From: an uncultured Gammaproteobacteria bacterium
GTDB taxonomy: Bacteria > Patescibacteriota > Patescibacteriia > VMEV01 > CAYQCH01
Direction of reading: 5' to 3'
DNA length: 64,000 nucleotides
Assembly: GCA_964352335.1 (NCBI GenBank)
Contig: CAYGRO010000004.1
Span: forward strand, 42,970-106,969
Within the stretch, counting starts at the first letter, position 1. Each line of letters opens with the position of its first letter. This document shows positions 1 through 64,000 of the stretch, in pieces. Position numbers and translations under genes: made by a program. Under the pieces are notes generated by a model that saw nothing but the letters and a program-made list of their open reading frames with translations, was not told where the DNA came from and did no database searches.

Positions 1-1
1 G

Positions 2-1273
2 ATTGCTTTAGGCTGGGATTGTCCACGTGCAACAATATTAGTGCTTTTTAGACAATGGACTGATAGTAATATTACATTTTCTATTCAGACGTTGGGCAGA
101 ATTATGCGCATGCCTGAACAAAAGCATTATTCTGACGACCGATTAAACAAGGCTTATTTGTATACCAGTTTACCTGACATCGAAGCTAGGATAGAAAAGA
201 GTGATATGAAAGGCGATATTAAGCCTTATAGGAGTACCAGAATTGACTCTTATAAGCCCGTTGACCTTGTTTCATACCATTCCAAGCGTTTTCGAGAAGA
301 AACACGTCTAGCATCTGATTTTGTTCCAATATTTGCTCAAGCCTCGGATGAAATGAATCTGAAGAAAAAAGTATCATTTGACTATACTATTCCAGTTACA
401 CAACTGATTGCGAGTGGAATAATTTCTGACACGGACAAAGAGGGGCATACAATTGAGCACGACAAAACTTTAGATCTCAAAAAGAATGAAGTAGAGCTTC
501 AAAGAGCTTTTGATTTGTTTGTTAGAGAAAATCTTGCCCCATTTTACCCAGAACAACGGTCAATTAAGCGTATAAATGAATCAATTTATGCCTATTTTGG
601 TGCTAGAAGAGATGAAGACAGGTGGGCTGAAATTCAAGCAGTGGTCTTGGCTGATGAAAACAAACAAGCAGTCATTGACGCTATAACCCGTGCAAAGGAA
701 CTCTATCAAGATAAAATAGGCAGAGGAAAAAATGAGCTCGTTGAGAATGATGAACTTTGGAATATCCCTGTTTCAATGTCTTTTGACACAAGTCATCAAG
801 AAAAGAAGTATAAAAAATCTGTGATGCTACCTTATTATGCTCCACAAAAGTTGAAAGGCCCACAGCAGAAGCTTCTTGAGGAAGACAGTGCGATTGAAGT
901 TAGGTTTATTGAATATCTTGAAAAAGCAAAAGATGTGGTTTGGTGGTATAAAAATGGTTCAAGTGATGCTACCTATTTTGCGGTCCCTTATGCCGAGCAT
1001 GAAGTCGATAAGCCCTTTTATGTTGATTTCATAGTAAAAATGAAAGATGGTAAGATTGGTTTGTTCGACACTAAGGGAGGGATTACTGCAGAAACTGCAA
1101 AGTATAAAGCTGAGGGGCTTTCTAGCTACATCAAACAACAAAATAAGAAAGGAATGAAGCTTTTTGGTGGGGTAACCATTCAAGACGGCAAGAGTTGGCG
1201 ATACAATGATGCTGATGAGTACGTCTATAATCCAAACGATTTCAAAGATTGGAAAATATTGCAGATAGGATAA
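2..1273 (+). CDS. C-terminal part of a helicase-domain restriction endonuclease subunit (type III Res-like), 5'-truncated by the window edge
   Basis: Frame 2 is open from nt 2. Helicase motif VI QTLGRIMR lies near the N-terminus of the visible part. A PD-(D/E)xK-like nuclease signature follows downstream: PFYVDFIV...GLFDTKGG. Confidence 0.5.
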   Translation: MALGWDCPRATILVLFRQWTDSNITFSIQTLGRIMRMPEQKHYSDDRLNKAYLYTSLPDIEARIEKSDMKGDIKPYRSTRIDSYKPVDLVSYHSKRFREETRLASDFVPIFAQASDEMNLKKKVSFDYTIPVTQLIASGIISDTDKEGHTIEHDKTLDLKKNEVELQRAFDLFVRENLAPFYPEQRSIKRINESIYAYFGARRDEDRWAEIQAVVLADENKQAVIDAITRAKELYQDKIGRGKNELVENDELWNIPVSMSFDTSHQEKKYKKSVMLPYYAPQKLKGPQQKLLEEDSAIEVRFIEYLEKAKDVVWWYKNGSSDATYFAVPYAEHEVDKPFYVDFIVKMKDGKIGLFDTKGGITAETAKYKAEGLSSYIKQQNKKGMKLFGGVTIQDGKSWRYNDADEYVYNPNDFKDWKILQIG

Positions 1274-1290
1274 GTTTTAACGGTTTAACG

Positions 1291-1320
1291 ACGCTAACGG
1301 CTACAGTTAGCGTTTTTTTG
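1291..1320 (+). terminator. Rho-independent terminator
   Basis: Stem acgctaac/gttagcgt with a 7-nt loop, followed by a T7 run. Confidence 0.7.
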
Positions 1321-1329
1321 TGTTGACGT

Positions 1330-1512
1330 TTGAAACGAATGATGAGAAAATTATTGCCGTAAAAGTCCTTTAACATGTTAGCGGGGCACGGAGAGGCCAC
1401 ATTCGCTTGGTTACTCAACCTTTAGCTCTCTCGGGAAGAATCTGAAGATCAGGTTTTTCCTGCGGGAGTCAGCTTTAAAGGTCGGGTTCCCGAATAAAGC
1501 GAATTAACTGGA
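1330..1512 (+). promoter_or_regulatory. Candidate structured 5' leader upstream of the DUF1508 gene
   Basis: A 180-nt gap richer in GC than its flanks. It has nested complementary segments (tcgggaa...ttcccga) and a TTGACG -35-like hexamer at 1323-1328. No known riboswitch consensus was recognised. Confidence 0.2.
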
Positions 1513-1515
1513 CTG

Positions 1516-1698
1516 ATGTTTATGTTTAACAGGTTTCAAATCTATAAGGATCGTGTAGGCGGTTTCCGTTGGAGATTGCTTGCTCGAAACAATGAGATTG
1601 TTGCTGTCAGCGAAGCCTATACAACCAAGTATAGTGCCGAGCGATCAGCAAAACGTGTTAAAGCAATTGCGAATTCTGCAGTAATTAATTACTCATAG
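1516..1698 (+). CDS. DUF1508 (YegP-like) small protein
   Basis: The KDRVGGFRWRLLARNNEIVAVSEAYTTKYSAE pattern is typical of YegP/DUF1508 repeats. Confidence 0.6.
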   Translation: MFMFNRFQIYKDRVGGFRWRLLARNNEIVAVSEAYTTKYSAERSAKRVKAIANSAVINYS

Positions 1699-1846
1699 TC
1701 TCGTGATTGTTCCTCGCTAGCATTTTAAAGGGCTTTTCTATATTTTTATAAACGTTCTCCAAGCTTACCAGATCAAAACCTTTCAGTTCCCCTATGTCCA
1801 AGCCAAAACAATACAATACATCCTCTTCACCATCTCCATCACCCTC

Positions 1847-2158
1847 TTGATCACCGCTTTTCTCTATGGCCAAAAACTAGCAAAAACCCAACTAACCTCA
1901 ACCCTCCAAACAGGAACAGAGATAGAAACACAACCACAACCACTACTCACCCCAGAAGAAAGAATCAGCTCTTTATCCATCCCACTCTCCCAATCAACCC
2001 AACAACGAGCCGAGCTCTCAACCTATATCGAAAACCACCAAACCTTCTTCCTCCGCGACAAATACGAAGAAGTGATAGATGAAGTTGGGGCCAATGGGAA
2101 GAGCCATGGAAAACCCCACTCTGTGAACAAAGTGTGGAAAACCAATTATCTAGTTTAG
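1847..2158 (+). CDS. Hypothetical T/Q/S/P/L-rich protein; uses a TTG start in the ORF track
   Basis: 103-aa ORF within a strongly G-depleted + strand segment. No recognisable domain. Confidence 0.2.
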   Translation: MITAFLYGQKLAKTQLTSTLQTGTEIETQPQPLLTPEERISSLSIPLSQSTQQRAELSTYIENHQTFFLRDKYEEVIDEVGANGKSHGKPHSVNKVWKTNYLV

Positions 2159-2279
2159 ATAAGCCTTTTGATTTATATCTATAGTCGACCCTGCACCTTT
2201 TTCATTCTCTAAAACTGTGCTATTGTACTTAAAGATAGCGCCGTCCAACAAGATACGGCGTTATTTTTATATCTACTTT

Positions 2280-4463
2280 ATGTCAGAAAATACCACGAGT
2301 TTAGAAACCGTTTTAAAAACCTATTTTGGGTATGATTCTTTTCGATCACATCAAAAAGAAATCATTGAATCGGTCCTAAAAAAACAAGATAGCATTGTCC
2401 TCATGCCAACCGGGGGAGGGAAATCGCTTTGTTTTCAATTACCAGCTTTATGCTTGCCGGGTTTAACATTGGTTGTCTCTCCATTGATTGCGCTCATGAA
2501 AGACCAAGTAGATTCTTTAAATGCCAATGGAATTCCAGCTGTTGCCATGACAAGCGCTATCGATTTTGATGAATTAAAAACTATTGAGCGCGATTTAATC
2601 GATGGGCAATACAAATTACTGTATATTGCTCCCGAACGATTAAAAAACTTTTACTTTCGAGAATTTTTGCAAAGAGTTTCTGTCAGCTTAATCGCTATTG
2701 ACGAAGCCCATTGTATTTCCGATTGGGGACATGACTTTCGACCAGATTACAGAAACCTTAAAGAATTACGGCTTTCGTATGCAAAAATTCCTTGTATCGC
2801 TTTAACGGCAACCGCGACACCTCAAGTACTGGCTGATATTGAACAACAACTTTGTTTAGAAAATGCCAATACCTTTGTAACAAGTTTTAATCGAGAAAAC
2901 TTGTCATACCATATTCATTCTAAAGACCAGCAATTTGATAAATTACTTCATTATCTTAAAAAGCATGAAGACGGATCAACAGTGATCTATCGATTTTCTC
3001 GGAAAGGAACAGAAAGTTTGGCCAAAGATTTACGTGCTGCTGGCTACCGAGCAGGTATTTACCATGCAGGTTTGTCTAGCGATGACCGAAGAAAGGTTCA
3101 AGATGCTTTTATTAAAGACGATTTACAAATAATGGTGGCAACCATTGCTTTTGGTATGGGAATCGACAAACCAGATGTACGGCTTGTTGTCCATTATGAA
3201 ATGCCCAAAAGCGTAGAAGGCTATTTCCAAGAAACTGGTCGTGCGGGCCGAGACGGTTTGCCTAGTGAATGTATTCTCTTTTACTCACCGGGAGATATTT
3301 ATAAACAGAAGTTTTTTATTAATCGGATTACCTTAGAAAAAGAAAAACAACAAGCCCAAAAAAAGTTAGACGAAGTTGCGCAATATTGTGAACTCACCAG
3401 TTGTCGACGTAAATTTTTATTAAACTATTTTGGCGAAGACTATAACCAAGAGAATTGTGAAAATTGCGATAGCTGTTTACATCCAAAAGAGCTGGTCGAT
3501 ATGACGGAATTAGCCAAACATCTTATCCAAACCATTGCAGAATCTGGACAAAGATGGGGAATGGCGCAAATTACGCATATGGCCAAAGGTTCAAAACGTA
3601 AATCGATTAAAGATGCAGGTTTGGACCAATTAAAAAAATTTGGTTGTGCCAGTAATTATTCGCCCAATGAAATTAAATACTATTTAGAACAAATGCTTCG
3701 TAATGGGTATTTACGTAAAACAACAGGGGAGTATCCGGTTATTATGCTTACTCTAAAAAGCAAAGAAGTCTTTACAAAAAATGAACCTGTGCGGTTATTG
3801 CCACTCGAGCAACAAATCGTTGTAGAGTCACCAAAACCAGAAATTTTGCTCGATTATGACCGAAGATTATTCGCTTTATTAAAAGCTTTAAGAAAAGCGA
3901 TTGCCGAAGAAAAAAATGTCCCGCCTTTTATTATTTTTGGCGATACAACTTTAATCGAGATGGCGACTTATTATCCAAAATCTAAAGAAAGTTTATTTAA
4001 GATTAAAGGGGTGGGAGAAGAAAAATTACAAGAATTTGGGGGAGAATTTTTACAATGTATTGCTACTTATACCGAAGCAGAAGATCTACAAGAACAACCA
4101 ATCCCCACAAGGTCAACAACGACCACAACTTCAAGAAAGAAGAAAAAAACACTTGGTGCATCTCACTTAGAAACAAAAGAACTAATCGAATCTGGTTTAT
4201 CTGTGGCCAAAGTGGCGAAGAAAAAAGGGATAGCCGAAAAAACGGTTGTTGCTCATTTAGAAGATTTCATCAAAAGGGGAGAAGATCTTTCTTTTGATCA
4301 TCTAAAAAAGGATGTGCCAAATTTAGAGAGCATTCAATCAGCATTTACCGAATCAGGAAGTCATTTATTAAAACCAGTGTATTTAGCCCTAGACGAAGCT
4401 ATTAGCTATGAAGAAATTCGCATTGCTAGACTTTTTACGCTAAAATTAGGGCAAGAGAACTAA
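2280..4463 (+). CDS. recQ: ATP-dependent DNA helicase RecQ
   Basis: Motifs LMPTGGGKSLCFQLPAL, DEAHCIS and the RecQ C-terminal Zn/HRDC-like region. The start is placed at MSENTT. Confidence 0.85.
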   Translation: MSENTTSLETVLKTYFGYDSFRSHQKEIIESVLKKQDSIVLMPTGGGKSLCFQLPALCLPGLTLVVSPLIALMKDQVDSLNANGIPAVAMTSAIDFDELKTIERDLIDGQYKLLYIAPERLKNFYFREFLQRVSVSLIAIDEAHCISDWGHDFRPDYRNLKELRLSYAKIPCIALTATATPQVLADIEQQLCLENANTFVTSFNRENLSYHIHSKDQQFDKLLHYLKKHEDGSTVIYRFSRKGTESLAKDLRAAGYRAGIYHAGLSSDDRRKVQDAFIKDDLQIMVATIAFGMGIDKPDVRLVVHYEMPKSVEGYFQETGRAGRDGLPSECILFYSPGDIYKQKFFINRITLEKEKQQAQKKLDEVAQYCELTSCRRKFLLNYFGEDYNQENCENCDSCLHPKELVDMTELAKHLIQTIAESGQRWGMAQITHMAKGSKRKSIKDAGLDQLKKFGCASNYSPNEIKYYLEQMLRNGYLRKTTGEYPVIMLTLKSKEVFTKNEPVRLLPLEQQIVVESPKPEILLDYDRRLFALLKALRKAIAEEKNVPPFIIFGDTTLIEMATYYPKSKESLFKIKGVGEEKLQEFGGEFLQCIATYTEAEDLQEQPIPTRSTTTTTSRKKKKTLGASHLETKELIESGLSVAKVAKKKGIAEKTVVAHLEDFIKRGEDLSFDHLKKDVPNLESIQSAFTESGSHLLKPVYLALDEAISYEEIRIARLFTLKLGQEN

Positions 4464-4479
4464 GTTAGTAGATAATTCT

Positions 4480-4683
4480 ATGCAAGATAAACATCAAAGA
4501 AGTTTGGTAAAAGCACTAACATGGCGTGTTATTGCATCTTTAACAACAATGGTGCTTGTCTATATTTTTACAAAAGAATGGAAATTAAGTCTTGGTATTG
4601 GTGTATTAGATGTGAGTATCAAACTTCTTTTTTACTATTTACACGAAAGAGGTTGGAATAAAATTAAGTGGGGGAAGCATTAA
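4480..4683 (+). CDS. Small membrane protein (DUF2061-like)
   Basis: 67 aa with one hydrophobic helix and a conserved KALTWRV motif. Confidence 0.45.
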   Translation: MQDKHQRSLVKALTWRVIASLTTMVLVYIFTKEWKLSLGIGVLDVSIKLLFYYLHERGWNKIKWGKH

Positions 4684-4701
4684 TTGTTTAGACTATTTCA
4701 T

Positions 4702-5184
4702 ATGAAAAAAGCGTATTTTGCCGGAGGGTGTTTTTGGGGGCTAGAAGAATTATTTCGTGAACAACCAGGTGTACTTGCAACCGAGGCTGGGTATACAGGA
4801 GGAGAGAATGAAGACCCAACTTACGAAAACCACCCAGGACATGCGGAGTCACTTGAAATTGAATATGATCCAGCAAAAATTAGTTATAAACAACTTTTAG
4901 ATTTTTTCTTTCGAGTTCACAATCCAACCACATTAAACCAACAAGGAAATGACAAGGGAACCGCTTATCGTTCGGCTATTTTTTTCCAAGACGAAGAAGA
5001 AAAAAAAGAAGCCGAAGATTTTATTAAACTGGTTGATGAATCTAAACGTTGGGAAAACCCTGTGGTAACAACCTTGGAACCTTTCACACAATTTTATCAA
5101 GCCGAAGACTATCACCAAGATTATTTGCAAAAAAATCCGGGTGGATATACTTGCCATGCGATTAGATTCGAAAGTTATTTATAG
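4702..5184 (+). CDS. msrA: Peptide methionine sulfoxide reductase MsrA
   Basis: The GGCFWG active-site motif. Confidence 0.85.
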   Translation: MKKAYFAGGCFWGLEELFREQPGVLATEAGYTGGENEDPTYENHPGHAESLEIEYDPAKISYKQLLDFFFRVHNPTTLNQQGNDKGTAYRSAIFFQDEEEKKEAEDFIKLVDESKRWENPVVTTLEPFTQFYQAEDYHQDYLQKNPGGYTCHAIRFESYL

Positions 5185-5189
5185 TCAGT

Positions 5190-6179
5190 ATGCAATATCC
5201 AAAAACGCTCAATCAGTTTTTATTTGAACACCTCAAAAATCGCCAAGACAAACAAGATCTCATTTTAATGATTTCAGATCTTGCAACCATTGGAAAAATG
5301 ATTTCTGCTAAAACGAATCGAGCAGGGATTATTGATTTACTCGGTTCTACATCAAAAGAAAATATTCAAGGAGAAGATGTGCAAAAATTAGATGAATATA
5401 CCAATGAACTTTGCAAAGAATATTTGCAACAAACCGAACACTTTGCCGCCATGGCTTCGGAAGAAGATGAACATATTGTCGATTTAGAAAATCATGGAGC
5501 ATCGTCAAACTATATCATCGCTTTTGATCCACTAGATGGTTCTTCAAATATAGATGTAAATGCCAGTGTGGGGACAATTTTTTCTATTCATACATTGTTA
5601 AAAGATCTCGAGCGCAATGACGAAAAACAATTTTTCCAAAAAGGACGAGACCAAGTACTCGCTGGGTATTTTGTTTATGGCACCAGTACCCAATTTGTTT
5701 TCTCTGTCGGAAACGGCGTACATGAATTTGTGCTCGACCAAGATATTGGTGAATTCTTTTTAGCCAAAAGCTTTATCCAAATTCCAGATGCCCCAACCTA
5801 TTACAGTATGAATGAAGCTTATTTGCCCTATATGGCTTCTAGTGACCAAAACTATATCAACTGGTTAAAAGCTACTTATAACCCCAAATCTCGTTATATA
5901 GGCTCATTAATCGCCGATTTTTACCGCAATATGATTAAAGGCGGGGTCTATCTTTATCCAGGCTTCGATAAAGAGGGAAATGGCGAGTATCTGCCTAAAT
6001 TACGCCTAAACCATGAATGCAAAGCCATCGCCTTTTTAGCAGAACAAGCAGGCGGACTAGCCATTGACGGTAATCAACCAATTCTTGATATACTACCGAC
6101 ATCACTTCATCAAAGAATTCCACTTTATGTGGGAAATAAGTCTTTAATTGAATCATATTTAAACAAAGCTTATGAATAA
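5190..6179 (+). CDS. fbp: Fructose-1,6-bisphosphatase class I
   Basis: The DPLDGSSNIDVN metal-binding motif and the GSLIADFYRNM region. Confidence 0.85.
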   Translation: MQYPKTLNQFLFEHLKNRQDKQDLILMISDLATIGKMISAKTNRAGIIDLLGSTSKENIQGEDVQKLDEYTNELCKEYLQQTEHFAAMASEEDEHIVDLENHGASSNYIIAFDPLDGSSNIDVNASVGTIFSIHTLLKDLERNDEKQFFQKGRDQVLAGYFVYGTSTQFVFSVGNGVHEFVLDQDIGEFFLAKSFIQIPDAPTYYSMNEAYLPYMASSDQNYINWLKATYNPKSRYIGSLIADFYRNMIKGGVYLYPGFDKEGNGEYLPKLRLNHECKAIAFLAEQAGGLAIDGNQPILDILPTSLHQRIPLYVGNKSLIESYLNKAYE

Positions 6180-7185
6180 AGAATTACTTCATACAATAGC
6201 CAAACAACTCGTTGAGCCAGGAAAAGGAATCCTTGCGATTGATGAAAGCCATGGAACCTGTAAAAAACGTTTTGATGCTTTAGGAGTAGAATGTACAGAA
6301 GAAACACGAAGATTATACCGACAATTACTTGTAACTACTCCCAAAATTGAAGAATCAGTGAGTGGGTATATTCTTTTTGATGAAACGATTCGGCAAAAAA
6401 CAGATAATGGAATTTCATTTCCAGAAATACTGAGAACAAAAGGAGTTTTACCTGGGATTAAAGTTGATGAAGGAAAGATTCAGTTGTCAGATGATTCAGA
6501 AGAAACAGTTACCCAAGGTTTAGAAGGTTTATCAAATCGACTAGAAGAATATAAAACACTTGGCGCAAAATTTGCTAAATGGCGAGCTGCGTTTATTGTT
6601 TCAGAAACTTTACCGAGCGAAGAAGCGATTACACAAAATTGTAAAGCGCTCGCACATTATGCAAAGACCTGCCAAGAAGCAGATATTGTACCAATGGTAG
6701 AACCAGAAGTATTAATAGACGGGAATCATTCAATAGATAGATCAGAAGAAGTAACGGTTCATATTTGGAATAAACTTTTTGAGGCATTAAAGGAAGAAGA
6801 AGTGTATCTTCCTGGTTGTTTATTAAAAACCAGTATGATTATTTCTGGAAAAGATGCACCAAACCGTGCAAGCAGAGAAGAAGTAGCCAAAAGAACCGTT
6901 GATGCATTAAAAGCAAATATCCCTGCAGAATTAGCGGGAGTTGTATTCCTCTCTGGTGGACAAGGAGATGTAGAAGCAACTGAGCATTTAAATTTAATCA
7001 ATCAAGAAAAAGATCTACCTTGGCCATTAACATTTTCTTATGGTCGTTCTATTCAAAGACCGGCCTTAGATATTTGGGCAAAAAATATGCAACAAGTTGA
7101 AGAAGCACAAATGGCATTATTGCATCGCGCAAATGCAAATGCGCTTGCGAGTAAAGGGGAGTATAGTTCTCACTTTGAAAAATAA
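6172..7185 (+). CDS. fba: Fructose-bisphosphate aldolase class I (eukaryote-type)
   Basis: Motifs ILAIDESHGTCKKRF and LLKTSMI. It overlaps fbp by 8 nt. Confidence 0.75.
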   Translation: MNKELLHTIAKQLVEPGKGILAIDESHGTCKKRFDALGVECTEETRRLYRQLLVTTPKIEESVSGYILFDETIRQKTDNGISFPEILRTKGVLPGIKVDEGKIQLSDDSEETVTQGLEGLSNRLEEYKTLGAKFAKWRAAFIVSETLPSEEAITQNCKALAHYAKTCQEADIVPMVEPEVLIDGNHSIDRSEEVTVHIWNKLFEALKEEEVYLPGCLLKTSMIISGKDAPNRASREEVAKRTVDALKANIPAELAGVVFLSGGQGDVEATEHLNLINQEKDLPWPLTFSYGRSIQRPALDIWAKNMQQVEEAQMALLHRANANALASKGEYSSHFEK

Positions 7186-7194
7186 ATTGATCAA

Positions 7195-7226
7195 AAAAAC
7201 AGAGTTACTTACTCTGTTTTTTTTGT
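7195..7226 (+). terminator. Rho-independent terminator after fba
   Basis: Stem aacagagt/actctgtt with loop tactt, then a T8 run. Confidence 0.7.
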
Positions 7227-7324
7227 TTTCCACATATAAAATTTTCTTCACGATAAGGAGTGTGCAATAATAGAGTTGTGTCACAGTCGACACTTCAATA
7301 TAAACCCGAACATGGAGAAATGAT

Positions 7325-8002
7325 ATGTATCCTGAAGAGGAAGTATCAGTTAGTCAGTCTCCTGCTCGGGAGATTGCAGAAAACAAGCCGACCACTGGTC
7401 GCACGAGTCGTGAACTTTTTAAGATCGAGGATCAGCTTCGGTCGGTCTATGACTCGCACCTTAAGCCCTTACTGTTTTTGGAGCCGCAAGTTGTGCGCAA
7501 TGCGCTGGCTCGCAATGGGGTCTTTCTTAGGGATGACCCCGAAGAGGCTCTTCCATTTAGCCACTATGGTTACTATGCCGCAGAAGGCGTTGACCTACCT
7601 ATGTGGTCACATGGTGACAAGCAGTATGACCAGGTTTTGGAGTGCCCTCGACTACTAATCGCTAGCAGGATTCCCTCACAGAAGGAATTTCCTTTTTGGG
7701 GGGCAGCGAAGACGGCAAGTGATCTGGGAAACAAAGAAGGCGTAGCAGAGTTTTTTCATCAAGGTGGCTCCATGCTCTTGGTGACATTAGCTGCATCAGG
7801 TGAGCTCATCTGGGATTGGTCAGACATTGACTCTATTCCCGGTGGTAGTTTCCATGGGCGTCTCGTGCCTGTGAAGTACAGCATTTACGAGTTGTTTCAT
7901 CCTCAATACGGGATTATCACTCGTTTACTCAATACTGTGCGTGGAGTTCAAGACCCACCCACAGAGAAGATCAGTGCTCGCTTCGAGCGATTTTTCTTCT
8001 AA
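7325..8002 (+). CDS. Hypothetical protein in a GC-rich island
   Basis: 225-aa ORF with a GGAG SD 8 nt upstream. Its GC content is clearly above the flanks. No domain recognised. Confidence 0.45.
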   Translation: MYPEEEVSVSQSPAREIAENKPTTGRTSRELFKIEDQLRSVYDSHLKPLLFLEPQVVRNALARNGVFLRDDPEEALPFSHYGYYAAEGVDLPMWSHGDKQYDQVLECPRLLIASRIPSQKEFPFWGAAKTASDLGNKEGVAEFFHQGGSMLLVTLAASGELIWDWSDIDSIPGGSFHGRLVPVKYSIYELFHPQYGIITRLLNTVRGVQDPPTEKISARFERFFF

Positions 8003-8085
8003 CCGACAGTCACGCTTCCAAGCTAACACTCGTCGGTTATACCTTATATAAAAATTTTACCAGCCAAATTATTGTTTGAGGTATA

Positions 8086-8118
8086 ATAAAAATCTTCAGC
8101 CTAGCTGAAGATTTTTAT
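8086..8118. terminator. Bidirectional terminator between convergent genes
   Basis: Perfect 12-bp stem aaaatcttcagc/gctgaagatttt with A/T runs on both sides. Confidence 0.75.
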
Positions 8119-8128
8119 TTTGCTTAAT

Positions 8129-9121
8129 TTAGAGTTGTTTTAAAATTGCTTCTACTTTTTCTACGGATTCTACTTGCATCAATTCAGATCTCGCTTTACT
8201 TGCATTGGGAAATCCTTTGATATACCAACCTAAATGTTTTCTCAATTCCATCATTCCATGATTTCCTTTTTGTTCAAACATCATTTTTGTATGGTTAATC
8301 ACAGTAGACTTTACATACTCCCAATCTGGTTCTTTGTATGTTCCTGTTTGAATATAGTCTTTCATTTGTTGCATAAGCCAGGGTTTTCCCATAACTCCTC
8401 GCCCAATACCAACACCGTCAACACCTGTTTGTTCTAAGACTTCTTTTGCTCGTTCTGGAGTTGTAATTCCACCATTAACTAAAACAATTCGTTCACCAAC
8501 AATTTCTTTAACGCGTTTAATTTGTTCAATATCTAAATCTCCAATAAAACCTTGTTCATAGGTTCGGCCATGAATCATAACCGCTTTAAAATCTAAATCT
8601 TGAATTCTTTCCATCATTTGTACAGCTGTCATTTTTTCCACATCATAAGCATCTCGCCGTTCTTGGTCAGCAAGTTTCATATTAATCCCAGCTCGAATTT
8701 TAATCGACGTAGGGATTGTTTTTGCACCTTCAATTGTTGCTTTTACAATGTCATAAACACGATCCAAATCCGTCATCAGCTTCACCCCAGATCCATGTTT
8801 GACCACACGTTTAGAAGGGCAACCAAAGTTAATATCAACACCATCTGCCCCCATTTGTTCAACAACACTTGCACCATTTTTAAATAATTCAGGGTCTTTC
8901 CCAAAGATTTGGCAAACATAGGGACGTTGTTCTTCGGTAAAATCCATTTGTTTTTTCATTTTTTTAAAGGCATGGAAAATACCGTCAACAGAAACAAATT
9001 CAGAATACACAACATCCGCACCATTCAATTTAAGAACGCTACGAAAAGCTTTATCCGTTACACCATCCATTGGAGCAACAGCAAAAATAGGTTTTGGCAA
9101 TTTTTCCCAAAAGTTATTCAT
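8129..9121 (-). CDS. dus: tRNA-dihydrouridine synthase
   Basis: Motif FAVAPMDGVTDKAFR and a TIM-barrel FMN region. Confidence 0.85.
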   Translation of the reverse strand: MNNFWEKLPKPIFAVAPMDGVTDKAFRSVLKLNGADVVYSEFVSVDGIFHAFKKMKKQMDFTEEQRPYVCQIFGKDPELFKNGASVVEQMGADGVDINFGCPSKRVVKHGSGVKLMTDLDRVYDIVKATIEGAKTIPTSIKIRAGINMKLADQERRDAYDVEKMTAVQMMERIQDLDFKAVMIHGRTYEQGFIGDLDIEQIKRVKEIVGERIVLVNGGITTPERAKEVLEQTGVDGVGIGRGVMGKPWLMQQMKDYIQTGTYKEPDWEYVKSTVINHTKMMFEQKGNHGMMELRKHLGWYIKGFPNASKARSELMQVESVEKVEAILKQL

Positions 9122-9164
9122 ATCAAAAGAATATAACAGAAAAACAGCTGTTTTTCAAGCTTGG

Positions 9165-9215
9165 ATGTCGATATCAACCTCTCCTCCTAGGAAAGGGTCG
9201 GGGAGAGGTAAATGA
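9165..9215. repeat. GC-rich palindrome of the CCTCC-TAG-GGAGG type, 3' of cysS
   Basis: The sequence cctctcctcctaggaaagggtcggggagagg. Confidence 0.5.
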
Positions 9216-9239
9216 GAAGTATTATCTCAAATCTGTCCC

Positions 9240-10682
9240 TTATTTTTTATGAACCTTTTGTCCAGAATTAGTATCCTCAACGGTCCATCCAAGTTGATCT
9301 ATTTGGTCACGTAATCGATCTGAAGCTTCAAAATCTCGTTGATCTCGAGCAATTTGTCGTCTAGCAAGTAATTCTTCTATTTCTGGTGGTAAATCTTCCG
9401 TGGTTTTTGCCATAGCTTCTAAATCTAATCCCAAAACTTCATCAGATTTAAGTAACCATTTCCAAATGGCACCAGGAGAAACAGCTAAAGTATTATTCGC
9501 CAACTGAGAATTTATGTCTTTAACAAGATCAAAAACAATAGCAAGGGCGGTAGGTGCATTTAAATCATCATTAACAGCTTCTTTAAAAGCATCTTCTTTA
9601 TCACTGAGATATTTTTTATCTTGATCTACCACTTTTCCATCTCGTAGTGAATAAATTGTTCGAACAAATTGGTTTAATCGCTCTCGGCCTTCTTTAGCTG
9701 AATCTAAAATAGCCCAAGAAAATTTCATATGACTTCTATAATGGGCTTGCAATGTGGCAAATTTAAAATCAAGAGGGGAGTAACCTTTTTCTGTAAGAGA
9801 ATCTAATGTCAAAAAAGTTCCGGCTGATTTAGACATTTTTGCATCTCCGTCGAGGGCTAAAAATTCATTATGCAACCAGTAATTTGCAAAGGGTTTTCCA
9901 GTAGCACTTTCAGATTGAGCAATTTCATTGGTGTGGTGAACAGGGACATGGTCGATACCTCCAGTATGGATATCAAATGTTTGGCCTAAGTATTTCATGG
10001 CCATAGCAGAACATTCTAAATGCCATCCTGGAAAACCTTTACCCCATGGTGATTCCCATTCCATTTCTCTTTGAGAGTCTTTTGGAGAAAATTTCCATAA
10101 TGCAAAATCTGTGCTATTTTTCTTTTCAGAATTTTTTTCTATACGTGCACCTTCTTGCAAGCCTTCTAGATCTAAGAGGGCAAGTTTTCCATAGTCACTA
10201 AGTTCAGATGTATCAAAATAAACACCGTCAGAAATGGTATATGTAAATCCTTTTTCTTCCAATTGTTTAATTAAATCGATTTGCTCAGGAATATGGTCGG
10301 TCGCTTTTGGTTCAATCGTTGGTGGAAGTGTTTGTAAACTTGCTACATCATCATGAAAAATCTTTGTATAATACTCAGCAATTTCAAAGGCAGTTTTTCC
10401 TTCACGCTTTGCTCCTTTTTCCATTTTATCTTCTCCTTCATCCCCATCAGAAACTAAATGACCTACATCAGTGATATTTCTCACATGGGTGACATTATAC
10501 CCATTCATCAGTAAGACTCTTTTCAATAAGTCTGCAAACAAAACCGCTCGCATATTTCCAAGATGTTGTCGGTCATAAACAGTGGGACCACAACTATAAA
10601 AGCCCACTTCTGGTGGGTTAATTGGGGTAAAAGCTTCTTTTCTTCGATGAAGCGTATTATAAAGGTAAAGTTGTTCGTCCAT
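9240..10682 (-). CDS. cysS: Cysteinyl-tRNA synthetase
   Basis: Motifs CGPTVYD, HLGN (HIGH class) and KMSKS. Confidence 0.9.
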   Translation of the reverse strand: MDEQLYLYNTLHRRKEAFTPINPPEVGFYSCGPTVYDRQHLGNMRAVLFADLLKRVLLMNGYNVTHVRNITDVGHLVSDGDEGEDKMEKGAKREGKTAFEIAEYYTKIFHDDVASLQTLPPTIEPKATDHIPEQIDLIKQLEEKGFTYTISDGVYFDTSELSDYGKLALLDLEGLQEGARIEKNSEKKNSTDFALWKFSPKDSQREMEWESPWGKGFPGWHLECSAMAMKYLGQTFDIHTGGIDHVPVHHTNEIAQSESATGKPFANYWLHNEFLALDGDAKMSKSAGTFLTLDSLTEKGYSPLDFKFATLQAHYRSHMKFSWAILDSAKEGRERLNQFVRTIYSLRDGKVVDQDKKYLSDKEDAFKEAVNDDLNAPTALAIVFDLVKDINSQLANNTLAVSPGAIWKWLLKSDEVLGLDLEAMAKTTEDLPPEIEELLARRQIARDQRDFEASDRLRDQIDQLGWTVEDTNSGQKVHKK

Positions 10683-10749
10683 ATATTCTGCTAAGATTAG
10701 TTACTATAATGAGATTATACGGGCTGATACCAAATGTCAATTTAGCAGT

Positions 10750-11733
10750 TTAAATCCATTTTTTCACTTTAAAATAAGCGAAGGCAAAGCTAGATAAAAT
10801 GACAACAAAAACAACAGTCAAGACAAAACCTTGGGGGTGATTGGCAAAAGGAATGAGCTTAAAGTTCATTCCAAAAATAGAGGCGACCATGGTCATTGGT
10901 GCAATAATTACAGTAAAAATGGTCAAGTTTTTTAAAATATCGTTTAAGTAAAACGAGCTCAAAGATTCATAAGTCTGTCGTAATGTGTCGATCGCTTCTG
11001 TATGCGATTCCAAATTTGTCCAAACAATACGTGGATACTCCATCATGTCTTGAATTCCCGCTAAGATTGTTCGTCCATGTGAAAATTCTGGAAGCACATT
11101 CGCGAGTTTATCAATAACCATCGAATGGCTACGCATAATTTTACGAAAATCCACGACTTCTCTTTCAATGGTAAATAAATCTTTTACAATTTTTCTATTT
11201 CCTAAATCTTCACTAAAAATCTTTTCTTCAATTTGATCAATCGAAAGTGCTAATCGATCAGAAATTGGCATGCAGTACGCGTACAATTGTGTTGTAAGCC
11301 AAGGGACAATATTTTCAGGGGAAAAATGATGTGGAGAGAATTCAGCTGCGAGATTGTCTAATTCTTGTTTCAGAATTTGCATTGGTGGAATTGTATTTGT
11401 ATGAACAAAAAGCACCATCTCTGGAAAAATGAACATTTCAAGTTTAGCGGAAGTTATTGAATTGGTTTTCGTATTTTCAATTGGGAAAATTAAAATAACA
11501 AAAAGATAATTTTCTCGAACAGTAATTTTTGGTCGTTGAAAAGTTGGCAATGTATCGTTTAAATCGGATCGTTCAATTTGAAACTCTTCAGAAAGAAATT
11601 GTATTTCTTCTTTTGCCGTTTTTTTGATATTGACAATTGAGTAAGGGCCATAATGAATTGTTTCAATATGGTTGGAAATTTTTTCAAATTGTGGGATTTG
11701 TTTTTGTTTCATATTTCTTCTCTTATTGTACAA
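10750..11733 (-). CDS. corA: Magnesium transporter CorA
   Basis: C-terminal GMNF motif and two TM helices. Confidence 0.85.
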   Translation of the reverse strand: MYNKRRNMKQKQIPQFEKISNHIETIHYGPYSIVNIKKTAKEEIQFLSEEFQIERSDLNDTLPTFQRPKITVRENYLFVILIFPIENTKTNSITSAKLEMFIFPEMVLFVHTNTIPPMQILKQELDNLAAEFSPHHFSPENIVPWLTTQLYAYCMPISDRLALSIDQIEEKIFSEDLGNRKIVKDLFTIEREVVDFRKIMRSHSMVIDKLANVLPEFSHGRTILAGIQDMMEYPRIVWTNLESHTEAIDTLRQTYESLSSFYLNDILKNLTIFTVIIAPMTMVASIFGMNFKLIPFANHPQGFVLTVVFVVILSSFAFAYFKVKKWI

Positions 11734-11781
11734 CTATTTTCTGTTTTCTAAAACACTTGTAGCAAGAGAAGCAGGAAGAAA

Positions 11782-12630
11782 CTAAATGAGTTCTAAAATA
11801 ACGATACGATCTAAATTTGCTAAATCTTTTTTTACTTTACATAAATAGGGAAGTTGCATTTCTTTTACCCACTTTGTAAATGATTCAACTTGGTATGGCA
11901 TCATTTCAAAATAGATTTTTCCATGAGGCTTTAAAACAGATACCGCTTGTTGTGCACATTTTTTCATTAATGCAAATCCATTGTCACTTGCGATGAGTGC
12001 ACTTTTGGGCTCAAATGCTAAATCTGGCGCCGTTATTGAATCAACCAAGTCTGATTCTGTTAAATAGGGCAAGTTCGCTAAGATCAAATCTAGCTTAATT
12101 GCTTGTTTCTCAAATAATTCAAGCAAATTTGATTCTAAAAAAGTAACACCACTTGCATCAAGTTTATTGGCATTGGTTTTAGCAATTTCTAAAGCGTCTA
12201 AACTTGTATCAACACCAATAACTTTTGCTGTTGGGAATACGGTAGAAATTGTAATGGCCAAACACCCAGAACCTGTTCCAATATCTGCAATGACAAGCTT
12301 TTGGTAATTTCTATACTGTTCTTTTGCTAAGTCAATCATCAATTCACTTTCCGGTCGAGGGATAAGTACAGATGGTGTAACCAGAAAATCTTTGCCGTAA
12401 AAAGCCTTTTTACCTGTAATATAGGCAATCGGTTCATGGGCAAGTCTTCTTTGAACGAGTTCTCCAAAATCTTTAATTTGTTTTTTAGCTAAAATTTCAT
12501 CTGTATGTGTTAAAACCCATGATCGTTCTTTTTTCAAGATAAAACTTAATAACACCTCAGCATCAAGTTGAGGTGTTAACTGTTGTTCTAAAATGTCAGT
12601 TGCAGCTTTTAACGACTGTAATATAGTCAT
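11782..12630 (-). CDS. prmC: Release factor glutamine methyltransferase PrmC/HemK
   Basis: Motifs DIGTGSG and NLPY. It sits immediately downstream of prfA. Confidence 0.85.
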   Translation of the reverse strand: MTILQSLKAATDILEQQLTPQLDAEVLLSFILKKERSWVLTHTDEILAKKQIKDFGELVQRRLAHEPIAYITGKKAFYGKDFLVTPSVLIPRPESELMIDLAKEQYRNYQKLVIADIGTGSGCLAITISTVFPTAKVIGVDTSLDALEIAKTNANKLDASGVTFLESNLLELFEKQAIKLDLILANLPYLTESDLVDSITAPDLAFEPKSALIASDNGFALMKKCAQQAVSVLKPHGKIYFEMMPYQVESFTKWVKEMQLPYLCKVKKDLANLDRIVILELI

Positions 12631-12631
12631 A

Positions 12632-13705
12632 TTAGTTTTGCTCTTGATCTACTTGTTGCGCCATTTTTTGAGCTTCACGTAATTTATCGACAATGATATC
12701 TAAATCACCAGCCATCACCAAATTAATATTATGCACAGTTAATTTAATTCGATGATCCGTGATTCTATCTTGAGGGATATTATACGTTCTAATTTTTTCT
12801 GAACGATCACCTGTTCCCACTTGGTCTCGTCTTGCATCAGCTAATTCTTTTGCTTTCTTTTCTTCCAAATGAGCTAAGAGTCGAGAACGTAATACTTTCA
12901 TGGCGCTTTCTCTATTCTGTTGTTGTGATCTTTCGTCTTGGCATTGAACCACAAGTCCAGAAGGAATATGAGTAATACGAACAGCGGAATTTGTTGTATT
13001 TACTTTTTGACCACCTTTTCCTCCAGCAGCATATGTATCTACACGTAAATCACTTGGGTCAATAGTAATATCGGTTTCTTCAGCTTCGGGTAATACTGCT
13101 ACAGTTGCAGTAGATGTATGAATACGTCCACTCTTTTCAGTTTCGGGCACTCGTTGAACGCGATGAACACCACTTTCAAATTTCATCCGGCCATAGGCGC
13201 CATTACCTTTGACCATAAAAATAACTTCTTTAAAACCACCAATACCAATTTGGTTAGAAGAAATTAACTCTGTTTTCCAACCCTTTATTTCTGAATAACG
13301 GGAATACATTCTAAAAAGATCTCCAGCAAAAAGTGCTGCTTCATCACCACCAGCACCACCACGAATTTCGATGATAACATTCTTTTCATCATACGGGTCT
13401 TCTACAATCAATACTTCATCTAATTCTTCTATTAATGCTTTTTTTCGAGATTGAATTAATGTTAATTCGTCAGACGCGAGCTTTTTAAATTCTTCATCTT
13501 TGCTTTGTTCTGCTGTCGTTTGTGCTTCTTGTTCTGCGACTTCTAATTCTCGGATTTCACGAATGAATTTCATTGGTTCTTGCAAAGCGGCATATTTTTT
13601 ATTGATCTCTTTTAATTCTTGATGTTGCATCACAACTGAAGTATCAGAAAGTTGTGCTTCCAGTTCATTGAATTCTTTTTCAATTTGTTCAAATTTGGGT
13701 TTCAT
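12632..13705 (-). CDS. prfA: Peptide chain release factor 1
   Basis: Motifs GGQ and [15 protein letters not shown] (PxT-type). Confidence 0.9.
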
Positions 13706-13769
13706 ACAAGAATACTATCATTAAAATACAAAGATCCCACAATTGTGGGATCTTATTTCTTCAGCGAAG

Positions 13770-14141
13770 TTATTTTTTTTCAGCTTTTTTCTTTGCAGTA
13801 GAAGCTTTCGCAGATGTTGTTTCTGGTTTTGCTTCTTTTTTCGCTTTTGCTTCAGCACGTTTTACTTTACGTCCTTTTGTTGCAGCTGCCATTTCTTTTT
13901 GCTTTTCCAATTTAGCTTGGAATTTGTCTACACGTTTAGCTGTGTCTACAAGGATTTGTTTTCCAGTATAAAATGGATGTGTTGCAGAACTTACTTCAAC
14001 GAGGATATGTGGGTATTCATTCCCATCGTCCCATTTTGTTGTTGTTTCTGCTGTAAGTGTTGATTTTGTAATAAATCGAAAACCACCTGCTGTGTCTTCA
14101 AAGACCACTGGATGATAATCTGGATGGATGTCTTTTTTCAT
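13770..14141 (-). CDS. rpmE: Ribosomal protein L31 with Lys/Ala-rich C-terminal extension
   Basis: The [15 protein letters not shown]-terminus. Confidence 0.8.
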
Positions 14142-14483
14142 AATAACTGTGTCGATTAGTAAAATGTGAACCTATAGTACCAGAAAAGAATTTCTTTGGC
14201 AAGGGGGTGCTGTCAAAAATAGATGACAACAATACCTCCGTAAATACAGGGCTAGATAGACTTATACACTTTTCGCTTTGACGATAACCTGTTTTCGCAT
14301 TATTCTATGAACAGTATGAAAACAACGCAAATTACAACATGGATGAAGCAATGCCTCAATTTCGCAATTGTGGTCTTTGTCATTTCAGGTTGTAGCGTTG
14401 GGTAAATACGAAAACATAACAAGTTTCGAAACACTCTCAATGCTAGGCCTAAAAACCTGGCGTTTGTCGTTTTAGGGGAAATC

Positions 14484-14756
14484 GTGAGTAATCAAAACAA
14501 CTCTGTTTGTGAAGTTTCTGCAGAGTCAGCGGAATCTGCAGAAGTCGTCGTCAAGCCTGAGGATTACTGGACTCGTCGTTCAGAAATTCCTCCTCAGTAT
14601 CTCGCCGGTGCTCGTCGTGCAGCCCTCCTTGCGTCAGCTCGCGTTCAGTCGGATCGGCTGCATGCGGCTTGCGTGGTCGAGGCTAGGCAGGCACATCAGT
14701 CGGGGCGAATTCCCGGCATACCAAGCGAAGACCAGTTGGTCCCACGCTCCTACTAG
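14484..14756 (+). CDS. Hypothetical ORF in a GC-rich island (14480-14860); it could instead be a structured RNA
   Basis: GC-rich segment carrying two overlapping ORFs of 90 and 115 aa. No homology recognised. Confidence 0.25.
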   Translation: MSNQNNSVCEVSAESAESAEVVVKPEDYWTRRSEIPPQYLAGARRAALLASARVQSDRLHAACVVEARQAHQSGRIPGIPSEDQLVPRSY

Positions 14757-14867
14757 TCTAAGGAGCAGGGAACAAGACGGAGATGGGGCTAGGAAGCATT
14801 TTGCAACCTGGTTCCGTCTCCGTTTTCATTTTATCGCAAAAAACGATACTCTATAAAAAGGAATGAT

Positions 14868-15593
14868 ATGAAAACTGTGATAAAAGAAGTGAAGTCAAGA
14901 TTGAAAATAATGGAAAAAAAGGAAGTAGCTGAAAAACTGGCTTCCTATTTAAAGACGAATTACGCATGCTTAGGTCTTTCTGTTCCACAAATGCGGAAAT
15001 TTGTTGTACAAGGCTATTCATTTTATACAAACTCACCAGAATCAATTTTAACCACTTGGACAAGAGTAATTCAAAATGCCACTTACTTTGAAGAAATAAG
15101 CCAAGCACTTTTATATTATCAATACAGAAAAGATGACCTTTCGCTCAAACATTTTAGGACATTTAAAAAATGGATTCCGTTTATAGATAATTGGGAGCAT
15201 TCAGATAGAATGTCAGATCTTTTAGCTGTTTTACATGAAAAGTTTCCTAAACAAGTTTATGCTGAATACGTAAAATGGAATAAACAGAAAAATCCTTGGT
15301 TTAGGCGGCAATCTATAGTAGGGTTATTTTATTACAGCTCCATGCGAAAATTGTATCCATCTTTTGCAAAAGCTATCAAATTGGTAGATGCTCTCATTCC
15401 TGATTCAGATCTTTATGTTCAAAAAGGAGTAGGGTGGACATTGCGCGAATTGTATAATGTCTATCCAGAAAAGACATATGCATATTTAGTCGAGAAGGCA
15501 AAAGTAATTCCTCCTGCTGCTTGGCAAGCATCTACAGAAAAGTTATCAAAAAAAGACAAAGCTCAGCTTATGAAAATAAGAAAAACAAAATAA
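14868..15593 (+). CDS. DNA alkylation repair protein (AlkD/AlkC-like HEAT-repeat glycosylase family)
   Basis: 241-aa helical-repeat protein. The composition and motifs resemble the DNA alkylation repair enzyme family. Confidence 0.45.
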   Translation: MKTVIKEVKSRLKIMEKKEVAEKLASYLKTNYACLGLSVPQMRKFVVQGYSFYTNSPESILTTWTRVIQNATYFEEISQALLYYQYRKDDLSLKHFRTFKKWIPFIDNWEHSDRMSDLLAVLHEKFPKQVYAEYVKWNKQKNPWFRRQSIVGLFYYSSMRKLYPSFAKAIKLVDALIPDSDLYVQKGVGWTLRELYNVYPEKTYAYLVEKAKVIPPAAWQASTEKLSKKDKAQLMKIRKTK

Positions 15594-15633
15594 TTGTCAT
15601 TAAACTAGTTGATTCAATTTTTAAAACAACTCT

Positions 15634-16071
15634 ATGTTAGCAAAGAAAACTTTTTTCATCATTCTCTTATTGGTAGGGCTCGGAGGTTTGTTTTATTGGT
15701 TTACCAAACCAGAACCATGTGGTGACTGTGAACTCCCGCAAACAACAAATGACAACCCAGACATTATTCGCCCAGGGTTTCCAAATGCGGACTCTATTCC
15801 AGTAACTCATACAAAGGATAATGGGGTACAGACAATTTCCGGTGTACTCACTTTGCCAGATCCTTGCTATTCGATTGAGCATACTGTCGATGTGAAACTC
15901 CCAATTCCAGAGCTTGTAACAATTGATATCACAACACCACGTTCAGATCAGCTCTGTGCCACTGTGATTACAGATAAAGAGTTTACAGTAACATTCAATG
16001 CAAGTGACGAAGCGATAATCACTGCCACATTAAACGGGAAAGATGTCACTCTTTTTGAAAGCAAAAACTAA
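15634..16071 (+). CDS. Secreted/membrane-anchored hypothetical protein
   Basis: N-terminal signal/TM helix. Confidence 0.5.
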   Translation: MLAKKTFFIILLLVGLGGLFYWFTKPEPCGDCELPQTTNDNPDIIRPGFPNADSIPVTHTKDNGVQTISGVLTLPDPCYSIEHTVDVKLPIPELVTIDITTPRSDQLCATVITDKEFTVTFNASDEAIITATLNGKDVTLFESKN

Positions 16072-16073
16072 GT

Positions 16074-16640
16074 ATGCATCAACAAGCGATAGATCAATTA
16101 GAAAAAATGGTCGAATTTGAAACACAATTCGATTCCAAGTTTGCTGTGGACTCAGCAACAGGGAAGTATTTATACAATTTTGTTTTAGAGAAAAAAACAA
16201 AGCGTATTTTAGAATTAGGGACTTGGCGAGGTGCTTCTGGTATTTATCTGGCAGCTGCTTTACAAGAATTAGGTGGTGGAGAGCTTGTAACGGTAGATAT
16301 TGGTAATGATCGAGTATTACAAGCAAAAGAAAATTTTCTACATGCTGGAGTAACAAATGTGATTACACAGGTTATTAGTGATATCTATGAATACTTACCC
16401 AAGGACGCAACCGTTTACGATTTGGTTTTTATGGATGCTTCAAAAAAAGATCAATGTGCTTGGTTAAAACAATTGCTGCATCAAAATCTACAAAAAGGAA
16501 GTTGGGTAATTGTAGATGATTATCTTTCCATGGGAGATCGAATGGATGATTTAACAAAATTCGTCCAATCAAATCCACTTTTAACATCAACAATCGAAAA
16601 AATTGACGATGGTTTACTCATCATCGAAGTGCTATCATAA
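16074..16640 (+). CDS. SAM-dependent O-methyltransferase (family 3-like)
   Basis: Motifs ILELGTWRGASG and VTVDI. Confidence 0.65.
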   Translation: MHQQAIDQLEKMVEFETQFDSKFAVDSATGKYLYNFVLEKKTKRILELGTWRGASGIYLAAALQELGGGELVTVDIGNDRVLQAKENFLHAGVTNVITQVISDIYEYLPKDATVYDLVFMDASKKDQCAWLKQLLHQNLQKGSWVIVDDYLSMGDRMDDLTKFVQSNPLLTSTIEKIDDGLLIIEVLS

Positions 16641-16709
16641 GGAGAGAGGTCCACTGTAATAGTACGCTTCTACAACTTTTACGACTTTACATTTTTACGT
16701 TCTACTTTT

Positions 16710-18146
16710 ATGCCAACAACTCCAAGAAAAAAAGAAATCAAACCAGAAGATATTTCAAAAAAGTTCCATGAACCAATTGACTTTAAACAGCCTTGGCGAA
16801 TTTTTAAAATCATGGCGGAATTTGTAGAAGGGTATGACTTTATCAATAATTTACATCGTGTTGTTTCTATTTTAGGTTCTGCCAGAACAAAGCCGACAGA
16901 TAAATGGTATAAGGAAGCTGTAAAATTAGGAGAGTTACTTGCGAAGGGTAAATACACCACACTCACAGGTGGTGGCCCAGGAATCATGCAAGCTGCCAAT
17001 AAAGGTGCCTTTGAAGCTGGGGGGGATTCAGTTGGGATCAATATTGAATTACCAATGGAACAAGTTTTAAACCCATATGTAAAAAAATCAAAAGGGTTTG
17101 ATTACTTTTTTACAAGAAAATTAATGTTGCTAACACCTGCACAAGCCTATGTATTTTTCCCAGGTGGATATGGAACCCTCGATGAATTTTTCGAAGTATT
17201 TGACTATATGGAAATTGGTCAATTACATGAAGCTCCTTTAATTGTCGTTGGGAAAGAATATTGGCAACCTGTTTTAGATTTTCTTTCAGGCCCTGCATGC
17301 GAGCAAGGTATTTTAAATAATAAAATGCTTGATCGAGTTTTTTTAGTCAATACAGCAGAAGAAGCTTATGATATTATTTCAACAACAAAAGAATTAGCAT
17401 CTGCGGTTTGTCCATTATCTGCCGATCAATTCGCTTGCGAAAGAGAAATTAACTGGCGAGTGTTTAAAATCATGGCAGAACTTGTAGAAGGTTTTGACAT
17501 GGTAACTCGTTTCCATGATGACGTAACTATTTTGGGTTCAAAAGCAATGTCGGAGGAAACAGAATATTATCATCAAGCATATCGTCTTGGTTTAGGACTT
17601 GGTCGTGCTGGATATACAGTTGTTACAGGAGGTGGTCCAGGTATTACAGAAGCTGCTAATAAAGGAGCGTATCAAGTAGGAGCAAATTCAGTTGGTCTTA
17701 TTTTACGTGATGGTATCGAAGATTCATCAAATCCTTATTTAAATTCTCATGCGCTCTTTCAGTATCCATTTACAAGAAAACTTATTTTAACAGCGCCTTC
17801 TCATGGCTTTGTTATTTTTCCTGGAGGTCTTGGGACCATGCATCAAGTATTTGAATTACTTACTTTGATGCAAACAGAAAAAGCACAGAAAATCCCTGTC
17901 GTCTTTTTTGACTCAGAGTATTGGAAGCCGATGTTACAATATTTAGAATCTGTTTTACTAAAGCAATTTAAGACTATTTCTCCTGGAGATGAAAAATTAT
18001 ATACGGTTGTAGATACAATTGAAGAAGTACAAAAAATTATTGCTCAACAACCTCGAGAAAGTGGAGACAGAACTAAGAAAACAACAAAAAAGCAGACTAA
18101 TGCTAGATTGTCGAAAAAAGTTGTAAAAAAGGCTAAAAAGAAGTAA
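16710..18146 (+). CDS. Tandem-duplicated LOG family protein (two Rossmann LOG domains plus a Lys-rich tail)
   Basis: Two copies of the GGGPGIM...PGGxGTxxE motif set. Confidence 0.75.
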   Translation: MPTTPRKKEIKPEDISKKFHEPIDFKQPWRIFKIMAEFVEGYDFINNLHRVVSILGSARTKPTDKWYKEAVKLGELLAKGKYTTLTGGGPGIMQAANKGAFEAGGDSVGINIELPMEQVLNPYVKKSKGFDYFFTRKLMLLTPAQAYVFFPGGYGTLDEFFEVFDYMEIGQLHEAPLIVVGKEYWQPVLDFLSGPACEQGILNNKMLDRVFLVNTAEEAYDIISTTKELASAVCPLSADQFACEREINWRVFKIMAELVEGFDMVTRFHDDVTILGSKAMSEETEYYHQAYRLGLGLGRAGYTVVTGGGPGITEAANKGAYQVGANSVGLILRDGIEDSSNPYLNSHALFQYPFTRKLILTAPSHGFVIFPGGLGTMHQVFELLTLMQTEKAQKIPVVFFDSEYWKPMLQYLESVLLKQFKTISPGDEKLYTVVDTIEEVQKIIAQQPRESGDRTKKTTKKQTNARLSKKVVKKAKKK

Positions 18147-18203
18147 TTTGTAAAAACTTTGTAATATAAACCTAACTGATTCGTTTGTATAATACGAATC
18201 AGT

Positions 18204-18941
18204 TTGTCTTTAAAGAGCTATATGAATCAAGTACCAAAACATATCGGTTTTATCATGGATGGTAATCGTCGTTGGGCCAAAGAAAGAAATTTGTCAGAGC
18301 AAGAAGGGCATGAAGCTGGAGCAAAAGCATTAATGAATCTCATAGAAGCCTGTGCCAAGCATGGCGTAGAAACAGTAACTGTTTATGCTTTAAGTACAGA
18401 AAATTTAAAAAAACGTAGCGCCAAAGAAATTGCTGGGCTTTTCCAAATTCTAACCCGCTGGTTGGGGAGGGAGAGAAATAGAATGGAAAAAAATGGTGTG
18501 CGTGTTACTTTTTTAGGTGGATTACGTGATTTACCAAAAAAGATTCAGCGAGCAACACAAGAAGCAATGGATGTACTCAAAAAAAATGAGCGAATCAAAT
18601 GTAATATCATGCTTAATTATGGAGGGAGAGATGAATTAATTAATGCGGTAAAAATGATAGTCAAAGATGGAGTGCCCGCCGATCAAATTAATGAAGATCT
18701 TATCTCTAGCCATCTCTATACAAAAAATTCGCCAGACCCAGATTTAATCGTTCGTACTGGTGGCGACAAACGCATGAGTAATTTCCTTATTTGGCAAATG
18801 TCCTATGCGGAACTTTATTTTACTAATACCTATTGGCCAGATTTTGATGAAAAAGAATTAGACAAAGTTCTCGATGATTATGCTAACCGTTCTCGAAGAT
18901 TTGGAGGACAAGATCTTGTTTTGAAAACTGAAAAGGTTTAA
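18204..18941 (+). CDS. uppS: Undecaprenyl diphosphate synthase
   Basis: Motifs GFIMDGNRRWA and RTGG. Confidence 0.9.
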   Translation: MSLKSYMNQVPKHIGFIMDGNRRWAKERNLSEQEGHEAGAKALMNLIEACAKHGVETVTVYALSTENLKKRSAKEIAGLFQILTRWLGRERNRMEKNGVRVTFLGGLRDLPKKIQRATQEAMDVLKKNERIKCNIMLNYGGRDELINAVKMIVKDGVPADQINEDLISSHLYTKNSPDPDLIVRTGGDKRMSNFLIWQMSYAELYFTNTYWPDFDEKELDKVLDDYANRSRRFGGQDLVLKTEKV

Positions 18942-18944
18942 TTC

Positions 18945-19048
18945 AATACCGCCCCCGCCCCCTCCTAGAAGGAGGGGAGAAAAGACACTTTTTTCATGCT
19001 GCTACCCCCCTCCTTCTAGGAGGAGCTGGGGGCGGTAAGCGATAAGCA
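18945..19048. repeat. Pair of GC-rich CCTCC-TAG-GGAGG palindromes
   Basis: The sequences ccccctcctagaaggaggggag and cccccctccttctaggaggagctggggg. Confidence 0.5.
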
Positions 19049-19064
19049 AAACTACTATTCCGCT

Positions 19065-20117
19065 ATGAAACGCTCAGAACTTTACTTCGATTTGCCACAA
19101 GAATTAATTGCTCAAGAACCTGCTATACCTCGGGATTCTTGTCGTTTGATGGTTTTAGACAGAAAACAACAATCAATAAGCAATGATCATTTTTACAACC
19201 TAGATAATTACCTTAAAAAAGGAGATGTGCTCGTTTTTAACCAATCTAAAGTATTGCCCGCACGATTGCACGGAAAGCTAGGCGAAAAGGAAAGAGAAGT
19301 ATTATTGCTTAAAGAAATCAAACAAGGGGAGTGGGAGGTTCTTATTGGTGGAAAAGTAAAATTGGGTGATAAAATTATATTTTCAAAAGAGCTTTCTTGT
19401 TCAATTGTAGAAAAAAAGGAAGGTATCTACCTAGTTCATTTTACGCAAATAGGTTTAGATTTTTTGCATACCATCGAAGCAATAGGGCAAGCTCCAACTC
19501 CACCTTATGTAAAAAAGATGCTAGAAGATAATAGTCTTTATCAAACGGTTTATGCCAAAGAGCTAGGTTCAGCAGCTGCCCCAACGGCTGGCCTCCATTT
19601 TACAAAAGAGCAATTAATCACACTCCAAGAACAAGGAGTGCAATTAGAATATGTGACACTACATGTTGGTTTAGGAACGTTTCAACCGATTAAGACAGAA
19701 GTAGTTGAAGACCATCCCATTCATAGTGAATTTTATAGCGTAGACCAAGAAACGATTCAGAGAATTAGAGAAGCAAAGGATCAGAGTCGACGCGTGATTG
19801 CTGTGGGGACAACATCCGTTCGAGTTCTCGAAACCATTTTCTCAAACAATCAACAAGCCACTAGCAACGAGCCACAAGCAATATCAGGAGAAACAAATAT
19901 CTTCATCTACCCAGGTTATGAATTTAAATGTGTAGATGCTTTAATCACAAATTTTCACACGCCGTATTCATCACTTCTTGCTCTTGTATTTGCGCTTGCC
20001 CAATCGGCAGGCTCAGGGCCTTCGGCAGGAAAGGAATTTATTTTAAAAGCGTATAAACAAGCAGTAGAAGAACAGTATCGTTTTTTCAGTTTTGGAGACG
20101 CAATGTTTATTCAATAA
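19065..20117 (+). CDS. queA: S-adenosylmethionine:tRNA ribosyltransferase-isomerase
   Basis: The N-terminal MKRSELYFDLPQELIAQEP signature. Confidence 0.9.
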   Translation: MKRSELYFDLPQELIAQEPAIPRDSCRLMVLDRKQQSISNDHFYNLDNYLKKGDVLVFNQSKVLPARLHGKLGEKEREVLLLKEIKQGEWEVLIGGKVKLGDKIIFSKELSCSIVEKKEGIYLVHFTQIGLDFLHTIEAIGQAPTPPYVKKMLEDNSLYQTVYAKELGSAAAPTAGLHFTKEQLITLQEQGVQLEYVTLHVGLGTFQPIKTEVVEDHPIHSEFYSVDQETIQRIREAKDQSRRVIAVGTTSVRVLETIFSNNQQATSNEPQAISGETNIFIYPGYEFKCVDALITNFHTPYSSLLALVFALAQSAGSGPSAGKEFILKAYKQAVEEQYRFFSFGDAMFIQ

Positions 20118-20120
20118 ACT

Positions 20121-20774
20121 ATGAAAAAAATAGTTCGTTTTGTTTTAAAAATTTGCTTAGTCGGTATTATATTCTTTTTTCTTGTAAATTTTTCTATTCT
20201 CTTTTCAACAAAGGATTCTCTTTACCAGGTGTCTGAAGTGACCGATCAAAAACAAGTTGGTCTTATCTTGGGCGCTCGAGTTTATCGATCAGGTAGCCTG
20301 AGCCCTATTTTGAAAGATAGGGTCGACACAGCAATTGAATTATACAAACTGAATAAAATTGAGCGTATTCTCGTCAGTGGAGACAATGGTCAAGAAAATT
20401 ATGATGAAGTAAATGCGATTAAAGATTACCTTTTGTCTCAGGGTGTTTTGCCTGAAGCTATTTTTCTAGACCATGCAGGTTTTGATACCTATGACAGCAT
20501 GGTTCGAGCTAAACAAATTTTTGAAGTTGAATCAGCGTATATTATTAGTCAAGCTTTTCATTTACCTCGAGCTGTTTATTTAGCTCGTGCCCAAGATATT
20601 GATGCTCATGGTGTTATTGCTGATAAACAAAAATATAGGGGAGAGCAATATAACCAGTTGAGAGAATGGTTAGCTCGGTTTAAATCATTTTTTGAGCAGT
20701 TTTTAGGTATTAACCCTACTTTTCTAGGTGACAAGATCCCTATTACAGGAGATAGTCGGGAGAGTTGGGATTAG
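20121..20774 (+). CDS. DUF218 (SanA/ElyC/YdcF family) membrane-anchored protein
   Basis: An N-terminal TM helix and the LVSGDNG core. Confidence 0.65.
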   Translation: MKKIVRFVLKICLVGIIFFFLVNFSILFSTKDSLYQVSEVTDQKQVGLILGARVYRSGSLSPILKDRVDTAIELYKLNKIERILVSGDNGQENYDEVNAIKDYLLSQGVLPEAIFLDHAGFDTYDSMVRAKQIFEVESAYIISQAFHLPRAVYLARAQDIDAHGVIADKQKYRGEQYNQLREWLARFKSFFEQFLGINPTFLGDKIPITGDSRESWD

Positions 20775-20942
20775 TTTTTTGCTAATATTAGATGAATATT
20801 TTTATATCACACCAGAAGCTATTGACAAAAAAGTAATAATATGGTATTGTTATTTTTGTTGATGAGAGATTTCTGAGATCGTAAGCCTCGATTTAAGAAA
20901 TCTCTCTTCAACAGCTGGTCAAACCAGCAGAAAGGAGTTGCC

Positions 20943-21401
20943 ATGCGCAACTTCATCATCCTCTCGATCTTCGTCTTCCTCACCGTCTTCACCGGCTGCG
21001 CCGCGACCCCGTTCGCAGAGCTCTCGCCCAGCGAGAAGCTGGAAATGGTCTACGGGAACTCGGGCGTCTCGTACCAGATGAAGGGGAGCGTCGTCACCCT
21101 CGCGCAGAACACCAACACGCTCGAGGTCATCAACAACCGCTTCGACTCCAACCCCGTGATCACGTTCTCCTGCGAGAGCGTGGGCGAGGAGCGGGTCAAC
21201 TCCAAGCTGGTGGGCGGGATCGTCGGTGGCGGCATCTACCACCACAAGGTGGAGATCCCCAAGCGCTTCTACAATAAGGAGGGGGTCATCTTGAGGATCG
21301 CCACTCCCATCTCGACCACCGAGAACAACGACGGCAGCTCGACCACGACTGAGTCGGTCGAGATCTTCGACCTGAAGGGAGCGCTCCTCAACCGGGAGTA
21401 G
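20943..21401 (+). CDS. Putative lipoprotein in a roughly 62% GC island
   Basis: A signal peptide ending in FTGC, a GGAG SD, and strong GC3 bias unlike its neighbours. Confidence 0.6.
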   Translation: MRNFIILSIFVFLTVFTGCAATPFAELSPSEKLEMVYGNSGVSYQMKGSVVTLAQNTNTLEVINNRFDSNPVITFSCESVGEERVNSKLVGGIVGGGIYHHKVEIPKRFYNKEGVILRIATPISTTENNDGSSTTTESVEIFDLKGALLNRE

Positions 21402-21480
21402 CTCCTAACAACCCTCACCGAGGGCGAAAAAACTCTTGCCTAGCAAGAAGACTTTCGTCGCTGGGTGAGGGTTTTTTCGT
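21400..21480. terminator. Long GC hairpin terminator(s) between convergent genes
   Basis: The stem aaccctcacc...ggtgagggtt followed by a T run. Confidence 0.6.
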
Positions 21481-21511
21481 ATAAGAAAAAACGCGCCGAA
21501 GCGCATTTTTT

Positions 21512-21664
21512 TTATTCTTCATTCTTTTTTTCCATCTGTTCATGTTGTCCATCTGTGCAATTGCATTCATGAAGTGGCTTTCCATGGTCTTTACAATCCA
21601 TGGCTTGGCATGTCCCAGGTGTTTCACTTACACCTTGGCATCCGCCTGTACAAATATAGTGCAT
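21512..21664 (-). CDS. Unannotated 50-aa Cys/His-rich putative metal-binding small protein
   Basis: Hand translation of the minus strand gives MHYICTGGCQGVSETPGTCQAMDCKDHGKPLHECNCTDGQHEQMEKKNEE (6 Cys, 4 His). It is below the ORF-track length cutoff and overlaps the listed 70-aa ORF in another frame. Confidence 0.4.
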   Translation of the reverse strand: MHYICTGGCQGVSETPGTCQAMDCKDHGKPLHECNCTDGQHEQMEKKNEE

Positions 21665-21689
21665 CTATTTTTGTTTAATAATGATAATT

Positions 21690-21860
21690 GTAGTGTATCA
21701 CAATACCCCCACCAGACCACCTCCTTTGCCCTAGGGTCTTGAGCTCTGGGTCGAAAGACAAGGGGAGGGAATAAAGTTAATCAACATTTTCCCTCCTCAC
21801 CCGGCTAAGCTTGCCCGCCTTTGGAGGAGGGAGGAGCCTGCCTGTCGGCAGACAGGGTCT
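21690..21860. repeat. Composite GC-rich palindromic element
   Basis: The stem ccaccagaccacctcc...ggtctggtggagg and the pair cctcctcac.../...ggaggagggagg. Confidence 0.4.
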
Positions 21861-21936
21861 GGTGGAGGGGCGAAAAACAAAAAAGCCCTTTTCAGGACTT
21901 ATTTTGCAGTTTTGTAAATTTACAAGTTTGCAGTTT

Positions 21937-22149
21937 TTAAGCTTGCGCTTCTGGATTCATCTTTGCAACTTCTTTTTTCAAAGTTCGAAGACATCTAGTA
22001 CAAACTTTCATCTTTCCGCCTCCATATCGTAAAGTTTGAAGGTTAGGGTATTTTCGATGTTTGGTTGTAGGGTTCCAGTTACCACGGAGGAGTTTTCGAG
22101 GAGTGATAATCATCGATCCTTTTCCGCATGCATCACAGATTCGAGACAT
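21937..22149 (-). CDS. rpmB: Ribosomal protein L28 (Zn-ribbon type)
   Basis: [11 protein letters not shown]...[22 protein letters not shown]...CTRC. Confidence 0.8.
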
Positions 22150-22366
22150 AATGGTTGAATAGAGCGACAAAAACGCCGCAACTGATAGTTATCGTTAGTT
22201 CGGACAATTTAACAGAGAATCCCTATTAGTGTCAAGTTTTCCCCCAAAGAATAGTCGTTTGAACGCTTTTTGTGGTAGGATAGTAATTAATAATTAGGCA
22301 GTAGCAAGTAGGAGAGTAGCAAGCTCTTACATATGCTACTTTCCTACCATCCTACTAGCTAACCCA

Positions 22367-23011
22367 ATGATCATGCTCTCACTTCTTCTAGAATCCCCAA
22401 TCTATCTTCTCCCGGTATTAGCGTCTATCATTATCGCTTTTACTTTTCATGAATTTTCACATGCTTTTGCTGCAGAATTATTAGGGGATACTACTGCCAA
22501 GCGTCTAGGGCGACTTACCTTAAATCCAATGGCTCATGTTGATTGGTTCGGTTTTTTTCTTTTAATAATTGCTGGATTTGGTTGGGGAAAACCAGTCCCT
22601 TTTAATGCGAATAATCTTAAAAATCCAAGATGGGGAAGTGCCATTATTGGTTTAGCAGGCCCTTTTTCTAACCTGTTACTCGCATTAGTTGTTCTTGGTG
22701 TACTTTGGTTATTGCCTATTATTGGTATTGCTTTACCTACAAATTCACTTTTGGCTATCTTTTTAGCCTTTCTCTTTCAATTCAACCTTATTTTAATGAT
22801 TTTTAACTTAATTCCTATCCCACCATTAGATGGATCAAAGCTGCTTTTTGCAATAATCCCAGATAAATATAGTGATTTTAAACATCGATTAGCTATTCAA
22901 GGTCCTATTATTCTCATCACTTTGGTGATCATCGATAGTGTTTTACCTATTTCTATCTTTGGATCACTATTTTCTTTTATCTTTGCAGTGATTAATAAAT
23001 TTGTTGGTTAA
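22367..23011 (+). CDS. Peptidase M50 family (site-2 protease-like) membrane metalloprotease
   Basis: The HEFSHAF HExxH motif in a TM helix and a multi-TM topology. Confidence 0.7.
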   Translation: MIMLSLLLESPIYLLPVLASIIIAFTFHEFSHAFAAELLGDTTAKRLGRLTLNPMAHVDWFGFFLLIIAGFGWGKPVPFNANNLKNPRWGSAIIGLAGPFSNLLLALVVLGVLWLLPIIGIALPTNSLLAIFLAFLFQFNLILMIFNLIPIPPLDGSKLLFAIIPDKYSDFKHRLAIQGPIILITLVIIDSVLPISIFGSLFSFIFAVINKFVG

Positions 23012-23358
23012 TTGATTAGTTGACGAATTGTCTTTATTAAGGCATACTGTCGTTAATAACAACTTAGCTTTTTCTAAAGTACTTAGAAACGAGCCCATTA
23101 TTTTGGGTCTCATTTTAAGGAAAGAAGGTCAAATTGGCTGGAAATAGAGATACGGGTTGTTAGAGAAAATCACTTATAAAATAGCCTAGTCGGGGCTAAT
23201 TTTGTTTTTTATAAACAGGTAAGACCTCTTTTGTGTTCTGTCTTCGATATTGTTTATTGGCGACAAAACACAAAAGAATCATAATAAGCAACAACTGACA
23301 ACTAACAACGAACAATTGACAGAAATGTCAGTGGTCAGTCGTCAATTGTAATTAAAGT

Positions 23359-23781
23359 ATGCCAACAATTAGTCAACTTGTGCGAAAACCTCGCAATAGC
23401 AAGAAGAAAAAGTCTAAAATGCCTGCATTGCAAGTAACTTTAGACTCATTGCATAGACGTAAACACACAGTGAAAAAGGGGAGTCCTTTCAAACGTGGTG
23501 TGTGTACAAAAGTAACAACAGTTACACCTAAAAAACCTAACTCAGCTTTACGGAAAATTGCTCGTGTTCGTCTCTCAAATGGGATGGAAGTTACAGCATA
23601 TATTCCAGGTGAAGGTCACAATTTACAAGAACATTCAATCGTATTATTACGAGGTGGTCGTGTAAAAGATCTTGCCGGTGTGCGATATCATGTAGTGCGC
23701 GGTGTCTACGATACACAAGGTATCGATGGTCGAAAACAACGCCGATCAGTTTACGGAACAAGAAAACCGAAAGAATCATAA
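23359..23781 (+). CDS. rpsL: Ribosomal protein S12
   Basis: The [12 protein letters not shown] and [10 protein letters not shown] motifs. Confidence 0.95.
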
Positions 23782-23862
23782 GTAAAATTGTAAAGACGTA
23801 AAAACTGTAAAACCGTAAAGCTTTACGCATTTACAAATTTACGTTTTACGCTTCTAAAAAAT
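23782..23862. repeat. k-mer-iterated inverted-repeat spacer of the gtaaa family
   Basis: gtaaagacgtaaaaactgtaaaaccgtaaagc followed by gctttacgcatttacaaatttacgttttacgc. It shares ctttacgcatttaca with the spacer at 38681-38762. Confidence 0.7.
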
Positions 23863-24330
23863 ATGCGTGGAAAAAAAGCTCCAAAACGTCCAGTAACACC
23901 AGAACCAAAATATGGAAATGTTCAACTGGCAAAATTTATCAATTACGTCATGAAAAGCGGGAAAAAAACAGTAGCACAAAAAATTGTCTACGGTGCTTTT
24001 GATGTTATTGAACAAAAGACAAAAAAGAACCCATTAGAAGTTTTTGAATTAGCGATCAAAAATGTTGGCCCAAACCTAGAGGTAAAGGGGCGACGTGTTG
24101 GTGGTGCTAATTACCAAGTTCCAATTCAAGTAAAAGCTGATCGTCGTTTTATTTTAGCGTCTCGATGGATTATCGAAGCGGCAAATACGAAAAAAGGACG
24201 ACCAATGGCAGAAAAACTTGCTCAAGAATTATTAGATGCATCTAATAAAGAAGGTGGTGCGATGAAAAAACGTGAAAACGTTCAAAAAATGGCAGAAGCT
24301 AATCGTGCTTTCGCTCATTTTGCTCGATAA
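23863..24330 (+). CDS. rpsG: Ribosomal protein S7
   Basis: Conserved S7 sequence. Confidence 0.95.
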
Positions 24331-24416
24331 TCTAATTAAACAAACAAATAATTTATCTATTTGTGACATAAGTTTTGGTTGTCTATTGTGAGATGTCACA
24401 GGTCAAATGTAATTTT

Positions 24417-26540
24417 ATGGCAAGAAAAATCCCTTTAGAAGATGTGCGTAATATCGGAATTATCGCGCATATCGATGCTGGTAAAACAACAACAACAGAA
24501 CGTATTTTGTTCTATACAGGAAAAAACTATAAAATTGGTGAAGTTCACGAAGGTGAAGCAACCATGGATTGGATGGAACAAGAACAAGAACGTGGTATTA
24601 CCATTACAGCTGCGGCAACAACTGCTGCATGGAAAGATCATCAAATCAATATTATTGATACTCCAGGTCACGTAGATTTTACTGTAGAAGTAGAACGATC
24701 ATTACGTGTACTAGACGGTGGTGTTGTGGTATTTGATGGAGTAGCTGGAGTAGAGCCACAATCAGAAACAGTTTGGCGACAAGCTGATAAATATGAAGTG
24801 CCTCGTATTTGTTTTATCAATAAATTAGATCGAACTGGTGCTGATTTTTATTTCGATTTAGGTACTATTCATCAACGATTAACAACAAAAGCACATCCAA
24901 TTCAATTACCAATTGGTGCAGAAGAAGCTTTTGCAGGTGTGATTGATTTAATTAAAATGAAGGCCTATATCTACCAAGATGATTTAGGTGAAAAAATTGA
25001 TGAAGTTGAAATTCCTGCTGACTTAAAAGAAAAAGCTGATCAATACAGACAACAATTACTAGAAGCTATTGTTGAAACAGATGAAGCTTTAATGAATAAA
25101 TTTTTCGAAGGGACAGAATTAACAGAAGAAGAAATCAAAGCTGCTTTACGTAAAGCTACTATTGCTGGAGATGTTGTTCCTGTGCTTTGTGGGACAGCTT
25201 TGAAAAACAAAGGTGTACAAAAATTATTGGATGCTGTTGTTGATTACTTACCTTCTCCATTAGATGTTCCTCCAGTAGAAGGGGTAAATCCAGATAATGA
25301 AGAAGAAGTAATCAAACGAAAAACAGAAGATACTGAGCCATTAACTGCATTAGCATTTAAAGTTGCGGCAGATCCTTTTGTAGGAAAACTTTGTTTCGTG
25401 CGTGTTTATGCGGGTACTTTAAAATCAGGATCTTACATTTTAAATGTAAATACTGGTAAAAAAGAACGTGTAGGGCGTCTCGTTCGTTTACATGCAAATT
25501 CTCGGGAAGAAGTAGATGAAATTCCAGCAGGGGATATTGCTGCTGTTGTTGGATTAAAAGATACTATCACTGGGCATACAATTTGTGACCCAGATCACCC
25601 AATCATGTTAGAAGATATCACTTTCCCAGAACCAGTAATTCAATTGGCTATTGAGCCAAAATCTAAAGCAGATCAAGAAAAACTTGGTGTTGCTTTACAA
25701 AAACTTTCTGAAGAAGATCCTACTTTCCGTGTTCATTCTGATGAAGAAACTGGACAAACAATTATTGCGGGAATGGGAGAACTTCATTTAGACATTATTG
25801 TGGATCGAATGAAACGCGAATTCAATGTAGAAGCGAATATTGGTAAACCTCAAGTATCTTACCGAGAAACAATTCTTGGAAATGCAGAAGCTGAAGGTAA
25901 ATTCGTTAAACAATCAGGTGGTCGTGGTCAATACGGTCATTGTTGGTTACGAGTGAAACCAATTGATGCTGCTGAGCTAACAGAAGAGCAAAAAGAAGCT
26001 AAGCCAGATTTACTCTTCCATGATGAAATTAAAGGTGGTGTTATTCCAAAAGAATTCATCAACCCAATTGAAAAAGGTGTTAAAGAAGCCCTTTCTCGTG
26101 GTGTGGTAGCTGGTTACCCCTTAGTAAATGTTGATGTTACTGTTTATGACGGTTCATACCATGATGTCGACTCTAGTGAAATCGCCTTCAAAATGGCTGG
26201 TTCGATGGCTTTTGTGGCTGCTGCTAAAAAAGCGCAACCAGTATTGCTAGAACCAATGATGGCATTAGAAATCACAACCCCAGAAGAATTTATGGGAGAT
26301 GTGATTGGTGACCTTAGTTCACGTCGTGGACAAGTTGAAGAAATGTTAGATCGTCATGGGGCAAAAGTTGTTATCGGTAAGGCTCCATTAGCAGAAATGT
26401 TTGGTTACGCAACTGACTTGCGTTCTTTAACACAAGGACGTGCAGGATATAGCATGACATTTGCAGACTACGCTGAAGTTCCAAACAATGTAAAAGAAAA
26501 AATTGTTGGACAACGTACTGGTACTGAACCTACCGAGTAA
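24417..26540 (+). CDS. fusA: Elongation factor G
   Basis: The [10 protein letters not shown]-domain motif. The start is placed at MARKIPLE. Confidence 0.95.
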
Positions 26541-26563
26541 GTTAAGTTCAAAAAAACTTTTAA

Positions 26564-26594
26564 ATAGCTCCCAATTTGGGGGCTATTTTTTTAA
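26564..26594 (+). terminator. Rho-independent terminator after fusA
   Basis: The hairpin atagctccc-aattt-gggggctat followed by a T7 run. Confidence 0.7.
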
Positions 26595-26699
26595 CTGAAC
26601 CAAAAGAGAAATTGACAAACAAAATAACGATAATGAGTATTGACATTCTTTGCATTGATGACTAAGATCAGAACACTTTCTTATTGATGCTTTTCGTTT

Positions 26700-27095
26700 A
26701 TGCATTCACAATTTCAAAGACTGTTTCATTTGATTAAGAAAACAGGTGATAATATTATCTTATTAGACCCTGACTCAAATGATCCCTATATTTTGATGAA
26801 CTTAAATGCATACGAAGAGTTACTAGAAAGCTATTCAAATACGAATGCAGGAGAAAGAGTACTTCAGTCAAATCAAGACTCAATCAGACCAGTGAGAAGA
26901 CCACAAATAAAAAAGGTCTCTCAAACTGATGTAGATGAGTCAGAAGTGCTACCTGGTATCGATACAGAAGTTGTTGATCTCAGTGTAGAAGAAAAGGAGT
27001 CTGAACCAGAACAAGGAGAAAAGTACTATTTTGAAGAAGTAGAAGAAACAGAAACAGAAGGAGAAAAAGACGAAAAAGAAAAAGGGGATAACTAA
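26700..27095 (+). CDS. Hypothetical protein with an acidic tail between fusA and tuf
   Basis: 131 aa with an E/D-rich C-terminal half. The N-terminal NIILLDPDSNDPYILMNLNAYEELLE segment loosely resembles the Phd/YefM fold. Confidence 0.4.
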   Translation: MHSQFQRLFHLIKKTGDNIILLDPDSNDPYILMNLNAYEELLESYSNTNAGERVLQSNQDSIRPVRRPQIKKVSQTDVDESEVLPGIDTEVVDLSVEEKESEPEQGEKYYFEEVEETETEGEKDEKEKGDN

Positions 27096-27165
27096 AGTAT
27101 TTTGCTAAAATTAGCAAAATAAACGATCTTTCCACAGCTTACAGAAATAAAAGATAGAGAAAAAC

Positions 27166-27193
27166 TTGCATTTTTGAGATTCTCTGTTATAAT
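27166..27193 (+). promoter_or_regulatory. Sigma70-like promoter upstream of tuf
   Basis: TTGCAT, 16 nt, then TATAAT with an upstream TGT (extended -10-like). Confidence 0.4.
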
Positions 27194-27232
27194 TTCAACA
27201 ATATTTCTCAAACTTTTGAGGTTTTTTTAATA

Positions 27233-27255
27233 GCCCCAGAAACGGGGTTTTTACA
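27233..27255 (+). promoter_or_regulatory. Hairpin plus U-run in the tuf leader (attenuator-like)
   Basis: agccccagaaacggggttttt lies between the promoter and the tuf start codon. Confidence 0.35.
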
Positions 27256-27294
27256 TCTAAAAAAAACTCATCTAAAAAAATAATTAATAAAACT

Positions 27295-28479
27295 ATGGCA
27301 GAGCAATTTGATCGATCAAAACCACATGTCAACATTGGTACAATTGGACACGTTGACCATGGGAAAACAACTCTTACTGCGGCAATTACAACTGTACTTG
27401 CTGAAAAAGGATTTGCAAAAAAACGAAGTTACGCTGATATCGATAACGCTCCTGAAGAAAAGGAACGTGGTATCACAATTGCGACATCTCACCAAGAGTA
27501 TGAAACAGAAAACCGTCACTACGCTCACGTAGATTGTCCAGGACATGCTGATTATGTTAAAAACATGATTACAGGTGCTGCACAAATGGATGGTGGTATT
27601 TTGGTTGTATCTGCTACAGACGGGGTAATGCCTCAAACATCAGAACATATTCTTTTAGCTAAACAAGTAGGAGTTCCTGCTATCGTTGTTTTCATCAATA
27701 AAGTAGATATGGTTGATGATGCTGATTACGTAGATTTAGTAGAAGAAGAAGTTCGTGATCTTTTAAAGAAATACGATTTCCCTGGTGATGAAATCCCAGT
27801 AGTTCGTGGTTCTGCGCTTAAAGCTTTAGAAAATCCAGCTGGAGACGAAGCTAAGCCAATTTTAGAACTCATGAAAGCTATTGATGAATACATCCCAACA
27901 CCAGAACGTGATACTGACAAATCATACCTTATGCCAATTGAAGATGTTTTCTCAATTGAAGGTCGTGGAACTGTAGTTACTGGTCGTATCGAACGTGGAA
28001 TCCTTAAACTAAATGACGAAATTGAAATCGTTGGTTTAAGAGAAACACAAAAAACTGTTGTTACAGGTATTGAAATGTTTAACAAGAATTTAGACGAAGG
28101 ACGAGCTGGTGATAATGCTGGAATCCTTTTACGTGGTCTTAAAAAAGAAGACGTAGAACGTGGACAAGTTCTTGCTGCTCCTGGAACAGTGACTCCTCAT
28201 ACTGAATTTGAAGCTGAATTCTTAGCTTTAACAAAAGAAGAAGGTGGACGTCACAAACCATTTTTTAATGGATATAAACCACAATTCTACTTACGTACAA
28301 CAGATGTAACAGGTGAAGTAACACTACCAGAAGGTACAGAAATGGTTATGCCTGGTGATACAGTTAATGCAAAAGTTAAACTTATTGTTCCTGTTGCTCT
28401 TGAAGAACAACAACGATTTGCTATCCGTGAAGGTGGGCGAACTGTTGGAGCTGGAGTTATTACTAAGATTATCAACTAA
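27295..28479 (+). CDS. tuf: Elongation factor Tu
   Basis: Motifs [15 protein letters not shown] and NKVD. Confidence 0.97.
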
Positions 28480-28524
28480 GGCTTTGGGCCACTCATTTTT
28501 TGAGTGGCCTTCCTTATTGCAAAC

Positions 28525-28857
28525 ATGGCTACGAAGCAAACAACTGAAGAAACGAAAGCAAGAATCCGAATTAAGATTCTGGCCTTTGATCATAAAATCA
28601 TTGACCAATCTACTCGGACGATTATCGAAACTGCTGAACGATCTGGGGCTTCTGTCGTTGGACCGGTACCACTTCCTACTCAAATTAAGAAGTTTACTAC
28701 CAATTCATCTACATTCGTTCATAAAGACGCTCGTGATCAATACGAAATGCGTATTCACAAACGGCTTGTAGATATTCTTGAACCAACTCCTAAAACAGTT
28801 GATTCACTCATGTCTCTAAATCTCCCAGCTGGTGTAGATGTAGAGATCAAAATGTAA
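28525..28857 (+). CDS. rpsJ: Ribosomal protein S10
   Basis: Conserved S10 sequence. The start is placed at MATKQ. Confidence 0.9.
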
Positions 28858-29125
28858 ATAAAATAACTGCTGATTGCTGCTGATATCGCTTCATAATTGT
28901 GAGTCGATATAAGCAGCAATCAATTCTCGGTATTCACACTCAAGAAAGATTCTTAGCAAAGTGCTAAGAAAAACCTTGACTGGGAGTTTACAGAGATGAA
29001 AGGTAAAGGACTATTGATTAAAGTGCTTACAACAACTTTTTCACTCAAATATGTGAAAAGGTCAGAAATAAAGCGATGTATGACACCGTTTTGTTTCTGG
29101 CTTTTTGCTTACTCAGAACACAATT

Positions 29126-29947
29126 ATGAAATTCATTCTAGGTTACAAAAAAGAAATGACTCAACAATATCGTGAAGACGGTACTGTTGTTCCTGTGACT
29201 ATTGTACAAGCTGAACCTGCTATTGTAACTCAAGTTAAGCAGTCAGAAAAAGATGGTTATCATGCTATTCAACTTGGAGTAGGGAAAAGAAATAAAGTTG
29301 GAAAATCTCAAGCTGGTCATCTTAAAACAATCACAAAATCAGGAAGAAAACCTTTTCACAGACTTCGTGAAATTCGTGTAGAAGATGCTTCTACATTTAC
29401 AATTGGAGATAGTATTACTGTAAAAACATTTGCTGCTGGAGATAAAGTAGCTGTTACAGGGACTTCAAAAGGTAAAGGTTTCCAAGGTGTTGTAAAACGG
29501 CATAACTTTGCTGGTTCACCTGCTTCTCATGGGCATAAAGATCAATTACGTATGCCTGGTTCTATTGGTTCTCAAGATCCACAACGTGTTTTTAAAGGAA
29601 CACGTATGGCTGGGAGAATGGGTGGAAAACGAATTACTGTTAAGAACTTAGAAATTATTGCTCTAGATGAGGAAAAAAACCTTTTATTCGTAAAAGGTGC
29701 CGTTCCTGGTGCTAGAAATAGTCTTATTCTTATTGCTGGTAATGGTGAATTGATCAAAGGTGCAAGCATTTTTGATGCTCCAGAAGTTATTGATACAACG
29801 GAAGAAAAAGATGAAACTACTGAAGAAGCTCCAGAAGTAAATGAAGAAAATTCTACTGAAACACCTGATAAGGAAGTAAAAGAAGAAACTATTGAAAAAC
29901 CAAAAGCAGAAGACTCTAAAGAAAGTAATGAATCATCAAGTAAATAG
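29126..29947 (+). CDS. rplC: Ribosomal protein L3 with an acidic C-terminal extension
   Basis: L3 core plus a 50-aa or longer E/T-rich tail. Confidence 0.9.
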   Translation: MKFILGYKKEMTQQYREDGTVVPVTIVQAEPAIVTQVKQSEKDGYHAIQLGVGKRNKVGKSQAGHLKTITKSGRKPFHRLREIRVEDASTFTIGDSITVKTFAAGDKVAVTGTSKGKGFQGVVKRHNFAGSPASHGHKDQLRMPGSIGSQDPQRVFKGTRMAGRMGGKRITVKNLEIIALDEEKNLLFVKGAVPGARNSLILIAGNGELIKGASIFDAPEVIDTTEEKDETTEEAPEVNEENSTETPDKEVKEETIEKPKAEDSKESNESSSK

Positions 29948-29949
29948 AT

Positions 29950-30588
29950 ATGTCTAAAGTAAAGGTCTACAATTTAAACGGTGAAGTTGTTGGTGAACAA
30001 GAGCTTAATCCAGCTTTATTTAATGTTGAAATCAACCCATTGGTTGTTCAGCAAGTTCTTGTTGCTCAACAAGCAAATAAACGTCGGCCTTGGGCGCATA
30101 CAAAAACTCGACCAGAAGTTCGTGGTGGTGGAAGAAAACCATGGAAACAAAAAGGTACAGGGAATGCCCGTCACGGTTCTATCCGATCTCCACTTTGGAG
30201 AGGTGGTGGGATTACATTTGGTCCTCGTAAAGAACGAAACTATACAAAAGCTGTAAATAAAAAGATGAAACAATCAGCGTTAAGAATGGTTTTAACTGAC
30301 CGAGCTGCTTTAGAACAAATTGTTTTAGTTGATTCACTTGATTTACCAGAAGTTAAAACGAAACAAGTTGTTCAAGCTATTGGTAAATTACCTCGCAAAG
30401 GATATAAAACTCTTTTTGTTACAGATAATGCACCTAAAAACCTTGTTTTATCAAGCAGAAACCTACAAGATGTAAAAACAGTTTCAGCTAATAGTTTGAA
30501 TGTTCAAGACTTACTACATTACCGAACAATTGTTATTCCTGTTTCAGCTTTAGAAACAATGGTAAATCTTTACGGTGTTAAGAAATAG
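29950..30588 (+). CDS. rplD: Ribosomal protein L4
   Basis: Conserved L4 sequence. Confidence 0.9.
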   Translation: MSKVKVYNLNGEVVGEQELNPALFNVEINPLVVQQVLVAQQANKRRPWAHTKTRPEVRGGGRKPWKQKGTGNARHGSIRSPLWRGGGITFGPRKERNYTKAVNKKMKQSALRMVLTDRAALEQIVLVDSLDLPEVKTKQVVQAIGKLPRKGYKTLFVTDNAPKNLVLSSRNLQDVKTVSANSLNVQDLLHYRTIVIPVSALETMVNLYGVKK

Positions 30589-30590
30589 AT

Positions 30591-31058
30591 ATGGGAATTT
30601 TCGATAAATTAAAAAGAACAAAAGAAGAAAAAGAACAGCTTAAAGAAGCTGAGAAAGTTTCTGATGCAAAAGAATCGAAAGCTAAAGATATTGAAAAAGG
30701 AAAAAAGAAAGCAACTGCAAAAAAAGAAGCTTCAGCTGATAAAAAGAATCCAAAACCAGCAGCAGCTAAACCTTTAGGTGATTCTCATTCTGTACTTGTA
30801 ATGCCAATTTTGACTGAAAAAACATTCAACTTACAACAATCAAATAAATATTGTTTCTATATCTCACAAGATGCTAATAAGTATCAAGTGAAATCTGCAA
30901 TGAAAGAAGTATACGGAATTGCTCCACTATCAGTAAACATTATCCGAAAACGCCCTCAAGCTAAAAAACGATGGGGGAAAACAATCGGTATGTCAAAAGG
31001 ATTGAAAAAAGCAATTATCACAATGCCAGAAGGAACAATTTTAAACCTCACAGAGTAG
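30591..31058 (+). CDS. rplW: Ribosomal protein L23 with a Lys-rich N-terminal extension
   Basis: L23 core after a roughly 60-aa K/E/A-rich leader. Confidence 0.85.
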   Translation: MGIFDKLKRTKEEKEQLKEAEKVSDAKESKAKDIEKGKKKATAKKEASADKKNPKPAAAKPLGDSHSVLVMPILTEKTFNLQQSNKYCFYISQDANKYQVKSAMKEVYGIAPLSVNIIRKRPQAKKRWGKTIGMSKGLKKAIITMPEGTILNLTE

Positions 31059-31172
31059 ATCAATGCCCCAATGTTTCAGTGCTTCAGTATTACAGTGATG
31101 ACCATCACTTCAACACTGAGACACTGAAGCACTCTAGCAATGAAACACTGAAACAATTCAATACTGAAATTT
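31059..31172. repeat. k-mer-iterated inverted-repeat spacer of the cagtg/cactg family
   Basis: gtttcagtgcttcagtattacagtgatg ... cactgagacactgaagcactc...aaacactgaaac. Confidence 0.7.
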
Positions 31173-32018
31173 ATGCCAATTAAAGTCTACAAACCAGTAA
31201 CTCCAGGACGACGCAAATCAAGCGTTAATGCTTTTGCTGAGTTAACAACTTCTTCACCAAAGAAGTCGTTAACAAGAAGTAAAAAACGTGGATCTGGACG
31301 TAACAATACAGGTAAAATCACTGTGAGACATCGTGGTGGTGGTGCTAAACGTCGTTACCGGCTTGTTGACTTTAAGCGACAAGAATTTGATATTCCTGCG
31401 AAAGTAGAAACAGTAGAGTATGATCCTAATCGATCTGCTTGGGTTGCGCTTCTTTCATACCGAAATGGAAAAAAAGCTTATATGCTTGCTCCACAAGGTT
31501 TAGAAGTTGGTAAGACAATCGTTTCATCTACTAAACGTGTTGATATCGAAGTTGGAAATAGAATGCCTTTAGATAAAATGCCAGTTGGTACTGTTATCTA
31601 TAATGTTGAATTATTTCCAGGTAGAGGTGGTTTACTAATTCGATCAGCTGGGCTAAGTGCTCAATTAATGGCGATCGAAGGTAAATATGCCACATTAAAA
31701 TTACCTTCAAAAGAAGTTCGAAAAGTACCTAAAGGTTGTGCTGCAACTGTAGGTGCTGTTAGTAATCCTGATCATCGTCTTGTACGATGGGGGAAAGCTG
31801 GACGAAAACGTCACTTAGGAATTCGACCAACTGTTCGTGGTAAAGCCATGAATCCAGTTGATCATCCACATGGTGGTGGTGAAGGTGGAAACCCAATTGG
31901 GATGAAGCATCCTAAGACTCCTTGGGGTAAACCTGCTTTGGGTGTTAAAACTCGAAAAGCAAAGAGAGCTTCAAATAAATTGATTATCCAAAGACGTCCT
32001 AAGAAACGTCGGAAATAA
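31173..32018 (+). CDS. rplB: Ribosomal protein L2
   Basis: Conserved L2 sequence. Confidence 0.95.
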
Positions 32019-32032
32019 CTTGAGTAAAAACT

Positions 32033-32308
32033 ATGTCTAGAAGTCTTAAAAAAGGTCCATTTGTAGATGCTAAACTGATGAAAAAAGTCAGTAAGCTTAA
32101 ATCTGGAGATTCAACGGTTATTAAAACATGGGCACGTCATAGTACAATCACTCCTGAAATGGTTGGGTTTCGATTTGCTGTTCATAACGGACGTCAACAT
32201 GTTCAAATAGCGGTTGTAGAAGACATGGTAGGACATAAGCTTGGTGAATTTGTACCAACACGAACCTTTAAGGGTCATGGTGGTAAAATGGCCAAAGCAC
32301 AAAAATAA
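32033..32308 (+). CDS. rpsS: Ribosomal protein S19
   Basis: Conserved S19 sequence. Confidence 0.95.
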
Positions 32309-32322
32309 TCTAAGAAAGATCT

Positions 32323-32853
32323 ATGAAAGAAGTTTCTGCTACATTACGAAATCTCCAAATTTCTCCTAGAAAAGTCAGACTAGTTGCTGATCTGATTAGA
32401 GGTGCTTCTGTTTCTGATGCACAAAATCAGCTTAACTTTTCTGCAAAAGGAGCTTCTCGACCAGTCTTAAAGTTATTAAATTCTGCTATTGCAAATGCAG
32501 ATCATAACTTAAACTTAGATACTTCGACTCTTCGAATTAAAACAATTTTAGTTAATGAAGGACCAATGCTTAAACGCTTTATGCCAAGAGCTTTTGGTCG
32601 AGCTACGACTATTCGAAAACGAATGTCTCACATTAAAATCGTTTTAGAAGGAGAAGAAGGAAAAGCTAAACCTAAAAAAACTACGAAGAAAAAAGCATCT
32701 GCTGATGAAAAAGAAGTAAATCAAGCTCCAGAAAAGAAACAGCCAGCAGATACAAAAAAACAACAACCAATCAAATCAGAACCACGGAAAATGAAATCAC
32801 AAAATCATAACCAAACAGGTGGTAAACGAACAATGAATACAAAGAATAAATAG
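32323..32853 (+). CDS. rplV: Ribosomal protein L22 with a Lys-rich C-terminal extension
   Basis: L22 core plus a roughly 60-aa basic tail. Confidence 0.9.
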   Translation: MKEVSATLRNLQISPRKVRLVADLIRGASVSDAQNQLNFSAKGASRPVLKLLNSAIANADHNLNLDTSTLRIKTILVNEGPMLKRFMPRAFGRATTIRKRMSHIKIVLEGEEGKAKPKKTTKKKASADEKEVNQAPEKKQPADTKKQQPIKSEPRKMKSQNHNQTGGKRTMNTKNK

Positions 32854-32936
32854 ATTTCAGCCTGTAGCTAGTGACTAGTCGTTTGTAAGATGTACAAACA
32901 ACCAGCTACTAGCTACGAGCTAATAGCAATAATTAT
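32854..32936. repeat. k-mer-iterated inverted-repeat spacer of the ctgtagc family
   Basis: cctgtagctagtgactagtcgtttgta...tacaaacaaccagctactagctacgagc. Confidence 0.7.
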
Positions 32937-33674
32937 ATGGGACAAAAAGTAAATCCAATTGGGTTTCGACTCGGTGTCATCAAAGACTGGCAGTCAAAAT
33001 GGTATGCTAATAAGCAGAACTATCCTGCCATGCTTGAACAAGATATCAAGATTCGAAAATACCTCAAAAAAGAACTAAAGGAGTCCTTAGTGAATGCTAT
33101 TGATATTGAACGATCTCGAAAAAATGTTGTTATTAATGCTCATGTTGCAAAACCAGGTTTAGTTATTGGTCGCGGTGGAGCTGGAATTGAAAAGCTTAAA
33201 AAGCATATTCAACAAAAATTCCTTCCACAAAAGACTAATGTACAAATCAATGTGCAAGAAGTGAAACAACCAAATCGTCATGCTGCTATTGTTTTACAAA
33301 CAATTGCAACAGATCTTGAAAAACGTACTGCCTTTAGACGAGCAATGAAACAAGCTGCTGGTCGTATCGAAAGAGAAGGAGTAAAAGGATTCAAAATTCA
33401 AGTGAAAGGACGATTAAATGGTGCCGAAATTGCTCGTAGCGAATCTATCTCTCATGGTCTTATTCCATTGCACACATTGCGTGCTGATGTAGACTATTCT
33501 CGAGGTGTTGCTCATACAACGTATGGAGTAATTGGAATCAAAGTATGGATCTATAAGGGAGAAGTCTTTGAAAAAAAGAAAGTGGAAAAAAAGGAAGCGA
33601 CTCCAACAACAAAAAAAGCTCCAGTAAAAAAAGCTTCTAAACCAAAAAAAGAAGAAAAAGAAGCAGTCAAATAA
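32937..33674 (+). CDS. rpsC: Ribosomal protein S3 with a Lys-rich tail
   Basis: Conserved S3 sequence. Confidence 0.95.
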   Translation: MGQKVNPIGFRLGVIKDWQSKWYANKQNYPAMLEQDIKIRKYLKKELKESLVNAIDIERSRKNVVINAHVAKPGLVIGRGGAGIEKLKKHIQQKFLPQKTNVQINVQEVKQPNRHAAIVLQTIATDLEKRTAFRRAMKQAAGRIEREGVKGFKIQVKGRLNGAEIARSESISHGLIPLHTLRADVDYSRGVAHTTYGVIGIKVWIYKGEVFEKKKVEKKEATPTTKKAPVKKASKPKKEEKEAVK

Positions 33675-33755
33675 TATACTGCCTGTAGCCTGTGGCTTGT
33701 CGCTTGTACCTATACGAGCAACAAGCCACGAGCTACAAGCTCTACTCATAAATCT
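33675..33755. repeat. k-mer-iterated inverted-repeat spacer of the ctgtagc family
   Basis: cctgtagcctgtggcttgtcgcttgta...tacgagcaacaagccacgagctacaag. Confidence 0.7.
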
Positions 33756-34169
33756 ATGTTATTACCTAAAAAGACAAAACATCGAAAATGGCATAAAGGA
33801 CGGCGACGATTTACTCGTAATGCTACGTCTGGCTTCGATTTGAGTTTCGGAGGTTTTGGTCTACAGTCTTTAGATAATAAATGGATTACATCACGACAAA
33901 TTGAAGCAGCTCGTAGAGCAATGTCTCGATATGTACAACGTGGTGGAAAAATTTGGATTCGAATCTTTCCTCATCGACCTATTACTCAAAAAGGAAGTGA
34001 AGTTCCTATGGGTAAAGGGAAAGGTGCTGTTGATCATTATGTTCAAGAAGTACGTCCAGGAACAATGATTTTCGAAATCGATGGAGTAGATGAGAAAACA
34101 GCTCGAGAAGCAATGCGTTTAGCTTCTCATAAATTGCCAATTAAAACGAAATTTGTTGTAAAAAACTAA
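33756..34169 (+). CDS. rplP: Ribosomal protein L16
   Basis: Conserved L16 sequence. Confidence 0.95.
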
Positions 34170-34171
34170 TT

Positions 34172-34399
34172 ATGAAGCACTCAGCAAAACAATTGCAAGA
34201 TATGTCAGAAAAGCAGTTAGATGAATTGCTTGGTCAACTTCGTGGTGAAATACGACAAATGCGTTTCTTGGTAACACATGGAGAGTTAAAGCAAGTACAC
34301 AAGATTAAAGTGGTTAAAAGAAGTATTGCAAGAATCATGATGCAAAAAGGAAAGCTCTCAAAAGCTGAACCATTGACAACTAAGCAAGAACAAGGTTAA
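34172..34399 (+). CDS. rpmC: Ribosomal protein L29
   Basis: Conserved L29 sequence. Confidence 0.85.
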   Translation: MKHSAKQLQDMSEKQLDELLGQLRGEIRQMRFLVTHGELKQVHKIKVVKRSIARIMMQKGKLSKAEPLTTKQEQG

Positions 34400-34411
34400 C
34401 TAGTTTGAACT

Positions 34412-34657
34412 ATGACTGAAGAAAAACCAACTACAATTGTACGGAAACTTAAAGGAACTGTTGTTAGCAATAAAATGGCTAAAACAGCTGTGGTTAGTGT
34501 TAATCGAGTAAAAACTCACACTAAGTACAATAAGCAGTATACAGTTTCAAAAAAGTATAAAGTACATGATCCAGAAAATAAAGCTGTTATTGGTGAAGTC
34601 GTAGAGTTTATCGCTTGTAGACCACTATCTAAAACTAAACGTTGGAAACTCGTTTAA
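34412..34657 (+). CDS. rpsQ: Ribosomal protein S17
   Basis: Conserved S17 sequence. Confidence 0.9.
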   Translation: MTEEKPTTIVRKLKGTVVSNKMAKTAVVSVNRVKTHTKYNKQYTVSKKYKVHDPENKAVIGEVVEFIACRPLSKTKRWKLV

Positions 34658-34677
34658 AGAGCATTTGAAATAGAAAT

Positions 34678-35049
34678 ATGATCCAAGAAGAATCAAAATT
34701 GAAAGTAGCTGATAATAGCGGAGCAAAATTACTAAAAGTAATCCGTGTTCTTGGTGGTTATCAAAAACGATATGCTCGTATTGGTGATATTGTTACTGTT
34801 ACAGTAAAAGAAGCTTCACCAAATAGTGCTGTTAAAAAAGGTGATGTTGTTCATGCTGTAATTGTTCGAACAAGAAAAGAAACACGAAGAAAAGATGGAA
34901 CCTATATCCGATTTGATGAAAATGCTGCTGTTGTTGTTGATAAAGATTCAAAAGAACCAAAAGGTACTCGTGTCTTTGGTCCTATCGCTCGTGAATTGCG
35001 TGCGAAAGGGTATCAAAAAATTATCTCATTAGCACCTGAAGTATTATAA
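34678..35049 (+). CDS. rplN: Ribosomal protein L14
   Basis: Conserved L14 sequence. Confidence 0.95.
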
Positions 35050-35053
35050 TGTT

Positions 35054-35344
35054 ATGAAAATTAAAACTGGACAAACAGTAAAAGTACTTTCTGGAAAAGA
35101 CAAGGGAAAAACTGGTCAAGTGATTCAAGTATTCCCAAAGCTTGATAAGGTTGTTGTTGATGGAGTTAATAAATCATTCAAACATCTTAAACGAAGACAT
35201 GTAAGTGGTACTGAAAAGGGAGAACGAGTTGAATACTCATCACCAATTCATGTTTCAAACGTTAAGGTGGTTGAAGTAGAGAAAGTAAAAAAAGAAGATA
35301 AACCGAAAGCAAAGAAAGCTGATAAAAAAGAAGACAAGAAATAA
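35054..35344 (+). CDS. rplX: Ribosomal protein L24 with a Lys-rich tail
   Basis: KOW motif. Confidence 0.9.
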   Translation: MKIKTGQTVKVLSGKDKGKTGQVIQVFPKLDKVVVDGVNKSFKHLKRRHVSGTEKGERVEYSSPIHVSNVKVVEVEKVKKEDKPKAKKADKKEDKK

Positions 35345-35426
35345 ATTGATGCCAGTGGCCAGTGGCTAGTAGCTTGTAGAAATACTAAAAGCTACCAGCT
35401 ACTAGCTACAGGCTACTAGAAAAACT
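35345..35426. repeat. k-mer-iterated inverted-repeat spacer of the ctgtagc family
   Basis: ccagtggccagtggctagtagcttgtag...ctaccagctactagctacaggctactag. Confidence 0.7.
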
Positions 35427-35984
35427 ATGGCAACTTTAACGCAAAAACTCTATAAAGAAAAAGTAGCTCCTGAATTAAAGGAGAAGTTTAACTATGCCAA
35501 TGTAATGCAAGTTCCAGGCATTGAAAAAATTGTGTTAAATGTTGGTGCGGGTACAAAAACAGATTACAATCTAGACGCCGTTGCTGCGAACCTTGCACAG
35601 ATTACAGGGCAACAACCAGTAAAAACTCTTGCTAAAAAATCAATTTCTAACTTTAAAATTAGAGATGGCCAACCGATTGGTTTAAAGGTGACATTACGAG
35701 GACCTCGTATGTTTGAATTCCTTGACCGATTGGTACATATCACATTTCCTCGTGTGCACGATTTCCGTGGATTATCTGCAAATGCATTTGATCGACAAGG
35801 AAACTATGCAATTGGATTTAAAGATCAGTTGGCTTTTCCTGAAATTAAAGCAGAAGGGATTGATCAGCTGCATGGATTAGAAATTGTTATTACAACTTCT
35901 GCTCCTGATGCAGAACAAGGGTACGAACTTCTAAAAGGTCTTGGTTTTCCATTATTAGAACGGAAAACAAAGAAAAAATCTTAA
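35427..35984 (+). CDS. rplE: Ribosomal protein L5
   Basis: Conserved L5 sequence. Confidence 0.95.
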   Translation: MATLTQKLYKEKVAPELKEKFNYANVMQVPGIEKIVLNVGAGTKTDYNLDAVAANLAQITGQQPVKTLAKKSISNFKIRDGQPIGLKVTLRGPRMFEFLDRLVHITFPRVHDFRGLSANAFDRQGNYAIGFKDQLAFPEIKAEGIDQLHGLEIVITTSAPDAEQGYELLKGLGFPLLERKTKKKS

Positions 35985-36002
35985 GTACTATTACGAATAC
36001 CT

Positions 36003-36188
36003 ATGGCTACTGAGGCACAAAGAGCAAAATCTCGAAAAAAACCAAAGTACTCAACGCGTATTGTACGTCGTTGTTGGCGATGTGGTCGTCAACGCGGTTA
36101 TATGCGTCGATTTAACCTTTGTCGAATTTGCTTTCGAGAACTTGCAAGTCAAGGACAAGTTCCGGGAGTTCGTAAGAGTTCTTGGTAA
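36003..36188 (+). CDS. rpsZ: Ribosomal protein S14, zinc-binding short type
   Basis: 61 aa with CWRCG...CRIC. Confidence 0.9.
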
Positions 36189-36206
36189 GAATGAATCTAT
36201 CTAAAA

Positions 36207-36635
36207 ATGACTATGGGAATGACAAACGATCCAATTAGTGACATGCTTACACGCATCAGAAACGCTTCAGCGGTTAGAAAACCTGAGGTTGTGATGCCTT
36301 ATTCGAAATTAAAGCATAAAATTGCTGACATCCTTTCTACAGAAGGTTATGTTGGTAAAATTACGAAAGTTGAACCAGATACTACAAAACCAGGTTCATC
36401 TCGTTTTGCTGAACTTCGAATTGGGTTAAAATATGATGAAGAAAAGCAACCAACTATCAATAATTTGAAGCGTATTAGTAAACCAGGTTTACGGATCTAT
36501 AAAGGATCTGATCGACTTCCTGTTGTGCTTAATCACTTAGGTATTGCTATTCTTTCAACTTCTCAAGGTCTTATGACTAATAATGAAGCAAGAAAGAAAG
36601 GTATTGGTGGGGAAGTTCTTTGCGAAGTCTATTAA
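36207..36635 (+). CDS. rpsH: Ribosomal protein S8 (true start possibly 36213-36219)
   Basis: The DPISDMLTRIRNA motif. Confidence 0.92.
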   Translation: MTMGMTNDPISDMLTRIRNASAVRKPEVVMPYSKLKHKIADILSTEGYVGKITKVEPDTTKPGSSRFAELRIGLKYDEEKQPTINNLKRISKPGLRIYKGSDRLPVVLNHLGIAILSTSQGLMTNNEARKKGIGGEVLCEVY

Positions 36636-36714
36636 AAAACCATTGACCATTGACATGTGACCTCTGACAAAGTAAGGTCAAATGTCAATAGTCAAGGGTC
36701 AAATGTAAAAAATT
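36636..36714. repeat. k-mer-iterated inverted-repeat spacer of the ttgac/gtcaa family
   Basis: ccattgaccattgacatgtgacctctgac...ggtcaaatgtcaatagtcaagggtcaaatg. Confidence 0.7.
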
Positions 36715-37257
36715 ATGTCTAGAATCGGAAAACAACTTATTGAAATCCCAAATGGTGTAGAATTAACTGTCACTGATGGTTTAGTGAAAGCAAAATCATC
36801 TAAGGGAGAACTTACATTGCAACTCCCAAAAGAGTTAACTCTTCATATTGATGGGAATCAGGCATCTGTGAAAGTTGAAAATGAAGGTGATTATCGACAA
36901 AATGTTTTATGGGGAACAAATGCAAGTTTAGTTTTGAATATGGTAAAAGGTGTTCATGAAGGTTATTCAAAACAATTAGAAGTAAACGGAATCGGATATA
37001 AAGTTGCTTTATCTGGAAAAAAACTTACATTAAACTTAGGGTTTTCTCATGCAATTGATTATGAATTACCTGCTGGAATTGATGCTAATGTAGAAAAGAA
37101 CCTTATTACAATTTCTGGAATTGACAAACAACAAGTAGGTCAAGTTGCTGCTCAAATTCGTTCATACAAAAAACCTGAACCTTATAAAGGAAAAGGGATT
37201 AAATACGTTGATGAAGTCATCCGTCGAAAAGCTGGTAAAGCTGCCGGTGGTGAATAA
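36715..37257 (+). CDS. rplF: Ribosomal protein L6
   Basis: Conserved L6 sequence. Confidence 0.95.
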
Positions 37258-37262
37258 AGTTT

Positions 37263-37622
37263 ATGAATAAGAAACTACAAAAAGTCATTCAAACCCAACG
37301 TCAACGTCGTGTAAAACGAGTACGCGCGAAGATTTCTGGTACAACAACAACACCTCGTCTTGCTGTTTATCGAAGTTTAACAAACTTTACTGCTCAGTTA
37401 ATTGATGATCAAAAAGGTCATACAATTGCCTTCGTTGATCAAAAGAAATTAGGAAAAAAAGGAAAACCACTTGAATTAGCGACTGAATTAGGAAAGAAAA
37501 TGGCTGAAGAAGCGAAAAAAGCTGGTATAACCTCTATTGTTTTCGATCGTCGTCATTATAAATATCATGGACGCGTAAAAGCTTTTGCAGAAGCTGCAAG
37601 AGAAGGCGGTCTACAATTCTAG
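37263..37622 (+). CDS. rplR: Ribosomal protein L18
   Basis: Conserved L18 sequence. Confidence 0.9.
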
Positions 37623-37640
37623 TTACAATTACAAATAATT

Positions 37641-38231
37641 ATGTCTGAAACATCTAAACCAACTGAATCAAAAGAAGTGACTGAAAAGAAATCAGCTTCT
37701 ACTCCAAATCAAAGAAATGGAGAAAAGCGACAATCTTCTCGTCCAAGACGTCCACGTAAGCCACGTGAAGAACAAGAATTTGATCAAAAAATCATTGATG
37801 TTTCACGTGTTACTCGTGTAACAGAAGGTGGTAAACAAATGTCTTTTAGAGCAACTGTTGCTATTGGAGATAGAAAAGGACGTGTTGCTGTTGGATTAGG
37901 AAAAGGATTAGATGTTACAAATGCTATTAATAAAGCAGTTGGGCGTGCTAAAAAAGACTTAGTAACTATTCCATTAGATGATGTTGGAAGTATTCCACAT
38001 GAGTTAACAGAAAAATTTGGAGCAGCTAAAATCATGATGCGACCAGCAAAACAAGGGACTGGTATTATTGCAGGTGGTGTTATGCGAGTTATTTTAGAAT
38101 TATCTGGTATTAGAAATGTTGTTGGTAAAATGAATGGTGCGAAGAATAAAATTAATAATTCTAAAGCAACTATTGAAGCATTAAAACGTTTACAAACTGA
38201 AACAGCACGAAATGCTCAACGTGGTAAATAA
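37641..38231 (+). CDS. rpsE: Ribosomal protein S5 with a basic N-terminal extension of about 40 aa
   Basis: S5 core. It is directly followed by L15 with no L30 gene between. Confidence 0.92.
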   Translation: MSETSKPTESKEVTEKKSASTPNQRNGEKRQSSRPRRPRKPREEQEFDQKIIDVSRVTRVTEGGKQMSFRATVAIGDRKGRVAVGLGKGLDVTNAINKAVGRAKKDLVTIPLDDVGSIPHELTEKFGAAKIMMRPAKQGTGIIAGGVMRVILELSGIRNVVGKMNGAKNKINNSKATIEALKRLQTETARNAQRGK

Positions 38232-38236
38232 ATCCT

Positions 38237-38680
38237 ATGTCTAACTTACAATCACACAATTTACAAGGTCCAAAAGGTGATGCTAAACGAAAGCGTAAAC
38301 GACTTGGTCGTGGTAATGCTTCTGGTTCAGGAACTTATGCTGGACGTGGTCTTAAAGGACAAAAATCGCGTTCTGGTGTTAGTGGTTTAAAACTAAAAGG
38401 GATTCGTCGAAGAATTCTTTCTATTCCAAAATTACGAGGGTTCACAAGTCTTTCTGCAAAAAATGCAGTAGTAAATCTTGGTGAATTAGAACAGGCTTTC
38501 ACTGCTGGAGCAATTGTTTCTCCAAAAACATTAGTGAAAAAAGGTTTGATTGTTACCCCAAGAAATGGTGTGAAAATTCTTAGCGAAGGATCATTAACAA
38601 AAGCACTTACATTTAGAAAGGTAAAAGCATCAGCTACTGCTAAAGAAAAAATTGAAAAAGCTGGTGGGAAGTTTGAATAA
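38237..38680 (+). CDS. rplO: Ribosomal protein L15
   Basis: Conserved L15 sequence. Confidence 0.92.
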   Translation: MSNLQSHNLQGPKGDAKRKRKRLGRGNASGSGTYAGRGLKGQKSRSGVSGLKLKGIRRRILSIPKLRGFTSLSAKNAVVNLGELEQAFTAGAIVSPKTLVKKGLIVTPRNGVKILSEGSLTKALTFRKVKASATAKEKIEKAGGKFE

Positions 38681-38762
38681 AATCGTAAACAACGTAAACT
38701 TGTAAAAACGTAAAATCTTATTAATTCTTCTTTACGATTTTACACCTTTACGCATTTACAAT
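38681..38762. repeat. k-mer-iterated inverted-repeat spacer of the gtaaa family
   Basis: cgtaaacaacgtaaacttgtaaaaacgtaaaatc...tttacgattttacacctttacgcatttac. Confidence 0.7.
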
Positions 38763-40031
38763 ATGGCTAGTAAACTGAAACAAGTATTCCAAGTAAAAGA
38801 TTTACGGAAAAGCATTCTCTTCGTTTTAGCAATGCTTTTTTTGTATCGTGTTTTAGCTCATATCCCTGTACCTGGAGTAAATACAGATAATCTGGCTGCT
38901 TTTTTTGAATCAAATCAATTATTAGGTTTAGTAAATCTTTTTTCTGGAGGTGGTCTTCAAAGCTTTTCTTTAGCTGCTTTGGGAGTTGCTCCATATATTA
39001 CTGCTTCAATTATTTTCCAATTATTGGTGATGATTGTTCCTAGTTTAGAAGAATTACAAAAAGAAGGTGAGTCTGGTCAACAAAAAATTAATCAATGGAC
39101 TCGATGGGTGAGTGTTCCATTAGCTTTTATTCAGTCTTTTGGTTTCATTACCGTAATTAGACAACAAAGTCAGTTTGATATTGCTTCTACAATGACTCCA
39201 ACACAAATCGCTATTGCAATGGTTGCAATGACTGCTGGTTCTGTCTTCTTGATGTGGATTGGTGAGTTGATTTCTGAAAAGAATATTGGAAACGGTATTT
39301 CTTTAATGATTTTTGCTGGTATCGTTGCTGGTTTACCTACAGTATTGCAACAAACTGTTGTTTCATTTGATCAATCACAAATCTTTAATATTTTGATTTT
39401 TGCGGCAATTACATTAATCACAATTATTGCCATTGTCTTTATTACAGAAGGGCAAAGAAATGTTCCTGTATCATATGCACGAATGTCGAATACTGGTGAT
39501 AATGTAGATTCTCATTTGCCAATTCGTGTGAATATGGCTGGTGTAATTCCAATTATCTTTGCTATTTCTGTTATTTTATTTCCACCAACGATTGCTCAAT
39601 TCTTAATATCAGCACAAAGCCAATGGGTTGTTGATGCTGCTAATTGGGTTATTGAATTATTTAATAATGGATTATTTTACGGAGTTATTTACTTTATTGC
39701 TGTTGTTGTTTTCACCTTCTTTTACTCAGGTGTTATTTTCAAGCCAGATCAAGTTGCTGAAAACTTACAAAAACAAGGAGCTTTTGTTCCTGGAATTAGA
39801 CCTGGAAAACCAACAGAAGAATACCTTCAATTTATTGTAAACAGAATCATGTTAACAGGTGCTTTGTTCTTAGGTATCGTTGCTATTTTACCTTTGATTG
39901 TTCAAGAATTTACAGGATTACAAAATCTTATTGTTGGAGGTACCTCAATTTTGATCGTTGTGGCTGTTGTTATTGATATTGTTCAACAAATTAACTCTCA
40001 ATTAACAATGAGAGATTACGACGCACTATAA
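38763..40031 (+). CDS. secY: Preprotein translocase SecY
   Basis: 10-TM SecY sequence. Confidence 0.95.
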   Translation: MASKLKQVFQVKDLRKSILFVLAMLFLYRVLAHIPVPGVNTDNLAAFFESNQLLGLVNLFSGGGLQSFSLAALGVAPYITASIIFQLLVMIVPSLEELQKEGESGQQKINQWTRWVSVPLAFIQSFGFITVIRQQSQFDIASTMTPTQIAIAMVAMTAGSVFLMWIGELISEKNIGNGISLMIFAGIVAGLPTVLQQTVVSFDQSQIFNILIFAAITLITIIAIVFITEGQRNVPVSYARMSNTGDNVDSHLPIRVNMAGVIPIIFAISVILFPPTIAQFLISAQSQWVVDAANWVIELFNNGLFYGVIYFIAVVVFTFFYSGVIFKPDQVAENLQKQGAFVPGIRPGKPTEEYLQFIVNRIMLTGALFLGIVAILPLIVQEFTGLQNLIVGGTSILIVVAVVIDIVQQINSQLTMRDYDAL

Positions 40032-40183
40032 AGAAGGAACTATTTGATGTAAAAATGCTCCGCTGAATGTCGGGGCATTTTTATTGCCAAAACCTCTAAA
40101 AATGCTATAGTTTCAATACTTTACAAGGATAATCAGATATTTACTGCTTTAAGGCTATAAAAGCTTTATTGCTTTCTTAACAT

Positions 40184-40837
40184 ATGAATCAGCCAACGAT
40201 TATTATCATGGGGTCTGCAGGGTCTGGAAAAGGAACTCAAGGACAATTACTAGAAGAACAATTAGGGTATGAAATAGTAGAAGCTGGAGCGATTTTTAGA
40301 AAAACGGCTCTAATGGACACTGAGCTAGGTCGCAAAGTAAAGCACATTAATGATTCTGGTGGACATGCTGATGATGAGTTGATCACAGAGCTTATGCGTG
40401 AACATATGAAAGATCTTTCTTCTGAAACATCACTTCTGATTGATGGGTATCCTCGAACAATGGGGCAAGCTGATAGATTAGAGGCATTGTTAAAAGACTC
40501 TGGGCATAACCCTGAAAATATTGTTGCGGTATGGATTAATGTTCCACGTGAAGAAACAGAACGTCGATTATTAAATCGATCGCAATGTACTGTTTGTAAA
40601 ACAGTATTTATGACACGAGAGGTCACACAATGTCCTCACTGTAATGGAGAAGTCAAACCTCGTGATTATGATAAGCCAGAAGCAATCAAAAAACGATTAG
40701 ATTTTTTTGATGAAAAGTCGAAACCTGTTATTGAGTATTATCGGGAACAAGGAAAATTGATTGATGTAAATGGTGAACAAGAAGTTGCTCATGTCTTTGA
40801 AGAAATCAAAGAAAAACTAAAACCCTATATTAAATAG
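40184..40837 (+). CDS. adk: Adenylate kinase with a Zn-finger lid
   Basis: GSAGSGKGTQ P-loop and lid CTVC...CPHC. Confidence 0.92.
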   Translation: MNQPTIIIMGSAGSGKGTQGQLLEEQLGYEIVEAGAIFRKTALMDTELGRKVKHINDSGGHADDELITELMREHMKDLSSETSLLIDGYPRTMGQADRLEALLKDSGHNPENIVAVWINVPREETERRLLNRSQCTVCKTVFMTREVTQCPHCNGEVKPRDYDKPEAIKKRLDFFDEKSKPVIEYYREQGKLIDVNGEQEVAHVFEEIKEKLKPYIK

Positions 40838-40939
40838 ACAAATGCAGATTAAAGACAGATTAACTCCAGACAAATACAGTCATCTGCACTAGTCTGAATC
40901 TAATCTGAACTTATCTGAACAAGTCTCTGTGAATCAGCT
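40838..40939. repeat. k-mer-iterated inverted-repeat spacer of the cagat/atctg family
   Basis: gcagattaaagacagattaactccagacaaatacagtcatctgc...tagtctgaatctaatctgaacttatctgaac. Confidence 0.65.
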
Positions 40940-41719
40940 ATGGTCATTGTAAAAAATAAAGAGCAAATTGATGGGATTAGAAAAAGTTGCAAATTACTTG
41001 CAGAGGTTTTAGCTATGGTGGGTAAGCAAGTAAGACCAGGAGTAAGCCCAAAAGAATTAGATGTATTGGCAGAAAAATTGATTCGAGAAGCAGGAGGGAA
41101 ACCTGCTTTTAAAGGGTATAGAACAATGCCAGGTATTAAAGCATTTCCTTCTACTATTTGTGCTTCTGTTAATGATATTGTCGTTCATGGTTTTGGTGAT
41201 TCCGATGAGCCGTTAAAAGAAGGGGATATAATCGGTATTGATTGTGGGATAAATCTAAATGAGTATTATTCTGATATGGCAAAAACTTTTGCTGTTGGAA
41301 AAATTGATCCAGAAATCCAAAAAATGATGGACGTAACAGAAAAATCACTTTATAAGGGGATTGAGCAAATGAAACCAGGAGTTTCCATTCGAGCTATTTC
41401 AGCTGCAATTGAAAATCATATACAACCACATGGATATGGAATCATTAGAGGTTTTGCTGGACATGGAGTTGGGTTACAAGTTCATGAAGACCCGTGGATT
41501 CCAAATTATGTAGATGATCACTTAGAAGATAGTTTGTCTTTGGTAATGCAACCTGGTCATGTATTTGCGATTGAGCCAATGGTGACAAATGGGGGAGAAG
41601 ATGTAGAAATTCTTAGTGATGGGTGGTCAGTACAAACGGATGATCATTCTATTAGCGCTCATTTTGAGCATACTGTACTTGTTACAGAAGATGGGTATGA
41701 AATCTTAACATTATTGTGA
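40940..41719 (+). CDS. map: Methionine aminopeptidase type I
   Basis: Metal-ligand motifs including IVVHGFGDSD. Confidence 0.9.
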   Translation: MVIVKNKEQIDGIRKSCKLLAEVLAMVGKQVRPGVSPKELDVLAEKLIREAGGKPAFKGYRTMPGIKAFPSTICASVNDIVVHGFGDSDEPLKEGDIIGIDCGINLNEYYSDMAKTFAVGKIDPEIQKMMDVTEKSLYKGIEQMKPGVSIRAISAAIENHIQPHGYGIIRGFAGHGVGLQVHEDPWIPNYVDDHLEDSLSLVMQPGHVFAIEPMVTNGGEDVEILSDGWSVQTDDHSISAHFEHTVLVTEDGYEILTLL

Positions 41720-41810
41720 TGCGAATCTGCGAATACATTCGAATCTACAAATCATTACATATATTTGTAGATTAGTGTTCATTCGTATATTAGCATCACA
41801 CATTCGTATA
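41720..41810. repeat. MITE-like palindromic repeat, copy A
   Basis: gattcgaatctacaaat...atttgtagatt...agcatcacacattcgta. Confidence 0.6.
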
Positions 41811-42223
41811 TGAGGTATTTAGGAGTTGATTATGGTTCAAGTTATATTGGATTAGCAATGGGAGATGATGATAGCTATTTAGCTATGGCATTTGATACCA
41901 TTTTAGAAAAAGATGTAAAAAGACAATTGTCCGTTATTGAGCAAATTGTTTTAGATGAAGATATTGATCAAGTAATTGTTGGGTATCCATTGAGTCTTGA
42001 TGGTGGAGAATCTGATCAAACAACGGAAACAATTAGTTTTATCACAGAGTTAAGTGGAAAGCTTGGTATTCCAGTTGAAAAAGAAGATGAACGACTGACT
42101 TCTCAATTTGCACAAACTCTCATCAAAGAAGCAGAAGGCTCTAGTGCTCAAGATGAACATGCGCATGCTGCTGCTTCTGTTTTACAATCCTATTTAGATC
42201 GCATGAAAAACGAAGTTTCATAA
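41810..42223 (+). CDS. ruvX: RuvX/YqgF Holliday-junction-resolvase-like nuclease
   Basis: The N-terminus MRYLGVDYGSSYIGLAMGD. Confidence 0.8.
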   Translation: MRYLGVDYGSSYIGLAMGDDDSYLAMAFDTILEKDVKRQLSVIEQIVLDEDIDQVIVGYPLSLDGGESDQTTETISFITELSGKLGIPVEKEDERLTSQFAQTLIKEAEGSSAQDEHAHAAASVLQSYLDRMKNEVS

Positions 42224-42285
42224 ATCAGCAAGTAGGGATCATATAGCATTTATATAGAATGATCCTTGATATATGATCCCAGTTT

Positions 42286-43059
42286 ATGACATATAAAACC
42301 AAAGCCATTGTGCTCAAGAGTAAAGCTTGGCCAAGAAATGCTCGGTTATATACTTTATATTCAGAAAAATTTGGAAAAATAAAAGGCGTGGCAGCTGGGG
42401 TACAAAAAATCAAAAGTAAAGTCGCTGGTCATTTACAGCCTTTTACTATTGTTGAGGTTATGATGGCAAAAGGGCGTTCCATAGATCGACTTGCACAAAG
42501 TCGTTTTATGAAAGGTTATACTTCTTTTGGAAATGATTTCGATTCTCTTATTCGAGGATCATATGTATTAGAAATAATTGACGCATTAACCAGTGAAGGG
42601 GTAGCTGATTTTGAAATTTGGCAATTGATCGAAGAACTTTTTGAAGAATTAAATGAACAAAGTATTTGGGGAGTAGGACAATTTGATTATCATCAAAAAG
42701 AAAAATTCGATTTGCTGATTCGCTTATTTGCGCTAAAGTTATTAGATAGATTTGGTTTTTGTCCAGAATTGTATAATTGTCTAATTTGTAGAGAATTATT
42801 AAAACCAGAGGACTTATTTTTTTCTATTAGTCAAAGTGGGATGTTTTGTATTAATTGTCGGTCTGATCAATATCCTCATAAACAAGTTCCAATTGAATTA
42901 GTTAAATTGCTTCGTAGTTCATTAAAACAACCCTTAGCGCAGTTATCACGAGTCGTTGTTCCATCCGAATTACAAAAACAAACCATTGTGAATATTGATC
43001 AAATGGTCATGACACAATTACAAAAACCACTGAAAATTTTACCTTATCTTTCATCATGA
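42286..43059 (+). CDS. recO: DNA repair protein RecO
   Basis: N-terminal OB-fold sequence and the C-terminal Zn motif CLICR...CINCR. Confidence 0.8.
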   Translation: MTYKTKAIVLKSKAWPRNARLYTLYSEKFGKIKGVAAGVQKIKSKVAGHLQPFTIVEVMMAKGRSIDRLAQSRFMKGYTSFGNDFDSLIRGSYVLEIIDALTSEGVADFEIWQLIEELFEELNEQSIWGVGQFDYHQKEKFDLLIRLFALKLLDRFGFCPELYNCLICRELLKPEDLFFSISQSGMFCINCRSDQYPHKQVPIELVKLLRSSLKQPLAQLSRVVVPSELQKQTIVNIDQMVMTQLQKPLKILPYLSS

Positions 43060-43122
43060 GACACGTTTCGTGATACGTGGTTCAATATGGACCATGTACC
43101 ATGACACCCATGTACTATATTT

Positions 43123-44358
43123 ATGGCTAAACGAATTGTTATTTTAGGCGCAGGGATTGCTGGAGCAAAAGCTTTGCGATCTATTCACAAGCAATTTCAT
43201 GATGATAAGCAAACGAGTATAACCGTTGTTGATAAAAATAATTACTCTGCTTTTATCCCAATGATTCATGAATTGGCAACTGGGTCTGTGCAAGTTACTC
43301 ATTTAACACAACCAATCAGAGGACTGATTCATTGTTGTTTAGAACGTTTTATTCAAGCAGAAGTAAAAGGGATTGACCTTGATCAAAAAATTGTAAAAAC
43401 AAGCTCTGGAGAGGTCTTATATGATTATCTGGTTATTGCCATGGGGTCGACAAATAACTATTTTGGAATTCCTGGTGTAGCTGAATATGCTCTTGATTTA
43501 AAAACAATAAAAGATGCACTACGATTAAGAGAGCATATTATTTCTCGGTTTGAACAAGTTGCTCAATTATCAGCTGATGATCCGCATAGAAGAGACCTGC
43601 TTCATTTTGTTCTTATCGGTGCGGGTTATACTGGTGTAGAAACAGCAGGGCAATTAGCTGATTTATTTTCTAAAGAATTACGTGATTTATATCCTGAAGT
43701 TCAAGCCGATGAGCCAAAGATTACCATTGTGCAAGGCAATGATCGGATTTTACCAGTCTTGTCAGAAAAGAGCAGCGAAATTGCAAAAACACGATTAGAA
43801 AAATTAGGTGTAACTGTCCTTACTGGCGTACGTGCAACGGCTGTAACTCCAGAAGGGGTGAGTTTAAATAACGGAACAGTTTTACAATCACATAATGTTA
43901 TTTGGACATCTGGGGTTTTAGCTCGTGGGTTTGAGTTTTTTTCAGATGAGTATCTAGAAAAGGGGAGGGTAAAAGTAAAAGCCACATTACAAATGGAAAA
44001 ATATCCTGAAGTTTTTGCCATAGGTGATATTGCAGGTGTTATTGAAGCGGGTGGGCCACATCCTCAAACAGCTCAATCAGCTGTACAACAAGCTGCCATT
44101 ATTGGAGGTAATATTCAAAAATTATCTGATGGTGAACCTTTAACTCCATTTACTTATAATCATAAAGGAGATTTAGTTCCAATTGGCAATAGATGGGCAA
44201 TTGCAGAAATTAAAAAAGTAAAAATCACAGGTTTTATTTCTTGGTGGATTAGACGAACTGTTTATTTGATGGGAGTTATTTCCTGGTCTGATAGGCTTAG
44301 AATTGTTATCGACTGGACATTGAATCTCTTTAGTCAACGTGATACAACTAAATTATGA
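43123..44358 (+). CDS. ndh: Type II NADH dehydrogenase (FAD-dependent pyridine nucleotide-disulfide oxidoreductase)
   Basis: Two Rossmann motifs: ILGAGIAGAKA and LIGAGYTGVE. Confidence 0.8.
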   Translation: MAKRIVILGAGIAGAKALRSIHKQFHDDKQTSITVVDKNNYSAFIPMIHELATGSVQVTHLTQPIRGLIHCCLERFIQAEVKGIDLDQKIVKTSSGEVLYDYLVIAMGSTNNYFGIPGVAEYALDLKTIKDALRLREHIISRFEQVAQLSADDPHRRDLLHFVLIGAGYTGVETAGQLADLFSKELRDLYPEVQADEPKITIVQGNDRILPVLSEKSSEIAKTRLEKLGVTVLTGVRATAVTPEGVSLNNGTVLQSHNVIWTSGVLARGFEFFSDEYLEKGRVKVKATLQMEKYPEVFAIGDIAGVIEAGGPHPQTAQSAVQQAAIIGGNIQKLSDGEPLTPFTYNHKGDLVPIGNRWAIAEIKKVKITGFISWWIRRTVYLMGVISWSDRLRIVIDWTLNLFSQRDTTKL

Positions 44359-45032
44359 AAAAAGAAAACACAGCATTAGTTATTGGTAGTGGATTAGGTA
44401 TTCTTGTTTTTGGATCCCTCTTATTTAATGTCTCAAAAGAATATAAAGAAGAAAATCCCAAACCAATAGAATATCAAGGTCAGGTAGATGCATCTGGTGA
44501 ACCAGTAGACATAGGTGCTATTGCTACAATTGGTCAATCATTCATTCAAGTAATGGCTTCTTATGACCAAGAACAAAACCAGCCAATTAAACTAATGAGC
44601 GTTAATCCTGTTAAAAATAAATGGCAAGCAAAGTATGAAGTTGAACAGGTTTTTGAAAATGATCTTTCATTAGTATATTACTATACGGTAGATATAGACC
44701 AAGGTCATGTTATTCGTCACAATGTTTCTGTTTCAGATCGTTCTAGAAGATTGCTTTTGTCTAATCCAGAACCAGATTCTATTGTTGAGCAAAAAGGGTT
44801 CACAATAAAAGGACAAGTATTTGATGAGCAAAAACAAGTTATACTTTCTGTATTTGATAAAGAAACAGGTGCTGAAATTCTAAAGGATACTATTAATGTA
44901 AATTTAGATAATGATGCCGTATACTCAAAGATAGTAACGATTACTGATAATCTTTTTGGAGATTACATTTTACAAGTATCAGATGGGCAGTCTATTGTTC
45001 AGACTGATATTGTTATTACTCAATCAAAGTAG
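44355..45032 (+). CDS. Hypothetical N-terminally anchored protein, translationally coupled to ndh
   Basis: The atga start/stop overlap with ndh and an N-terminal TM helix. Confidence 0.5.
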   Translation: MKKENTALVIGSGLGILVFGSLLFNVSKEYKEENPKPIEYQGQVDASGEPVDIGAIATIGQSFIQVMASYDQEQNQPIKLMSVNPVKNKWQAKYEVEQVFENDLSLVYYYTVDIDQGHVIRHNVSVSDRSRRLLLSNPEPDSIVEQKGFTIKGQVFDEQKQVILSVFDKETGAEILKDTINVNLDNDAVYSKIVTITDNLFGDYILQVSDGQSIVQTDIVITQSK

Positions 45033-45077
45033 TTTTTTGTTAGGATATTTGCATGTTTTTTGATATAATACCTTTAT

Positions 45078-45752
45078 ATGCCAACACCGACATTATTTAA
45101 ACTCACAACAGATGAGAGAAAAGCTGCCGTAGACAAGCTTGTTGATGGTGCATCACCAAATGCAGAATTCTATTTATTACTTGTCTTATCAACGGTTATT
45201 GTGACCCTAGGACTTTTAATCGATAATACGGCTGTCGTTATTGGGGGGATGTTGGTAGCTCCAATTATTTCTCCCATATTAAGTTTAGCCATGTCGATTG
45301 TGATGGCTGATTTTGATTTACTTTTTCAATCTGCCAAAGTACTTTTGATGTCGATTATTGCTGTTATGCTCATTGCATTTTTGATTAGTTTTGCCTCTAT
45401 TGGACTAGAAGTAAATTCTGAAATTGCTTCTCGAGCAGTAACATCCTCTGAATACTTTTTCGTTGCTTTAGCTGCAGGGATTGCGGCTGCATTTGCCTTT
45501 GCTCGTCCAAGTTTAAGTGAAGCTATTCCAGGTATTGCTGTTACAGTGGCTCTCTTACCACCTTTAGTAGTTTCTTTTATTGCCATCCCATTACAAAGTT
45601 TTGAGATTTTTGTCAAGTCTATGGGATTGTTTTCTTTGAATTTATTAGGTATAATATTTGCTGCAACTATTGTCTTTTCGTTAATGGGGTTTTATCGACA
45701 ACGATCAGAGGCTGTAAAGAAGCTAGAAGAAGAACTCTCTGAAAAAACTTGA
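45078..45752 (+). CDS. Integral membrane protein (DUF389-like?)
   Basis: About 6 TM helices. Confidence 0.45.
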   Translation: MPTPTLFKLTTDERKAAVDKLVDGASPNAEFYLLLVLSTVIVTLGLLIDNTAVVIGGMLVAPIISPILSLAMSIVMADFDLLFQSAKVLLMSIIAVMLIAFLISFASIGLEVNSEIASRAVTSSEYFFVALAAGIAAAFAFARPSLSEAIPGIAVTVALLPPLVVSFIAIPLQSFEIFVKSMGLFSLNLLGIIFAATIVFSLMGFYRQRSEAVKKLEEELSEKT

Positions 45753-45942
45753 AATATTTTAGATAAAGTTGTGTATTAATAGGTGAAAATAAAGGTAATG
45801 TGCTCGTTGGTTTATTGCTAAACCAAGAACTCATTACAATCCTATGTCAAAAACCAAAACAGCAATTTTGCCGAATATTTTTGAAAAGGCATTATCTCTG
45901 CACAAGATAAAGACAGCTACTATAACAAGAACATATGTAGAG

Positions 45943-46497
45943 ATGTCAGATGAAGAACTTGTTTCTGAAGTACAAAAAGGTGACGAAAAAGCATTCGAAC
46001 ATATTGTACAAAGATATCAAGGGAAACTTTTTGCTTATATTATGCGATTAATGAATCATCGTGATGAAGCACATGATATTACGCAAGATGTTTTTCTAAA
46101 AGCGTACAAGCATATTCAACGCTTTGATACAGAAAGAAAATTCTCTTCATGGGTATATCGAATTGCTCATAATGAAACGGTCAACTGGCTCAAGAAAAAA
46201 ACGAGAGCAAAAGTGGAATCGCTCGATAGTCATGTAGAAAATGGATTCCAATTAGCAGATAACCTGAATACAGAAAAAGCATATATAAAAGAAGAAGACG
46301 GAGGAGTCGTACGCGAGGCAATAAATAGCCTGCCAGCAAAATATAAAGAAGTCATGGAATTGCGCTACTTAAAACAACAGTCCTACGAGGAGATAAGTGA
46401 AAAATTAGATAAACCAATTAATACTGTCGGAACTCTCATTAATAGGGCAAAAAAGAAATTAGCTTTGGCACTAGAGAATGCCTCCCAAACAACTTAA
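45943..46497 (+). CDS. ECF (sigma-70 family group 4) sigma factor
   Basis: Region 2 DITQDVFLKAYK and a region 4 HTH. The start is placed at MSDEEL. Confidence 0.8.
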   Translation: MSDEELVSEVQKGDEKAFEHIVQRYQGKLFAYIMRLMNHRDEAHDITQDVFLKAYKHIQRFDTERKFSSWVYRIAHNETVNWLKKKTRAKVESLDSHVENGFQLADNLNTEKAYIKEEDGGVVREAINSLPAKYKEVMELRYLKQQSYEEISEKLDKPINTVGTLINRAKKKLALALENASQTT

Positions 46498-46533
46498 GGT
46501 AAGTTTGTCGCCAAATGTTTCTCGTTTATTCCA

Positions 46534-47481
46534 TTGAATAGCGACCTCATTTGGCGATTCGTCTTTATGAAGAATCGACCAACCAATAAACAATTAGAAG
46601 AGATGGTAAATCAAATCTGTGAATCAGATGATTTTGATTGCAAAGAAGCAATTATGTCTCAAATCAAAAGTGGGCGCACACAAATGCGGTCACGTTGGTT
46701 GATTTTAAGTGAAGAATTTGGTTTGCGTACAACTTGGATTCTTACGGTATTTCTTCTTATTGGGCTTGTTAATCTCATCGCCTTTATTATCAGCCGTAGC
46801 CCAGAAACAGCCTTTTTAGAATTCGGTGGTTCTGGTTTTGGGGTTGTATTAAAATCTTTTCCTTATGGTTGGTCTGCCTTAGCCATTGCCTTAATTCTTT
46901 TTACTATTGTGGCAATGAAACGTTTTTCATGGTCCTATTTATTTCCATTCAAATTATTTAGCTTTTTATTGGTTGGGGGGATATTAACAGCTGGTTCTGT
47001 TGCTTTTGCAACAGGAGTAAATGAAAGTCTTTATAATAAGCTCATTGAAAACCCAGGTTCTGGTGATTCCTTATTAGCAAAATTATATTGTCTTTGCGCT
47101 AATAGAGATTTAGATTCAGATAACGCATTAATGGGAGAAATTTTAGATGCAAATAGTGAACAAATTATTGTACAAACGCCAAAGTTAGAAGTAGTAACAA
47201 TTAATTTAACAACCACAACAGAATGGATGGATGATATTAATCCACAAACGTTTTTCACGGTAAAAGTATTGGGAGTAAGGAATGATAAAAATACTTTTAC
47301 GGCTAGCCATATTAAAGTGCATGATGTTCAGGGGATGGACTTAGTTCGTTCTCAAGAAGATTGTGAAAATAAACAGCAATGGGATCGTAAGCGCGAAATA
47401 GCCGATCAAAGAAGGAATGCTGTTATTCAACCATTTACACCTGCCATTGGAACAGCACAATTAGTTCGATCGATTTACTAA
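46534..47481 (+). CDS. Membrane protein, candidate cognate anti-sigma factor
   Basis: It lies directly downstream of the ECF sigma gene. It has a cytoplasmic N-terminal segment with Cys residues, several TM helices and an extracytoplasmic C-terminal domain. Confidence 0.4.
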   Translation: MNSDLIWRFVFMKNRPTNKQLEEMVNQICESDDFDCKEAIMSQIKSGRTQMRSRWLILSEEFGLRTTWILTVFLLIGLVNLIAFIISRSPETAFLEFGGSGFGVVLKSFPYGWSALAIALILFTIVAMKRFSWSYLFPFKLFSFLLVGGILTAGSVAFATGVNESLYNKLIENPGSGDSLLAKLYCLCANRDLDSDNALMGEILDANSEQIIVQTPKLEVVTINLTTTTEWMDDINPQTFFTVKVLGVRNDKNTFTASHIKVHDVQGMDLVRSQEDCENKQQWDRKREIADQRRNAVIQPFTPAIGTAQLVRSIY

Positions 47482-47590
47482 TAATGATTCGAATCTACAA
47501 ATAGATCCGAATCCGCGAATGAATACTAATCTACGAATATTGTTAAAGAGGATATTTGCAGATTAGCATCACCATTCGTATTAAAATAAG
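47479..47590. repeat. MITE-like palindromic repeat, copy B
   Basis: atgattcgaatctacaaat...aatactaatctacgaatat...tatttgcagattagcatcaccattcgtattaaaataa. Confidence 0.65.
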
Positions 47591-47839
47591 AAGTGAAATA
47601 AAAAAGAAGTGAAGCAGTATTAGTGGTTGAAAGGTTGCTCCATTACCTTTCAGTCATAGCATTAATCACGTGGTGAGCAAGTCACACCCTCGGCTTGTTC
47701 ACGCAAAGGCAATGTCCCATTCGTCGTTTTCGGCGGATGGGATGTTGTTTTTTTCAAACAATTCGGCTTTTTTGTCAGTCACTATCAGCTTTTGCTATAC
47801 TAGTTTTACGTCCCACCATTAATGGGACTTTCATATTCT

Positions 47840-49957
47840 ATGGCTGAAGAAACATATACATTATTTCAAAAACCAGAAAACCATCATTTTCAAATTGATT
47901 ATGATAATGAGCTAAACGAAGAGCAATTAAAGGTTGTAAAAGAAGGTGATGGGCCTTGTCTTGTGCTTGCTGGAGCAGGAAGTGGAAAAACACGTACCTT
48001 GGTGTACCGTGTTGCTTATTTATTGGAAAAAGGAGTGCCTGCAGATAGAATTTTGCTCGTTACTTTTACGAATAAAGCTGCTCGAGAAATGATGGAAAGA
48101 GTAGAGCAAATTTTAGGGAAAAAACCAAAAGGTCTTTGGGGTGGGACATTCCATTCAGTTGCCAATCGATTATTACGCCAATACGGAGAAAATCTTGGTT
48201 ATACCAAGGATTTTGGAATTTTAGATAGTGATGACCAAGATAAGCTAATTGCTCAAATATATAAAGAATTACGAATTCCAAAAGAATCATATATTCCTAA
48301 GAAGCGGGTAATCAAATCTATTATTTCATTTGCGAAAAATAGCCAAGAATCTATTTCTGGAATCATTGAGAAAAATTATCCTTATCTTTTACCAGAGGTT
48401 ATTCCTTTAATCGAAAGTATTGCAACAGAATATGAATCAAAAAAACGCTATGCAAATGTCATGGACTTTGATGATATGCTTACTAATTGGTTAAAGCTTT
48501 TGCAAGAGCATCCAGATATTTCAGAAAAAGTTTGTACTAAATTTCAATATGTTTTAGTGGATGAATTTCAAGATACAAATAATGTTCAGTCTCAAATAGT
48601 ACAGCATCTAGCAAATCCACAAAGAAATATTCTGGTTGTGGGGGATGATGCGCAAAGTATTTATTCATTTCGTGCGGCAACTGTAGAAAATATTTTAAAG
48701 TTTCAACAAATTTACCCAGATGCCAAGCTATTTAAGTTGCAAGTCAATTACCGTAGTACACCTGAAATATTACAATTGGCTAATGAAAGTATTCGTAATA
48801 ATCAATTTCAATACGATAAACAATTAATAGCTGAGCGTGAGTCTTCTAAGCGCCCTGTCTTAATTGCGGCAAGAGATGCTCAACAGCAAGCTGAAATAAT
48901 TGCACAAAGAACGTTAGAGCTGAGAGATGAAGGGATGAGTTTAGACGATATCGCCGTTTTATTCCGTTCTTCCTTTCAAATTATTGAATTGGAATTAGAA
49001 CTAAATCGGCGAGGAATTCCTTATACGGTTCGTGGTGGTATGCGCTTCTTTGAACAAGCCCATATTAAAGATGTCATGGCGTATTTGCAATTACTACAAA
49101 ATCCAAAGAATGAAATTGCTTGGAGAAGAGTGTTTCAAATGTATGCTGGTATTGGTCTTGTAACTGCTACCAAAGCTTGGAATAAAATGAAAGAAAGAGA
49201 AACATTGGCGCAAATGCTTTCTGCTTTAGGTGAAATTGGTGGAAAAGGAAAAGCTGCTTCTAGTTTTGGGCGTATTCAAAGATTGTTTTTTCATTTAATG
49301 GAGGTTCGATCTAATAAAATAGGTGAACTGATTCATCGTATACTTGAGCAAAGTTATCAAATGTATGTAGAGAATACGTACGATGATGCCAAGGATCGAT
49401 TAGAAGATTTAGCTCAATTGGCAATTTTTTCTAGTAATTATACGGACCTGAATGAGTTTTTGTCAGAAGCTTCATTATCAGAAGGTTTTAAGGCGGAGCG
49501 AGCGGCAACAGCTAATGAGCCGGAAGCTGATGAAAAACTTGTTTTATCTACCATTCACCAAGCAAAGGGATTGGAGTGGGATGCCGTTTTTGCAATGGGA
49601 TTAGCAGAAGGACAGTTTCCACATTATAAGGTTGCAGAAGATGATAAACAAATGGAAGAAGAACGAAGATTGTTTTATGTAACGGTGACACGCCCAAGAA
49701 AACAATTATATTTGCTCTATCCAATTATGTCTCGCAGTTATGCAACGGGGGAGGTTATCAATCGTCCGTCAATTTTTATTCGAGAGGTAGATGAAGATTT
49801 GTTTAGAACTTGGAATATTTCAGAGATAGCAACTGAGCCTGTGATTGCACTAAAAAAAGAAGCACCCAAAAAAGTTGATATGATGTATGTTGACGAAGAA
49901 TACGAGTCAGACGATAATGAAGCTAGTAGTATTTTTGATATGATTAAGAATATTTAA
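47840..49957 (+). CDS. uvrD: UvrD/PcrA/Rep-family DNA helicase
   Basis: Motifs AGAGSGKTRTL, VDEFQDTN and the helicase C-terminal motifs. Confidence 0.85.
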   Translation: MAEETYTLFQKPENHHFQIDYDNELNEEQLKVVKEGDGPCLVLAGAGSGKTRTLVYRVAYLLEKGVPADRILLVTFTNKAAREMMERVEQILGKKPKGLWGGTFHSVANRLLRQYGENLGYTKDFGILDSDDQDKLIAQIYKELRIPKESYIPKKRVIKSIISFAKNSQESISGIIEKNYPYLLPEVIPLIESIATEYESKKRYANVMDFDDMLTNWLKLLQEHPDISEKVCTKFQYVLVDEFQDTNNVQSQIVQHLANPQRNILVVGDDAQSIYSFRAATVENILKFQQIYPDAKLFKLQVNYRSTPEILQLANESIRNNQFQYDKQLIAERESSKRPVLIAARDAQQQAEIIAQRTLELRDEGMSLDDIAVLFRSSFQIIELELELNRRGIPYTVRGGMRFFEQAHIKDVMAYLQLLQNPKNEIAWRRVFQMYAGIGLVTATKAWNKMKERETLAQMLSALGEIGGKGKAASSFGRIQRLFFHLMEVRSNKIGELIHRILEQSYQMYVENTYDDAKDRLEDLAQLAIFSSNYTDLNEFLSEASLSEGFKAERAATANEPEADEKLVLSTIHQAKGLEWDAVFAMGLAEGQFPHYKVAEDDKQMEEERRLFYVTVTRPRKQLYLLYPIMSRSYATGEVINRPSIFIREVDEDLFRTWNISEIATEPVIALKKEAPKKVDMMYVDEEYESDDNEASSIFDMIKNI

Positions 49958-50027
49958 ACATGGTTCATGGGACATGAATCGTTTCTGCGCCACGCACCAC
50001 ATTCCATAATCATATAACTCGATAATT

Positions 50028-50567
50028 ATGAAAAATCTCCTTACTATTTTGATAAGCTTGTCTTTATGTGTTCCATCTTTGGCATTGGCTCATATTGGTG
50101 GAAATGCAATTGAAGACGGTGAATATCGGATTGAATTAGGAAGTTTTCCAGAAGATGGCTTAAACCCTAATGAGACAATTATTTTTTCTGCGGTAATGGA
50201 GGATTTAGAAGCAAATCCCGTTTTTAACTCTAAAGCATGGATAAGGATTTCTCAAAATGATGAGATTTTATTTTCAAGTTCTGATTTTATAACAGAAGAT
50301 GGAACGGTTGACTTTGAATATCTCTTTGCTGATCACGGGATGTACGATATGACCATCCGCATGATAAATACAAAGAATGATGATGAAGCGACGGTAACGT
50401 TTCCATTAGAAATCGGTGACCCAAATTTAGCTGTAGAAGGAGGGCAGGTAAAACAGTTTGCTCAAAGTGGTTCAAGATTTAACTTATCTGTATTGACTCT
50501 AATTATTGGATTATTGAGTGGTGTTTTTCTTGCAAGGTATCGTCCAAAATCGAGTAAAGTTGGTTAA
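50028..50567 (+). CDS. Exported protein with a C-terminal TM anchor
   Basis: A signal peptide and a C-terminal hydrophobic helix followed by a basic tail. Confidence 0.5.
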   Translation: MKNLLTILISLSLCVPSLALAHIGGNAIEDGEYRIELGSFPEDGLNPNETIIFSAVMEDLEANPVFNSKAWIRISQNDEILFSSSDFITEDGTVDFEYLFADHGMYDMTIRMINTKNDDEATVTFPLEIGDPNLAVEGGQVKQFAQSGSRFNLSVLTLIIGLLSGVFLARYRPKSSKVG

Positions 50568-50600
50568 GAGTCGTTAAAAAATGTGAAAGCCTCCCTTTCC

Positions 50601-51032
50601 TTAGTGGTTGGGGAGGCTTTGTGATTTCGAAGTGGCCGGGGCTACTTCAGTGGTGTCGATGGGCTTGAAGTCTGGTCCAAGCAGGCGACGATTAATGCGA
50701 TTGCCTTTTTGGTCCGTCGTGAGCTCGATGTAGTTTTCACCAACCTTACGATAGTGGATCAAGTAGTTTGAGTTACTCATTCCGGTGGGGCCCGTTTGTG
50801 AGGGGCTTGGGTCAAGTAGGTTGACCGGTTCCGGAGGAGCTACCGTGAGCAGCTTAGTCACATCAATTGGTGAGAAGAGCGGTTGGGGCTCATCTTGCTT
50901 GTCCTGCACCGTAGCAGGTACTGATGGTTCATTCTGCAGATTCTGGAGATATTGGATCCCGCCACAGAGGCAAATGTCAAAGATGAGCAAGCAAATGCCC
51001 AAGAGGCACAAAGACTTATCTTCTTTATTCAT
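50601..51032 (-). CDS. Membrane-anchored hypothetical protein in a GC-rich island, paralog 1
   Basis: N-terminal TM helix and the C-terminal motif VGENYIELTTDQKGNRINRR. 143 aa. Confidence 0.5.
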   Translation of the reverse strand: MNKEDKSLCLLGICLLIFDICLCGGIQYLQNLQNEPSVPATVQDKQDEPQPLFSPIDVTKLLTVAPPEPVNLLDPSPSQTGPTGMSNSNYLIHYRKVGENYIELTTDQKGNRINRRLLGPDFKPIDTTEVAPATSKSQSLPNH

Positions 51033-51460
51033 CTGGTCTTTTCCTTTTCTGTGGTAACGAACTCTCTGCGGATCTCGTTACCATTTTGGTCTTGGTAGAT
51101 TTTGAAGGTGTTTTTTCCCACCTGCACGGTAATCACGAATTGAGCTGTTGAGAATGATCCAGCTCTCGAGTGACCCGACTCTTGTGCGGCTACACCGCTA
51201 CTAAGCCCAACAATATTACTGTTGAGGTTGACGGTGATGATGGTGGGGATGGGGCTGGCAATTATTTGCTGCGCCATTGGCGCCTTCTTCTTGGTTCGCC
51301 GTTCCGTATCGAGGTTCGTCATGACCAAGAAGAAAGGATAGTAGATGGTGAGCAAAACGATACCCACTTTGATCCAGTACTTTTCTTCTTCCCAGTTTTC
51401 GTTCTTCACTTTGTTTTTACTTTCGTTTAGTGTTTTTCTACAAAGTTCATCATACAGCAT
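51029..51460 (-). CDS. Membrane-anchored hypothetical protein, paralog 2 (start moved to MLYDEL)
   Basis: The C-terminal motif VGKNTFKIYQDQNGNEIRR matches paralog 1. With the internal start the length is also 143 aa. The two genes overlap by 4 nt. Confidence 0.45.
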   Translation of the reverse strand: MLYDELCRKTLNESKNKVKNENWEEEKYWIKVGIVLLTIYYPFFLVMTNLDTERRTKKKAPMAQQIIASPIPTIITVNLNSNIVGLSSGVAAQESGHSRAGSFSTAQFVITVQVGKNTFKIYQDQNGNEIRREFVTTEKEKTR

Positions 51461-51469
51461 TATTCTTGC

Positions 51470-51900
51470 ACAGTGAATTCTACAGAAAAAGGAACGGCCG
51501 CGACACCAAAGGGGAGGTGTCGCGGCCGCTTGCCCGAGGGCATAAGGGGATATGGAGAGCATCGGAGGACGCTCATTGTGGGAGTCCCTAGTTCAAATGA
51601 TTGTTCCACAGCGTTCTTCCTGGTTTCGCTATGGGTCATCTGCACGGGGCCAAGATGGTATACGGGGCTTCACCAACGAGGTTTAGCACGGTCTACGATC
51701 TTATTGGCTGTTCGGGACATGTGTAGGTGGCTGCGTCCCCCAAGAATCATTGGAAAGTGGGGGAGAGGGGGACGCAGCCTTAGTTTTGTAGCTGTCTCAG
51801 AGCAAGGAATCGATGGGGATGGACGGCTAAGCTAATTCGTTTTCGCTTTGCCTACATCAAACTCCACAGTGGTATTCAACGACTTTCCGGTGTTTTTAGC
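51470..51900. other. GC-rich non-coding segment with strong hairpins; candidate structured RNA or leader
   Basis: Hairpins ggccgcgacacc...ggtgtcgcggccgc and gctgcgtccccc...gggggacgcagcc, plus a long-range pairing gctgtctcagagc/gctctgagacaac. The overlapping ORFs have junk-like composition. Confidence 0.25.
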
Positions 51901-52029
51901 TCTGAGACAACAGAAAAAATATATTTGCATAGTTATTAAACAATGTCAAGACTTGCTATTGAGGAAAATCTATGATAAATTTGAGAATAGTTATCAATTT
52001 AACAAGTTTTTTAGCTAAATTTAGCCAAA

Positions 52030-52413
52030 ATGTCTTATCAAACTAGTCAAAAACAAGCGATTTTACAGCATGTGATGCTTTCTAAAAGTCATCCAACAGC
52101 TGATGAAGTCTTTAAAGCAGTCAAATCTGACCTGCCTAGTATTGGTTTTGCCACGGTTTATAGAAATTTAGCGACTTTAGCGAAAGAAGGAAAAATCAAA
52201 GAAGTACAATTTATTGATAAAAAGAAAAGATACGAAGGAAATACCCATCAACATCAACATTTTATTTGTACAAAATGTGAACGTATTGTTGATATGGAAT
52301 TATCTGAATTACTCAATATCAAAGACGCTGTTACAAAAATGCAATGTCATGAGGTGACAGAATATAATCTCGAATTAATTGGTATTTGCGCTGTTTGTAC
52401 AACTGACCACTAA
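52030..52413 (+). CDS. fur: Fur-family metalloregulator (Fur/PerR-like)
   Basis: A winged-helix N-terminus, an HQHQH motif and a C-terminal CxxC pair. Confidence 0.75.
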   Translation: MSYQTSQKQAILQHVMLSKSHPTADEVFKAVKSDLPSIGFATVYRNLATLAKEGKIKEVQFIDKKKRYEGNTHQHQHFICTKCERIVDMELSELLNIKDAVTKMQCHEVTEYNLELIGICAVCTTDH

Positions 52414-52532
52414 CCACTGACGACTGACCACTGACGACTGACCACTGACCACTGACCAATGACAGCTGACTACTGACAATAAACAGTTTAATGTATAGTC
52501 AGTAGTTAATTGTCAGTTGTTCGTTGTAGAAT
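52414..52532. repeat. k-mer-iterated inverted-repeat spacer (cactgac tandem 7-mers then gtcagt)
   Basis: ccactgacgactgaccactgacgactgaccactgaccactgaccaatgacagctgactactgac...gtcagtagttaattgtcagttg. Confidence 0.7.
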
Positions 52533-53666
52533 ATGAAACGAATTTATCTAGACCATGCCGCCACGACTCCAATCGACTCAGAAGTTGCTAATGCTATGCA
52601 ACCTTTTTTGACTGAGCAATTTGGAAATCCTTCTTCTCTTCATCAAGAAGGGAAACAGGCAAGACTTGCTTTAGAAGAAGCTCGAGCAAAGATTGCTACT
52701 TTTTTACATGCACAAAATGAAGAAATAATTTTTACAGGTTCTGGGACAGAAAGTTGTAATCTTGCAATTGTTGGAGTTGCTTATGCTCAAAAAGAAAAAG
52801 GGAAACATCTTATCACAACAAAGGTAGAGCATCATGCTGTTTTAGAATCATTTGAATATTTAGAAAAACAAGGTTGGCAAATTACTTGGTTAGATGTCGA
52901 CGAATTTGGAATGGTCAATGCAAATGATGTGGCCAATGCGATTACTGATCAAACTGTTCTGGTCAGTATTATCATGGCCAATAATGAAGTTGGATCCATT
53001 AACCCTATTAAAGAAATTAATCGACGAGCGAAACAAAAGAATCCAAATGTCCTTGTTCATACAGATGCTTGCCAAGCTACTGGTTATCTAAAACTTGATG
53101 TGAAAAGCCTTGGAGTTGATTTACTTACTATCAATGCTTCTAAAATATACGGGCCAAAAGGAGTTGGTGTTTTGTATAAACAAAAATTAGTTAAACTCGA
53201 TCCTGTCATCCACGGAGGCGGGCAAGAAAAAGGTTTACATTCTGGAACACAAAATGTCCCAGCTATAGTTGGGTTTGCAAAAGCGGTAGAACTGATTAAT
53301 CTAGAGCCTGAATCAATCAAAGAATTACGAGATGAGTTTATTCAATTACTTCAAAAAGAAATCCCATCAATTGTGGTCAACGGTCATTTGGAAAAACGTC
53401 TCCCAAATAATGTAAATGTAAGTATCCCAGCAGTAGATGGGGAGACATTAGTAATCTTTTTAGATCAAAAAGGAATTGCTTGTTCAACAGCCGCTGCCTG
53501 TACAACCGCTTCAACTGAACCATCACATGTATTACTTGCCATGGGAAAAACAGAAGAAGAAGCCAAAAGCTCACTTAGATTCACCCTCGGAAAATCAACC
53601 ACAAAAGAAGATTTACAATATACCGTTGAAAAACTAAAAGAATCAATCCAAACCCTTTCTAAATAA
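52533..53666 (+). CDS. iscS: Cysteine desulfurase (class V aminotransferase, IscS/NifS-like)
   Basis: The N-terminus MKRIYLDHAATTP, the PLP-lysine region SKIYGPKG and a catalytic Cys loop. Confidence 0.85.
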   Translation: MKRIYLDHAATTPIDSEVANAMQPFLTEQFGNPSSLHQEGKQARLALEEARAKIATFLHAQNEEIIFTGSGTESCNLAIVGVAYAQKEKGKHLITTKVEHHAVLESFEYLEKQGWQITWLDVDEFGMVNANDVANAITDQTVLVSIIMANNEVGSINPIKEINRRAKQKNPNVLVHTDACQATGYLKLDVKSLGVDLLTINASKIYGPKGVGVLYKQKLVKLDPVIHGGGQEKGLHSGTQNVPAIVGFAKAVELINLEPESIKELRDEFIQLLQKEIPSIVVNGHLEKRLPNNVNVSIPAVDGETLVIFLDQKGIACSTAAACTTASTEPSHVLLAMGKTEEEAKSSLRFTLGKSTTKEDLQYTVEKLKESIQTLSK

Positions 53667-53702
53667 TATTTTACGCTTTACCAATTTACGCTTTTACATT
53701 CT

Positions 53703-54347
53703 ATGGCCCTATGTGCCCACCACAAACATGATAATGTCGACGGGATCGTGAGAAACGAGCCTTGGGTTGATACTGAGCGAGATTTTGTGAAAGTTTGTCA
53801 TTGTGAGCTTTGTACAAAAGGGAAAGCCGATGAAATCATCGAAACACTTCGAAAACATTTTACAGGGACAACTATGCAATTAGTTGCATCACCTAGCCCT
53901 GGTTCTACTTGCAAAAGAGGGAATAGCGTTATTATTAATGACCAAGTGGCGGTGATTACTGATTTGAATAATTTAGGGCAAAGAATTGATAAAGAAGTAG
54001 AAAGACAAAGGTTACAAAGACAAGATCATCCAGAAGAGAATAAAGATGTGATTAAAGTTTGTTTTGGTCCTAGTTGTGGACATAAAGGAGCAGAAGAAAT
54101 CGAAAAAAATCTTTGGAAACAATATAGTAAGAATGATGATGTAAGAATTATGCGATGCGGGTGTACAGGAAATTGTGCGCAAGCAAATAATGTGGTTGTA
54201 AATGACAATATTATCAATCGCCAAAGTCCATTGAGAGTGTTCAATAATGTCGAAATTGAATTAAGTAAACAAAGAAAAGAAAAAGCTCGAAATTCTGGTC
54301 CATTAACCATGGATGAGGCGGAAGATATTTTGGGGTTGGGGTTTTAA
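53703..54347 (+). CDS. Tandem thioredoxin-like [2Fe-2S] ferredoxin (NuoE-like) protein
   Basis: Two repeats carrying C-x4-C and a downstream Cys cluster: KVCHCELC and KVCFGPSC...CGCTGNC. Confidence 0.55.
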   Translation: MALCAHHKHDNVDGIVRNEPWVDTERDFVKVCHCELCTKGKADEIIETLRKHFTGTTMQLVASPSPGSTCKRGNSVIINDQVAVITDLNNLGQRIDKEVERQRLQRQDHPEENKDVIKVCFGPSCGHKGAEEIEKNLWKQYSKNDDVRIMRCGCTGNCAQANNVVVNDNIINRQSPLRVFNNVEIELSKQRKEKARNSGPLTMDEAEDILGLGF

Positions 54348-54452
54348 AATACCTCCCCTCAATCCCCTCCTAACTTAGGAGGGGAAGGTACGAGACTGTT
54401 TATCTTGTTCCTCCTCCCCTTTGCTAAGGGGGAGGTCGGGAGGGGGTATTGA
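54348..54452. repeat. Pair of GC-rich CCTCC..GGAGG palindromes
   Basis: The sequences cccctcctaacttaggagggg and cctcctcccctttgctaagggggaggtcgggagg. Confidence 0.5.
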
Positions 54453-54482
54453 TCAGCATTATTCAAGTGATAAAACATAAAT

Positions 54483-54806
54483 ATGCCAGTACGAATGTAC
54501 GAAGAAAATGAAATACATGAATGTAAAACTTGTGGTTTAATGCTACAGGTTTCTTTGGCTGCTGTTCCGATTGAACCGCTTATTTGTTGTGGGAGCTTAA
54601 TGGCATATTTAAAAAAGCATGAAAAACCAGAAGAAGTATTTGATCTGACACAAAAACCAGTTTTACCAAATGCTAAAGAAACTATTTATACAAAAGGGGA
54701 GAAATATACTTGTTCGCTTTGTGGTATTGAAGTTCTTATTCTTAGAACATCTCAACCTATTGATATGCTCGATTGTTGCGGAGAAGGTATGGAATTAATG
54801 AACTAA
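54483..54806 (+). CDS. Tandem desulforedoxin-domain protein
   Basis: Two copies of the Y-x-C-x2-C-G...CCGE-x-M pattern: ECKTCGLMLQV...LICCGSLM and YTCSLCGIEVLIL...LDCCGEGMEL. Confidence 0.65.
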   Translation: MPVRMYEENEIHECKTCGLMLQVSLAAVPIEPLICCGSLMAYLKKHEKPEEVFDLTQKPVLPNAKETIYTKGEKYTCSLCGIEVLILRTSQPIDMLDCCGEGMELMN

Positions 54807-54842
54807 CTAATGTGTTTGTCTTGTATTAGGTACTAGACGAGC

Positions 54843-55427
54843 ATGCTATTTAAATCATTAAGACAAAAAATTATGGAAGACCATGATATGATGCATTTCT
54901 CTCCACGTTTGGTGGGAAATCCTGCTCCATTATGGAAAATGGACGGAGTTAAAAAAGAAGATTTTCACTCTCACTCACTAGAAGATTATAAAGGAAAATG
55001 GTTGGTAATGTTTTTTTACCCATTAGATTTTACCTTTGTTTGTCCAACAGAAATTAAAGGTTTTGATAAAGAAGTAGAAAAATTCCGAGAAATGAATGCA
55101 GAAGTTGTAGGTGTTTCTACAGATTCAGTTCATTCTCATAAAGCATGGATTGCTCGAGACTTTGGTGGAGAGCTCAATATCCCATTGCTTTCAGATATGA
55201 CAAAAAATGTTGCTTACGACTATGGAGTTCTTTTAGAAGATGAAGGAATTGCTTTACGAGGAACATTTATTATCGACCCAGAAGGAGTTGTAAAATACGC
55301 TGTTGTTTCTGACAATAATGTAGGACGTTCTGTTTCTGAAACTTTACGTGTTCTAAAAGCATTACAATCTGGTGACCTTTGTCCAATTGATTGGGAAGAA
55401 GGACAAGATACTTTAGGGAAGGCTTAA
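54843..55427 (+). CDS. Peroxiredoxin (AhpC/TSA family, Prx6-like)
   Basis: The peroxidatic FTFVCPTEI motif and C-terminal LCPIDW. Confidence 0.85.
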   Translation: MLFKSLRQKIMEDHDMMHFSPRLVGNPAPLWKMDGVKKEDFHSHSLEDYKGKWLVMFFYPLDFTFVCPTEIKGFDKEVEKFREMNAEVVGVSTDSVHSHKAWIARDFGGELNIPLLSDMTKNVAYDYGVLLEDEGIALRGTFIIDPEGVVKYAVVSDNNVGRSVSETLRVLKALQSGDLCPIDWEEGQDTLGKA

Positions 55428-55460
55428 ATCAATGGATCAATAAACAATGATCAATTAGCA

Positions 55461-55488
55461 AAAAGCGCTCGTTTGGGCGCTTTTTTGT
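55461..55488 (+). terminator. Terminator hairpin after prx; its 3' half is the left copy of a 19-bp direct repeat
   Basis: aaaagcgctcgtttgggcgctttttt. Confidence 0.6.
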
Positions 55489-55545
55489 GTTGACAAAAAA
55501 GAAAAAATATGCTATCATTTTCCCAGTCTTGTTCCTGGAGGATGT

Positions 55546-55794
55546 ATGACTCGACTGGCTATTAGCTACTATTGTGATGAGTTGGGCTCAGAGGCATTGG
55601 TTCGCTTGATCAAGCGATCCATGGATAGGCGCGAAGAGATTCGCGTTCATCTGGAAGGTCGTCTTCCTGTTATCTGTATTCCCACTCCGATGAACGGAGA
55701 TATATCACCTGACGGTAGCATCTTTTGGGTAAAAGCGCATGAGCGGTATTTCCTCTCTCGTGCATTGACCCAAGTCGACGTTTTTGTCGACTAG
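55546..55794 (+). CDS. Hypothetical 82-aa protein on a GC-rich insert
   Basis: A GGAGG SD is present. Its GC content is above the flanks. Confidence 0.4.
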   Translation: MTRLAISYYCDELGSEALVRLIKRSMDRREEIRVHLEGRLPVICIPTPMNGDISPDGSIFWVKAHERYFLSRALTQVDVFVD

Positions 55795-56013
55795 TCGCTC
55801 ATTTGAGCAATAGTTGTACTGAGCTAACCCTCAGAACGAATGGTCGACATTTGTCGGCAACAATACAAAGAGGTTAGATGCTTTGTATTTCCGCGTTTAA
55901 CGACGTATACAGGGAAACCTGTTTAACAAGTCTTGGCGGTCGGACTAAAGTGATCGCACTTCAAGCCAGAAATGGCTACTTGCAGACATTGCCTTGCGCC
56001 GTGTCTGCTTTTA

Positions 56014-56032
56014 CGTTTGGGCGCTTTTTTGT
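56014..56032 (+). repeat. Right copy of the 19-bp direct repeat cgtttgggcgcttttttgt
   Basis: Exact 19/19 match to 55470-55488. Confidence 0.7.
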
Positions 56033-56055
56033 TTTTAAATTGAATTCATGTTTAA

Positions 56056-56871
56056 ATGAAACCTATGTCAACAGAAAAAACGTGGGAACAATTTTATAAA
56101 AACAATGACGGGATCTATTCTTCGGGTCATTTTTCTGATAGGAAAGATATTGATGGGCAGATTTATAATAACTATCAAATAGCTTATCGAGAAGAATTAT
56201 TGAAGTATTCTGGAAAAGAATTAGCTGTTGAGCTTGGTTGTGGGAATAAACCAATTTTTGAAGTGCTGGGGCATTTTGACTCAGTTTACTATACGGATAT
56301 TTCAAAAGAAGCTTTGGTTCAAGCAAAAAAGGCATTTGAAGCATTGGATACGAGTAAACTAATAACAGATTCAGTCTATTTTGAAGAAATGAATGTAGAT
56401 TCTTTTTTACTTTTTGATAACGACTCTCTTGATCTCGTCTTTAATACAAGGGCACCACATAGAGATGAGACTTCGAAGGAATTGTATCGAACACTCAAAG
56501 ATGATGGAGTTTATGTTTATCAAACAATAGGGGAAGAAGATTTCAAAGATTTTAAGCTTTTGTTACAAGATGGTCGGTTTTATGATGATTATTTGAAACT
56601 AGGGAAAACAAGATTTCAGGTTGTAAAAGAATCACTTATCCAAGCTAGTTTTAATCAAGACAATATTGAGCTTATTTTTGATGATCGATATAAAAACTAC
56701 TTTGACTCAAAAGAAGAATTTAAAGAAAAACTTTGGTTATTAGTTGGTGACTTCAATTTTGATTCTCCTGAGCTTGATAAGGTTATCGATGAATATATTG
56801 ATTCACATACAAATGAAGAAGGGAAGATTTGGGTGGAGAATCATCGAATTGTTATTAAGGCTGTAAAATAA
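56056..56871 (+). CDS. Class I SAM-dependent methyltransferase
   Basis: The glycine-rich motif LGCGNKP. Confidence 0.55.
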   Translation: MKPMSTEKTWEQFYKNNDGIYSSGHFSDRKDIDGQIYNNYQIAYREELLKYSGKELAVELGCGNKPIFEVLGHFDSVYYTDISKEALVQAKKAFEALDTSKLITDSVYFEEMNVDSFLLFDNDSLDLVFNTRAPHRDETSKELYRTLKDDGVYVYQTIGEEDFKDFKLLLQDGRFYDDYLKLGKTRFQVVKESLIQASFNQDNIELIFDDRYKNYFDSKEEFKEKLWLLVGDFNFDSPELDKVIDEYIDSHTNEEGKIWVENHRIVIKAVK

Positions 56872-56947
56872 CCATGTCATTCCCGCGAAGGCGGGAATCT
56901 ATCTGGAATGATGAGATACCTGCCTCCGCAGGTATGACAGCTTAAAT

Positions 56948-57610
56948 ATGCCAATCAAAATCCACCCATCCTGGAAAAGTAAATTATCACAAGAATTTGA
57001 AAAACTTTACTTCAAAGAGCTTTCTGATTTTGTAAAAAATGAGTATTTGACCAAGCGAGTTTATCCACCGCCCAAACAAATGTTTTCAGCCTTTGACCAT
57101 GCGCCATTTGATAATGTGCGAGTAGTTATTCTTGGGCAAGATCCTTACCATGGGCCAAATCAAGCGAATGGGCTTTGTTTTTCGGTGAGTGATGGAGTGA
57201 AGATTCCACCGTCATTGAGAAATATTTACAAAGAATTAGAATCTGACCTTGGAATTGTTCCTAATGAATCTGGGAATCTAGAAAGATGGGCAGAACAGGG
57301 AGTTTTTTTATTAAATGCGACTTTATCAGTTTTAGCTGGCCAAGCTGGGTCACATCAAAAGAAAGGGTGGGAAGAGTTTACAGATGCTGTGATTAAAACG
57401 CTTTCGGATGAACGTGAGCACCTTGTTTTTATCCTCTGGGGCGCTTATGCGCAACAAAAGGGGGTGGTGATAGATACAAGCAAGCACTTGGTTCTTAAGT
57501 CGCCACATCCTTCTCCATTTAGCGCGCATAGTGGTTTTTTTGGAAGTAAACCTTTTTCAAAAACGAATACTTATTTAACAGAGCATGGTTTTGAGCCAAT
57601 TGCTTGGTAA
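56948..57610 (+). CDS. ung: Uracil-DNA glycosylase family 1
   Basis: Motifs [11 protein letters not shown] and HPSP. Confidence 0.9.
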
Positions 57611-57668
57611 GTTATCAACAATTGTTTGAAAAATGTAGAAATGTTAAAGTGTTTTCACTCGTCTCGTC

Positions 57669-58265
57669 GTGGGCATCGGCCCTCGGCGTTTTTCATTCCC
57701 GCAGTTAGATAAGGGGGGACAATTGACCGAATCGAATGACCGTATTTTGCCTGAGGAGTTCTACAAGCTTCTCATGCACTCCATAACCGAACAACTGGCA
57801 ATGCTCAAGATTTCTGTCGATGCGACAGAGGAAGACTTTGTTCGCCAGCTGCTCAGGATCATCACCTCACTCCATCAAGTTCGTCGCATGCTCACCCAGC
57901 ATGATCCGCGCTTGAAGGAGATGATTGGTCAGATCATCGAGGAAGATGACTACTCTGATCCTGAGCTCGAGACTCGGCGTGCGGAGCGTGATGAGTTGAG
58001 CCAAGACTTCCTCGACGACGTCGAGATTGACCCGACGGACTTCCGTCTGGCGGAGACGCTGGTGCTTCTCGGGCAGTCCACCGGCTCGCTTCCTCCTTTG
58101 GACACCATTGACTTGGTCCAAAAGTTCTCGCGAGAGGCACTTGGGATCGGGCTCACCGTGGCCAACCAGGCAGGGGAATGCGAAGAAGTTTTCGTTCATC
58201 GCATCGTCAGCGTCATCAACGGCGAGATGGCTAGAAGCAGTTCTGCCGTTAAGGCGCTCACGTAA
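57669..58265 (+). CDS. Hypothetical acidic protein in a GC-rich island
   Basis: GC-rich 198-aa ORF with a GC hairpin at its 3' end. Confidence 0.4.
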   Translation: MGIGPRRFSFPQLDKGGQLTESNDRILPEEFYKLLMHSITEQLAMLKISVDATEEDFVRQLLRIITSLHQVRRMLTQHDPRLKEMIGQIIEEDDYSDPELETRRAERDELSQDFLDDVEIDPTDFRLAETLVLLGQSTGSLPPLDTIDLVQKFSREALGIGLTVANQAGECEEVFVHRIVSVINGEMARSSSAVKALT

Positions 58266-58611
58266 GCAACCATCCCTCTCAGCTGGCACGCGCTGGCTGA
58301 GAGGGGAAACATTATTAGTTATCCACAGTTTGATTTGAAAGTAATCTGATTTCTTAAAAATTAGGCAATTTGGTCACGGCTATGAGTTTGTGTTAGAATG
58401 TAATCACTCACAAAGGATAACGTCTAGACCTTTCGTACCACAACATGTTGTGGTATTATAAACCCAGAGGTCACTATATCTAGCAAACTGGGTTTGACGA
58501 AAAACCAGATCGGACGAGACCCTCTCATTGATCTACATACAATCGAGAATACGTCCCGCGATGTGGTTTTTTGTATGGGAAAATTTAGTTTCTCCCAATT
58601 AATTGAGTTCT

Positions 58612-58735
58612 TCAACTGCGGTATGATTCGAATTTACGAATTAATACTAATCTACAAATATCATTATAAAGAGGGTTATTTGCAGATTCGAATGTATTCG
58701 TAAATTAGCATCACCATTTGCAATAAAATAAACAG
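58612..58735. repeat. MITE-like palindromic repeat, copy C
   Basis: atgattcgaatttacgaatt...aatctacaaatat...tatttgcagattcgaatgtattcgtaaattagcatcaccatttgcaataaaataa. Confidence 0.65.
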
Positions 58736-58743
58736 TTACCCCT

Positions 58744-60552
58744 ATGACACCATCTTCTCCTAATGCTTTTACAAAAACAGCTCCAACTTCTGTTGGGGTA
58801 GATGCGAAAAGAAAAGAAATTCCTTTAAGCCAAACAGCAAAAGTGGTTGCAGAGAAACGGTATTTAACGAGAGATGAAAATGGAAATGTAAATGAAACCG
58901 TTTACGATATGTTTAAACGTGTTGCCGATAATATCGCTTCTGGTGATAAATTTTACGGAGCAACCGATGAACAAGTAGCACAAGTTTCGGAAGACTTTTT
59001 AGAAATGATGGTTGACCTCGAATTTTTAGCGGGGATGACTTTAAGAAATGCTGGTCGAGAATTACAACAATTGTCGGCTTGTTATGTTTTACCCATGGAA
59101 GATTCCATGGACTCTATTTATACAACCTTAAAAAATGCAGCCAAGTTGCATAAAACAGGTGCAGGAATTGGATACGACTTTTCTAAACTTCGGCCAAAAA
59201 ATGCAGAAGTAAAAACAACTGGAGGAAAATCTTGTGGTCCAGTTGGTTTCATGAAGCTCATTGAATTCTCTTGTGACACAATCGTCAATTCTGCTGCCAC
59301 TCGTCGGGCGGGGAATATGGGGATTTTACGTATTGATCATCCAGATATTGATGAATTTTTATCTGCGAAAGAAGATAATTCTCAATTAAATAATTTTAAT
59401 ATCTCTGTAAACGGTACCGATGTTTTTATGGAAGCCGTTAAAAATGGAACAACCTACGATATTACAGATCCACATACAGGAAAAATAGTAGAACAAAGAG
59501 ATGCACGACAAATGTTTGACCGCATTATCGAAAAAGCATGGCGTTCTGCGGAACCAGGGATGATCTTTTTTGATGAAGTAAACCGATATAATCCAACACC
59601 ACAATTGGGGCCAATGTCTGCAACGAATCAATGTGGGGAACAACCATTATTCCCATATGAAGCTTGTAATTTAGGTTCTATCGTTTTAAATCGCATGGTG
59701 CAAAAAACACCAAATGGTTTAACAGAAATCGATTGGGAAAAATTAGAAGACCGAGTACGCAAAGCCGTTCACTTTTTAGATAATACAATCGACCTTAATA
59801 ACTACCCATTAGAAGAATTACGCAAAATGAATCATGCGAACCGGCGAATTGGTCTTGGTGTCATGGGGTTTGCAGATTTATTAATCGAATTAGGGATTCC
59901 TTATAATTCAGAAGAAGGGGTAAAGACGGCAGAAGTTGTCATGAAGTTTATCCAAGAAAAATCTCATGATGAAAGCCGACGGTTAGCAAAAGAACGAGGA
60001 AGTTTTCCTAACTTCAAAGGTTCTCGATGGGAACGATTAGGGTATACAGAAATGCGAAATGCCACTGTAACAACGATTGCTCCAACAGGGACAACAAGTA
60101 TTTTTGCAGGATGTTCATCTGGAATTGAACCAATTTTCTCTTTGGTCTATGTTCGAAAAAATATTTTAGACCAAGATAAAGATTCGTTTATGGAAGTTCA
60201 TCCGCTCTTTGAAGAAAAGCTCAAAGAAAAGTGGCTCTACAATAAAGATATTCTAGAACAAGCAGCTCAACTAGGTTCATTAGAAAAGGTAAACGGAATT
60301 CCAGAAGACTTAAAACATGTTTTTGTCACCTCACATGATATTGCTCCAGAATGGCATGTCAAAATTCAAGCGGCTTTTCAGAAACATACAGATAATGCCG
60401 TTTCGAAAACAGTAAATATGCCACATGAATCGACCAAAGAAGATGTTGCTAATGTGTATATGATGGCTTATGAGACTGGATGTAAGGGAGTAACGATTTA
60501 CCGAGATGGAAGTCGGGATAAACAGGTACTTAACTTAGTTAAAAAGAAATAA
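58744..60552 (+). CDS. nrdJ: Class II (adenosylcobalamin-type, NrdJ-like) ribonucleotide reductase, module 1
   Basis: The thiyl-radical loop TNQCGEQPL, the active-site Cys pairs SACYVLP and EACNLGS, and the CSSGIEP motif. 602 aa. Confidence 0.8.
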   Translation: MTPSSPNAFTKTAPTSVGVDAKRKEIPLSQTAKVVAEKRYLTRDENGNVNETVYDMFKRVADNIASGDKFYGATDEQVAQVSEDFLEMMVDLEFLAGMTLRNAGRELQQLSACYVLPMEDSMDSIYTTLKNAAKLHKTGAGIGYDFSKLRPKNAEVKTTGGKSCGPVGFMKLIEFSCDTIVNSAATRRAGNMGILRIDHPDIDEFLSAKEDNSQLNNFNISVNGTDVFMEAVKNGTTYDITDPHTGKIVEQRDARQMFDRIIEKAWRSAEPGMIFFDEVNRYNPTPQLGPMSATNQCGEQPLFPYEACNLGSIVLNRMVQKTPNGLTEIDWEKLEDRVRKAVHFLDNTIDLNNYPLEELRKMNHANRRIGLGVMGFADLLIELGIPYNSEEGVKTAEVVMKFIQEKSHDESRRLAKERGSFPNFKGSRWERLGYTEMRNATVTTIAPTGTTSIFAGCSSGIEPIFSLVYVRKNILDQDKDSFMEVHPLFEEKLKEKWLYNKDILEQAAQLGSLEKVNGIPEDLKHVFVTSHDIAPEWHVKIQAAFQKHTDNAVSKTVNMPHESTKEDVANVYMMAYETGCKGVTIYRDGSRDKQVLNLVKKK

Positions 60553-60665
60553 TTTGTTCTCAACATAATTTATCGAATCTACGAATTAAAACCAATCTAC
60601 AAATAAATCAATTCGTAATCCGTAGATTTGTCCTAATTCGTAGATTCGATACCTAACCACTTCAA
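60553..60665. repeat. MITE-like palindromic repeat, copy D
   Basis: atcgaatctacgaatt...aatctacaaat...cgtagatttg...cgtagattcgat. Confidence 0.55.
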
Positions 60666-60729
60666 ATAAATAAATTAACATGCTTGTCTTCACCTCGCTT
60701 TCGGGCAAGGTGAGCGTGATCCCACTATT

Positions 60730-63700
60730 ATGACCGCAAAACAAATAATGGCGAAAGTCAAACCAAATCTAGCAGAACAATCTCTGGCCGTTGCTCAAAA
60801 ACGGTATATGAAAACAGATGAACAAGGGAATCCTACAGAAACCCCAGAAGAAATGTTCTACCGAGTTGCCGAATTTTTAGCTTCTGGTGATAAAAAGATT
60901 AATCCAAATGCAGATACAACGGCTTTGGCTGAATCTTTTTACCAAATGATGGCTAAGTTAGAATTTGTTCCTGGTGGACGAGCTTTTTTTGAAGCTGGTA
61001 ATGACCATACGGGTCAAATGGCTTCTTGTTTTGTCCTTCCTATTGAAGACACAATGGAAGGTATTTTTCAAACATTAAAAGATGCGGCGATTACTCAACA
61101 AAATAATGGTGGAACTGGTTTTAATTTTTCTAAAGTTCGACCAAAAGGAGATACAGTAAATGGAGTGCCTGGAGTTGCGGCTGGGCCATTACATTATATT
61201 CGAAGTTTCGACCAAGCATTTAGTAAGGTTTTGCAAGGTGGGAAACGTCATGGTGGGAATATGGGAGTCTTAAATGTAGACCATCCTGATATTGAAGAAT
61301 TTATTCGATTAAAAGATTCTGGTTCTGATATTAAAAACTTTAATATTTCTGTTGGGGTGACAAATGCATTCATGGAAGCTGTTCGTATGGATACGAGTTG
61401 GGATTTGATTAATCCTTCTACAAAAGAAGTCACAAAAACAGTTCAAGCTAAAGAAATTTTTGACGCTATTATTGAACGTGCGCATAAATGCGCTGACCCT
61501 GGGTTATTATTTATTGACCATGTAGCAGACGGAAACAATAATGCGCATCTTTACGATATGGTGGCAACAAACCCTTGTGGGGAACAACCACTTGGTCCGT
61601 ATGAAAGTTGTAATTTAGGTTCATTAATTTTGTCTAATCATGTTACACCTGCTGGGCAAGTAGATTGGCAAAAATTACAAAGAACATCAAAATTAGCGAC
61701 TCGGTTCATGGATAATATGATCGAGTTAAATAAATATCCTATTCCGGCGATTGACTACATGGTTCGCCAAACCCGAAAAATTGGAATTGGTGTAATGGGA
61801 TTTGCCCAAATGCTTTATAAACTTAATATTCCTTATTCTTCTCAAGAAGCAGTCGATTTGATCGAAAAAATCATGAAGACGATTCATACTTCTATTGAAG
61901 AAGAAAGCATGGTTTTGGCAGAAGAAAGAGGAGTATACCCAGCGTGGAAAGGTTCTCGATGGGAAGAAAAAGGAATCAAAATTCGAAATTCTCATTTAAC
62001 TTCTATTGCTCCAACAGGAACAATTTCAATGCTTGCAAATACATCATCTGGAATTGAGCCTTACTTTAACTTGGTAACAATTCGAAAATCATTTTATAAC
62101 CAAGGAGGAAGCGACAATAATACAGCCAATGCAGAAACATTAAGAATCGTAGCTGATGACTTTGAACGTGTGGCCAAAGAACGAGGGTTTTATTCTGATG
62201 AATTAATGGATCGTATTGCTGAAGAAGGAAGTGTTCAAGGATTTGCAGAAATCCCTCAAGATGTAAAAGATATTTTTGTTACAAGTAGAGATGTTGCTCC
62301 ACAATGGCATGTGAAAATTCAAGCAGCTGCACAAAAATGGACAGATGCTGCCGTTTCAAAAACAGTAAACTTGCCAAATGACGCAACAATTGAAGATGTG
62401 CGCCAAACGTATATTCTTGCTTATGAAACAAAATGTAAGGGAGTAACTATTTACCGTGATGGATCTAAATCTGACCAAGTATTGTCACTTAAAAAGAAGG
62501 CTGAAGACAAAGCGCCTGCAACTGCAGAGATCAAAGTTCCTGTGGTACAAACAGCTCCAATATCTCAACCTGTTGCACATCCTGTGTCTACAAGTACTTC
62601 TGTAAATAAACCGCTTATTACTGGTGACGTAAATCCAGAAGCGATTATTACCAAAAATGCACAAACTGTTTTACAAAAACGTGCACTCAAAAAAGATGAC
62701 CAAGGAACTGTGGTAGAAAATCCAGAAGATTTATTCCACCGTGTAGCACGGTTTATGGCTAGTCCAGAAAAACAATATGATGTGCCAGAACAACGAATAG
62801 CAGAAATTCAAGATAAATTTTACGGAATGCTTTCTCGGCTCGAATTTATTGCTGGTCAACCATTGAGAAATTCAGAAACAAATTTAACCATGTCTGCTTG
62901 TTTGGTATTGCCTATTGAAGACAATATCGAAGGGATTATGCAAACGATTTCTGAAAATGTTTTTGCGCATAAATCTACTTGTGGAACGGGTATTAACTAT
63001 TCTCGTATCCGAATGAAAGGGTCTGGTGTAGGAGAAGTTGGTCCTATTGCTGCTGGTCCTGTGCATTTTATGAAAGCGGTTTCGGTTGCACAAAAAACCA
63101 TTCAAACCAAAGGTGGTCGTTCTCAAGGAAGTATGGGGATTTTAAATGTGGACCACCCAGATATCGACGCCTTTATTAAAGCGAAAGATATTGAAGGAGA
63201 ATTCGATAATATGAATATCTCGGTTGGAGCAACCGATAAATTCATGGAAGCTCTACGAAATGACGCAGAATATGACATGTACGACCCAGGAGAAAAGAAA
63301 GTGGTTAGCAAAATGCGAGCCAAAGATATGTTCGATAAAATTGCTGAACATGCATGGGTAAGTGGAGATCCAGGGTTAATTTTTGTGGACCGATTAGAAA
63401 GAGATAATCCAACACCAAGTTTAGGGATTTTAGATGCAACTAACCCATGTGGAGAACAACCATTATTACCGTATGAAACATGTAATTTAGGTTCTATTGT
63501 TTTATCTCGCATGGTTAAACCAGATGCACAAGGAAATCCGGTAATTGACTGGGATAAATATGCAGAAACAATTTATTATTCTGTACGTTTCTTAGACAAT
63601 AGTATTGATGTAAACAATTTCCCGTTAGCAAAAGTAGAACAAATGTCTAAAGGAACTCGACGTATTGGTCTAGGAGCTATGGGGTTTGCAGATTTACTTA

Positions 63701-64000
63701 TTAAATTAGGTATTCCTTATAATTCAAATGAAGCGGTAGAACTGGCAGAAGAAATGATGAAATTCTTAAATGACCATGCACATAAAGCAACTGAAGAAAT
63801 CGGTGCAGAAAAAGGGTCTTTCCCATACTTTGATATTTCTGTTTGGCCTGAACGCGGTGTTAAGGCACGAAGAAATTCTGCGGTAACAACTATTGCGCCA
63901 ACTGGGTATACAAGTATCGTTGCTAATTGTTCTTCTGGAATCGAACCTATTTACGCTTTGGCTTTCCGTCGAGAAAACTCTATGGGAGGAACAGATCAAT
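60730..64000 (+). CDS. nrdJ: Fused tandem class II ribonucleotide reductase (modules 2 and 3 in one ORF), 3'-truncated by the window edge
   Basis: Frame 1 is open from the ATG at 60730 to the window end. Module 2 carries ASCFVLP, TNPCGEQPL and ESCNLGS. A roughly 50-aa P/V/A/T-rich linker follows at about 62490-62650. Module 3 carries SACLVLP, TNPCGEQPL and ETCNLGS. Confidence 0.75.
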   Translation, partial: MTAKQIMAKVKPNLAEQSLAVAQKRYMKTDEQGNPTETPEEMFYRVAEFLASGDKKINPNADTTALAESFYQMMAKLEFVPGGRAFFEAGNDHTGQMASCFVLPIEDTMEGIFQTLKDAAITQQNNGGTGFNFSKVRPKGDTVNGVPGVAAGPLHYIRSFDQAFSKVLQGGKRHGGNMGVLNVDHPDIEEFIRLKDSGSDIKNFNISVGVTNAFMEAVRMDTSWDLINPSTKEVTKTVQAKEIFDAIIERAHKCADPGLLFIDHVADGNNNAHLYDMVATNPCGEQPLGPYESCNLGSLILSNHVTPAGQVDWQKLQRTSKLATRFMDNMIELNKYPIPAIDYMVRQTRKIGIGVMGFAQMLYKLNIPYSSQEAVDLIEKIMKTIHTSIEEESMVLAEERGVYPAWKGSRWEEKGIKIRNSHLTSIAPTGTISMLANTSSGIEPYFNLVTIRKSFYNQGGSDNNTANAETLRIVADDFERVAKERGFYSDELMDRIAEEGSVQGFAEIPQDVKDIFVTSRDVAPQWHVKIQAAAQKWTDAAVSKTVNLPNDATIEDVRQTYILAYETKCKGVTIYRDGSKSDQVLSLKKKAEDKAPATAEIKVPVVQTAPISQPVAHPVSTSTSVNKPLITGDVNPEAIITKNAQTVLQKRALKKDDQGTVVENPEDLFHRVARFMASPEKQYDVPEQRIAEIQDKFYGMLSRLEFIAGQPLRNSETNLTMSACLVLPIEDNIEGIMQTISENVFAHKSTCGTGINYSRIRMKGSGVGEVGPIAAGPVHFMKAVSVAQKTIQTKGGRSQGSMGILNVDHPDIDAFIKAKDIEGEFDNMNISVGATDKFMEALRNDAEYDMYDPGEKKVVSKMRAKDMFDKIAEHAWVSGDPGLIFVDRLERDNPTPSLGILDATNPCGEQPLLPYETCNLGSIVLSRMVKPDAQGNPVIDWDKYAETIYYSVRFLDNSIDVNNFPLAKVEQMSKGTRRIGLGAMGFADLLIKLGIPYNSNEAVELAEEMMKFLNDHAHKATEEIGAEKGSFPYFDISVWPERGVKARRNSAVTTIAPTGYTSIVANCSSGIEPIYALAFRRENSMGGTDQ

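Follow-up and report, generated by a model that had tools for sequence, protein, structure and literature searches.

Why should a chromosome that is AT-rich, and whose genes mostly lack a Shine-Dalgarno (SD) sequence, carry small GC-rich islands with SD-led open reading frames (ORFs), and is their composition that of a recent import or an old and lasting property? The question is raised by six islands in the 64,000-nucleotide stretch of DNA analysed here (the window). With moderate confidence, we favour the second possibility: that the islands are lineage-restricted, fast-evolving, autonomous accessory cassettes, in which high GC and SD sequences are old and persistent.

Composition and expression signals

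The mean GC of the window is 0.373, and that of the six islands, each 0.4-1.4 kb long, is 0.47-0.62 (Table 1). A 400-bp GC profile peaks at 0.51 (7.4-7.8k), 0.52 (14.4-14.8k), 0.615 (21.0-21.4k), 0.44-0.52 (50.4-52.0k), 0.47 (55.6-56.0k) and 0.56 (57.8-58.2k), a 150-bp scan returned the identical six segments, and GC3 is 0.48-0.95 in island ORFs against 0.09-0.34 (about 0.2) in native ones. All three measures agree with the first-pass annotation, which had described six GC-rich islands in an AT-rich genome. The 150-bp scan also picked up an extra 290-bp non-coding GC-rich stretch (21671-21960) and a few marginal segments (0.45-0.47) of 200-280 bp, within or between native genes.

The GC excess is mainly one of synonymous sites. 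G+C at four-fold sites is 39-93% in the islands versus 20% in natives, while amino-acid usage resembles that of native proteins except for a Lys to Arg shift. Since A+R+G+P make up 23.1% of island proteins versus 23.2% of native ones (19.7% in the ORF with a GC3 of 0.95), an origin in a high-GC proteome does not fit.

Table 1. Features of the six islands (positions in the window).
Feature	Position	Strand	GC3	Details
Island 1	7301..8050	+		GC 0.49; between aldolase (+) and Dus (-)
Island 1 ORF (I1), 225 aa	7325-8002	+	0.48	GGAG at 7314-7317; GC1/2/3 =.59/.41/.48
AT-rich 29-codon ORF beside island 2	14316..14405	+		lipoprotein-type signal peptide (..VFVISGC), ends TAA
Island 2	14431..14860	+		GC 0.51; between rpmE (-) and DNA-alkylation-repair gene (+)
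Island 2 ORF (I2), 90 aa	14484-14756	+	0.48	GTG start; AGGGGA at 14474-14479
Island 3 promoter	20822..20850	+		TTGACA-N14-TGG-TATTGT; exact match, predicted
Island 3 body	20915..21480	+		AAGGAG 20932-20937; GC-rich hairpin 21407-21479
Island 3 lipoprotein ORF (I3), 152 aa	20943-21401	+	0.95	GC 0.61
Island 4 ORFs	50601..51460	-	I4a 0.58, I4b 0.55	I4b 51029-51460, I4a 50601-51032; terminator hairpin 50579-50627
Island 4 leader	51465..51914	-		GC-rich structured non-coding RNA, ~450 nt; MFE z -8.95
Island 4 promoter	51921..51949	-		TTGACA-N14-TGC-AAATAT; exact match, predicted
Island 5	55470..56035	+		22-nt direct repeats 55470-55491 and 56014-56035, 21/22 identical
Island 5 promoter	55490-55518	+		exact TTGACA-N14-TGN-WANNNT match, predicted
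Island 5 ORF (I5), 82 aa	55546-55794	+	0.49	GGAGG at 55537-55541
Island 5 3' part		+		220 nt non-coding; own hairpin 55982-56008, then T run
Island 6	57611..58310	+		conserved AT-rich promoter region 57611-57660; GC-rich 5' UTR; hairpin 58274-58306
Island 6 ORF (I6), 180 aa	57723-58265	+	0.66	TTG start; AAGGGGGG at 57711-57718

An SD-like sequence lies upstream of five or six of the seven main island ORFs, as against a GGAG, GAGG or AGGA core at -20 to -4 in 1 of 53 native genes, and the earlier reading that SDs mark the islands and are missing from natives thus stands. Against an assumed anti-SD sequence, mean duplex energy is -0.3 kcal/mol in natives (n = 53), -6.1 to -9.6 kcal/mol for I1, I2, I3, I5 and I6, and -4.0 for I4a. 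SDs are also found on island genes of relatives. Exact matches to TTGACA-N14-TGN-WANNNT number three in 64 kb versus 0.22 expected, and each of the three, in the correct orientation, marks the 5' edge of an island (3, 4 or 5); in the relative L091, the sole exact match heads a 253-aa cassette that is missing from the window. The GC-rich hairpins noted earlier around several islands are indeed there. Folding z-scores are -2.7 to -6.0 for island units, -1.4 to -3.6 for island coding sequences alone and about -0.6 on average for native segments; in L091 the coding-sequence values are not consistently low (I6 homologue +0.08, I4 homologue -0.56).

Searches of Pfam, PHROGs, NCBIfam, PADLOC, PDB and AlphaFold gave no function for island ORFs. 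Their translations show a lipobox and transmembrane segments, which suggests that several cassettes encode envelope proteins. Compared with 5.8 billion proteins, I1 matched only itself and I3 nothing. At island 3, the gene caller used on the second assembly described below (contig L003) chose an antisense ORF of 108 aa. Island 2 may be non-coding: its 90-aa ORF is overlapped by a 115-aa ORF in a different frame, database records include neither product, and gene calling on the second assembly (contig L096) left this segment empty. The neighbouring 29-codon ORF shares the reading frame of the island-2 ORF, with no other stop between them, and may be a pseudogene or fusion remnant.

Islands in related genomes

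The comparison with relatives covers islands 4, 5 and 6. L091 is collinear with 47.8-61k of the window, and native genes share 66-82% DNA and 61-93% protein identity. Native dS between the window and its relatives is 0.9-3.6, that is, saturated, and native four-fold sites retain 17% memory relative to L091. GC islands of L091 lie at the island-4 locus, at the island-6 locus, between UDG and the I6 homologue, and at its own end.

At the island-4 locus, L091 has a homologous ORF and a GC-rich leader of 435 nt in the same place (z -7.19). The leader of the window ends in a 15-bp terminator-like hairpin (51493-51530) directly upstream of the ORFs; the two leaders have a similar GUCUCAG/CUGAGAC closing helix, and their sequences are not alignable. 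I4a and I4b, single-pass membrane proteins as read from their translations, had been described as two paralogues of 143 aa. Paralogy is supported by a weak mutual similarity (E 0.004-0.007) and by their common match to one L091 ORF (3170-3610; E 1e-9 and 2e-6), but the length of the second ORF does not hold, as its open frame is 177 aa and no SD precedes the 143-aa version (ATG 51460).

Three lineages carry the island-6 family in synteny, and it is under purifying selection. In L090 and L091-L095, homologues (P0008, P0009) lie at this locus, with the same RNR gene immediately downstream and 64% (L090) and 47% (L091) identity; GC3 is 0.66 in the window, 0.59 in L090 and 0.67 in L091, and dN/dS is 0.13 versus L090 and 0.32 versus L091. 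GC3 has persisted at this level although I6 four-fold sites keep no memory relative to L090, against 37% in the adjacent RNR gene. Decay under native bias predicts 87% S>W, yet by parsimony with a saturated outgroup, and in small numbers, third-position changes (S>W:W>S) are 10:10 on the window branch (P = 6e-5); the L090 branch, at 18:7, does have an S>W excess. An exhaustive search with I6, an acidic and predicted all-helical protein, found only these two syntenic relatives. Its start is most likely TTG 57723 behind AAGGGGGG, since relatives share both the start codon and its SD, and not GTG 57669, from which a 198-aa ORF had been annotated.

At least two islands, 4 and 6, therefore predate the split from known relatives, and have been GC-rich and SD-led throughout; present and still GC-rich in those genomes, they are neither recent imports nor assembly errors. 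Island 5 (47% GC, GC4 0.39) does look like an insertion, given that L091 lacks it, with a 213-bp spacer at the locus, and that it is flanked by 22-nt direct repeats, a duplication of the ahpC terminator's 3' half.

Origin of the GC-rich composition

It is possible, but unlikely, that GC-biased gene conversion at recombination hot spots, or local GC-biased mutation, keeps these loci GC-rich in situ. The rapid divergence that this implies would account for the lack of detectable homologues of the ORFs, and I6 does exceed the adjacent RNR gene in both dS (2.2 vs 0.70) and dN (0.29 vs 0.02). The concentration of the excess at synonymous sites beside native-like amino acids, its extension over the non-coding parts of the cassettes, and the single dinucleotide signature shared by the island sets of the two genomes (delta* 28.7 for whole islands, 60 for coding sequences only) also agree with it. 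However, native genes recoded to a GC3 of 0.6 reproduce this signature only partly (delta* 94-114), the islands have sharp edges that match those of expression units, and within the units the promoters, like some 5' UTRs, are AT-rich. Moreover, neither I6 branch shows a W>S excess in the counts given above. To our knowledge, a bacterial gene-conversion bias near the size needed has never been reported.

That all six islands are recent, not yet ameliorated acquisitions from high-GC donors, as the first-pass annotation had argued, appears quite unlikely. Its observations of foreign-looking composition and SDs stand: the dinucleotide signature sets islands apart from natives (delta* 104; null 41 +/- 12), as do the SD signals; island 3, with its extreme GC3, has no known relatives, and island 5, with its near-perfect repeats, and the L091 cassette without a window counterpart fit gain. 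Horizontal transfer and genomic islands are also reported to be common in Patescibacteria (PMC12455944). Against this, two of the six islands, 4 and 6, have syntenic homologues of the same GC in relatives at distances where native dS is saturated, an outcome that had been named in advance as contrary to import. No high-GC donor was found in the valid searches (I1, I3 and I6 proteins), the seven main island ORFs had no counterpart in phage or plasmid records, and viral contigs held no relative of I1, I3, I4 or I6. The window has no integrase, transposase or tRNA, the island proteins are native-like and not high-GC-like in amino acids, and GC does not track apparent age, GC4 being 0.39 in young-looking island 5 and 0.65 in old I6. 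A single ancient import from an extremely GC-rich ancestor followed by passive amelioration is strained as well, given that an F81-type calculation resting on the four-fold memory value predicts, from a GC4 near 1.0, about 0.54 today, and 0.49-0.65 is observed.

Known systems resemble the islands in part. Lawrence and Ochman reportedly provided an amelioration framework for compositionally atypical, horizontally acquired islets, which are likewise short segments of deviant GC, codon usage and dinucleotides between conserved genes and vary in presence among relatives, as do island 5 and the L091 cassette; unlike them, two of the islands predate the split from relatives un-ameliorated, no donor is known, and amino acids are native-like, with neither mobility genes nor tRNA targets. 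Bacteriophage morons are autonomous promoter-ORF-terminator units of different GC between conserved genes, and the islands similarly place one or two ORFs with their own strong promoter and terminator inside a conserved block of differing composition; unlike morons, they lie outside a prophage, as their neighbours are housekeeping genes (ribosomal, repair and redox), and PHROG, phage records and viral contigs gave no match. O-antigen and capsule clusters, hypervariable surface loci, are also envelope-related and fast-diverging, at fixed positions, with a deviant composition that persists across lineages, but they are large, low-GC biosynthetic clusters of many genes whose enzymes can be recognised, whereas the islands are single small high-GC ORFs. 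Bacterial ORFans, which have been attributed to integrative elements (PMC2718499; PMC13012023), are likewise short, taxonomically restricted, fast-evolving and atypical in composition, with no detectable homologues. Classical ORFans are AT-rich relative to their host, as stated in a passage of PMC2718499 citing Daubin and Ochman; the islands, in contrast, are GC-rich, with canonical expression signals stronger than those of natives.

A further reading is highly unlikely, namely that island 2, the island-4 leader and the 3' half of island 5 are mainly elements of structured non-coding RNA, with ORFs as by-products of GC-richness. The island-4 leader folds very strongly in two genomes, the island 2 unit has a z of -5.96 and no called gene, and, GC-rich DNA being poor in stop codons, ORFs of 80-90 codons are by our own estimate only weakly significant; but I1, I3, I4 and I6 have codon-position structure or a dN/dS below 1, leader sequence differs between the two genomes, and no Rfam family matched, either at gathering thresholds across the whole window or at relaxed thresholds in two regions covering islands 3-6.

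Finally, the islands are genuine chromosomal segments, and the alternative raised earlier, that assembly or binning spliced in fragments of a GC-richer organism, is refuted as far as assemblies allow and can practically be dismissed: the compositional contrast alone favours it, and against it Logan, an independent second assembler, spans all six islands, together with the native sequence on either side, at 100% identity in run ERR3534985 (islands 3, 4 and 5 in contigs L003, L097 and L084) and islands 1 and 6 also in run ERR3534997, homologous GC islands occupy the same loci in relatives from unrelated samples, and the promoters in front of the GC-rich bodies are AT-rich and of native type.

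A model of autonomous cassettes

The analysis establishes that the islands are real, and with this synteny, protein-level conservation, expression signals and persistently high GC. Under the reading of old accessory cassettes, each would consist of its own near-consensus sigma-70 promoter with an extended -10 element, as predicted, then a 5' UTR with an SD, a GC-rich ORF and a 3' GC-rich hairpin, to which island 4 would add its long structured leader. Cassettes would occupy junctions between housekeeping operons that are variable in the lineage, and would therefore be gained, lost and duplicated there. What keeps GC high may be continual exchange with an unsampled gene pool, GC-biased conversion, or selection that acts on how structured or stable the mRNA is.

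Bacteroidota are known for SD-poor translation initiation, and the native genes here, with no SD and A/T-rich leaders before their starts, resemble theirs; unlike in Bacteroidota, a class of SD-bearing genes is interspersed among the SD-less ones. The lineage was not identified as Bacteroidota. It has no uL30 gene, and its IscS matches include Patescibacteria. Native genes would initiate translation on unstructured A/U-rich leaders with no SD, and the more structured mRNAs of the GC-rich cassettes may depend on the SD for ribosome recruitment. If this dependence is true, the genome runs two translation-initiation regimes.

Composition and anatomy of the islands

The mean GC content of the window is 37.3%, and its GC profile in 400-bp steps rises sharply in six places (table). 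The same six segments were recovered by a 150-bp scan, together with a 290-bp GC-rich non-coding segment and a few marginal ones (0.45-0.47) of 200-280 bp. GC at third codon positions (GC3) is 0.48-0.95 in island ORFs as against 0.09-0.34 in native ORFs, those outside the islands, and at four-fold sites G+C amounts to 39-93% in islands versus 20% in natives. A Shine-Dalgarno (SD) core lies upstream of one of 53 native genes; five of the seven island ORFs have anti-SD pairing energies of -6.1 to -9.6 kcal/mol, and a sixth reaches -4.0. The deviations in base composition, codon usage and genome signature by which transferred islands are recognised are all present. The first-pass annotation had thus described GC-rich, SD-bearing islands correctly, apart from three small points: the island-6 ORF begins most likely at TTG 57723, the second island-4 ORF has no SD at its ATG, and it is doubtful whether island 2 is coding.

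The island proteins are not of high-GC type. Ala, Arg, Gly and Pro together make up 23.1% of them versus 23.2% of native proteins, and 19.7% of the island-3 lipoprotein (GC3 = 0.95), in which Ile, Asn and Phe are abundant; the GC excess is therefore mainly synonymous. In dinucleotide signature, the pooled window islands differ from those of L091, a contig of a related genome, by a distance (delta*) of 28.7, and islands differ from their own natives by 104 (window) and 119 (L091), with a null of 41 +/- 12. Recoding native genes to GC3 = 0.6 explains this shift only in part. Since recoding does yield that part, the signature was rejected as decisive proof of a common donor, and as orthologues common to both sets also contribute, it is treated as suggestive only.

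The pattern TTGACA-N14-TGN-WANNNT has three matches in 64 kb (0.22 expected), which lie, correctly oriented, at the 5' edges of islands 3, 4 and 5, and a single match in L091, heading a cassette for a 253-aa protein. When one mismatch is allowed, the native dus and rpmE promoters appear, so the promoter type is native and the island copies are closer to consensus. Downstream of the promoter, each unit continues with an SD, followed by a body and a hairpin that are both GC-rich. A promoter and terminator of its own around one or two ORFs is the arrangement of phage morons, here predicted from sequence; unlike morons, the islands do not lie in a phage or prophage, since their flanks are housekeeping genes and no PHROG or phage matches turned up. 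An ECF-type sigma factor gene (Sigma70_r2 + r4_2) lies some 3 kb upstream of island 4 and is followed by the gene of a 315-aa protein that Pfam does not match; the promoters of the islands are housekeeping-type rather than ECF-type.

Folding z-scores are -2.7 to -6.0 for whole island units and -1.4 to -3.6 for the coding sequences alone, compared with an average of about -0.6 for 14 native segments; relatives are less consistent. The island-4 leader (about 450 nt) has a z of -8.95 versus shuffled sequence, and its L091 counterpart, with a z of -7.19, resembles it in a GUCUCAG/CUGAGAC helix that closes the start of the transcript. No convincing alignment of the two leaders was obtained, and the element may act as an attenuator or be a structured RNA that evolves fast.

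Several other stretches were recorded near the islands. An AT-rich 29-codon ORF with a lipoprotein-type signal peptide (..VFVISGC) stops at a TAA in frame with the island-2 ORF; no other stop lies between the two, which may represent a disrupted or fused lipoprotein gene. A GC-rich non-coding stretch that separates rpmB from a small Cys-rich ORF is closed by a 13-bp helix (CCCCCACCAGACC / GGTCTGGTGGAGG) and contains internal helices rich in CCUCC; its z is only -1.66, and it has no Rfam match. A C-rich, G-poor stretch (GC skew -0.43) contains an ORF of 103 aa that Pfam does not match, just downstream of a 60-aa DUF1508 ORF.

Coordinates of islands and other features (k, kb; positions in the sequence named)
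Feature	Sequence	Position	Strand	GC
Island 1, GC peak	window	7.4-7.8k		0.51
Island 2, GC peak	window	14.4-14.8k		0.52
Island 3, GC peak	window	21.0-21.4k		0.615
Island 4, GC peak	window	50.4-52.0k		0.44-0.52
Island 5, GC peak	window	55.6-56.0k		0.47
Island 6, GC peak	window	57.8-58.2k		0.56
GC-rich non-coding segment, 150-bp scan	window	21671-21960
C-rich, G-poor stretch	window	1790-2158, with 1516-1698		0.43-0.45
29-codon ORF, signal peptide	window	14316-14405
Stretch between rpmB and Cys-rich ORF	window	21690-21890	minus
Antisense 108-aa ORF, island 3	L003 (= window)	1972-2298 (= 20919-21245)	minus
Island 2, no gene called	L096	651-1378
131-aa ORF between fusA and tuf	window	26700-27095
uS5 and uL15 genes	window	37641-38680
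ECF-type sigma factor, 315-aa protein	window	45844-47481
Island-4 leader	window	51465-51914	minus
Island-4 leader counterpart	L091	3611-4045	minus
RNR upstream element	window	58390-58580
RNR upstream element	L090	about 750-940
RNR upstream element	L091	about 10720-10900
1466-aa RNR	L091	12809-17209
1466-aa-type RNR, start	window	from about 60.7k
Tandem-repeat spacers	window	23782-23851, 31109-31169, 32904-32927, 35351-35419, 36677-36710
Tandem-repeat spacers	window	38678-38760, 40882-40920, 52402-52477, 53669-53697

Independent assemblies and related genomes

Assembly chimerism had been offered as an alternative origin of the islands. Logan contigs, produced by a different assembler and retrieved by exact-protein look-ups, span every island with its native flanks in run ERR3534985, and islands 1 and 6 with their flanks also in run ERR3534997. 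The three loci aligned by blastn, on contigs L001-L003 and covering islands 1 and 3, match the window at 100% identity; in the remaining look-ups the contigs encode exactly the queried products, next to the same genes as in the window. As far as assemblies can show, the islands are thus not artefacts. On record for island 3 is an antisense 108-aa ORF instead of the sense ORF with GC3 = 0.95, and no gene was called in the Logan contig of island 2, where the earlier coding claim is accordingly doubtful. Gene callers trained on the AT-rich bulk mis-call such segments.

A homologue of the island-6 ORF (I6) lies directly upstream of the same ribonucleotide reductase (RNR) gene in L090, from a JGI sample, and in L091-L095, from five other runs. 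L091 is collinear with the window from 47.8 to 61k, in the order PcrA, a 180-aa membrane protein, Fur, IscS, two small redox proteins, AhpC, a methyltransferase, UDG, the I6 homologue and RNR, with native identities of 66-82% (DNA) and 61-93% (protein). Against a background GC of about 0.36-0.42, islands stand out in L091 at the loci of island 4 (0.50-0.53) and island 6 (0.55-0.58); it has an extra one between UDG and the I6 homologue (0.58-0.62; the 253-aa protein, a membrane protein with a GGGAGG SD) and a further one at the locus end, encoding a lipoprotein with a GGAGG SD. Its island-4 locus has a single ORF, on the minus strand, that is homologous to both paralogues of the window (E 1e-9 and 2e-6) and preceded by about 435 nt of GC-rich non-coding sequence. 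As to presence at the same locus, a further mark by which transfer is judged and one that could be compared for islands 4-6, island 4 is kept in L091 and island 6 in L090 and L091, whereas island 5 is missing from L091, which has a 213-bp spacer instead. In the window, island 5 is flanked by 22-nt copies that duplicate the ahpC terminator in its 3' half, and at the corresponding place L091 has GGGCTTCTTTGTTT, a shorter duplication with its copies 113 bp apart; this junction is therefore a recurrent recombination site.

The age of these loci bears on the earlier proposal of recent acquisition from a high-GC donor. Native dS between the window and L091 is 0.9-3.6, i.e. saturated, and four-fold sites of natives retain only 17% memory. 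With a dN/dS of 0.32 versus L091 and 0.13 versus L090, the I6 family is under purifying selection. Its rate of evolution far exceeds that of its neighbours: between the window and L090, dN is 0.29 for I6 and 0.02 for RNR, dS is 2.2 and 0.70, and four-fold memory is -0.05 (fully randomised) and 0.37. Nevertheless, the GC3 of I6 in the three lineages is 0.66, 0.59 and 0.67. Under an F81-type resampling model of our own, an ancestor with GC at four-fold sites (GC4) of 1.0 would now be at about 0.54; the observed values are 0.65, 0.49 and 0.61. Decay under the native bias predicts that 87% of third-position changes run from G/C to A/T, whereas the window branch has 10 in this direction and 10 in the reverse (P = 6e-5). 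The L090 branch has 18 and 7; these polarised counts come from parsimony with a saturated outgroup and are weak evidence, with a bias that runs toward inflating G/C-to-A/T changes. Nor does GC follow apparent age. Island 5, which looks young because its direct repeats are intact at 21/22 positions and it is absent in the relative, has a GC4 of 0.39, and the old island 6 one of 0.65. By these sequence comparisons island 6 and, through synteny, island 4 are no recent imports, and simple decay does not account for their GC-richness. Recent import from a high-GC donor thus fails for islands 4 and 6, which have syntenic, old, GC-rich homologues, and is unsupported for the rest.

The native sequence has features of its own. 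About 190 nt of non-coding sequence upstream of RNR (602 aa) are almost invariant in the three genomes despite saturated synonymous sites; with several hairpins, the last of them a terminator-like stem before a T run, and no Rfam match, this element is a candidate for an uncharacterised cis-regulatory leader. In L091 a 607-aa RNR is directly followed by a second, 1466-aa RNR with repeated RNR domains and TSCPD, in which an intein is suspected; the start of the same type of gene is found in the window, running off its end. Native spacers, above all in the r-protein cluster, consist of 7-8 nt tandem repeats in 3-11 copies (e.g. ACTGACC x10.9), often directly 5' of SD-less start codons, and some adjacent arrays appear by eye to be mutually complementary (TAAAAACG copies, then TTTACACA copies). 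The genes of uS5 and uL15 are 5 nt apart, with no uL30 gene between them, the ORF list gives uL3 an unusual length (280 aa), and the ORF between fusA and tuf has no Pfam match.

Searches for donors, families and mobility

The expectation that island ORFs would match high-GC donors was not confirmed for those of islands 1, 3 and 6 in large protein collections. Among 5.8 billion proteins, the island-3 ORF had no match and the island-1 ORF only itself. Exhaustive HMMER search with I6 returned exactly two representatives among 1.84 billion, P0008 in L090 (64% identity) and P0009 in L091-L095 (47%). A plausible donor lineage or mobile-element homologue, as looked for in transferred islands, was thus not found in the protein searches with these three ORFs. 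In tblastn searches of 50,697 phage records and 72,556 plasmid records, the seven main island ORFs had no match, and viral contigs held no relative of the ORFs of islands 1, 3, 4 or 6.

Family searches were equally negative. Island ORFs had nothing above noise in Pfam, PHROGs, NCBIfam and PADLOC, the I6 family alignment, used as a profile, found nothing in the PDB, and AlphaFold models (pLDDT 47.7 for the I6 family, 33 for the island-1 protein) were too poor for a fold search. No known structured RNA family was matched in the whole window at Rfam gathering thresholds; relaxed thresholds, applied to two regions covering islands 3-6, gave sub-threshold chance matches only. Hallmarks of mobility are wanting overall: no integrase or transposase domain was detected among the window ORFs scanned, a tRNA scan of the window found none, and flanking direct repeats, confined to island 5, were rejected as a general insertion mark.

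The island products on record are singleton clusters at 90% identity, and EF-Tu is likewise; therefore, the organism has no close relative in the collections. The best match of IscS in the genome collection was 52% identical, with mixed phyla, including Patescibacteria, and no synteny. Those Patescibacteria and the missing uL30 gene are two hints that the organism may belong to a Patescibacteria-like lineage. PcrA gave matches of 40% identity or less in the metagenome scan, and exact look-ups of S12 and L28 for relatives near island 3 returned the source population only.

Proposed accessory cassettes and the possible maintenance of high GC

Unlike integron cassettes, which have attC sites, form arrays near an intI/attI platform and are usually promoterless, the islands are dispersed over 51 kb and carry their own promoters, and no integrase domain was detected among the window ORFs scanned. 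Classical bacterial ORFans have been described as short and AT-rich and are attributed to integrative elements (PMC2718499), and more recent work likewise argues for import as the main source of ORFans (PMC13012023). In Patescibacteria, genomic islands are reported to be frequent (PMC12455944). In a limited literature search, no account was found of GC-rich, SD-bearing islets of single genes that persist in an SD-less genome.

The best-supported reading is that the islands are autonomous accessory gene cassettes, several encoding envelope proteins, which occupy variable junctions between housekeeping operons. They would have been gained (island 5, the 253-aa gene of L091), duplicated (island 4) and kept for long (islands 4 and 6), and would form one compositional and regulatory class with a consensus promoter, an SD and a GC-rich structured transcript. 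A foreign ancestry of the islands is plausible.

As for how GC would be kept high, we weakly favour selection acting on the structure or stability of the mRNA and coupled to SD-dependent initiation; GC-biased conversion where loci are prone to recombination and ongoing exchange with an unsampled gene pool are further candidates. Going beyond the cassette reading, we tentatively suggest, while considering it rather unlikely, that the islands are a distinct class of accessory genes, in part for envelope proteins, at a stable GC equilibrium of their own, with GC maintained by a GC-biased process or by selection on the mRNA and not a relic of transfer, so that GC-rich, structured, SD-led transcripts from consensus promoters would exist beside SD-less, AT-rich housekeeping ones as two regimes.

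Atypical composition is routinely taken as a sign of recent transfer and also flags contamination in metagenome-assembled genomes. This shortcut fails here, because GC-rich, SD-bearing islets are old at two loci. If their GC is actively maintained, the organism would offer a natural system for SD-dependent and SD-independent initiation in one cell, and a test both of mRNA structure and stability as drivers of gene-specific base composition and of the turnover of ORFan envelope genes at fixed junctions in a small genome.

Follow-up and report, generated by a model that had tools for sequence, protein, structure and literature searches.

What are the long hairpins that occupy one gene spacer after another in the ribosomal-protein region of this genome: structures that serve the junction in which they lie, or copies of a dispersed repeat? 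The host is a Patescibacteria (candidate-phyla-radiation, CPR) bacterium whose genome is almost devoid of Shine-Dalgarno sites, and the window is the whole stretch of 64 kb that was analysed. Between 23.3 and 43.1 kb, seven spacers contain strongly periodic hairpins, in which a unit of 7–8 nt is iterated three to five times and followed by its reverse complement; three additional spacers contain weaker versions, and two contain plain palindromes (map|ruvX and ruvX|recO) without clear periodicity. The original observation of a shared spacer architecture is confirmed; the units, described there as 5–8-mers, are rather 7–8 nt long with a conserved 5-nt core. The rest of the window holds at least eight more copies or half-copies, and the elements are not specific to the ribosomal operon. 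As anticipated, the architecture far exceeds what shuffled sequence yields: the window contains 19 long ungapped hairpins (score ≥12) against 0–2 in ten dinucleotide shuffles, and eight periodic hairpins against 0–1.

The elements are non-coding, measure about 55–90 nt and extend over the whole spacer, from stop codon to next start codon. The median distance from the stem base is 4 nt to the stop and 8 nt to the start, and the gap between hairpin and next start is 8–16 nt. Each arm consists of three to five or more units of 7–9 nt, built from a conserved 5-nt core and variable linkers of 2–3 nt. Several unrelated cores (GTAAA, GTAGC, TTGAC, CAGTG and CAGAT) coexist in this one genome, and one core can occupy either arm, for example, CACTGAC belongs to the 5′ arm at 52402, whereas CACTGA at 31102 belongs to a 3′ arm. 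The sense strand is enriched in stops and depleted in ATG, and elements are found between co-directional genes no more and no less often than expected from the baseline frequency of junctions of this kind. None of the elements matches an Rfam family. No transposase, RAYT, integrase or other mobilising gene was found within the 64-kb window.

All coordinates refer to the forward strand. Tandem Repeats Finder (TRF), used as an independent method, detects arrays of period 7/8 in the two arms of several elements. A1 (23782..23856, TRF-supported) fills the S12|S7 spacer with 4.6 GTAAAnnn units followed by 3.9 TTTACnnn units, and A2 (38682..38762, TRF-supported), in the L15|secY spacer, has 4.6 CGTAAAnn and about four TTTACnnn units; both have period 8 and have CTTTACGCATTTACA in common, and the A2 sequence is present in identical form in an independent Logan contig. 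D1 (31060..31169, L23|L2, period 8) starts with three to four TTCAGTGC-type units and continues with a longer 3′ array of about eight CACTGAnn units (TRF: 5.5 copies of AACACTGA). Three period-7 elements form one family: B1 (32859..32921, L22|S3), with CTGTAGC/CTAGTGA units and then GCTAC units, B2 (33681..33740, S3|L16), and the TRF-supported B3 (35351..35420, L24|L5), with 2.9 copies each of GCCAGTG and AGCTACC; B1 and B3 have AGCTACTAGCTAC in common. C1 (36639..36710, S8|L6, period 7, TRF-supported) combines CATTGAC-type units with 4.9 GTCAAnn units. Directly upstream of rpsL (S12), C2 (23291..23349, period 7) has the arms ACAACTGACAACTAACAACGAACAATTGA (5′) and TGTCAGTGGTCAGTCGTCAATTG (3′), with periodicities of 0.77 and 0.64 (p≤0.002) and an AACAACT array in TRF. 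E1 (40845..40920, adk|map, period about 10, TRF-supported), made of CAGATTAA-type units and then 3.8 copies of ATCTGAACTA, is the weakest member. G1 (43061..43113, recO|ndh-like spacer) has ACGTG/CATG-type units with a weak period of 7 (p 0.04–0.07). F1 (41720..41795, map|ruvX), an imperfect palindrome, belongs to the CGAATCTAC family and is homologous to F2–F4; its arm periodicity is not significant against shuffles. The ruvX|recO spacer holds a plain inverted repeat, GGGATCATATA / TATATGATCCC (42235..42280, z −2.8), whose lack of periodicity makes its membership doubtful.

Elsewhere in the window, B4 (22294..22362, TRF-supported), with AGTAGCA units and then CCTAC units, lies upstream of an M50-peptidase-like gene. 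Further copies of the CGAATCTAC family are F2 (47482..47578), F3 (58624..58713), upstream of a ribonucleotide reductase gene, and F4 (60571..60651), downstream of it. C3 (52402..52527) has about 11 ACTGACC (CACTGAC) units, then about four GTCAGTn units (TRF: period 7, 10.9 copies, score 103); its array begins inside fur, among the final four codons, and provides that gene with its TAA stop. The fur–iscS spacer had been listed with those of the 23.3–43.1 kb interval; it does carry an element, but the spacer lies at 52414-52532, outside that interval. Two half elements complete the set. At 16675..16709, four TTTACnnn units immediately precede a start codon, with neither a GTAAA arm nor a hairpin; at 53667..53702, 3.8 TTTTACGC-type units (TRF-supported) fill a 36-nt spacer, the complementary arm is absent and the fold is 0.0 kcal/mol.

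Stable folding had been predicted for the spacers, and most of them have z-scores of about −3 to −9: S3|L16 (−38.0 kcal/mol, z −8.8), L24|L5 (−37.8, z −5.6), L23|L2 (−33.0, z −5.7), L22|S3 (−28.6, z −5.0), S8|L6 (−27.6, z −6.1), map|ruvX (−22.3, z −3.8), recO|ndh (−21.2, z −3.4), S12|S7 (−17.2, z −3.1) and L15|secY (−17.1, z −6.3). The exceptions are E1, with a sense fold of −19.9 kcal/mol (z −1.5 only) against −31.7 for the antisense strand, and C2, with −14.7 (z −2.4, weak) against −25.4. At lags of 7 or 8 the arms reach autocorrelations of 0.54–0.79, and families A–E differ from shuffles at p≤0.01. The arms are able to pair in several registers. Of eight elements tested, seven pair best in register 0: complementarity is 0.77–0.88 for B1–B3, C1, C3 and D1, against 0.59–0.78 after sliding by one period, and 0.68 versus 0.57–0.65 for A2. 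A1 is the exception, having no outstanding ungapped register. A·C mismatches outnumber G·U mismatches (47:20 and 83:51), sense-strand stems are not enriched in G·U, and folding of the antisense strand is as stable or more so. The mismatch pattern and the antisense folding point to symmetry at the DNA level rather than selection on the sense RNA.

The copies are related across junctions. B1–B3 align across the entire spacer, as do F1–F4, and exact 13–15-mers are shared between spacers where none is expected by chance; the two exact strings originally reported as shared each occur exactly twice, at the positions given (0 expected). In a relative, L013, two copies, at L23|L2 and S3|L16, share 97% identity across 97 nt, loop included, and a second family has four to five copies. 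Families are genome-specific, with several per genome, copies at separate junctions can be near-identical, and one family can occur at unrelated junctions and outside operons. The unbalanced arrays at 52402-52527 and 31060-31169 and the half elements show slippage-type change in situ, one arm being able to gain units alone. Since identical sequences are present in independent assemblies, the elements are not an assembly artefact.

Comparison of orthologous spacers, which had been suggested as a check, showed that occupancy is not conserved. The medians of these spacers in 80 relatives are 5–30 nt, versus about 80 nt in the window. In a close relative, L082, whose S3 is 89% identical and whose 4-fold sites are 59% identical, six junctions that carry elements in the window have spacers of 3–23 nt (L23|L2 6 nt, L22|S3 11 nt, S3|L16 23 nt, L24|L5 3 nt, map|ruvX 11 nt and ruvX|recO 17 nt), and one junction without an element in the window carries one. 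Comparison of filled with empty sites revealed neither target-site duplications nor a conserved end of the element. All three L082 elements are built on a single unit, GTAGnnn, among them a 78-nt hairpin at S8|L6; at the two junctions occupied in both genomes, S12|S7 and S8|L6, the unit differs and the element length is equal. L091 has the synteny of the window, yet is nearly element-free. In L044 the L15|secY junction holds a half element with a single array, and in L015 an array starts inside the end of the L15 gene and uses its stop codon. By contrast, a truly conserved structured spacer of the same operon, S10|L3, keeps its sequence and covaries, so conservation of the elements would have been detectable. 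The elements are therefore not conserved regulators, and their occupancy changes fast between close relatives, in line with the earlier suggestion of a genome-specific hairpin repeat family.

The design is widespread. A survey of 1.24 Mb from 80 Patescibacteria loci yielded 35 periodic hairpins, 31 of them in ribosomal-protein spacers from 14 genomes, and 14 or more other Patescibacteria genomes share the design with unrelated units. The GTAAA-type version is found at no fewer than 120 metagenome loci, including Uhrbacteria-like and Prevotellaceae-like contigs, of which the latter also carries other unit families. In gut/rumen contigs the GTAAA-type versions have U-rich 3′ arms and, of 91 that were placed, 40 lie between convergent genes, 5–9 nt after both stops. 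Spacer length in the clade of the window is near-constant, at 78–85 nt. This constancy, together with the occurrence of a single architecture in two phyla despite unrelated units, hints at constraint; a purely selfish or neutral model leaves both the recurrence and the spacer length unexplained.

Could each hairpin be a cis-acting RNA element under selection within the polycistronic mRNA, that is, an RNase III-type site, a 3′-exonuclease barrier setting segment stability, or a device for translational coupling or insulation without Shine-Dalgarno sites? The stable interrupted stems of about 22–30 bp without a U-tract, their location within co-transcribed units, their closeness to both codons in a genome nearly free of Shine-Dalgarno sites, the stop-rich and ATG-poor sense strand, the preference for in-register pairing and the equal lengths of S12|S7 and S8|L6 elements made of different units in L082 all speak for such a role. 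I nevertheless regard it as doubtful: fast turnover and the lack of a sense-strand G·U signature argue against site-specific selected RNA structures, as do the antisense folding, the presence of one family at unrelated junctions and outside operons, the baseline co-directional share and the contrast with S10|L3. Termination or attenuation subdividing the ribosomal-protein cluster is very improbable. Long hairpins immediately 3′ of stop codons and the convergent gut/rumen copies with U-rich 3′ arms would suit it, but no T-run follows the elements of the window and a sense-strand terminator scan calls none of them. Real terminators with T-runs, followed by promoter-like sites, occupy other spacers (fusA|orf131, orf131|tuf, tuf|S10 and secY|adk), and they split what had been taken for a single very long transcription unit; the periodic hairpins sit within the resulting predicted units. 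With 8–16 nt to the next start and no room for a promoter, termination would silence essential genes. The elements are neither terminators nor known RNAs.

Alternatively, each element could have arisen in place, slippage building a local 7–8-mer array and an intramolecular template switch copying it inverted, with no transfer between sites. Single-array half elements in the window and in L044, strongly unbalanced arrays, arrays that begin in the upstream gene and use its stop (fur, and L15 in L015) and the variation of the unit between spacers are what this would produce. It is unlikely all the same, since independent slippage would not produce the loops, flanks and unit variants that separate junctions have in common (the 97% identical L013 pair, B1–B3, F1–F4); the shared exact 13–15-mers and the single GTAGnnn unit of L082 also stand against it. 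Highly unlikely, too, is that the arrays are multivalent protein-binding sites on DNA or RNA (for ribosomal protein S1, a cold-shock protein or a nucleoid protein, for example) masked by the complementary array. A conserved core at regular spacing and half elements directly upstream of start codons recall the heptamers of Beggiatoaceae (TAACTGA; PMC4679880) and Nostoc (10.1101/2022.06.06.494920), for which the idea has been proposed, but unrelated cores coexist here, differ between close relatives at the same junction and occur in either arm, so one sequence-specific binder cannot explain them all.

The preferred explanation, with a probability of about 0.55, is that the elements are REP/MITE-like dispersed palindromic repeats with minisatellite arms, resembling REP, MITE and foldback elements in function. 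New copies would arise by a copy-and-paste or conversion process at the DNA level; replication slippage and arm-to-arm correction may then shift unit number and sequence, so that the unit would change while the architecture stays. Exact stop-to-start filling follows from insertion into very short spacers, but selection would account for it as well, and so would a mechanism of replacement or conversion. Within operons, the elements are predicted, on sequence grounds, to be transcribed within the polycistronic mRNA and to fold into 22–30-bp interrupted stems without a U-tract. Such inserts may be tolerated because they fold on themselves: they would avoid pairing with neighbouring start regions, which in a Shine-Dalgarno-less genome presumably must remain unstructured, and would keep stop and start codons close. 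As neither codon is more than about 10 nt from the stem base, ribosomes that terminate at the stop would melt the base of the stem and free the next start; 3′–5′ exonucleases could likewise be held up by the hairpin. The elements may in this way influence mRNA stability or couple translation, but probably as a by-product or a later use; neither effect would explain why each copy exists.

How do these elements compare with known systems? STRR are tandem heptamer repeats of heterocystous cyanobacteria. TAACTGA heptamer arrays precede start codons in Shine-Dalgarno-poor Beggiatoaceae, and also occur in cyanobacteria and Bacteroidetes (PMC4679880), and heptamer repeats lie near start codons in Nostoc (10.1101/2022.06.06.494920). 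These repeats resemble the present elements in their 7-nt units with 2–10 or more tandem copies, their intergenic position, often ending a few nucleotides before a start codon and also inside ribosomal-protein operons, the scarcity of Shine-Dalgarno sites in the spacers, and stop-carrying units that may overlap gene ends. They are, however, direct, with essentially one unit per genome, and predicted to be unstructured, whereas here the reverse complement comes after the array to give a long hairpin, and the units of one genome are of several unrelated kinds. MIRU (mycobacterial interspersed repetitive units), of 40–100 nt, lie in intercistronic spacers of operons, fill the stop-to-start gap and consist of direct tandem repeats with short ORFs that overlap the adjacent stop and start codons. 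Intercistronic placement and stop-to-start filling are common to both, but the present elements are palindromic and stop-rich. Bidirectional intrinsic terminators (cited in PMC13613805) resemble the GTAAAAAG-type gut/rumen versions, with convergent genes, A-rich 5′ arms and U-rich 3′ arms; the window copies differ in lying between co-transcribed genes, without T-runs, and mostly are not A/U-tract hairpins. TIGR arrays (TIGR-Tas), frequent in CPR bacteria, are clustered tandem 36-nt units, each with two 8–12-nt spacers, box C/D motifs and an adjacent tas gene (PMC12045711). They too are short periodic repeats with palindromic segments and poor sequence conservation in CPR genomes, but the elements described here are single dispersed hairpins with no associated gene, 7–9-nt units and 2–3-nt variable linkers.

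Other parallels are dispersed palindromes. REP elements have been proposed to stabilise upstream mRNA segments. The REP/BIME/REPIN sequences of proteobacteria (PMC3116915, PMC3733652, PMC3184786) are likewise short, high-copy extragenic imperfect palindromes, often intercistronic in operons and transcribed as hairpins, with genome-specific families and presence/absence turnover. Their stems of 20–40 nt are, however, G+C-rich and not internally periodic, in contrast to the A+T-rich arms of tandem 7–9-nt units found here; the GTAG/CGTC end tag of REP appears in some families only, the 64-kb window contains no RAYT, and the host phylum is different. A Porphyromonas gingivalis MITE carries a minisatellite between inverted repeats (PMC4596501). 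That minisatellite does not itself form the inverted repeats, whereas here the arrays are the arms. MITEs and foldback elements are also non-autonomous, dispersed and self-complementary; no parent insertion sequence, target-site duplication or conserved termini were identified for the present elements, which, at 55–90 nt, are far smaller. Foldback elements such as Drosophila FB have inverted arms of short tandem repeats, and it is this arm design, tandem units followed by their inverse, that they and the elements described here have in common.

The original prediction held that spacers between 23281 and 43122 consist of an iterated k-mer followed by its iterated reverse complement. Read directly, the spacers match this description, and both exact strings that they had been said to share are present. 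RNA folding gave single long interrupted stems of -17 to -38 kcal/mol, with z-scores of -3.1 to -8.8 relative to dinucleotide shuffles, the exceptions being the spacer between adk and map (adk–map; z -1.5) and the element upstream of S12 (z -2.4). An ungapped hairpin scan detected 19 hairpins in the window versus 0–2 in ten shuffles; for periodic hairpins the figures were 8 versus 0–1. Autocorrelation of the arms at lag 7 or 8 amounted to 0.54–0.79 and was significant for families A to E (cores: GTAAA in A, GTAGC/GTGGC in B, TTGAC/CTGAC in C and CAGTG in D), while by the same procedure arm periodicity was not significant in the CGAATCTAC family, F. Independently of autocorrelation, Tandem Repeats Finder found both arms to contain arrays of period 7/8. 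The design also occurs outside the ribosomal cluster: the 64 kb contain about 20 copies or half-copies, all intergenic and falling into alignable families, with further copies at 22294–22362, 47482–47578, 49958–49999, 52402–52527, 58624–58713 and 60571–60651, and half elements made of one array only at 16675–16709 and 53667–53702. The observation is thus borne out, and it extends well past 23281–43122 and past this genome. A separate repeat family of G+C-rich palindromes with CCCCTCC/GGAGGGG-type motifs, folding down to -63 kcal/mol in a 36% G+C host that hardly uses Shine-Dalgarno (SD) sequences, lies at 9122–9239, 18942–19064, 54348–54482 and 56872–56947; similar motifs occur in three related loci (L005, L054 and L067).

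The host is a Patescibacteria (candidate phyla radiation, CPR) bacterium. In a collection with one genome per species, its SecY reaches no more than about 63% identity to those of Buchanan-, Falkow-, Magasanik- and Uhrbacteria MAGs. The window has about 36% G+C, and the + strand carries nearly all genes. An assembly artefact was ruled out by identical sequences in independent assemblies, among them an assembly of run ERR3534985. Pfam and NCBIfam confirmed the gene names previously given to the junctions. The genes flanking the spacer called fur–iscS also exist (fur, 52030–52413; a class-V aminotransferase gene, 52533–53666), but this spacer lies outside 23281–43122. Downstream of map the order is ruvX, recO and an NDH-2-like oxidoreductase gene. 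The single very long transcription unit that had been proposed is not what is found, as it is split at fusA–orf131, orf131–tuf, tuf–S10 and secY–adk by canonical terminators (G+C stem and T-run), each followed by a promoter-like site; the hairpin spacers in question lie inside the units left by these splits. SD sites are almost absent from the genome, upstream regions being A/T-rich, usually with T at -1, and all 67 relatives assessed (loci L002–L081) are likewise SD-poor, with SD motifs at 0–35% of ribosomal-protein genes.

Several other features of the region deserve mention. The ORF of 131 aa between fusA and tuf (26700–27095) has its own promoter-like site and terminators on either side; it has no Pfam or NCBIfam match, and counterparts occupy the same position in L082, the close relative described below (123 aa), and in related loci L088 (129 aa) and L089 (121 aa). 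Sizeable terminal extensions beyond the Pfam domain are carried by L23 (30591–31058; 155 aa, domain at residues 68–149 only), L22 (32323–32853; 176 aa, domain at residues 6–109) and S3 (32937–33674; 245 aa). The segment 60553–63999, 3' of the ribonucleotide reductase gene, has no ORFs other than short ones on the - strand and includes long, apparently non-coding stretches of 1173 and 888 nt, an F-family element and coding-like sequence at 63513–63765; a gene that has decayed or been split is a possible explanation.

The repeated unit, 7–9 nt long, comprises a conserved 5-nt core and a variable 2–3-nt linker, so that the stem is a run of 5–7-bp helices separated by small internal loops. Since both arms are periodic, arms slid by one unit pair almost as well: complementarity is 0.77–0.88 in register 0, where the arms are aligned unslid, versus 0.59–0.78 after a slide of one unit. 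Register 0 was the best in 7 of the 8 elements tested, and in A1, a copy of family A, no ungapped register was prominent. Some arrays are unbalanced, with about 11 versus 4 units at 52402–52527 and about 4 versus 8 at 31060–31169. Elements fill their spacers, in relatives at a median of 4 nt from the stop and 8 nt from the next start, and likewise in the window. The ACTGACC array that begins at 52402 supplies the last four codons of fur and its TAA stop (52402–52413); the repeat therefore overlaps and ends a coding sequence. The end of the L15 gene in related locus L015, built of AAAGTTCATAA units, behaves in the same way. Within elements, both strands show a moderate excess of stop triplets (z about +3.5 and +3.2), and the sense strand has a deficit of ATG (z -3.6). 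Spacers measure 78–85 nt in the window's own clade; a quantised element size was rejected as a general property, given that wider relatives have element-bearing spacers of 69–155 nt.

Comparison with relatives reveals gain and loss of these elements. Across 80 related loci, orthologous junctions have median spacers of only 5–30 nt, and the spacers of about 80 nt in the window are therefore gains. The same loci contain, in 1.24 Mb, 35 array-then-inverse-array hairpins built of unrelated units, 31 of them in ribosomal-protein spacers of 14 genomes, at scattered junctions; expansion is rare at the tightly coupled L3–L4, L6–L18 and L29–S17 and frequent at S8–L6 and L15–secY. Hardly any periodic hairpin lies outside intergenic DNA, and 34 of 39 lie between co-directional genes, which equals the baseline share of such junctions and hence is no enrichment. 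Much closer relatives were found by protein search. In one of these, L082, whose sequence is identical in four independent runs, S3 is 89% identical, synteny is that of the window and 4-fold degenerate sites are 59% identical. Its spacers at L23–L2, L22–S3, S3–L16, L24–L5, map–ruvX and ruvX–recO measure 3–23 nt, and all six are element-filled in the window. Conversely, L2–S19 is an 83-nt periodic hairpin of the GTAG type in L082, whereas it is 14 nt in the window. At S12–S7 and S8–L6, the L082 hairpins have the length of those in the window but are made of GTAGnnn units, and alignment identity between the two genomes is about 60%, equal to that of 4-fold degenerate sites. In a more distant relative, L091 (S3 71% identical), nearly every spacer is 0–15 nt. 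At L2–S19, loci L088 (6164–6246), L089 (9077–9161) and L091 (176–260) carry an 83–85-nt non-periodic hairpin followed by a conserved TCTCTTAATCAACACTT tail. Another relative, L013, contains two copies at different junctions that are 97% identical across 97 nt, loop included, and a second element family of four to five copies; the near-identity of copies at different junctions demonstrates copying between sites.

These data are best fitted by a dispersed palindromic repeat of the REP/MITE kind, with short minisatellites for arms. It is observed that the elements form families, are dispersed and have near-identical copies at different sites, that they are gained and lost rapidly, that their unit number changes in place and that their arms pair in several registers. 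Among the roles that the original prediction put forward, that of a hairpin repeat family is upheld by the families, the dispersed copies and the gain and loss between relatives. Once inserted, an element would be co-transcribed and folded in vivo; self-complementarity probably makes the insert tolerable where start sites, as in this genome, would have to stay free of structure. Coupling and a barrier to exonucleases are possible side effects of the hairpin.

The main rival is that the hairpins are RNA elements under selection. They do fold, yet transition mismatches in the stems favor A.C over G.U on the sense strand (47 versus 20 in the window, 83 versus 51 in relatives), and the antisense fold is equal or better in 17 of 23 window elements. 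Both trends stem in part from element composition (A>T, C>=G), and there is no signature of selection for sense-strand RNA structure. Covariation in family B comes down to 2 compensated pairs in 3 copies, which is too few. A conserved leader of the Rfam type was discarded, the elements being missing from the same junctions in close relatives. A conserved RNA would have been seen, because conservation was detectable in those relatives at the long S10–L3 spacer (28858–29104), where the sequence is conserved and stems covary. That spacer (median 252 nt in relatives; counterparts at 6019–6243 in L082, 3033–3362 in L088 and 6076–6345 in L089) includes a hairpin at 28871–28922, a variable stem-loop closed by a CTCAAG/CTTGA helix and, across the start region of L3, another hairpin (AAAAGGTCAGAAA...TTTCTGGCTTTT); it has no Rfam match and is a candidate ribosomal-protein leader or operator. 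Two element-bearing junctions, S12–S7 and L24–L5, correspond to the S7 and S8 operator sites of E. coli. Operator mimicry was rejected there, given that the same families occur at unrelated junctions and that the L082 junctions are empty or different.

Terminators, protein-binding arrays and local origin by slippage plus template switching were also weighed. For the window, a terminator role was rejected: no periodic hairpin was called as an intrinsic terminator on the sense strand, bona fide terminators being called elsewhere in the region, and the elements lack terminator, promoter and Rfam features alike. A search of the whole window at Rfam gathering score gave no match, and relaxing the cutoff to E<=1 for 20.7–23.4 and 28.4–43.2 kb yielded only sub-threshold matches resembling miRNA precursors; a tRNA/tmRNA scan of the window returned nothing. 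As to local origin, unit number does change in place, and copying between sites is demonstrated in L013. A dedicated regulatory role for the hairpins is not supported, and the REP/MITE-like repeat remains the reading that best accommodates the data.

The architecture reaches beyond this clade. A metagenome scan for three GTAAA cores at 8-nt spacing followed by three TTTAC cores returned at least 120 loci (L092–L211). Many of the matches listed stem from assemblies of human gut and rumen, where the units include GGTAAAAA; in such contigs, periodic hairpins of the GGTAAAAA/TTTTTACC type occur commonly (for example L105, 12522–12590). By protein clustering at 90%, one listed locus groups with Xylanibacter rarus (Prevotellaceae) and another with Uhrbacteria; elements occur in two SD-poor phyla. 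Of 91 placed elements among the matches listed, 40 lie between convergent genes, at medians of 5 and 9 nt after the two stops, which is the position of a bidirectional terminator, while the listed CPR-like loci fill co-directional spacers, as in the window. Periodic hairpins with other units are also present on the Prevotellaceae-like contig, and L105 carries four of them (one TTAAGAG, three of the AAGGT/ACGGT type).

CPR genomes are small and tightly packed; here about 80 nt at many highly expressed operon junctions are repeats that close relatives lack. Reduced genomes thus have a source from which they actively gain intergenic DNA. As a marker of recent change in a genome the elements are convenient; for annotation they are a trap, as they can resemble conserved regulatory RNA. 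Should the hairpins modulate coupling, stability or termination, ribosomal-protein stoichiometry would be affected in unculturable organisms. A bolder proposal, which I consider unlikely, is that iterated-unit-plus-inverse hairpins form an undescribed class of prokaryotic repeat, defined by architecture (7–9-nt periodic arms, multi-register pairing), shared by Patescibacteria and Bacteroidota, both largely devoid of SD initiation, and acting as a working hairpin. If so, units would turn over by concerted evolution with position and size kept, the hairpins would couple or insulate the translation of neighbouring cistrons in CPR operons and act as bidirectional terminators in Bacteroidales, and a structure-recognising propagation mechanism would be implied. 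Because the architecture recurs with unrelated units in many Patescibacteria and at least one Prevotellaceae-like gut contig, a census by structure could delimit a broad class of repeats and test whether it is linked to SD-independent translation.

No description of an iterated-unit-then-inverse hairpin was found in the literature searched. TIGR arrays, in which tandem units of about 36 nt, carrying dual spacers and box C/D motifs, are clustered beside a Tas (Nop-domain) gene (PMC12045711), were set aside together with CRISPR-like arrays, since the unit here is 7–9 nt, with one hairpin per spacer and no associated gene. The resemblance to REP/REPIN sequences is closer: the elements are short extragenic imperfect palindromes with many copies per genome. 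REPs bear a conserved GTAG or CGTC tetranucleotide at one palindrome end (PMC3733652), whereas GTAG occurs here in family B (GCCTGTAGC) and in every unit of the L082 family but is absent from A (GTAAA), C (TTGAC), D and E. No RAYT (Y1 transposase) domain was detected with Pfam or NCBIfam in the 58 window ORFs scanned, a set that leaves aside several ribosomal-protein genes named by order and size only, secY, adk, tuf and others. The window contains no insertion sequence, and a mobilising enzyme was not found within it. Filled and empty sites of the window and L082 showed no target-site duplication, in a comparison where neutral sites are only 59% identical and ancestral spacers measure 3–23 nt. 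The defining features of REPs (end tag, RAYT) and of MITEs (target-site duplication, parent insertion sequence) thus fail or were not seen in the sequence covered here; in location and dynamics, the elements nonetheless behave like REP/BIME or MITE sequences. With the STRR/TAACTGA heptamers they share head-to-tail 7-nt units in intergenic positions, often just 5' of starts. In SD-poor bacteria, those heptamers are direct repeats with one dominant unit per genome and no predicted structure (PMC4679880; see also 10.1101/2022.06.06.494920). By contrast, the arrays described here are joined to their reverse complement, fold stably and coexist in at least five unrelated units.

Follow-up and report, generated by a model that had tools for sequence, protein, structure and literature searches.

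A widespread family of palindromic heptad arrays in short intergenic spacers of Patescibacteria

Four gaps between genes in the stretch of DNA analysed here (64 kb, hereafter the window) each contain a copy of a palindromic repeat, and the question is whether this repeat is a mobile element, a site for a host protein, a structured RNA or a product of local sequence rearrangement. All four copies (A to D) were confirmed where the initial annotation had placed them. The degenerate motif AATYTRCRAAT matches 13 times in the window (both strands), always within the four gaps (match spans 41724-41773, 47492-47564, 58631-58706, and 60576-60646), against an expectation of 1.11 from 100 dinucleotide shuffles, of which the maximum is 5 and 0 reach 13. 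The left ends of the four copies group as one repeat family (D4; 64-100% identity to the reference), and the 3' end thought to be common to copies B and C was recovered as repeat family D20 (81% over 42 nt). Their description as a multi-copy, non-coding, palindromic, and intergenic family likewise holds: the copies lie between map and ruvX, between an unannotated 315-aa ORF and uvrD, upstream of nrdJ-1, and between nrdJ-1 and the fused nrdJ-2/3, i.e., all four between genes. A profile HMM of 114 model positions, built from 49 elements of other genomes with the window excluded, finds (nhmmer) exactly these four copies (E 2.7e-15 to 6.6e-11, model positions 4-106), with no other match in the 64-kb window and none in 86 kb of relatives; it refines the boundaries to 41715-41800 (A), 47484-47580 (B), 58622-58715 (C), and 60573-60649 (D). 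Pairwise identity among the window copies is only 69-74%, which argues against a recent burst in the window. All four happen to adjoin DNA repair or dNTP genes (ruvX-recO, uvrD, and nrdJ twice).

Copy A (41715-41809; as for the other copies, no strand is assigned) occupies the entire spacer between map and ruvX: the map stop codon TGA (41717-41719) sits within its terminal GTGATGC, and the ruvX ATG (41810) is situated directly 3' of it. Its arms (41715-41752 and 41763-41800; 38 nt, 79% complementary) enclose a loop at 41753-41762. The left arm consists of three units (GCGAAT, GCGAAT, ACAAAT), the right arm of inverted units followed by an additional ATTCGT unit (41801-41806), with which the copy continues beyond the HMM boundary to 41809. 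It folds with -32.3 kcal/mol (z -6.3) and matches the profile of Patescibacteria elements with E 2.7e-15 (model positions 4-106). Copy B (47484-47590) is situated downstream of the unannotated 315-aa ORF (46534-47481) and folds into two hairpins, a small one on the 5' side (47486-47513) and the main one at about 47515-47580 (z -6.6; E 6.6e-11); its 3' tail, ...AGCATCACCATTCGTATTAAAATAA, is common to copy C. The latter (58615-58735) lies in the 5' untranslated region of nrdJ-1, with a conserved leader (58318-58578) on one side and the nrdJ-1 ATG (58744) on the other; its arms (58624-58660 and 58677-58713) are 37 nt long and 81% complementary (z -3.7 / -4.5; E 1.2e-13). Copy D (60565-60664), between the nrdJ-1 stop (60552) and the ATG of the fused nrdJ-2/3 (60730), has the arms 60571-60600 and 60622-60651 (30 nt, 90% complementary; z -9.6 / -9.2; E 4.6e-12). 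On either strand, all four copies thus fold as long imperfect hairpins (z -3.7 to -9.6; 0 of 200 shuffles as stable).

Concerning the internal structure, the proposed core aatctacaaat/atttgtagatt proved to be a recurring motif, but not a single core: it represents the heptad T.C.AAT, repeated at spacings of 8 and 10 nt. The comparison of the copies shows that the element consists of two inverted arrays of this 7-nt unit (mostly TACRAAT or T.CGAAT), in which a spacing of 8 and then 10 nt yields 18-nt modules. Each arm comprises 3-5 units, the variable loop measures about 13 nt, and the whole element about 85-115 nt; this build-up of the arms from repeated short units had been missed by the initial annotation. 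The units are arranged as +++---, +++--, ++---, and ++--- in the four window copies, their spacings (8, 10, and 18 nt) match those at other loci, and the 7-nt linkers between them are semi-conserved. A GTAG/CTAC tetranucleotide forms part of the unit (ATTCGTAG / CTACGAAT) and recurs in most units instead of marking the hairpin base a single time. The expected inverted-repeat termini exist (GTGATGCGAAT...ATTAGCATCAC in copy A, ATCGAATCTACGAATTA...TAATTCGTAGATTCGAT in copy D), the outermost 10-17 nt being inverted repeats in these two copies and less clean ones in copies B and C; this is trivially true, however, because the entire element is a palindrome. The non-unit termini CGATGC...GCATCG are common to the window copies and to elements of other classes. 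Forward units precede reversed ones in 61 of 88 clusters, and the reverse order is found once. Since direct-only arrays of up to 10 units also exist (L115, L038, L074), the palindrome is not obligatory.

Further copies were found in many other genomes. A scan of GTDB species genomes with a two-unit pattern yielded at least 115 genome loci, and the family is defined here from loci L002-L116. Among the matches listed, 77 are labelled Patescibacteria and come from many classes; these loci range in GC from 0.29 to 0.59 and exhibit the same architecture and termini as the window copies. Inverted arrays are confined, among the matches listed, to Patescibacteria-labelled and to unlabelled or dubiously labelled MAGs, and occur in 0 of the 15 listed loci from other well-known phyla. 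Four copies in 64 kb here stand beside at least 9 pattern matches in the MAG JAUSGQ01; two metagenome scans with window-specific patterns gave no match. The family is thus one of dispersed non-coding palindromic repeats widespread in Patescibacteria (CPR bacteria, with small genomes), a spread that had previously gone unnoticed at this locus, and it is apparently undescribed so far.

Close relatives possess empty sites, as expected for inserted DNA. In syntenic relatives with NrdJ 79-90% identical, gaps of 6-46 nt without an element are found at three of the four sites. The syntenic relative L118/L122 (RecO 81%, NrdJ 90% identical) has no element anywhere, including the sites comparable to A, C, and D: the map-ruvX spacer of L118 measures only 11 nt, and site C is empty in L122. 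The gap at site D, equally free of an element, measures 41 nt in L122, 46 nt in the P0056 contig, 6 nt in L138, and 11 nt in L139. At site B, L118 possesses a 652-nt spacer with an ordinary stem and T-run terminator and no element. The closest relative (L121, NrdJ 97% identical) keeps copies C and D, the former as a diverged family copy (the entire element-bearing spacer is about 60% identical), the latter as an orthologous copy with identical outer stems. Relatives free of elements at three of four sites, together with a 97% relative keeping C and D, indicate lineage-specific insertions, and the site comparison shows that the elements were inserted in the lineage of the window's own species, into very short intergenic or intercistronic spacers. 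The bracketing of nrdJ-1 by two copies, to which the initial annotation had drawn attention, is unconnected with the RNR paralogy, as relatives with the same layout of nrdJ-1 and fused nrdJ-2/3 lack the element. One Logan contig begins within copy A, as would result from an assembly break at a repeat. Element pairs from the same genome have a median identity of 0.80 (up to 0.97), pairs from different genomes one of 0.62; copies within one genome therefore resemble each other more than copies of different genomes, which shows intragenomic proliferation.

Elsewhere, 61 of 64 elements are extragenic; 36 lie between co-directional, 10 between convergent, and 5 between divergent genes. Their orientation relative to genes shows no strand bias (31 same vs 37 opposite). 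Copies C and D as well as most elements elsewhere are situated inside transcription units, a few nt from the adjoining stop or start codons. The 82 genes flanking elements in other genomes are diverse housekeeping genes, often ribosomal, without a common function, and the family has no specific regulon. Elements are over-represented in ribosomal-protein operons; in L030, six of them occupy one intercistronic spacer each of the S10-spc operon, from S19-L22 through L24-L5. This enrichment could mean selection for function. In one locus only (L098), arrays occur in frame inside polA and fpg; these are half arrays, and they account for the sole case of separated forward and reversed arrays.

The best explanation, to which we assign a probability of roughly 0.5, is a REP/MITE-like selfish palindromic repeat that is moved or copied by a putative heptad-reading factor, and not a conserved regulatory site. 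The elements would be selfish or at most mildly useful DNA, and a putative trans-acting protein would read the reiterated heptads and copy or move the elements. They would persist where a hairpin without a U-tract is harmless, i.e., in spacers inside or after operons; there they would be co-transcribed and fold into a long hairpin, which could incidentally affect mRNA processing or stability. Of the original MITE- or REP-like reading, the repeat family, the inverted termini, and the presence/absence differences stand, whereas target-site duplications and a transposase were not recovered. Direct repeats abutting the palindrome in 64 elements show no excess over shuffled flank pairings (3-mers 10 vs 11.1, 4-mers 5 vs 3.9, 5-mers or longer 0 vs 1.3), nor is a target-site duplication visible at the window's filled versus empty sites. 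This makes a hairpin or single-stranded DNA route (HUH, REP-RAYT-like) or a recombination/gene-conversion route likelier than DDE cut-and-paste transposition. The sequence covered amounts to 64 kb from the window's genome and pieces of 8 kb from other genomes, in which no RAYT gene was seen. A scan of about 64 window ORFs, which took in all but several short or unannotated ones, revealed no cognate transposase, IS200/IS605 TnpA, recombinase or RAYT; the 82 genes that flank elements elsewhere likewise showed no transposase, recombinase or RAYT domain, nor did the loci examined contain a longer, autonomous element with matching ends. Integron attC sites, which lie between promoterless cassettes that follow an intI gene, were considered and rejected: the termini fall outside the core-site consensus RYYYAAC / GTTRRRY (R''/R'), the densest cluster (L030) is situated in the S10-spc operon (L22, S3, L16, L29, L14, L5) and not among cassettes, and the window sites lie between syntenic housekeeping genes.

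A role for the host, either in protein binding or at the RNA level, has to be weighed against this reading. The heptad, the 8 + 10 nt spacing, and the termini are constant over very distant classes at GC 0.29-0.59, which fits a conserved host protein as well as a mobile element. The elements might then be iteron-like sites for a conserved DNA-binding protein of Patescibacteria, perhaps a regulator or a protein of the nucleoid or partition type, or else a DNA-uptake signal, each 18-nt module binding, as is proposed here, a dimer on two direct heptads. Such a cis-element would be in line with arms conserved in sequence without pair covariation, with the direct-only arrays, with the indifference to orientation relative to genes, with the strongly constrained arm order (61 clusters vs 1), and with the repair or dNTP genes beside all four window copies. 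It is unlikely nevertheless, as orthologous sites are not conserved and close syntenic relatives lack elements at comparable sites; moreover, the 82 flanking genes elsewhere share no function, and elements are also found between convergent genes and in frame in polA and fpg. Against an uptake signal in particular, single dispersed motifs are absent, all 13 window motif matches (13/13) lying inside the four elements. An RNA-level element, which within operons would process transcripts between cistrons, stabilise mRNA or terminate transcription with the help of a factor, is suggested by the very stable hairpins (on both strands) and by the position of copies C, D, and most others near stop and start codons within transcription units. 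In E. coli, REP hairpins act at the RNA level inside operons. Spacers of the S10-spc operon hold hairpins in independent lineages, six of this family in L030 and others, composed of other units, in the window (S12-S7, L23-L2, L22-S3, S3-L16, L24-L5, S8-L6, and L15-secY). However, the arms are shown to be conserved as sequence and not as base pairs: the variable CpG purine is independent between arms (odds ratio 1.0), RNAalifold gives a covariation term of +0.61, the observed pairing of 93.0% does not exceed the 94.2% of partner shuffles, double-change pairs number 2 vs 1.7 in shuffles, and neither compensatory changes nor a bias of G.U over A.C (84 vs 75) on the sense strand, and thus no strand asymmetry, are seen. 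A structured RNA was rejected for this lack of compensatory covariation and for want of an Rfam match at gathering score, the only matches being sub-threshold ones to generic hairpins (miRNA precursors). An intrinsic terminator was rejected as well, with no U-tract and no terminator-like call at the main hairpins; the tails of the four copies read TATATG, TATTAAAA, CAATAAAA, and ATACCTAA, and the sole overlapping call is weak, on the minus strand, and in the 5' part of copy B. Together with the dispensability in close relatives and with direct-only arrays unable to form a hairpin, this renders an RNA-level element distinctly unlikely.

Local origin, in which slippage-born tandem repeats are made palindromic by template switching and the likeness across genomes is convergent, draws on the many window hairpins whose arms consist of unrelated tandem 7-9-nt units, on the number of long local inverted repeats (11 in the 64-kb window vs 2 in 86 kb of relatives), and on the S8-L6 hairpin, which is present both in the window and in L118 with different units. 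The other unit types in the window, overlooked so far, are GTAAA, CAGTG, AGCTAC, ACTGAC, and GTCAA. Full-length profile matches to elements of other classes (E 1e-11 to 1e-15), which take in the non-unit termini CGATGC...GCATCG and the 18-nt module, are nevertheless beyond convergence; furthermore, 800 kb of Patescibacteria loci contain essentially none of the other unit types but 80 clusters of this one (the loci having been selected for it), and a local origin is thus very unlikely. The anatomy effectively refutes a guide-RNA array (TIGR-Tas or CRISPR type). TIGR arrays, frequently encountered in Patescibacteria, possess short alternating repeats with a period related to 9 nt, as here; their 36-nt units (edge repeat, 9-nt spacer A, loop repeat, 9-nt spacer B, with variable spacers) are repeated 5-15 times head to tail and adjoin a Tas (Nop-domain) gene (PMC12045711). 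In contrast, the present arrays are inverted, with an 18-nt period and the semi-conserved 7-nt linkers; neither the 36-nt period nor the variable 9-nt spacers, the head-to-tail layout or the Tas neighbour holds here, and the scan of window ORFs revealed no Nop-domain gene.

Among known repeats, the Rickettsia palindromic elements (RPEs) are likewise palindromes about 100 nt long, carried by host-dependent bacteria with small genomes. RPEs can sit in frame within protein-coding genes, as do the arrays in polA and fpg of L098; however, they are not composed of reiterated heptads and have no evident sequence similarity to the present family, and its in-gene copies are half arrays of a single locus. 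Ribbon-helix-helix arrays (omega of pSM19035; ParR/ParG centromeres) consist of 7-11 bp units, direct and inverted, that are bound cooperatively by small dimers. They may serve as a functional analogy for short-unit arrays read as sequence, but they are single plasmid regulatory or centromere loci beside their own genes, whereas here dispersed chromosomal copies are found among unrelated housekeeping genes.

Intergenic arrays of 7-nt units, sometimes forming hairpins, with several families coexisting per genome and no known enzyme, are shared with the cyanobacterial STRR heptamers and small dispersed repeats and with the TAACTGA direct repeats of Beggiatoaceae (PMC4679880). In these, the heptamers mostly abut one another in direct orientation (7-nt period), whereas the present family, in another phylum, exhibits 8 + 10 nt spacing, inverted arrays, and defined termini. 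The window also holds an (ACTGACC)x11 array at 52402-52477.

The bacterial MITEs (Correia of Neisseria, Nezha of cyanobacteria) resemble this family in length (about 100 nt), in their non-coding nature, inverted termini, and multiple copies, in presence/absence differences between relatives, and in frequent co-transcription with neighbours. MITEs, however, carry terminal inverted repeats around unrelated DNA, whereas the entire element is palindromic here from its internal repeats, with no excess of target-site duplications and no parent IS with matching ends in the loci examined. REP/BIME sequences of Enterobacteria and Pseudomonas, associated with RAYT Y1/HUH transposases whose genes they often flank, are equally short extragenic imperfect palindromes in multiple copies, situated between co-directional and convergent genes and inside operons, with co-transcribed hairpins, no target-site duplication, species-specific subfamilies, and GTAG/CTAC in the unit. 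Despite this general similarity, there are differences: no RAYT was found here within the window ORFs scanned and the flanking genes; a REP is a single palindrome of 20-40 nt bearing a GTAG-type conserved head, whereas the elements described here measure 85-115 nt with 3-5 heptads per arm; and the REP motif varies between species, whereas here one motif is maintained across class-level lineages.

Four copies of the repeat are present in the window, as the initial annotation had described: copy A (41715-41809) in the spacer between map and ruvX, copy B (47484-47590) between an unannotated 315-aa ORF situated 3' of an ECF sigma factor gene and uvrD, copy C (58615-58735) upstream of nrdJ-1, which encodes a class II RNR of 602 aa, and copy D (60565-60664) between nrdJ-1 and a long ORF in which two RNR modules are fused (neighbouring genes identified with Pfam). 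They represent a genuine palindromic repeat, intergenic and multi-copy, with a defined architecture. The motif AATYTRCRAAT has 13 matches on both strands, all 13 within these four spacers, against an expectation of 1.1 on average and 5 at most in dinucleotide-preserving shuffles. A repeat search of the window places the left ends of all four copies in a single family and recovers the 3' end previously noted as shared by B and C (81% over 42 nt). Copies A, C, and D have inverted arms, 30-38 nt in length and 79-90% complementary, and each of the four copies folds on either strand into a single long imperfect hairpin (z between -3.7 and -9.6 relative to 200 shuffles). The spacer between map and ruvX is wholly occupied by copy A, such that the map stop codon lies inside the terminal GTGATGC of the element and the ATG of ruvX follows directly after its last unit.

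Concerning the internal organization, the core had been taken to be one inverted pair; instead, a short unit is reiterated, reading RCRAAT one way in the left arm and, after a loop, ATTYGY the other way in the right arm. Tabulated by position, 65 elements of other genomes yield the consensus ..AT.C.AATCTACGAAT..AT.C.AATCTACAAAT, which makes the heptad T.C.AAT the basic unit. Heptads are set 8 and then 10 nt apart, which makes up a module of 18 nt (spacings of 8 nt, n=204; 10 nt, n=131; 9 nt, n=53). The innermost units are separated by a median of 13 nt, the span from first to last unit has a median of about 80 nt, and the termini common outside the window, (G)CGATGCGAATCT ... ATTAGCATCG(C), are often as in the window copies. 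Among the matches listed, 61 of the 88 clusters with at least five units run forward-then-reversed and a single one runs the other way round; some genomes have direct-only arrays, of up to 10 units.

The window repeat belongs to a family spread across Patescibacteria. A scan for two 11-mers set 18 nt apart in GTDB species genomes yielded at least 115 loci, at least 77 of which carry Patescibacteria/CPR names; the lineages named among the matches listed are Parcubacteria, Saccharibacteria, Microgenomates, Doudna-, Kaiser-, Moran-, and Buchananbacteria, Minisyncoccia, as well as Portnoy-, Zambryski-, Yanofsky-, Jorgensen-, Nealson-, Roizman-, and Staskawiczbacteria. A further 14 listed loci are named just 'bacterium', 9 are third-party MAGs labelled 'uncultured Gammaproteobacteria' or 'Bdellovibrionales', and 15 come from other well-known phyla. 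Inverted arrays among the matches listed are confined to the Patescibacteria-named, 'bacterium', and third-party-MAG groups (0 of 15 in the other well-known phyla), and there the match flanks exhibit the same build as the window copies, at genome GC contents from 0.29 to 0.59. A profile HMM made from 49 Patescibacteria elements, the window being excluded, matches exactly the four copies in the 64-kb window, near the full model length (E 2.7e-15 to 6.6e-11), and two copies in L121, a close relative; no other hits occur in the 64 kb, and 86 kb from four relatives yield none. Membership of the window copies in the wider Patescibacteria family follows from this. As a background control, 2.9 million viral contigs contained 15 matches to the scan pattern, and carriage by phages was dismissed, all 15 being coding or AT-rich tandem repeats devoid of an inverted arm. 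Metagenome scans with patterns matching copies A, B, and C found no further copies from the window's own population.

The host of the window is taken to be a Patescibacterium, judging from few markers. Among named homologues, NrdJ-1 is closest to those of Patescibacteria, Uhrbacteria, and Kerfeldbacteria (60-66% identity), and at 37641-38680 the gene for S5 is followed after 5 nt by that for L15, with no L30 gene in between. An S5-L15 arrangement lacking the L30 gene is usual in Patescibacteria, and the layout fits such an origin. The window DNA had no match at the DNA level among the listed loci of the genome scan.

Comparison with relatives shows that the elements were gained within the lineage of the window's species. 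Logan ERR3484145 (loci L118 and L122; RecO 81% and NrdJ 90% identical to the window) is syntenic with the window from the ribosomal operon to nrdJ. There, the gap between map and ruvX measures 11 nt, with no element filling it, and that between nrdJ-1 and the fused nrdJ-2/3 41 nt; nothing of the family is situated 5' of nrdJ-1, an ordinary terminator of stem and T-run takes the position of copy B, and the motif has zero matches in about 38 kb. In three more relatives, the gap between nrdJ-1 and nrdJ-2 measures 46, 6, and 11 nt. L121 (JGI 3300023202), a relative with 97% identity at the amino-acid level, possesses elements at both nrdJ sites: its copy D is orthologous, with identical outer stems, and in the stead of copy C stands a much diverged family member, next to a leader of 260 nt that is 93% identical. 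It is from this pattern of presence and absence that the gain follows. Spacers of the window and L121 are about 60% identical, copy D about 80% by eye, and coding sequences 88.8%; beside the latter, the divergence is roughly neutral, and faster-than-neutral change of the elements is not claimed.

Copies C and D were initially pointed out as bracketing the first RNR paralog, but the three RNR modules are older than the elements, which did not contribute to their origin. These class II modules lie in a row at 58744-64000, one free (nrdJ-1, 58744-60552) and two fused in a single ORF, which starts at an ATG at 60730 and runs off the window end; in relatives, the fused ORF comprises 1466-1501 aa and ends in a TSCPD domain, and the layout of nrdJ-1 plus fused nrdJ is kept in four of them. 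The leader upstream of nrdJ-1 (58318-58578, about 260 nt), also kept in L122, contains a perfect DnaA-box-like TTATCCACA, a promoter-like TGGTCA-17-TAGAAT, a stem plus T-run just 5' of copy C, and the palindrome CCACAACATGTTGTGG, which we take to be NrdR-box-like; no Rfam match was obtained for it. The region from copy B to uvrD includes a structured segment (47600-47790, about 170-190 nt) with three strong stems. This segment ends in GGGATGTTGTTTTTTT, is conserved in L118 (about 15250-15420), and gives nothing in Rfam; a small RNA gene or a leader may be present here. Elsewhere in the window, one ORF (16710-18146) holds two LOG/'lysine decarboxylase'-type domains of about 75% identical DNA, an internal tandem duplication with a spacing of 660 nt.

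The element family is one of several in the window, in which other spacer hairpins, their arms made of tandem units of 7-9 nt and unrelated sequence, are found mostly inside the S10-spc ribosomal operon: S12/S7 (23782-23862), L23/L2 (31059-31172), L22/S3 (32854-32936), S3/L16 (33675-33755), L24/L5 (35345-35426), S8/L6 (36636-36714), L15/secY (38681-38762), adk/map (40838-40939), further spacers at 23270-23353, 28868-28925, 42235-42280, and 43060-43115, and those of ruvX/recO and recO/ndh. Their unit types are GTAAA, CAGTG, AGCTAC/AGCCAC, ACTGAC, and GTCAA, some of them at 2-4 sites. Most of these hairpins are absent from L118; the S8/L6 hairpin exists in both, with different units. The 64-kb window contains 11 long local inverted repeats versus 2 in 86 kb of relatives, where spacers at the same junctions mostly measure 3-50 nt (a generic exact-k-mer hairpin scan was too strict for use). 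In L030 (MAG JAUSGQ01, contig 15, 2396-6050), each of six intercistronic spacers in the ribosomal operon, from S19/L22 to L24/L5, holds an element of the heptad family; integron cassettes were dismissed here, the locus being that operon. Taken together, window and L030 indicate that long, highly expressed operons either attract, tolerate, or benefit from such hairpins. After fur (ORF 52030-52413), starting from its last codons, about 11 tandem units of ACTGACC are followed by an inverted partial copy, so that the whole of 52402-52527 forms a hairpin; the array resembles the cyanobacterial STRR heptamers and the TAACTGA repeats of Beggiatoaceae (PMC4679880). A GC-rich type of palindrome on CCCCTCC/GGAGGGG runs occurs at 18947-19037, 54348-54450, 21690-21860, and 9175-9210 in a sequence otherwise of 37% GC; these hairpins are very stable (e.g., -63 kcal/mol for 18942-19064), and a long-range inverted match connects 21701-21729 with 54423-54451.

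The arms of the elements are conserved as sequence motifs without covariation. The sole common variation within units lies at a CpG (TACGAAT vs TACAAAT; on the other arm ATTCGTA vs ATTTGTA), and over all paired units its state is independent between the arms (G-C 51, A-T 22, G.T 37, A.C 30; odds ratio 1.0). For a clean alignment, A3, of 15 elements (at least 9 genomes represented), RNAalifold gives a covariation term of +0.61, and pairing amounts to 93.0% versus 94.2% with shuffled partners, 500 of 500 shuffles being at least as high. Action of the elements at the RNA level between cistrons appears quite improbable. Elements lie between co-directional genes in 36 cases, convergent genes in 10, and divergent genes in 5; wobble-type mismatches exhibit no sense-strand preference (G.U vs A.C, 84 vs 75), orientation bears no relation to gene direction (31 same vs 37 opposite), and there is no replication-strand bias (GC skew of the element strand positive in 29, negative in 41, p = 0.19), orientation being only weakly defined because the pattern occurs on either strand of copy C. 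A known RNA was rejected, with no Rfam family at gathering score and just generic hairpin models at permissive E (up to 1-5), and likewise a promoter or intrinsic terminator, the elements containing neither consensus calls nor U-tracts. Given independent arms, no covariation, no strand preference, and direct-only arrays, the arms are thus kept as arrays of sequence motifs; the hairpin follows from their inverted arrangement and shows no sign of pair-by-pair selection. In alignment A3, columns 17/96, the outermost unit pair of the CCAATCTAC subfamily, are mismatched in 15 of 15 elements (G.T n=10, A.C n=5, never G-C or A-T, both states on each arm), which may reflect shared ancestry among few sequences.

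What reads or produces these arrays can be weighed against their surroundings. Genes of DNA repair and dNTP supply adjoin all four window copies (ruvX-recO, uvrD, nrdJ), and L098, a Candidatus Moranbacteria MAG, has arrays in polA and fpg; a DNA-damage or NrdR-type regulon was nevertheless rejected because elsewhere the elements are flanked by unrelated housekeeping genes (n=82) and relatives do without the sites. These 82 are varied and include ribosomal proteins, GroEL, DnaK/DnaJ, RpoB, NusA, EF-P, DnaE, RF, ATP synthase a subunit, H+-PPase, SHMT, and carbamoyl-phosphate synthase. That the heptads form binding arrays for a conserved host protein is unlikely, and somewhat wider, though still doubtful, is the suggestion of dispersed recognition sites for a putative sequence-specific protein conserved across Patescibacteria, which would be either a domesticated hairpin/ssDNA recombinase maintaining them or a host factor using them; possible roles of such a factor include processing or insulating the long transcripts of ribosomal-protein operons, or organising the chromosome. 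An origin of the arrays purely by local slippage and template switching is very unlikely. Copies within other genomes have a median identity of 0.80 (up to 0.97), copies of different genomes 0.62, and the window copies among themselves 0.69-0.74; in the six elements of L030, the arms are about 85-89% identical and the loops completely different.

With a probability of about one half, we favour REP/MITE-like selfish DNA, copied or moved by a protein acting in trans that would read the heptads. The route would more likely be hairpin/ssDNA or recombination chemistry than DDE transposition, and elements would survive in spacers where a hairpin lacking a U-tract is harmless. A classical MITE was rejected: the target-site duplications suggested at the outset as a mark to look for are not in excess, abutting direct repeats being no commoner than with shuffled flank pairings, and the transposase search proposed alongside revealed no linked transposase or recombinase domain in the scanned window ORFs or element-flanking genes. 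Neither was an autonomous parent recognized in L098, where solitary forward and reversed arrays 1 kb apart proved to be in-frame insertions in polA and fpg. These half arrays of the heptad lie in DNA polymerase I (4400-4440; ATNYELDTNVRM) and in Fpg/MutM (5440-5480; FVDSHTFADSH), the latter adjoining a second in-frame tandem repeat, (TTCCAAA)n.

Patescibacteria genomes are among the smallest and most streamlined of bacteria, and elements of 85-115 nt filling whole spacers, even within ribosomal-protein operons, are unexpected in them; least expected is the same 18-nt module across class-level lineages. If selfish, the family constitutes a REP-like element with an unusual iterated architecture and can serve to mark recent gene flow and to type strains of uncultivated bacteria. 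The host-protein or RNA-level readings, if true, would be more interesting outcomes: binding by a conserved protein would point to new Patescibacteria biology, which could be found by phylogenetic profiling and binding assays, and recognition sites in either version would amount to a phylum-wide cis/trans system without prior description. In practice, assemblies break at the elements: one Logan contig of the same organism begins inside copy A, as expected where assembly breaks at a repeat. The elements can also create spurious ORFs (58494-58703) and hide real start sites, so that masking would benefit MAG annotation.

In the full-text literature on repeats of Patescibacteria, Saccharibacteria, CPR, and TM6, whose coverage leaves out most subscription journals, no description of these elements was found. 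TIGR arrays have 36-nt units, variable 9-nt spacers, and an adjacent Tas gene (PMC12045711), and a TIGR- or CRISPR-like array was ruled out on anatomy. The family falls among the dispersed prokaryotic palindromic repeats, from which it is set apart by its iterated 18-nt modules and by its conservation across class-level lineages.
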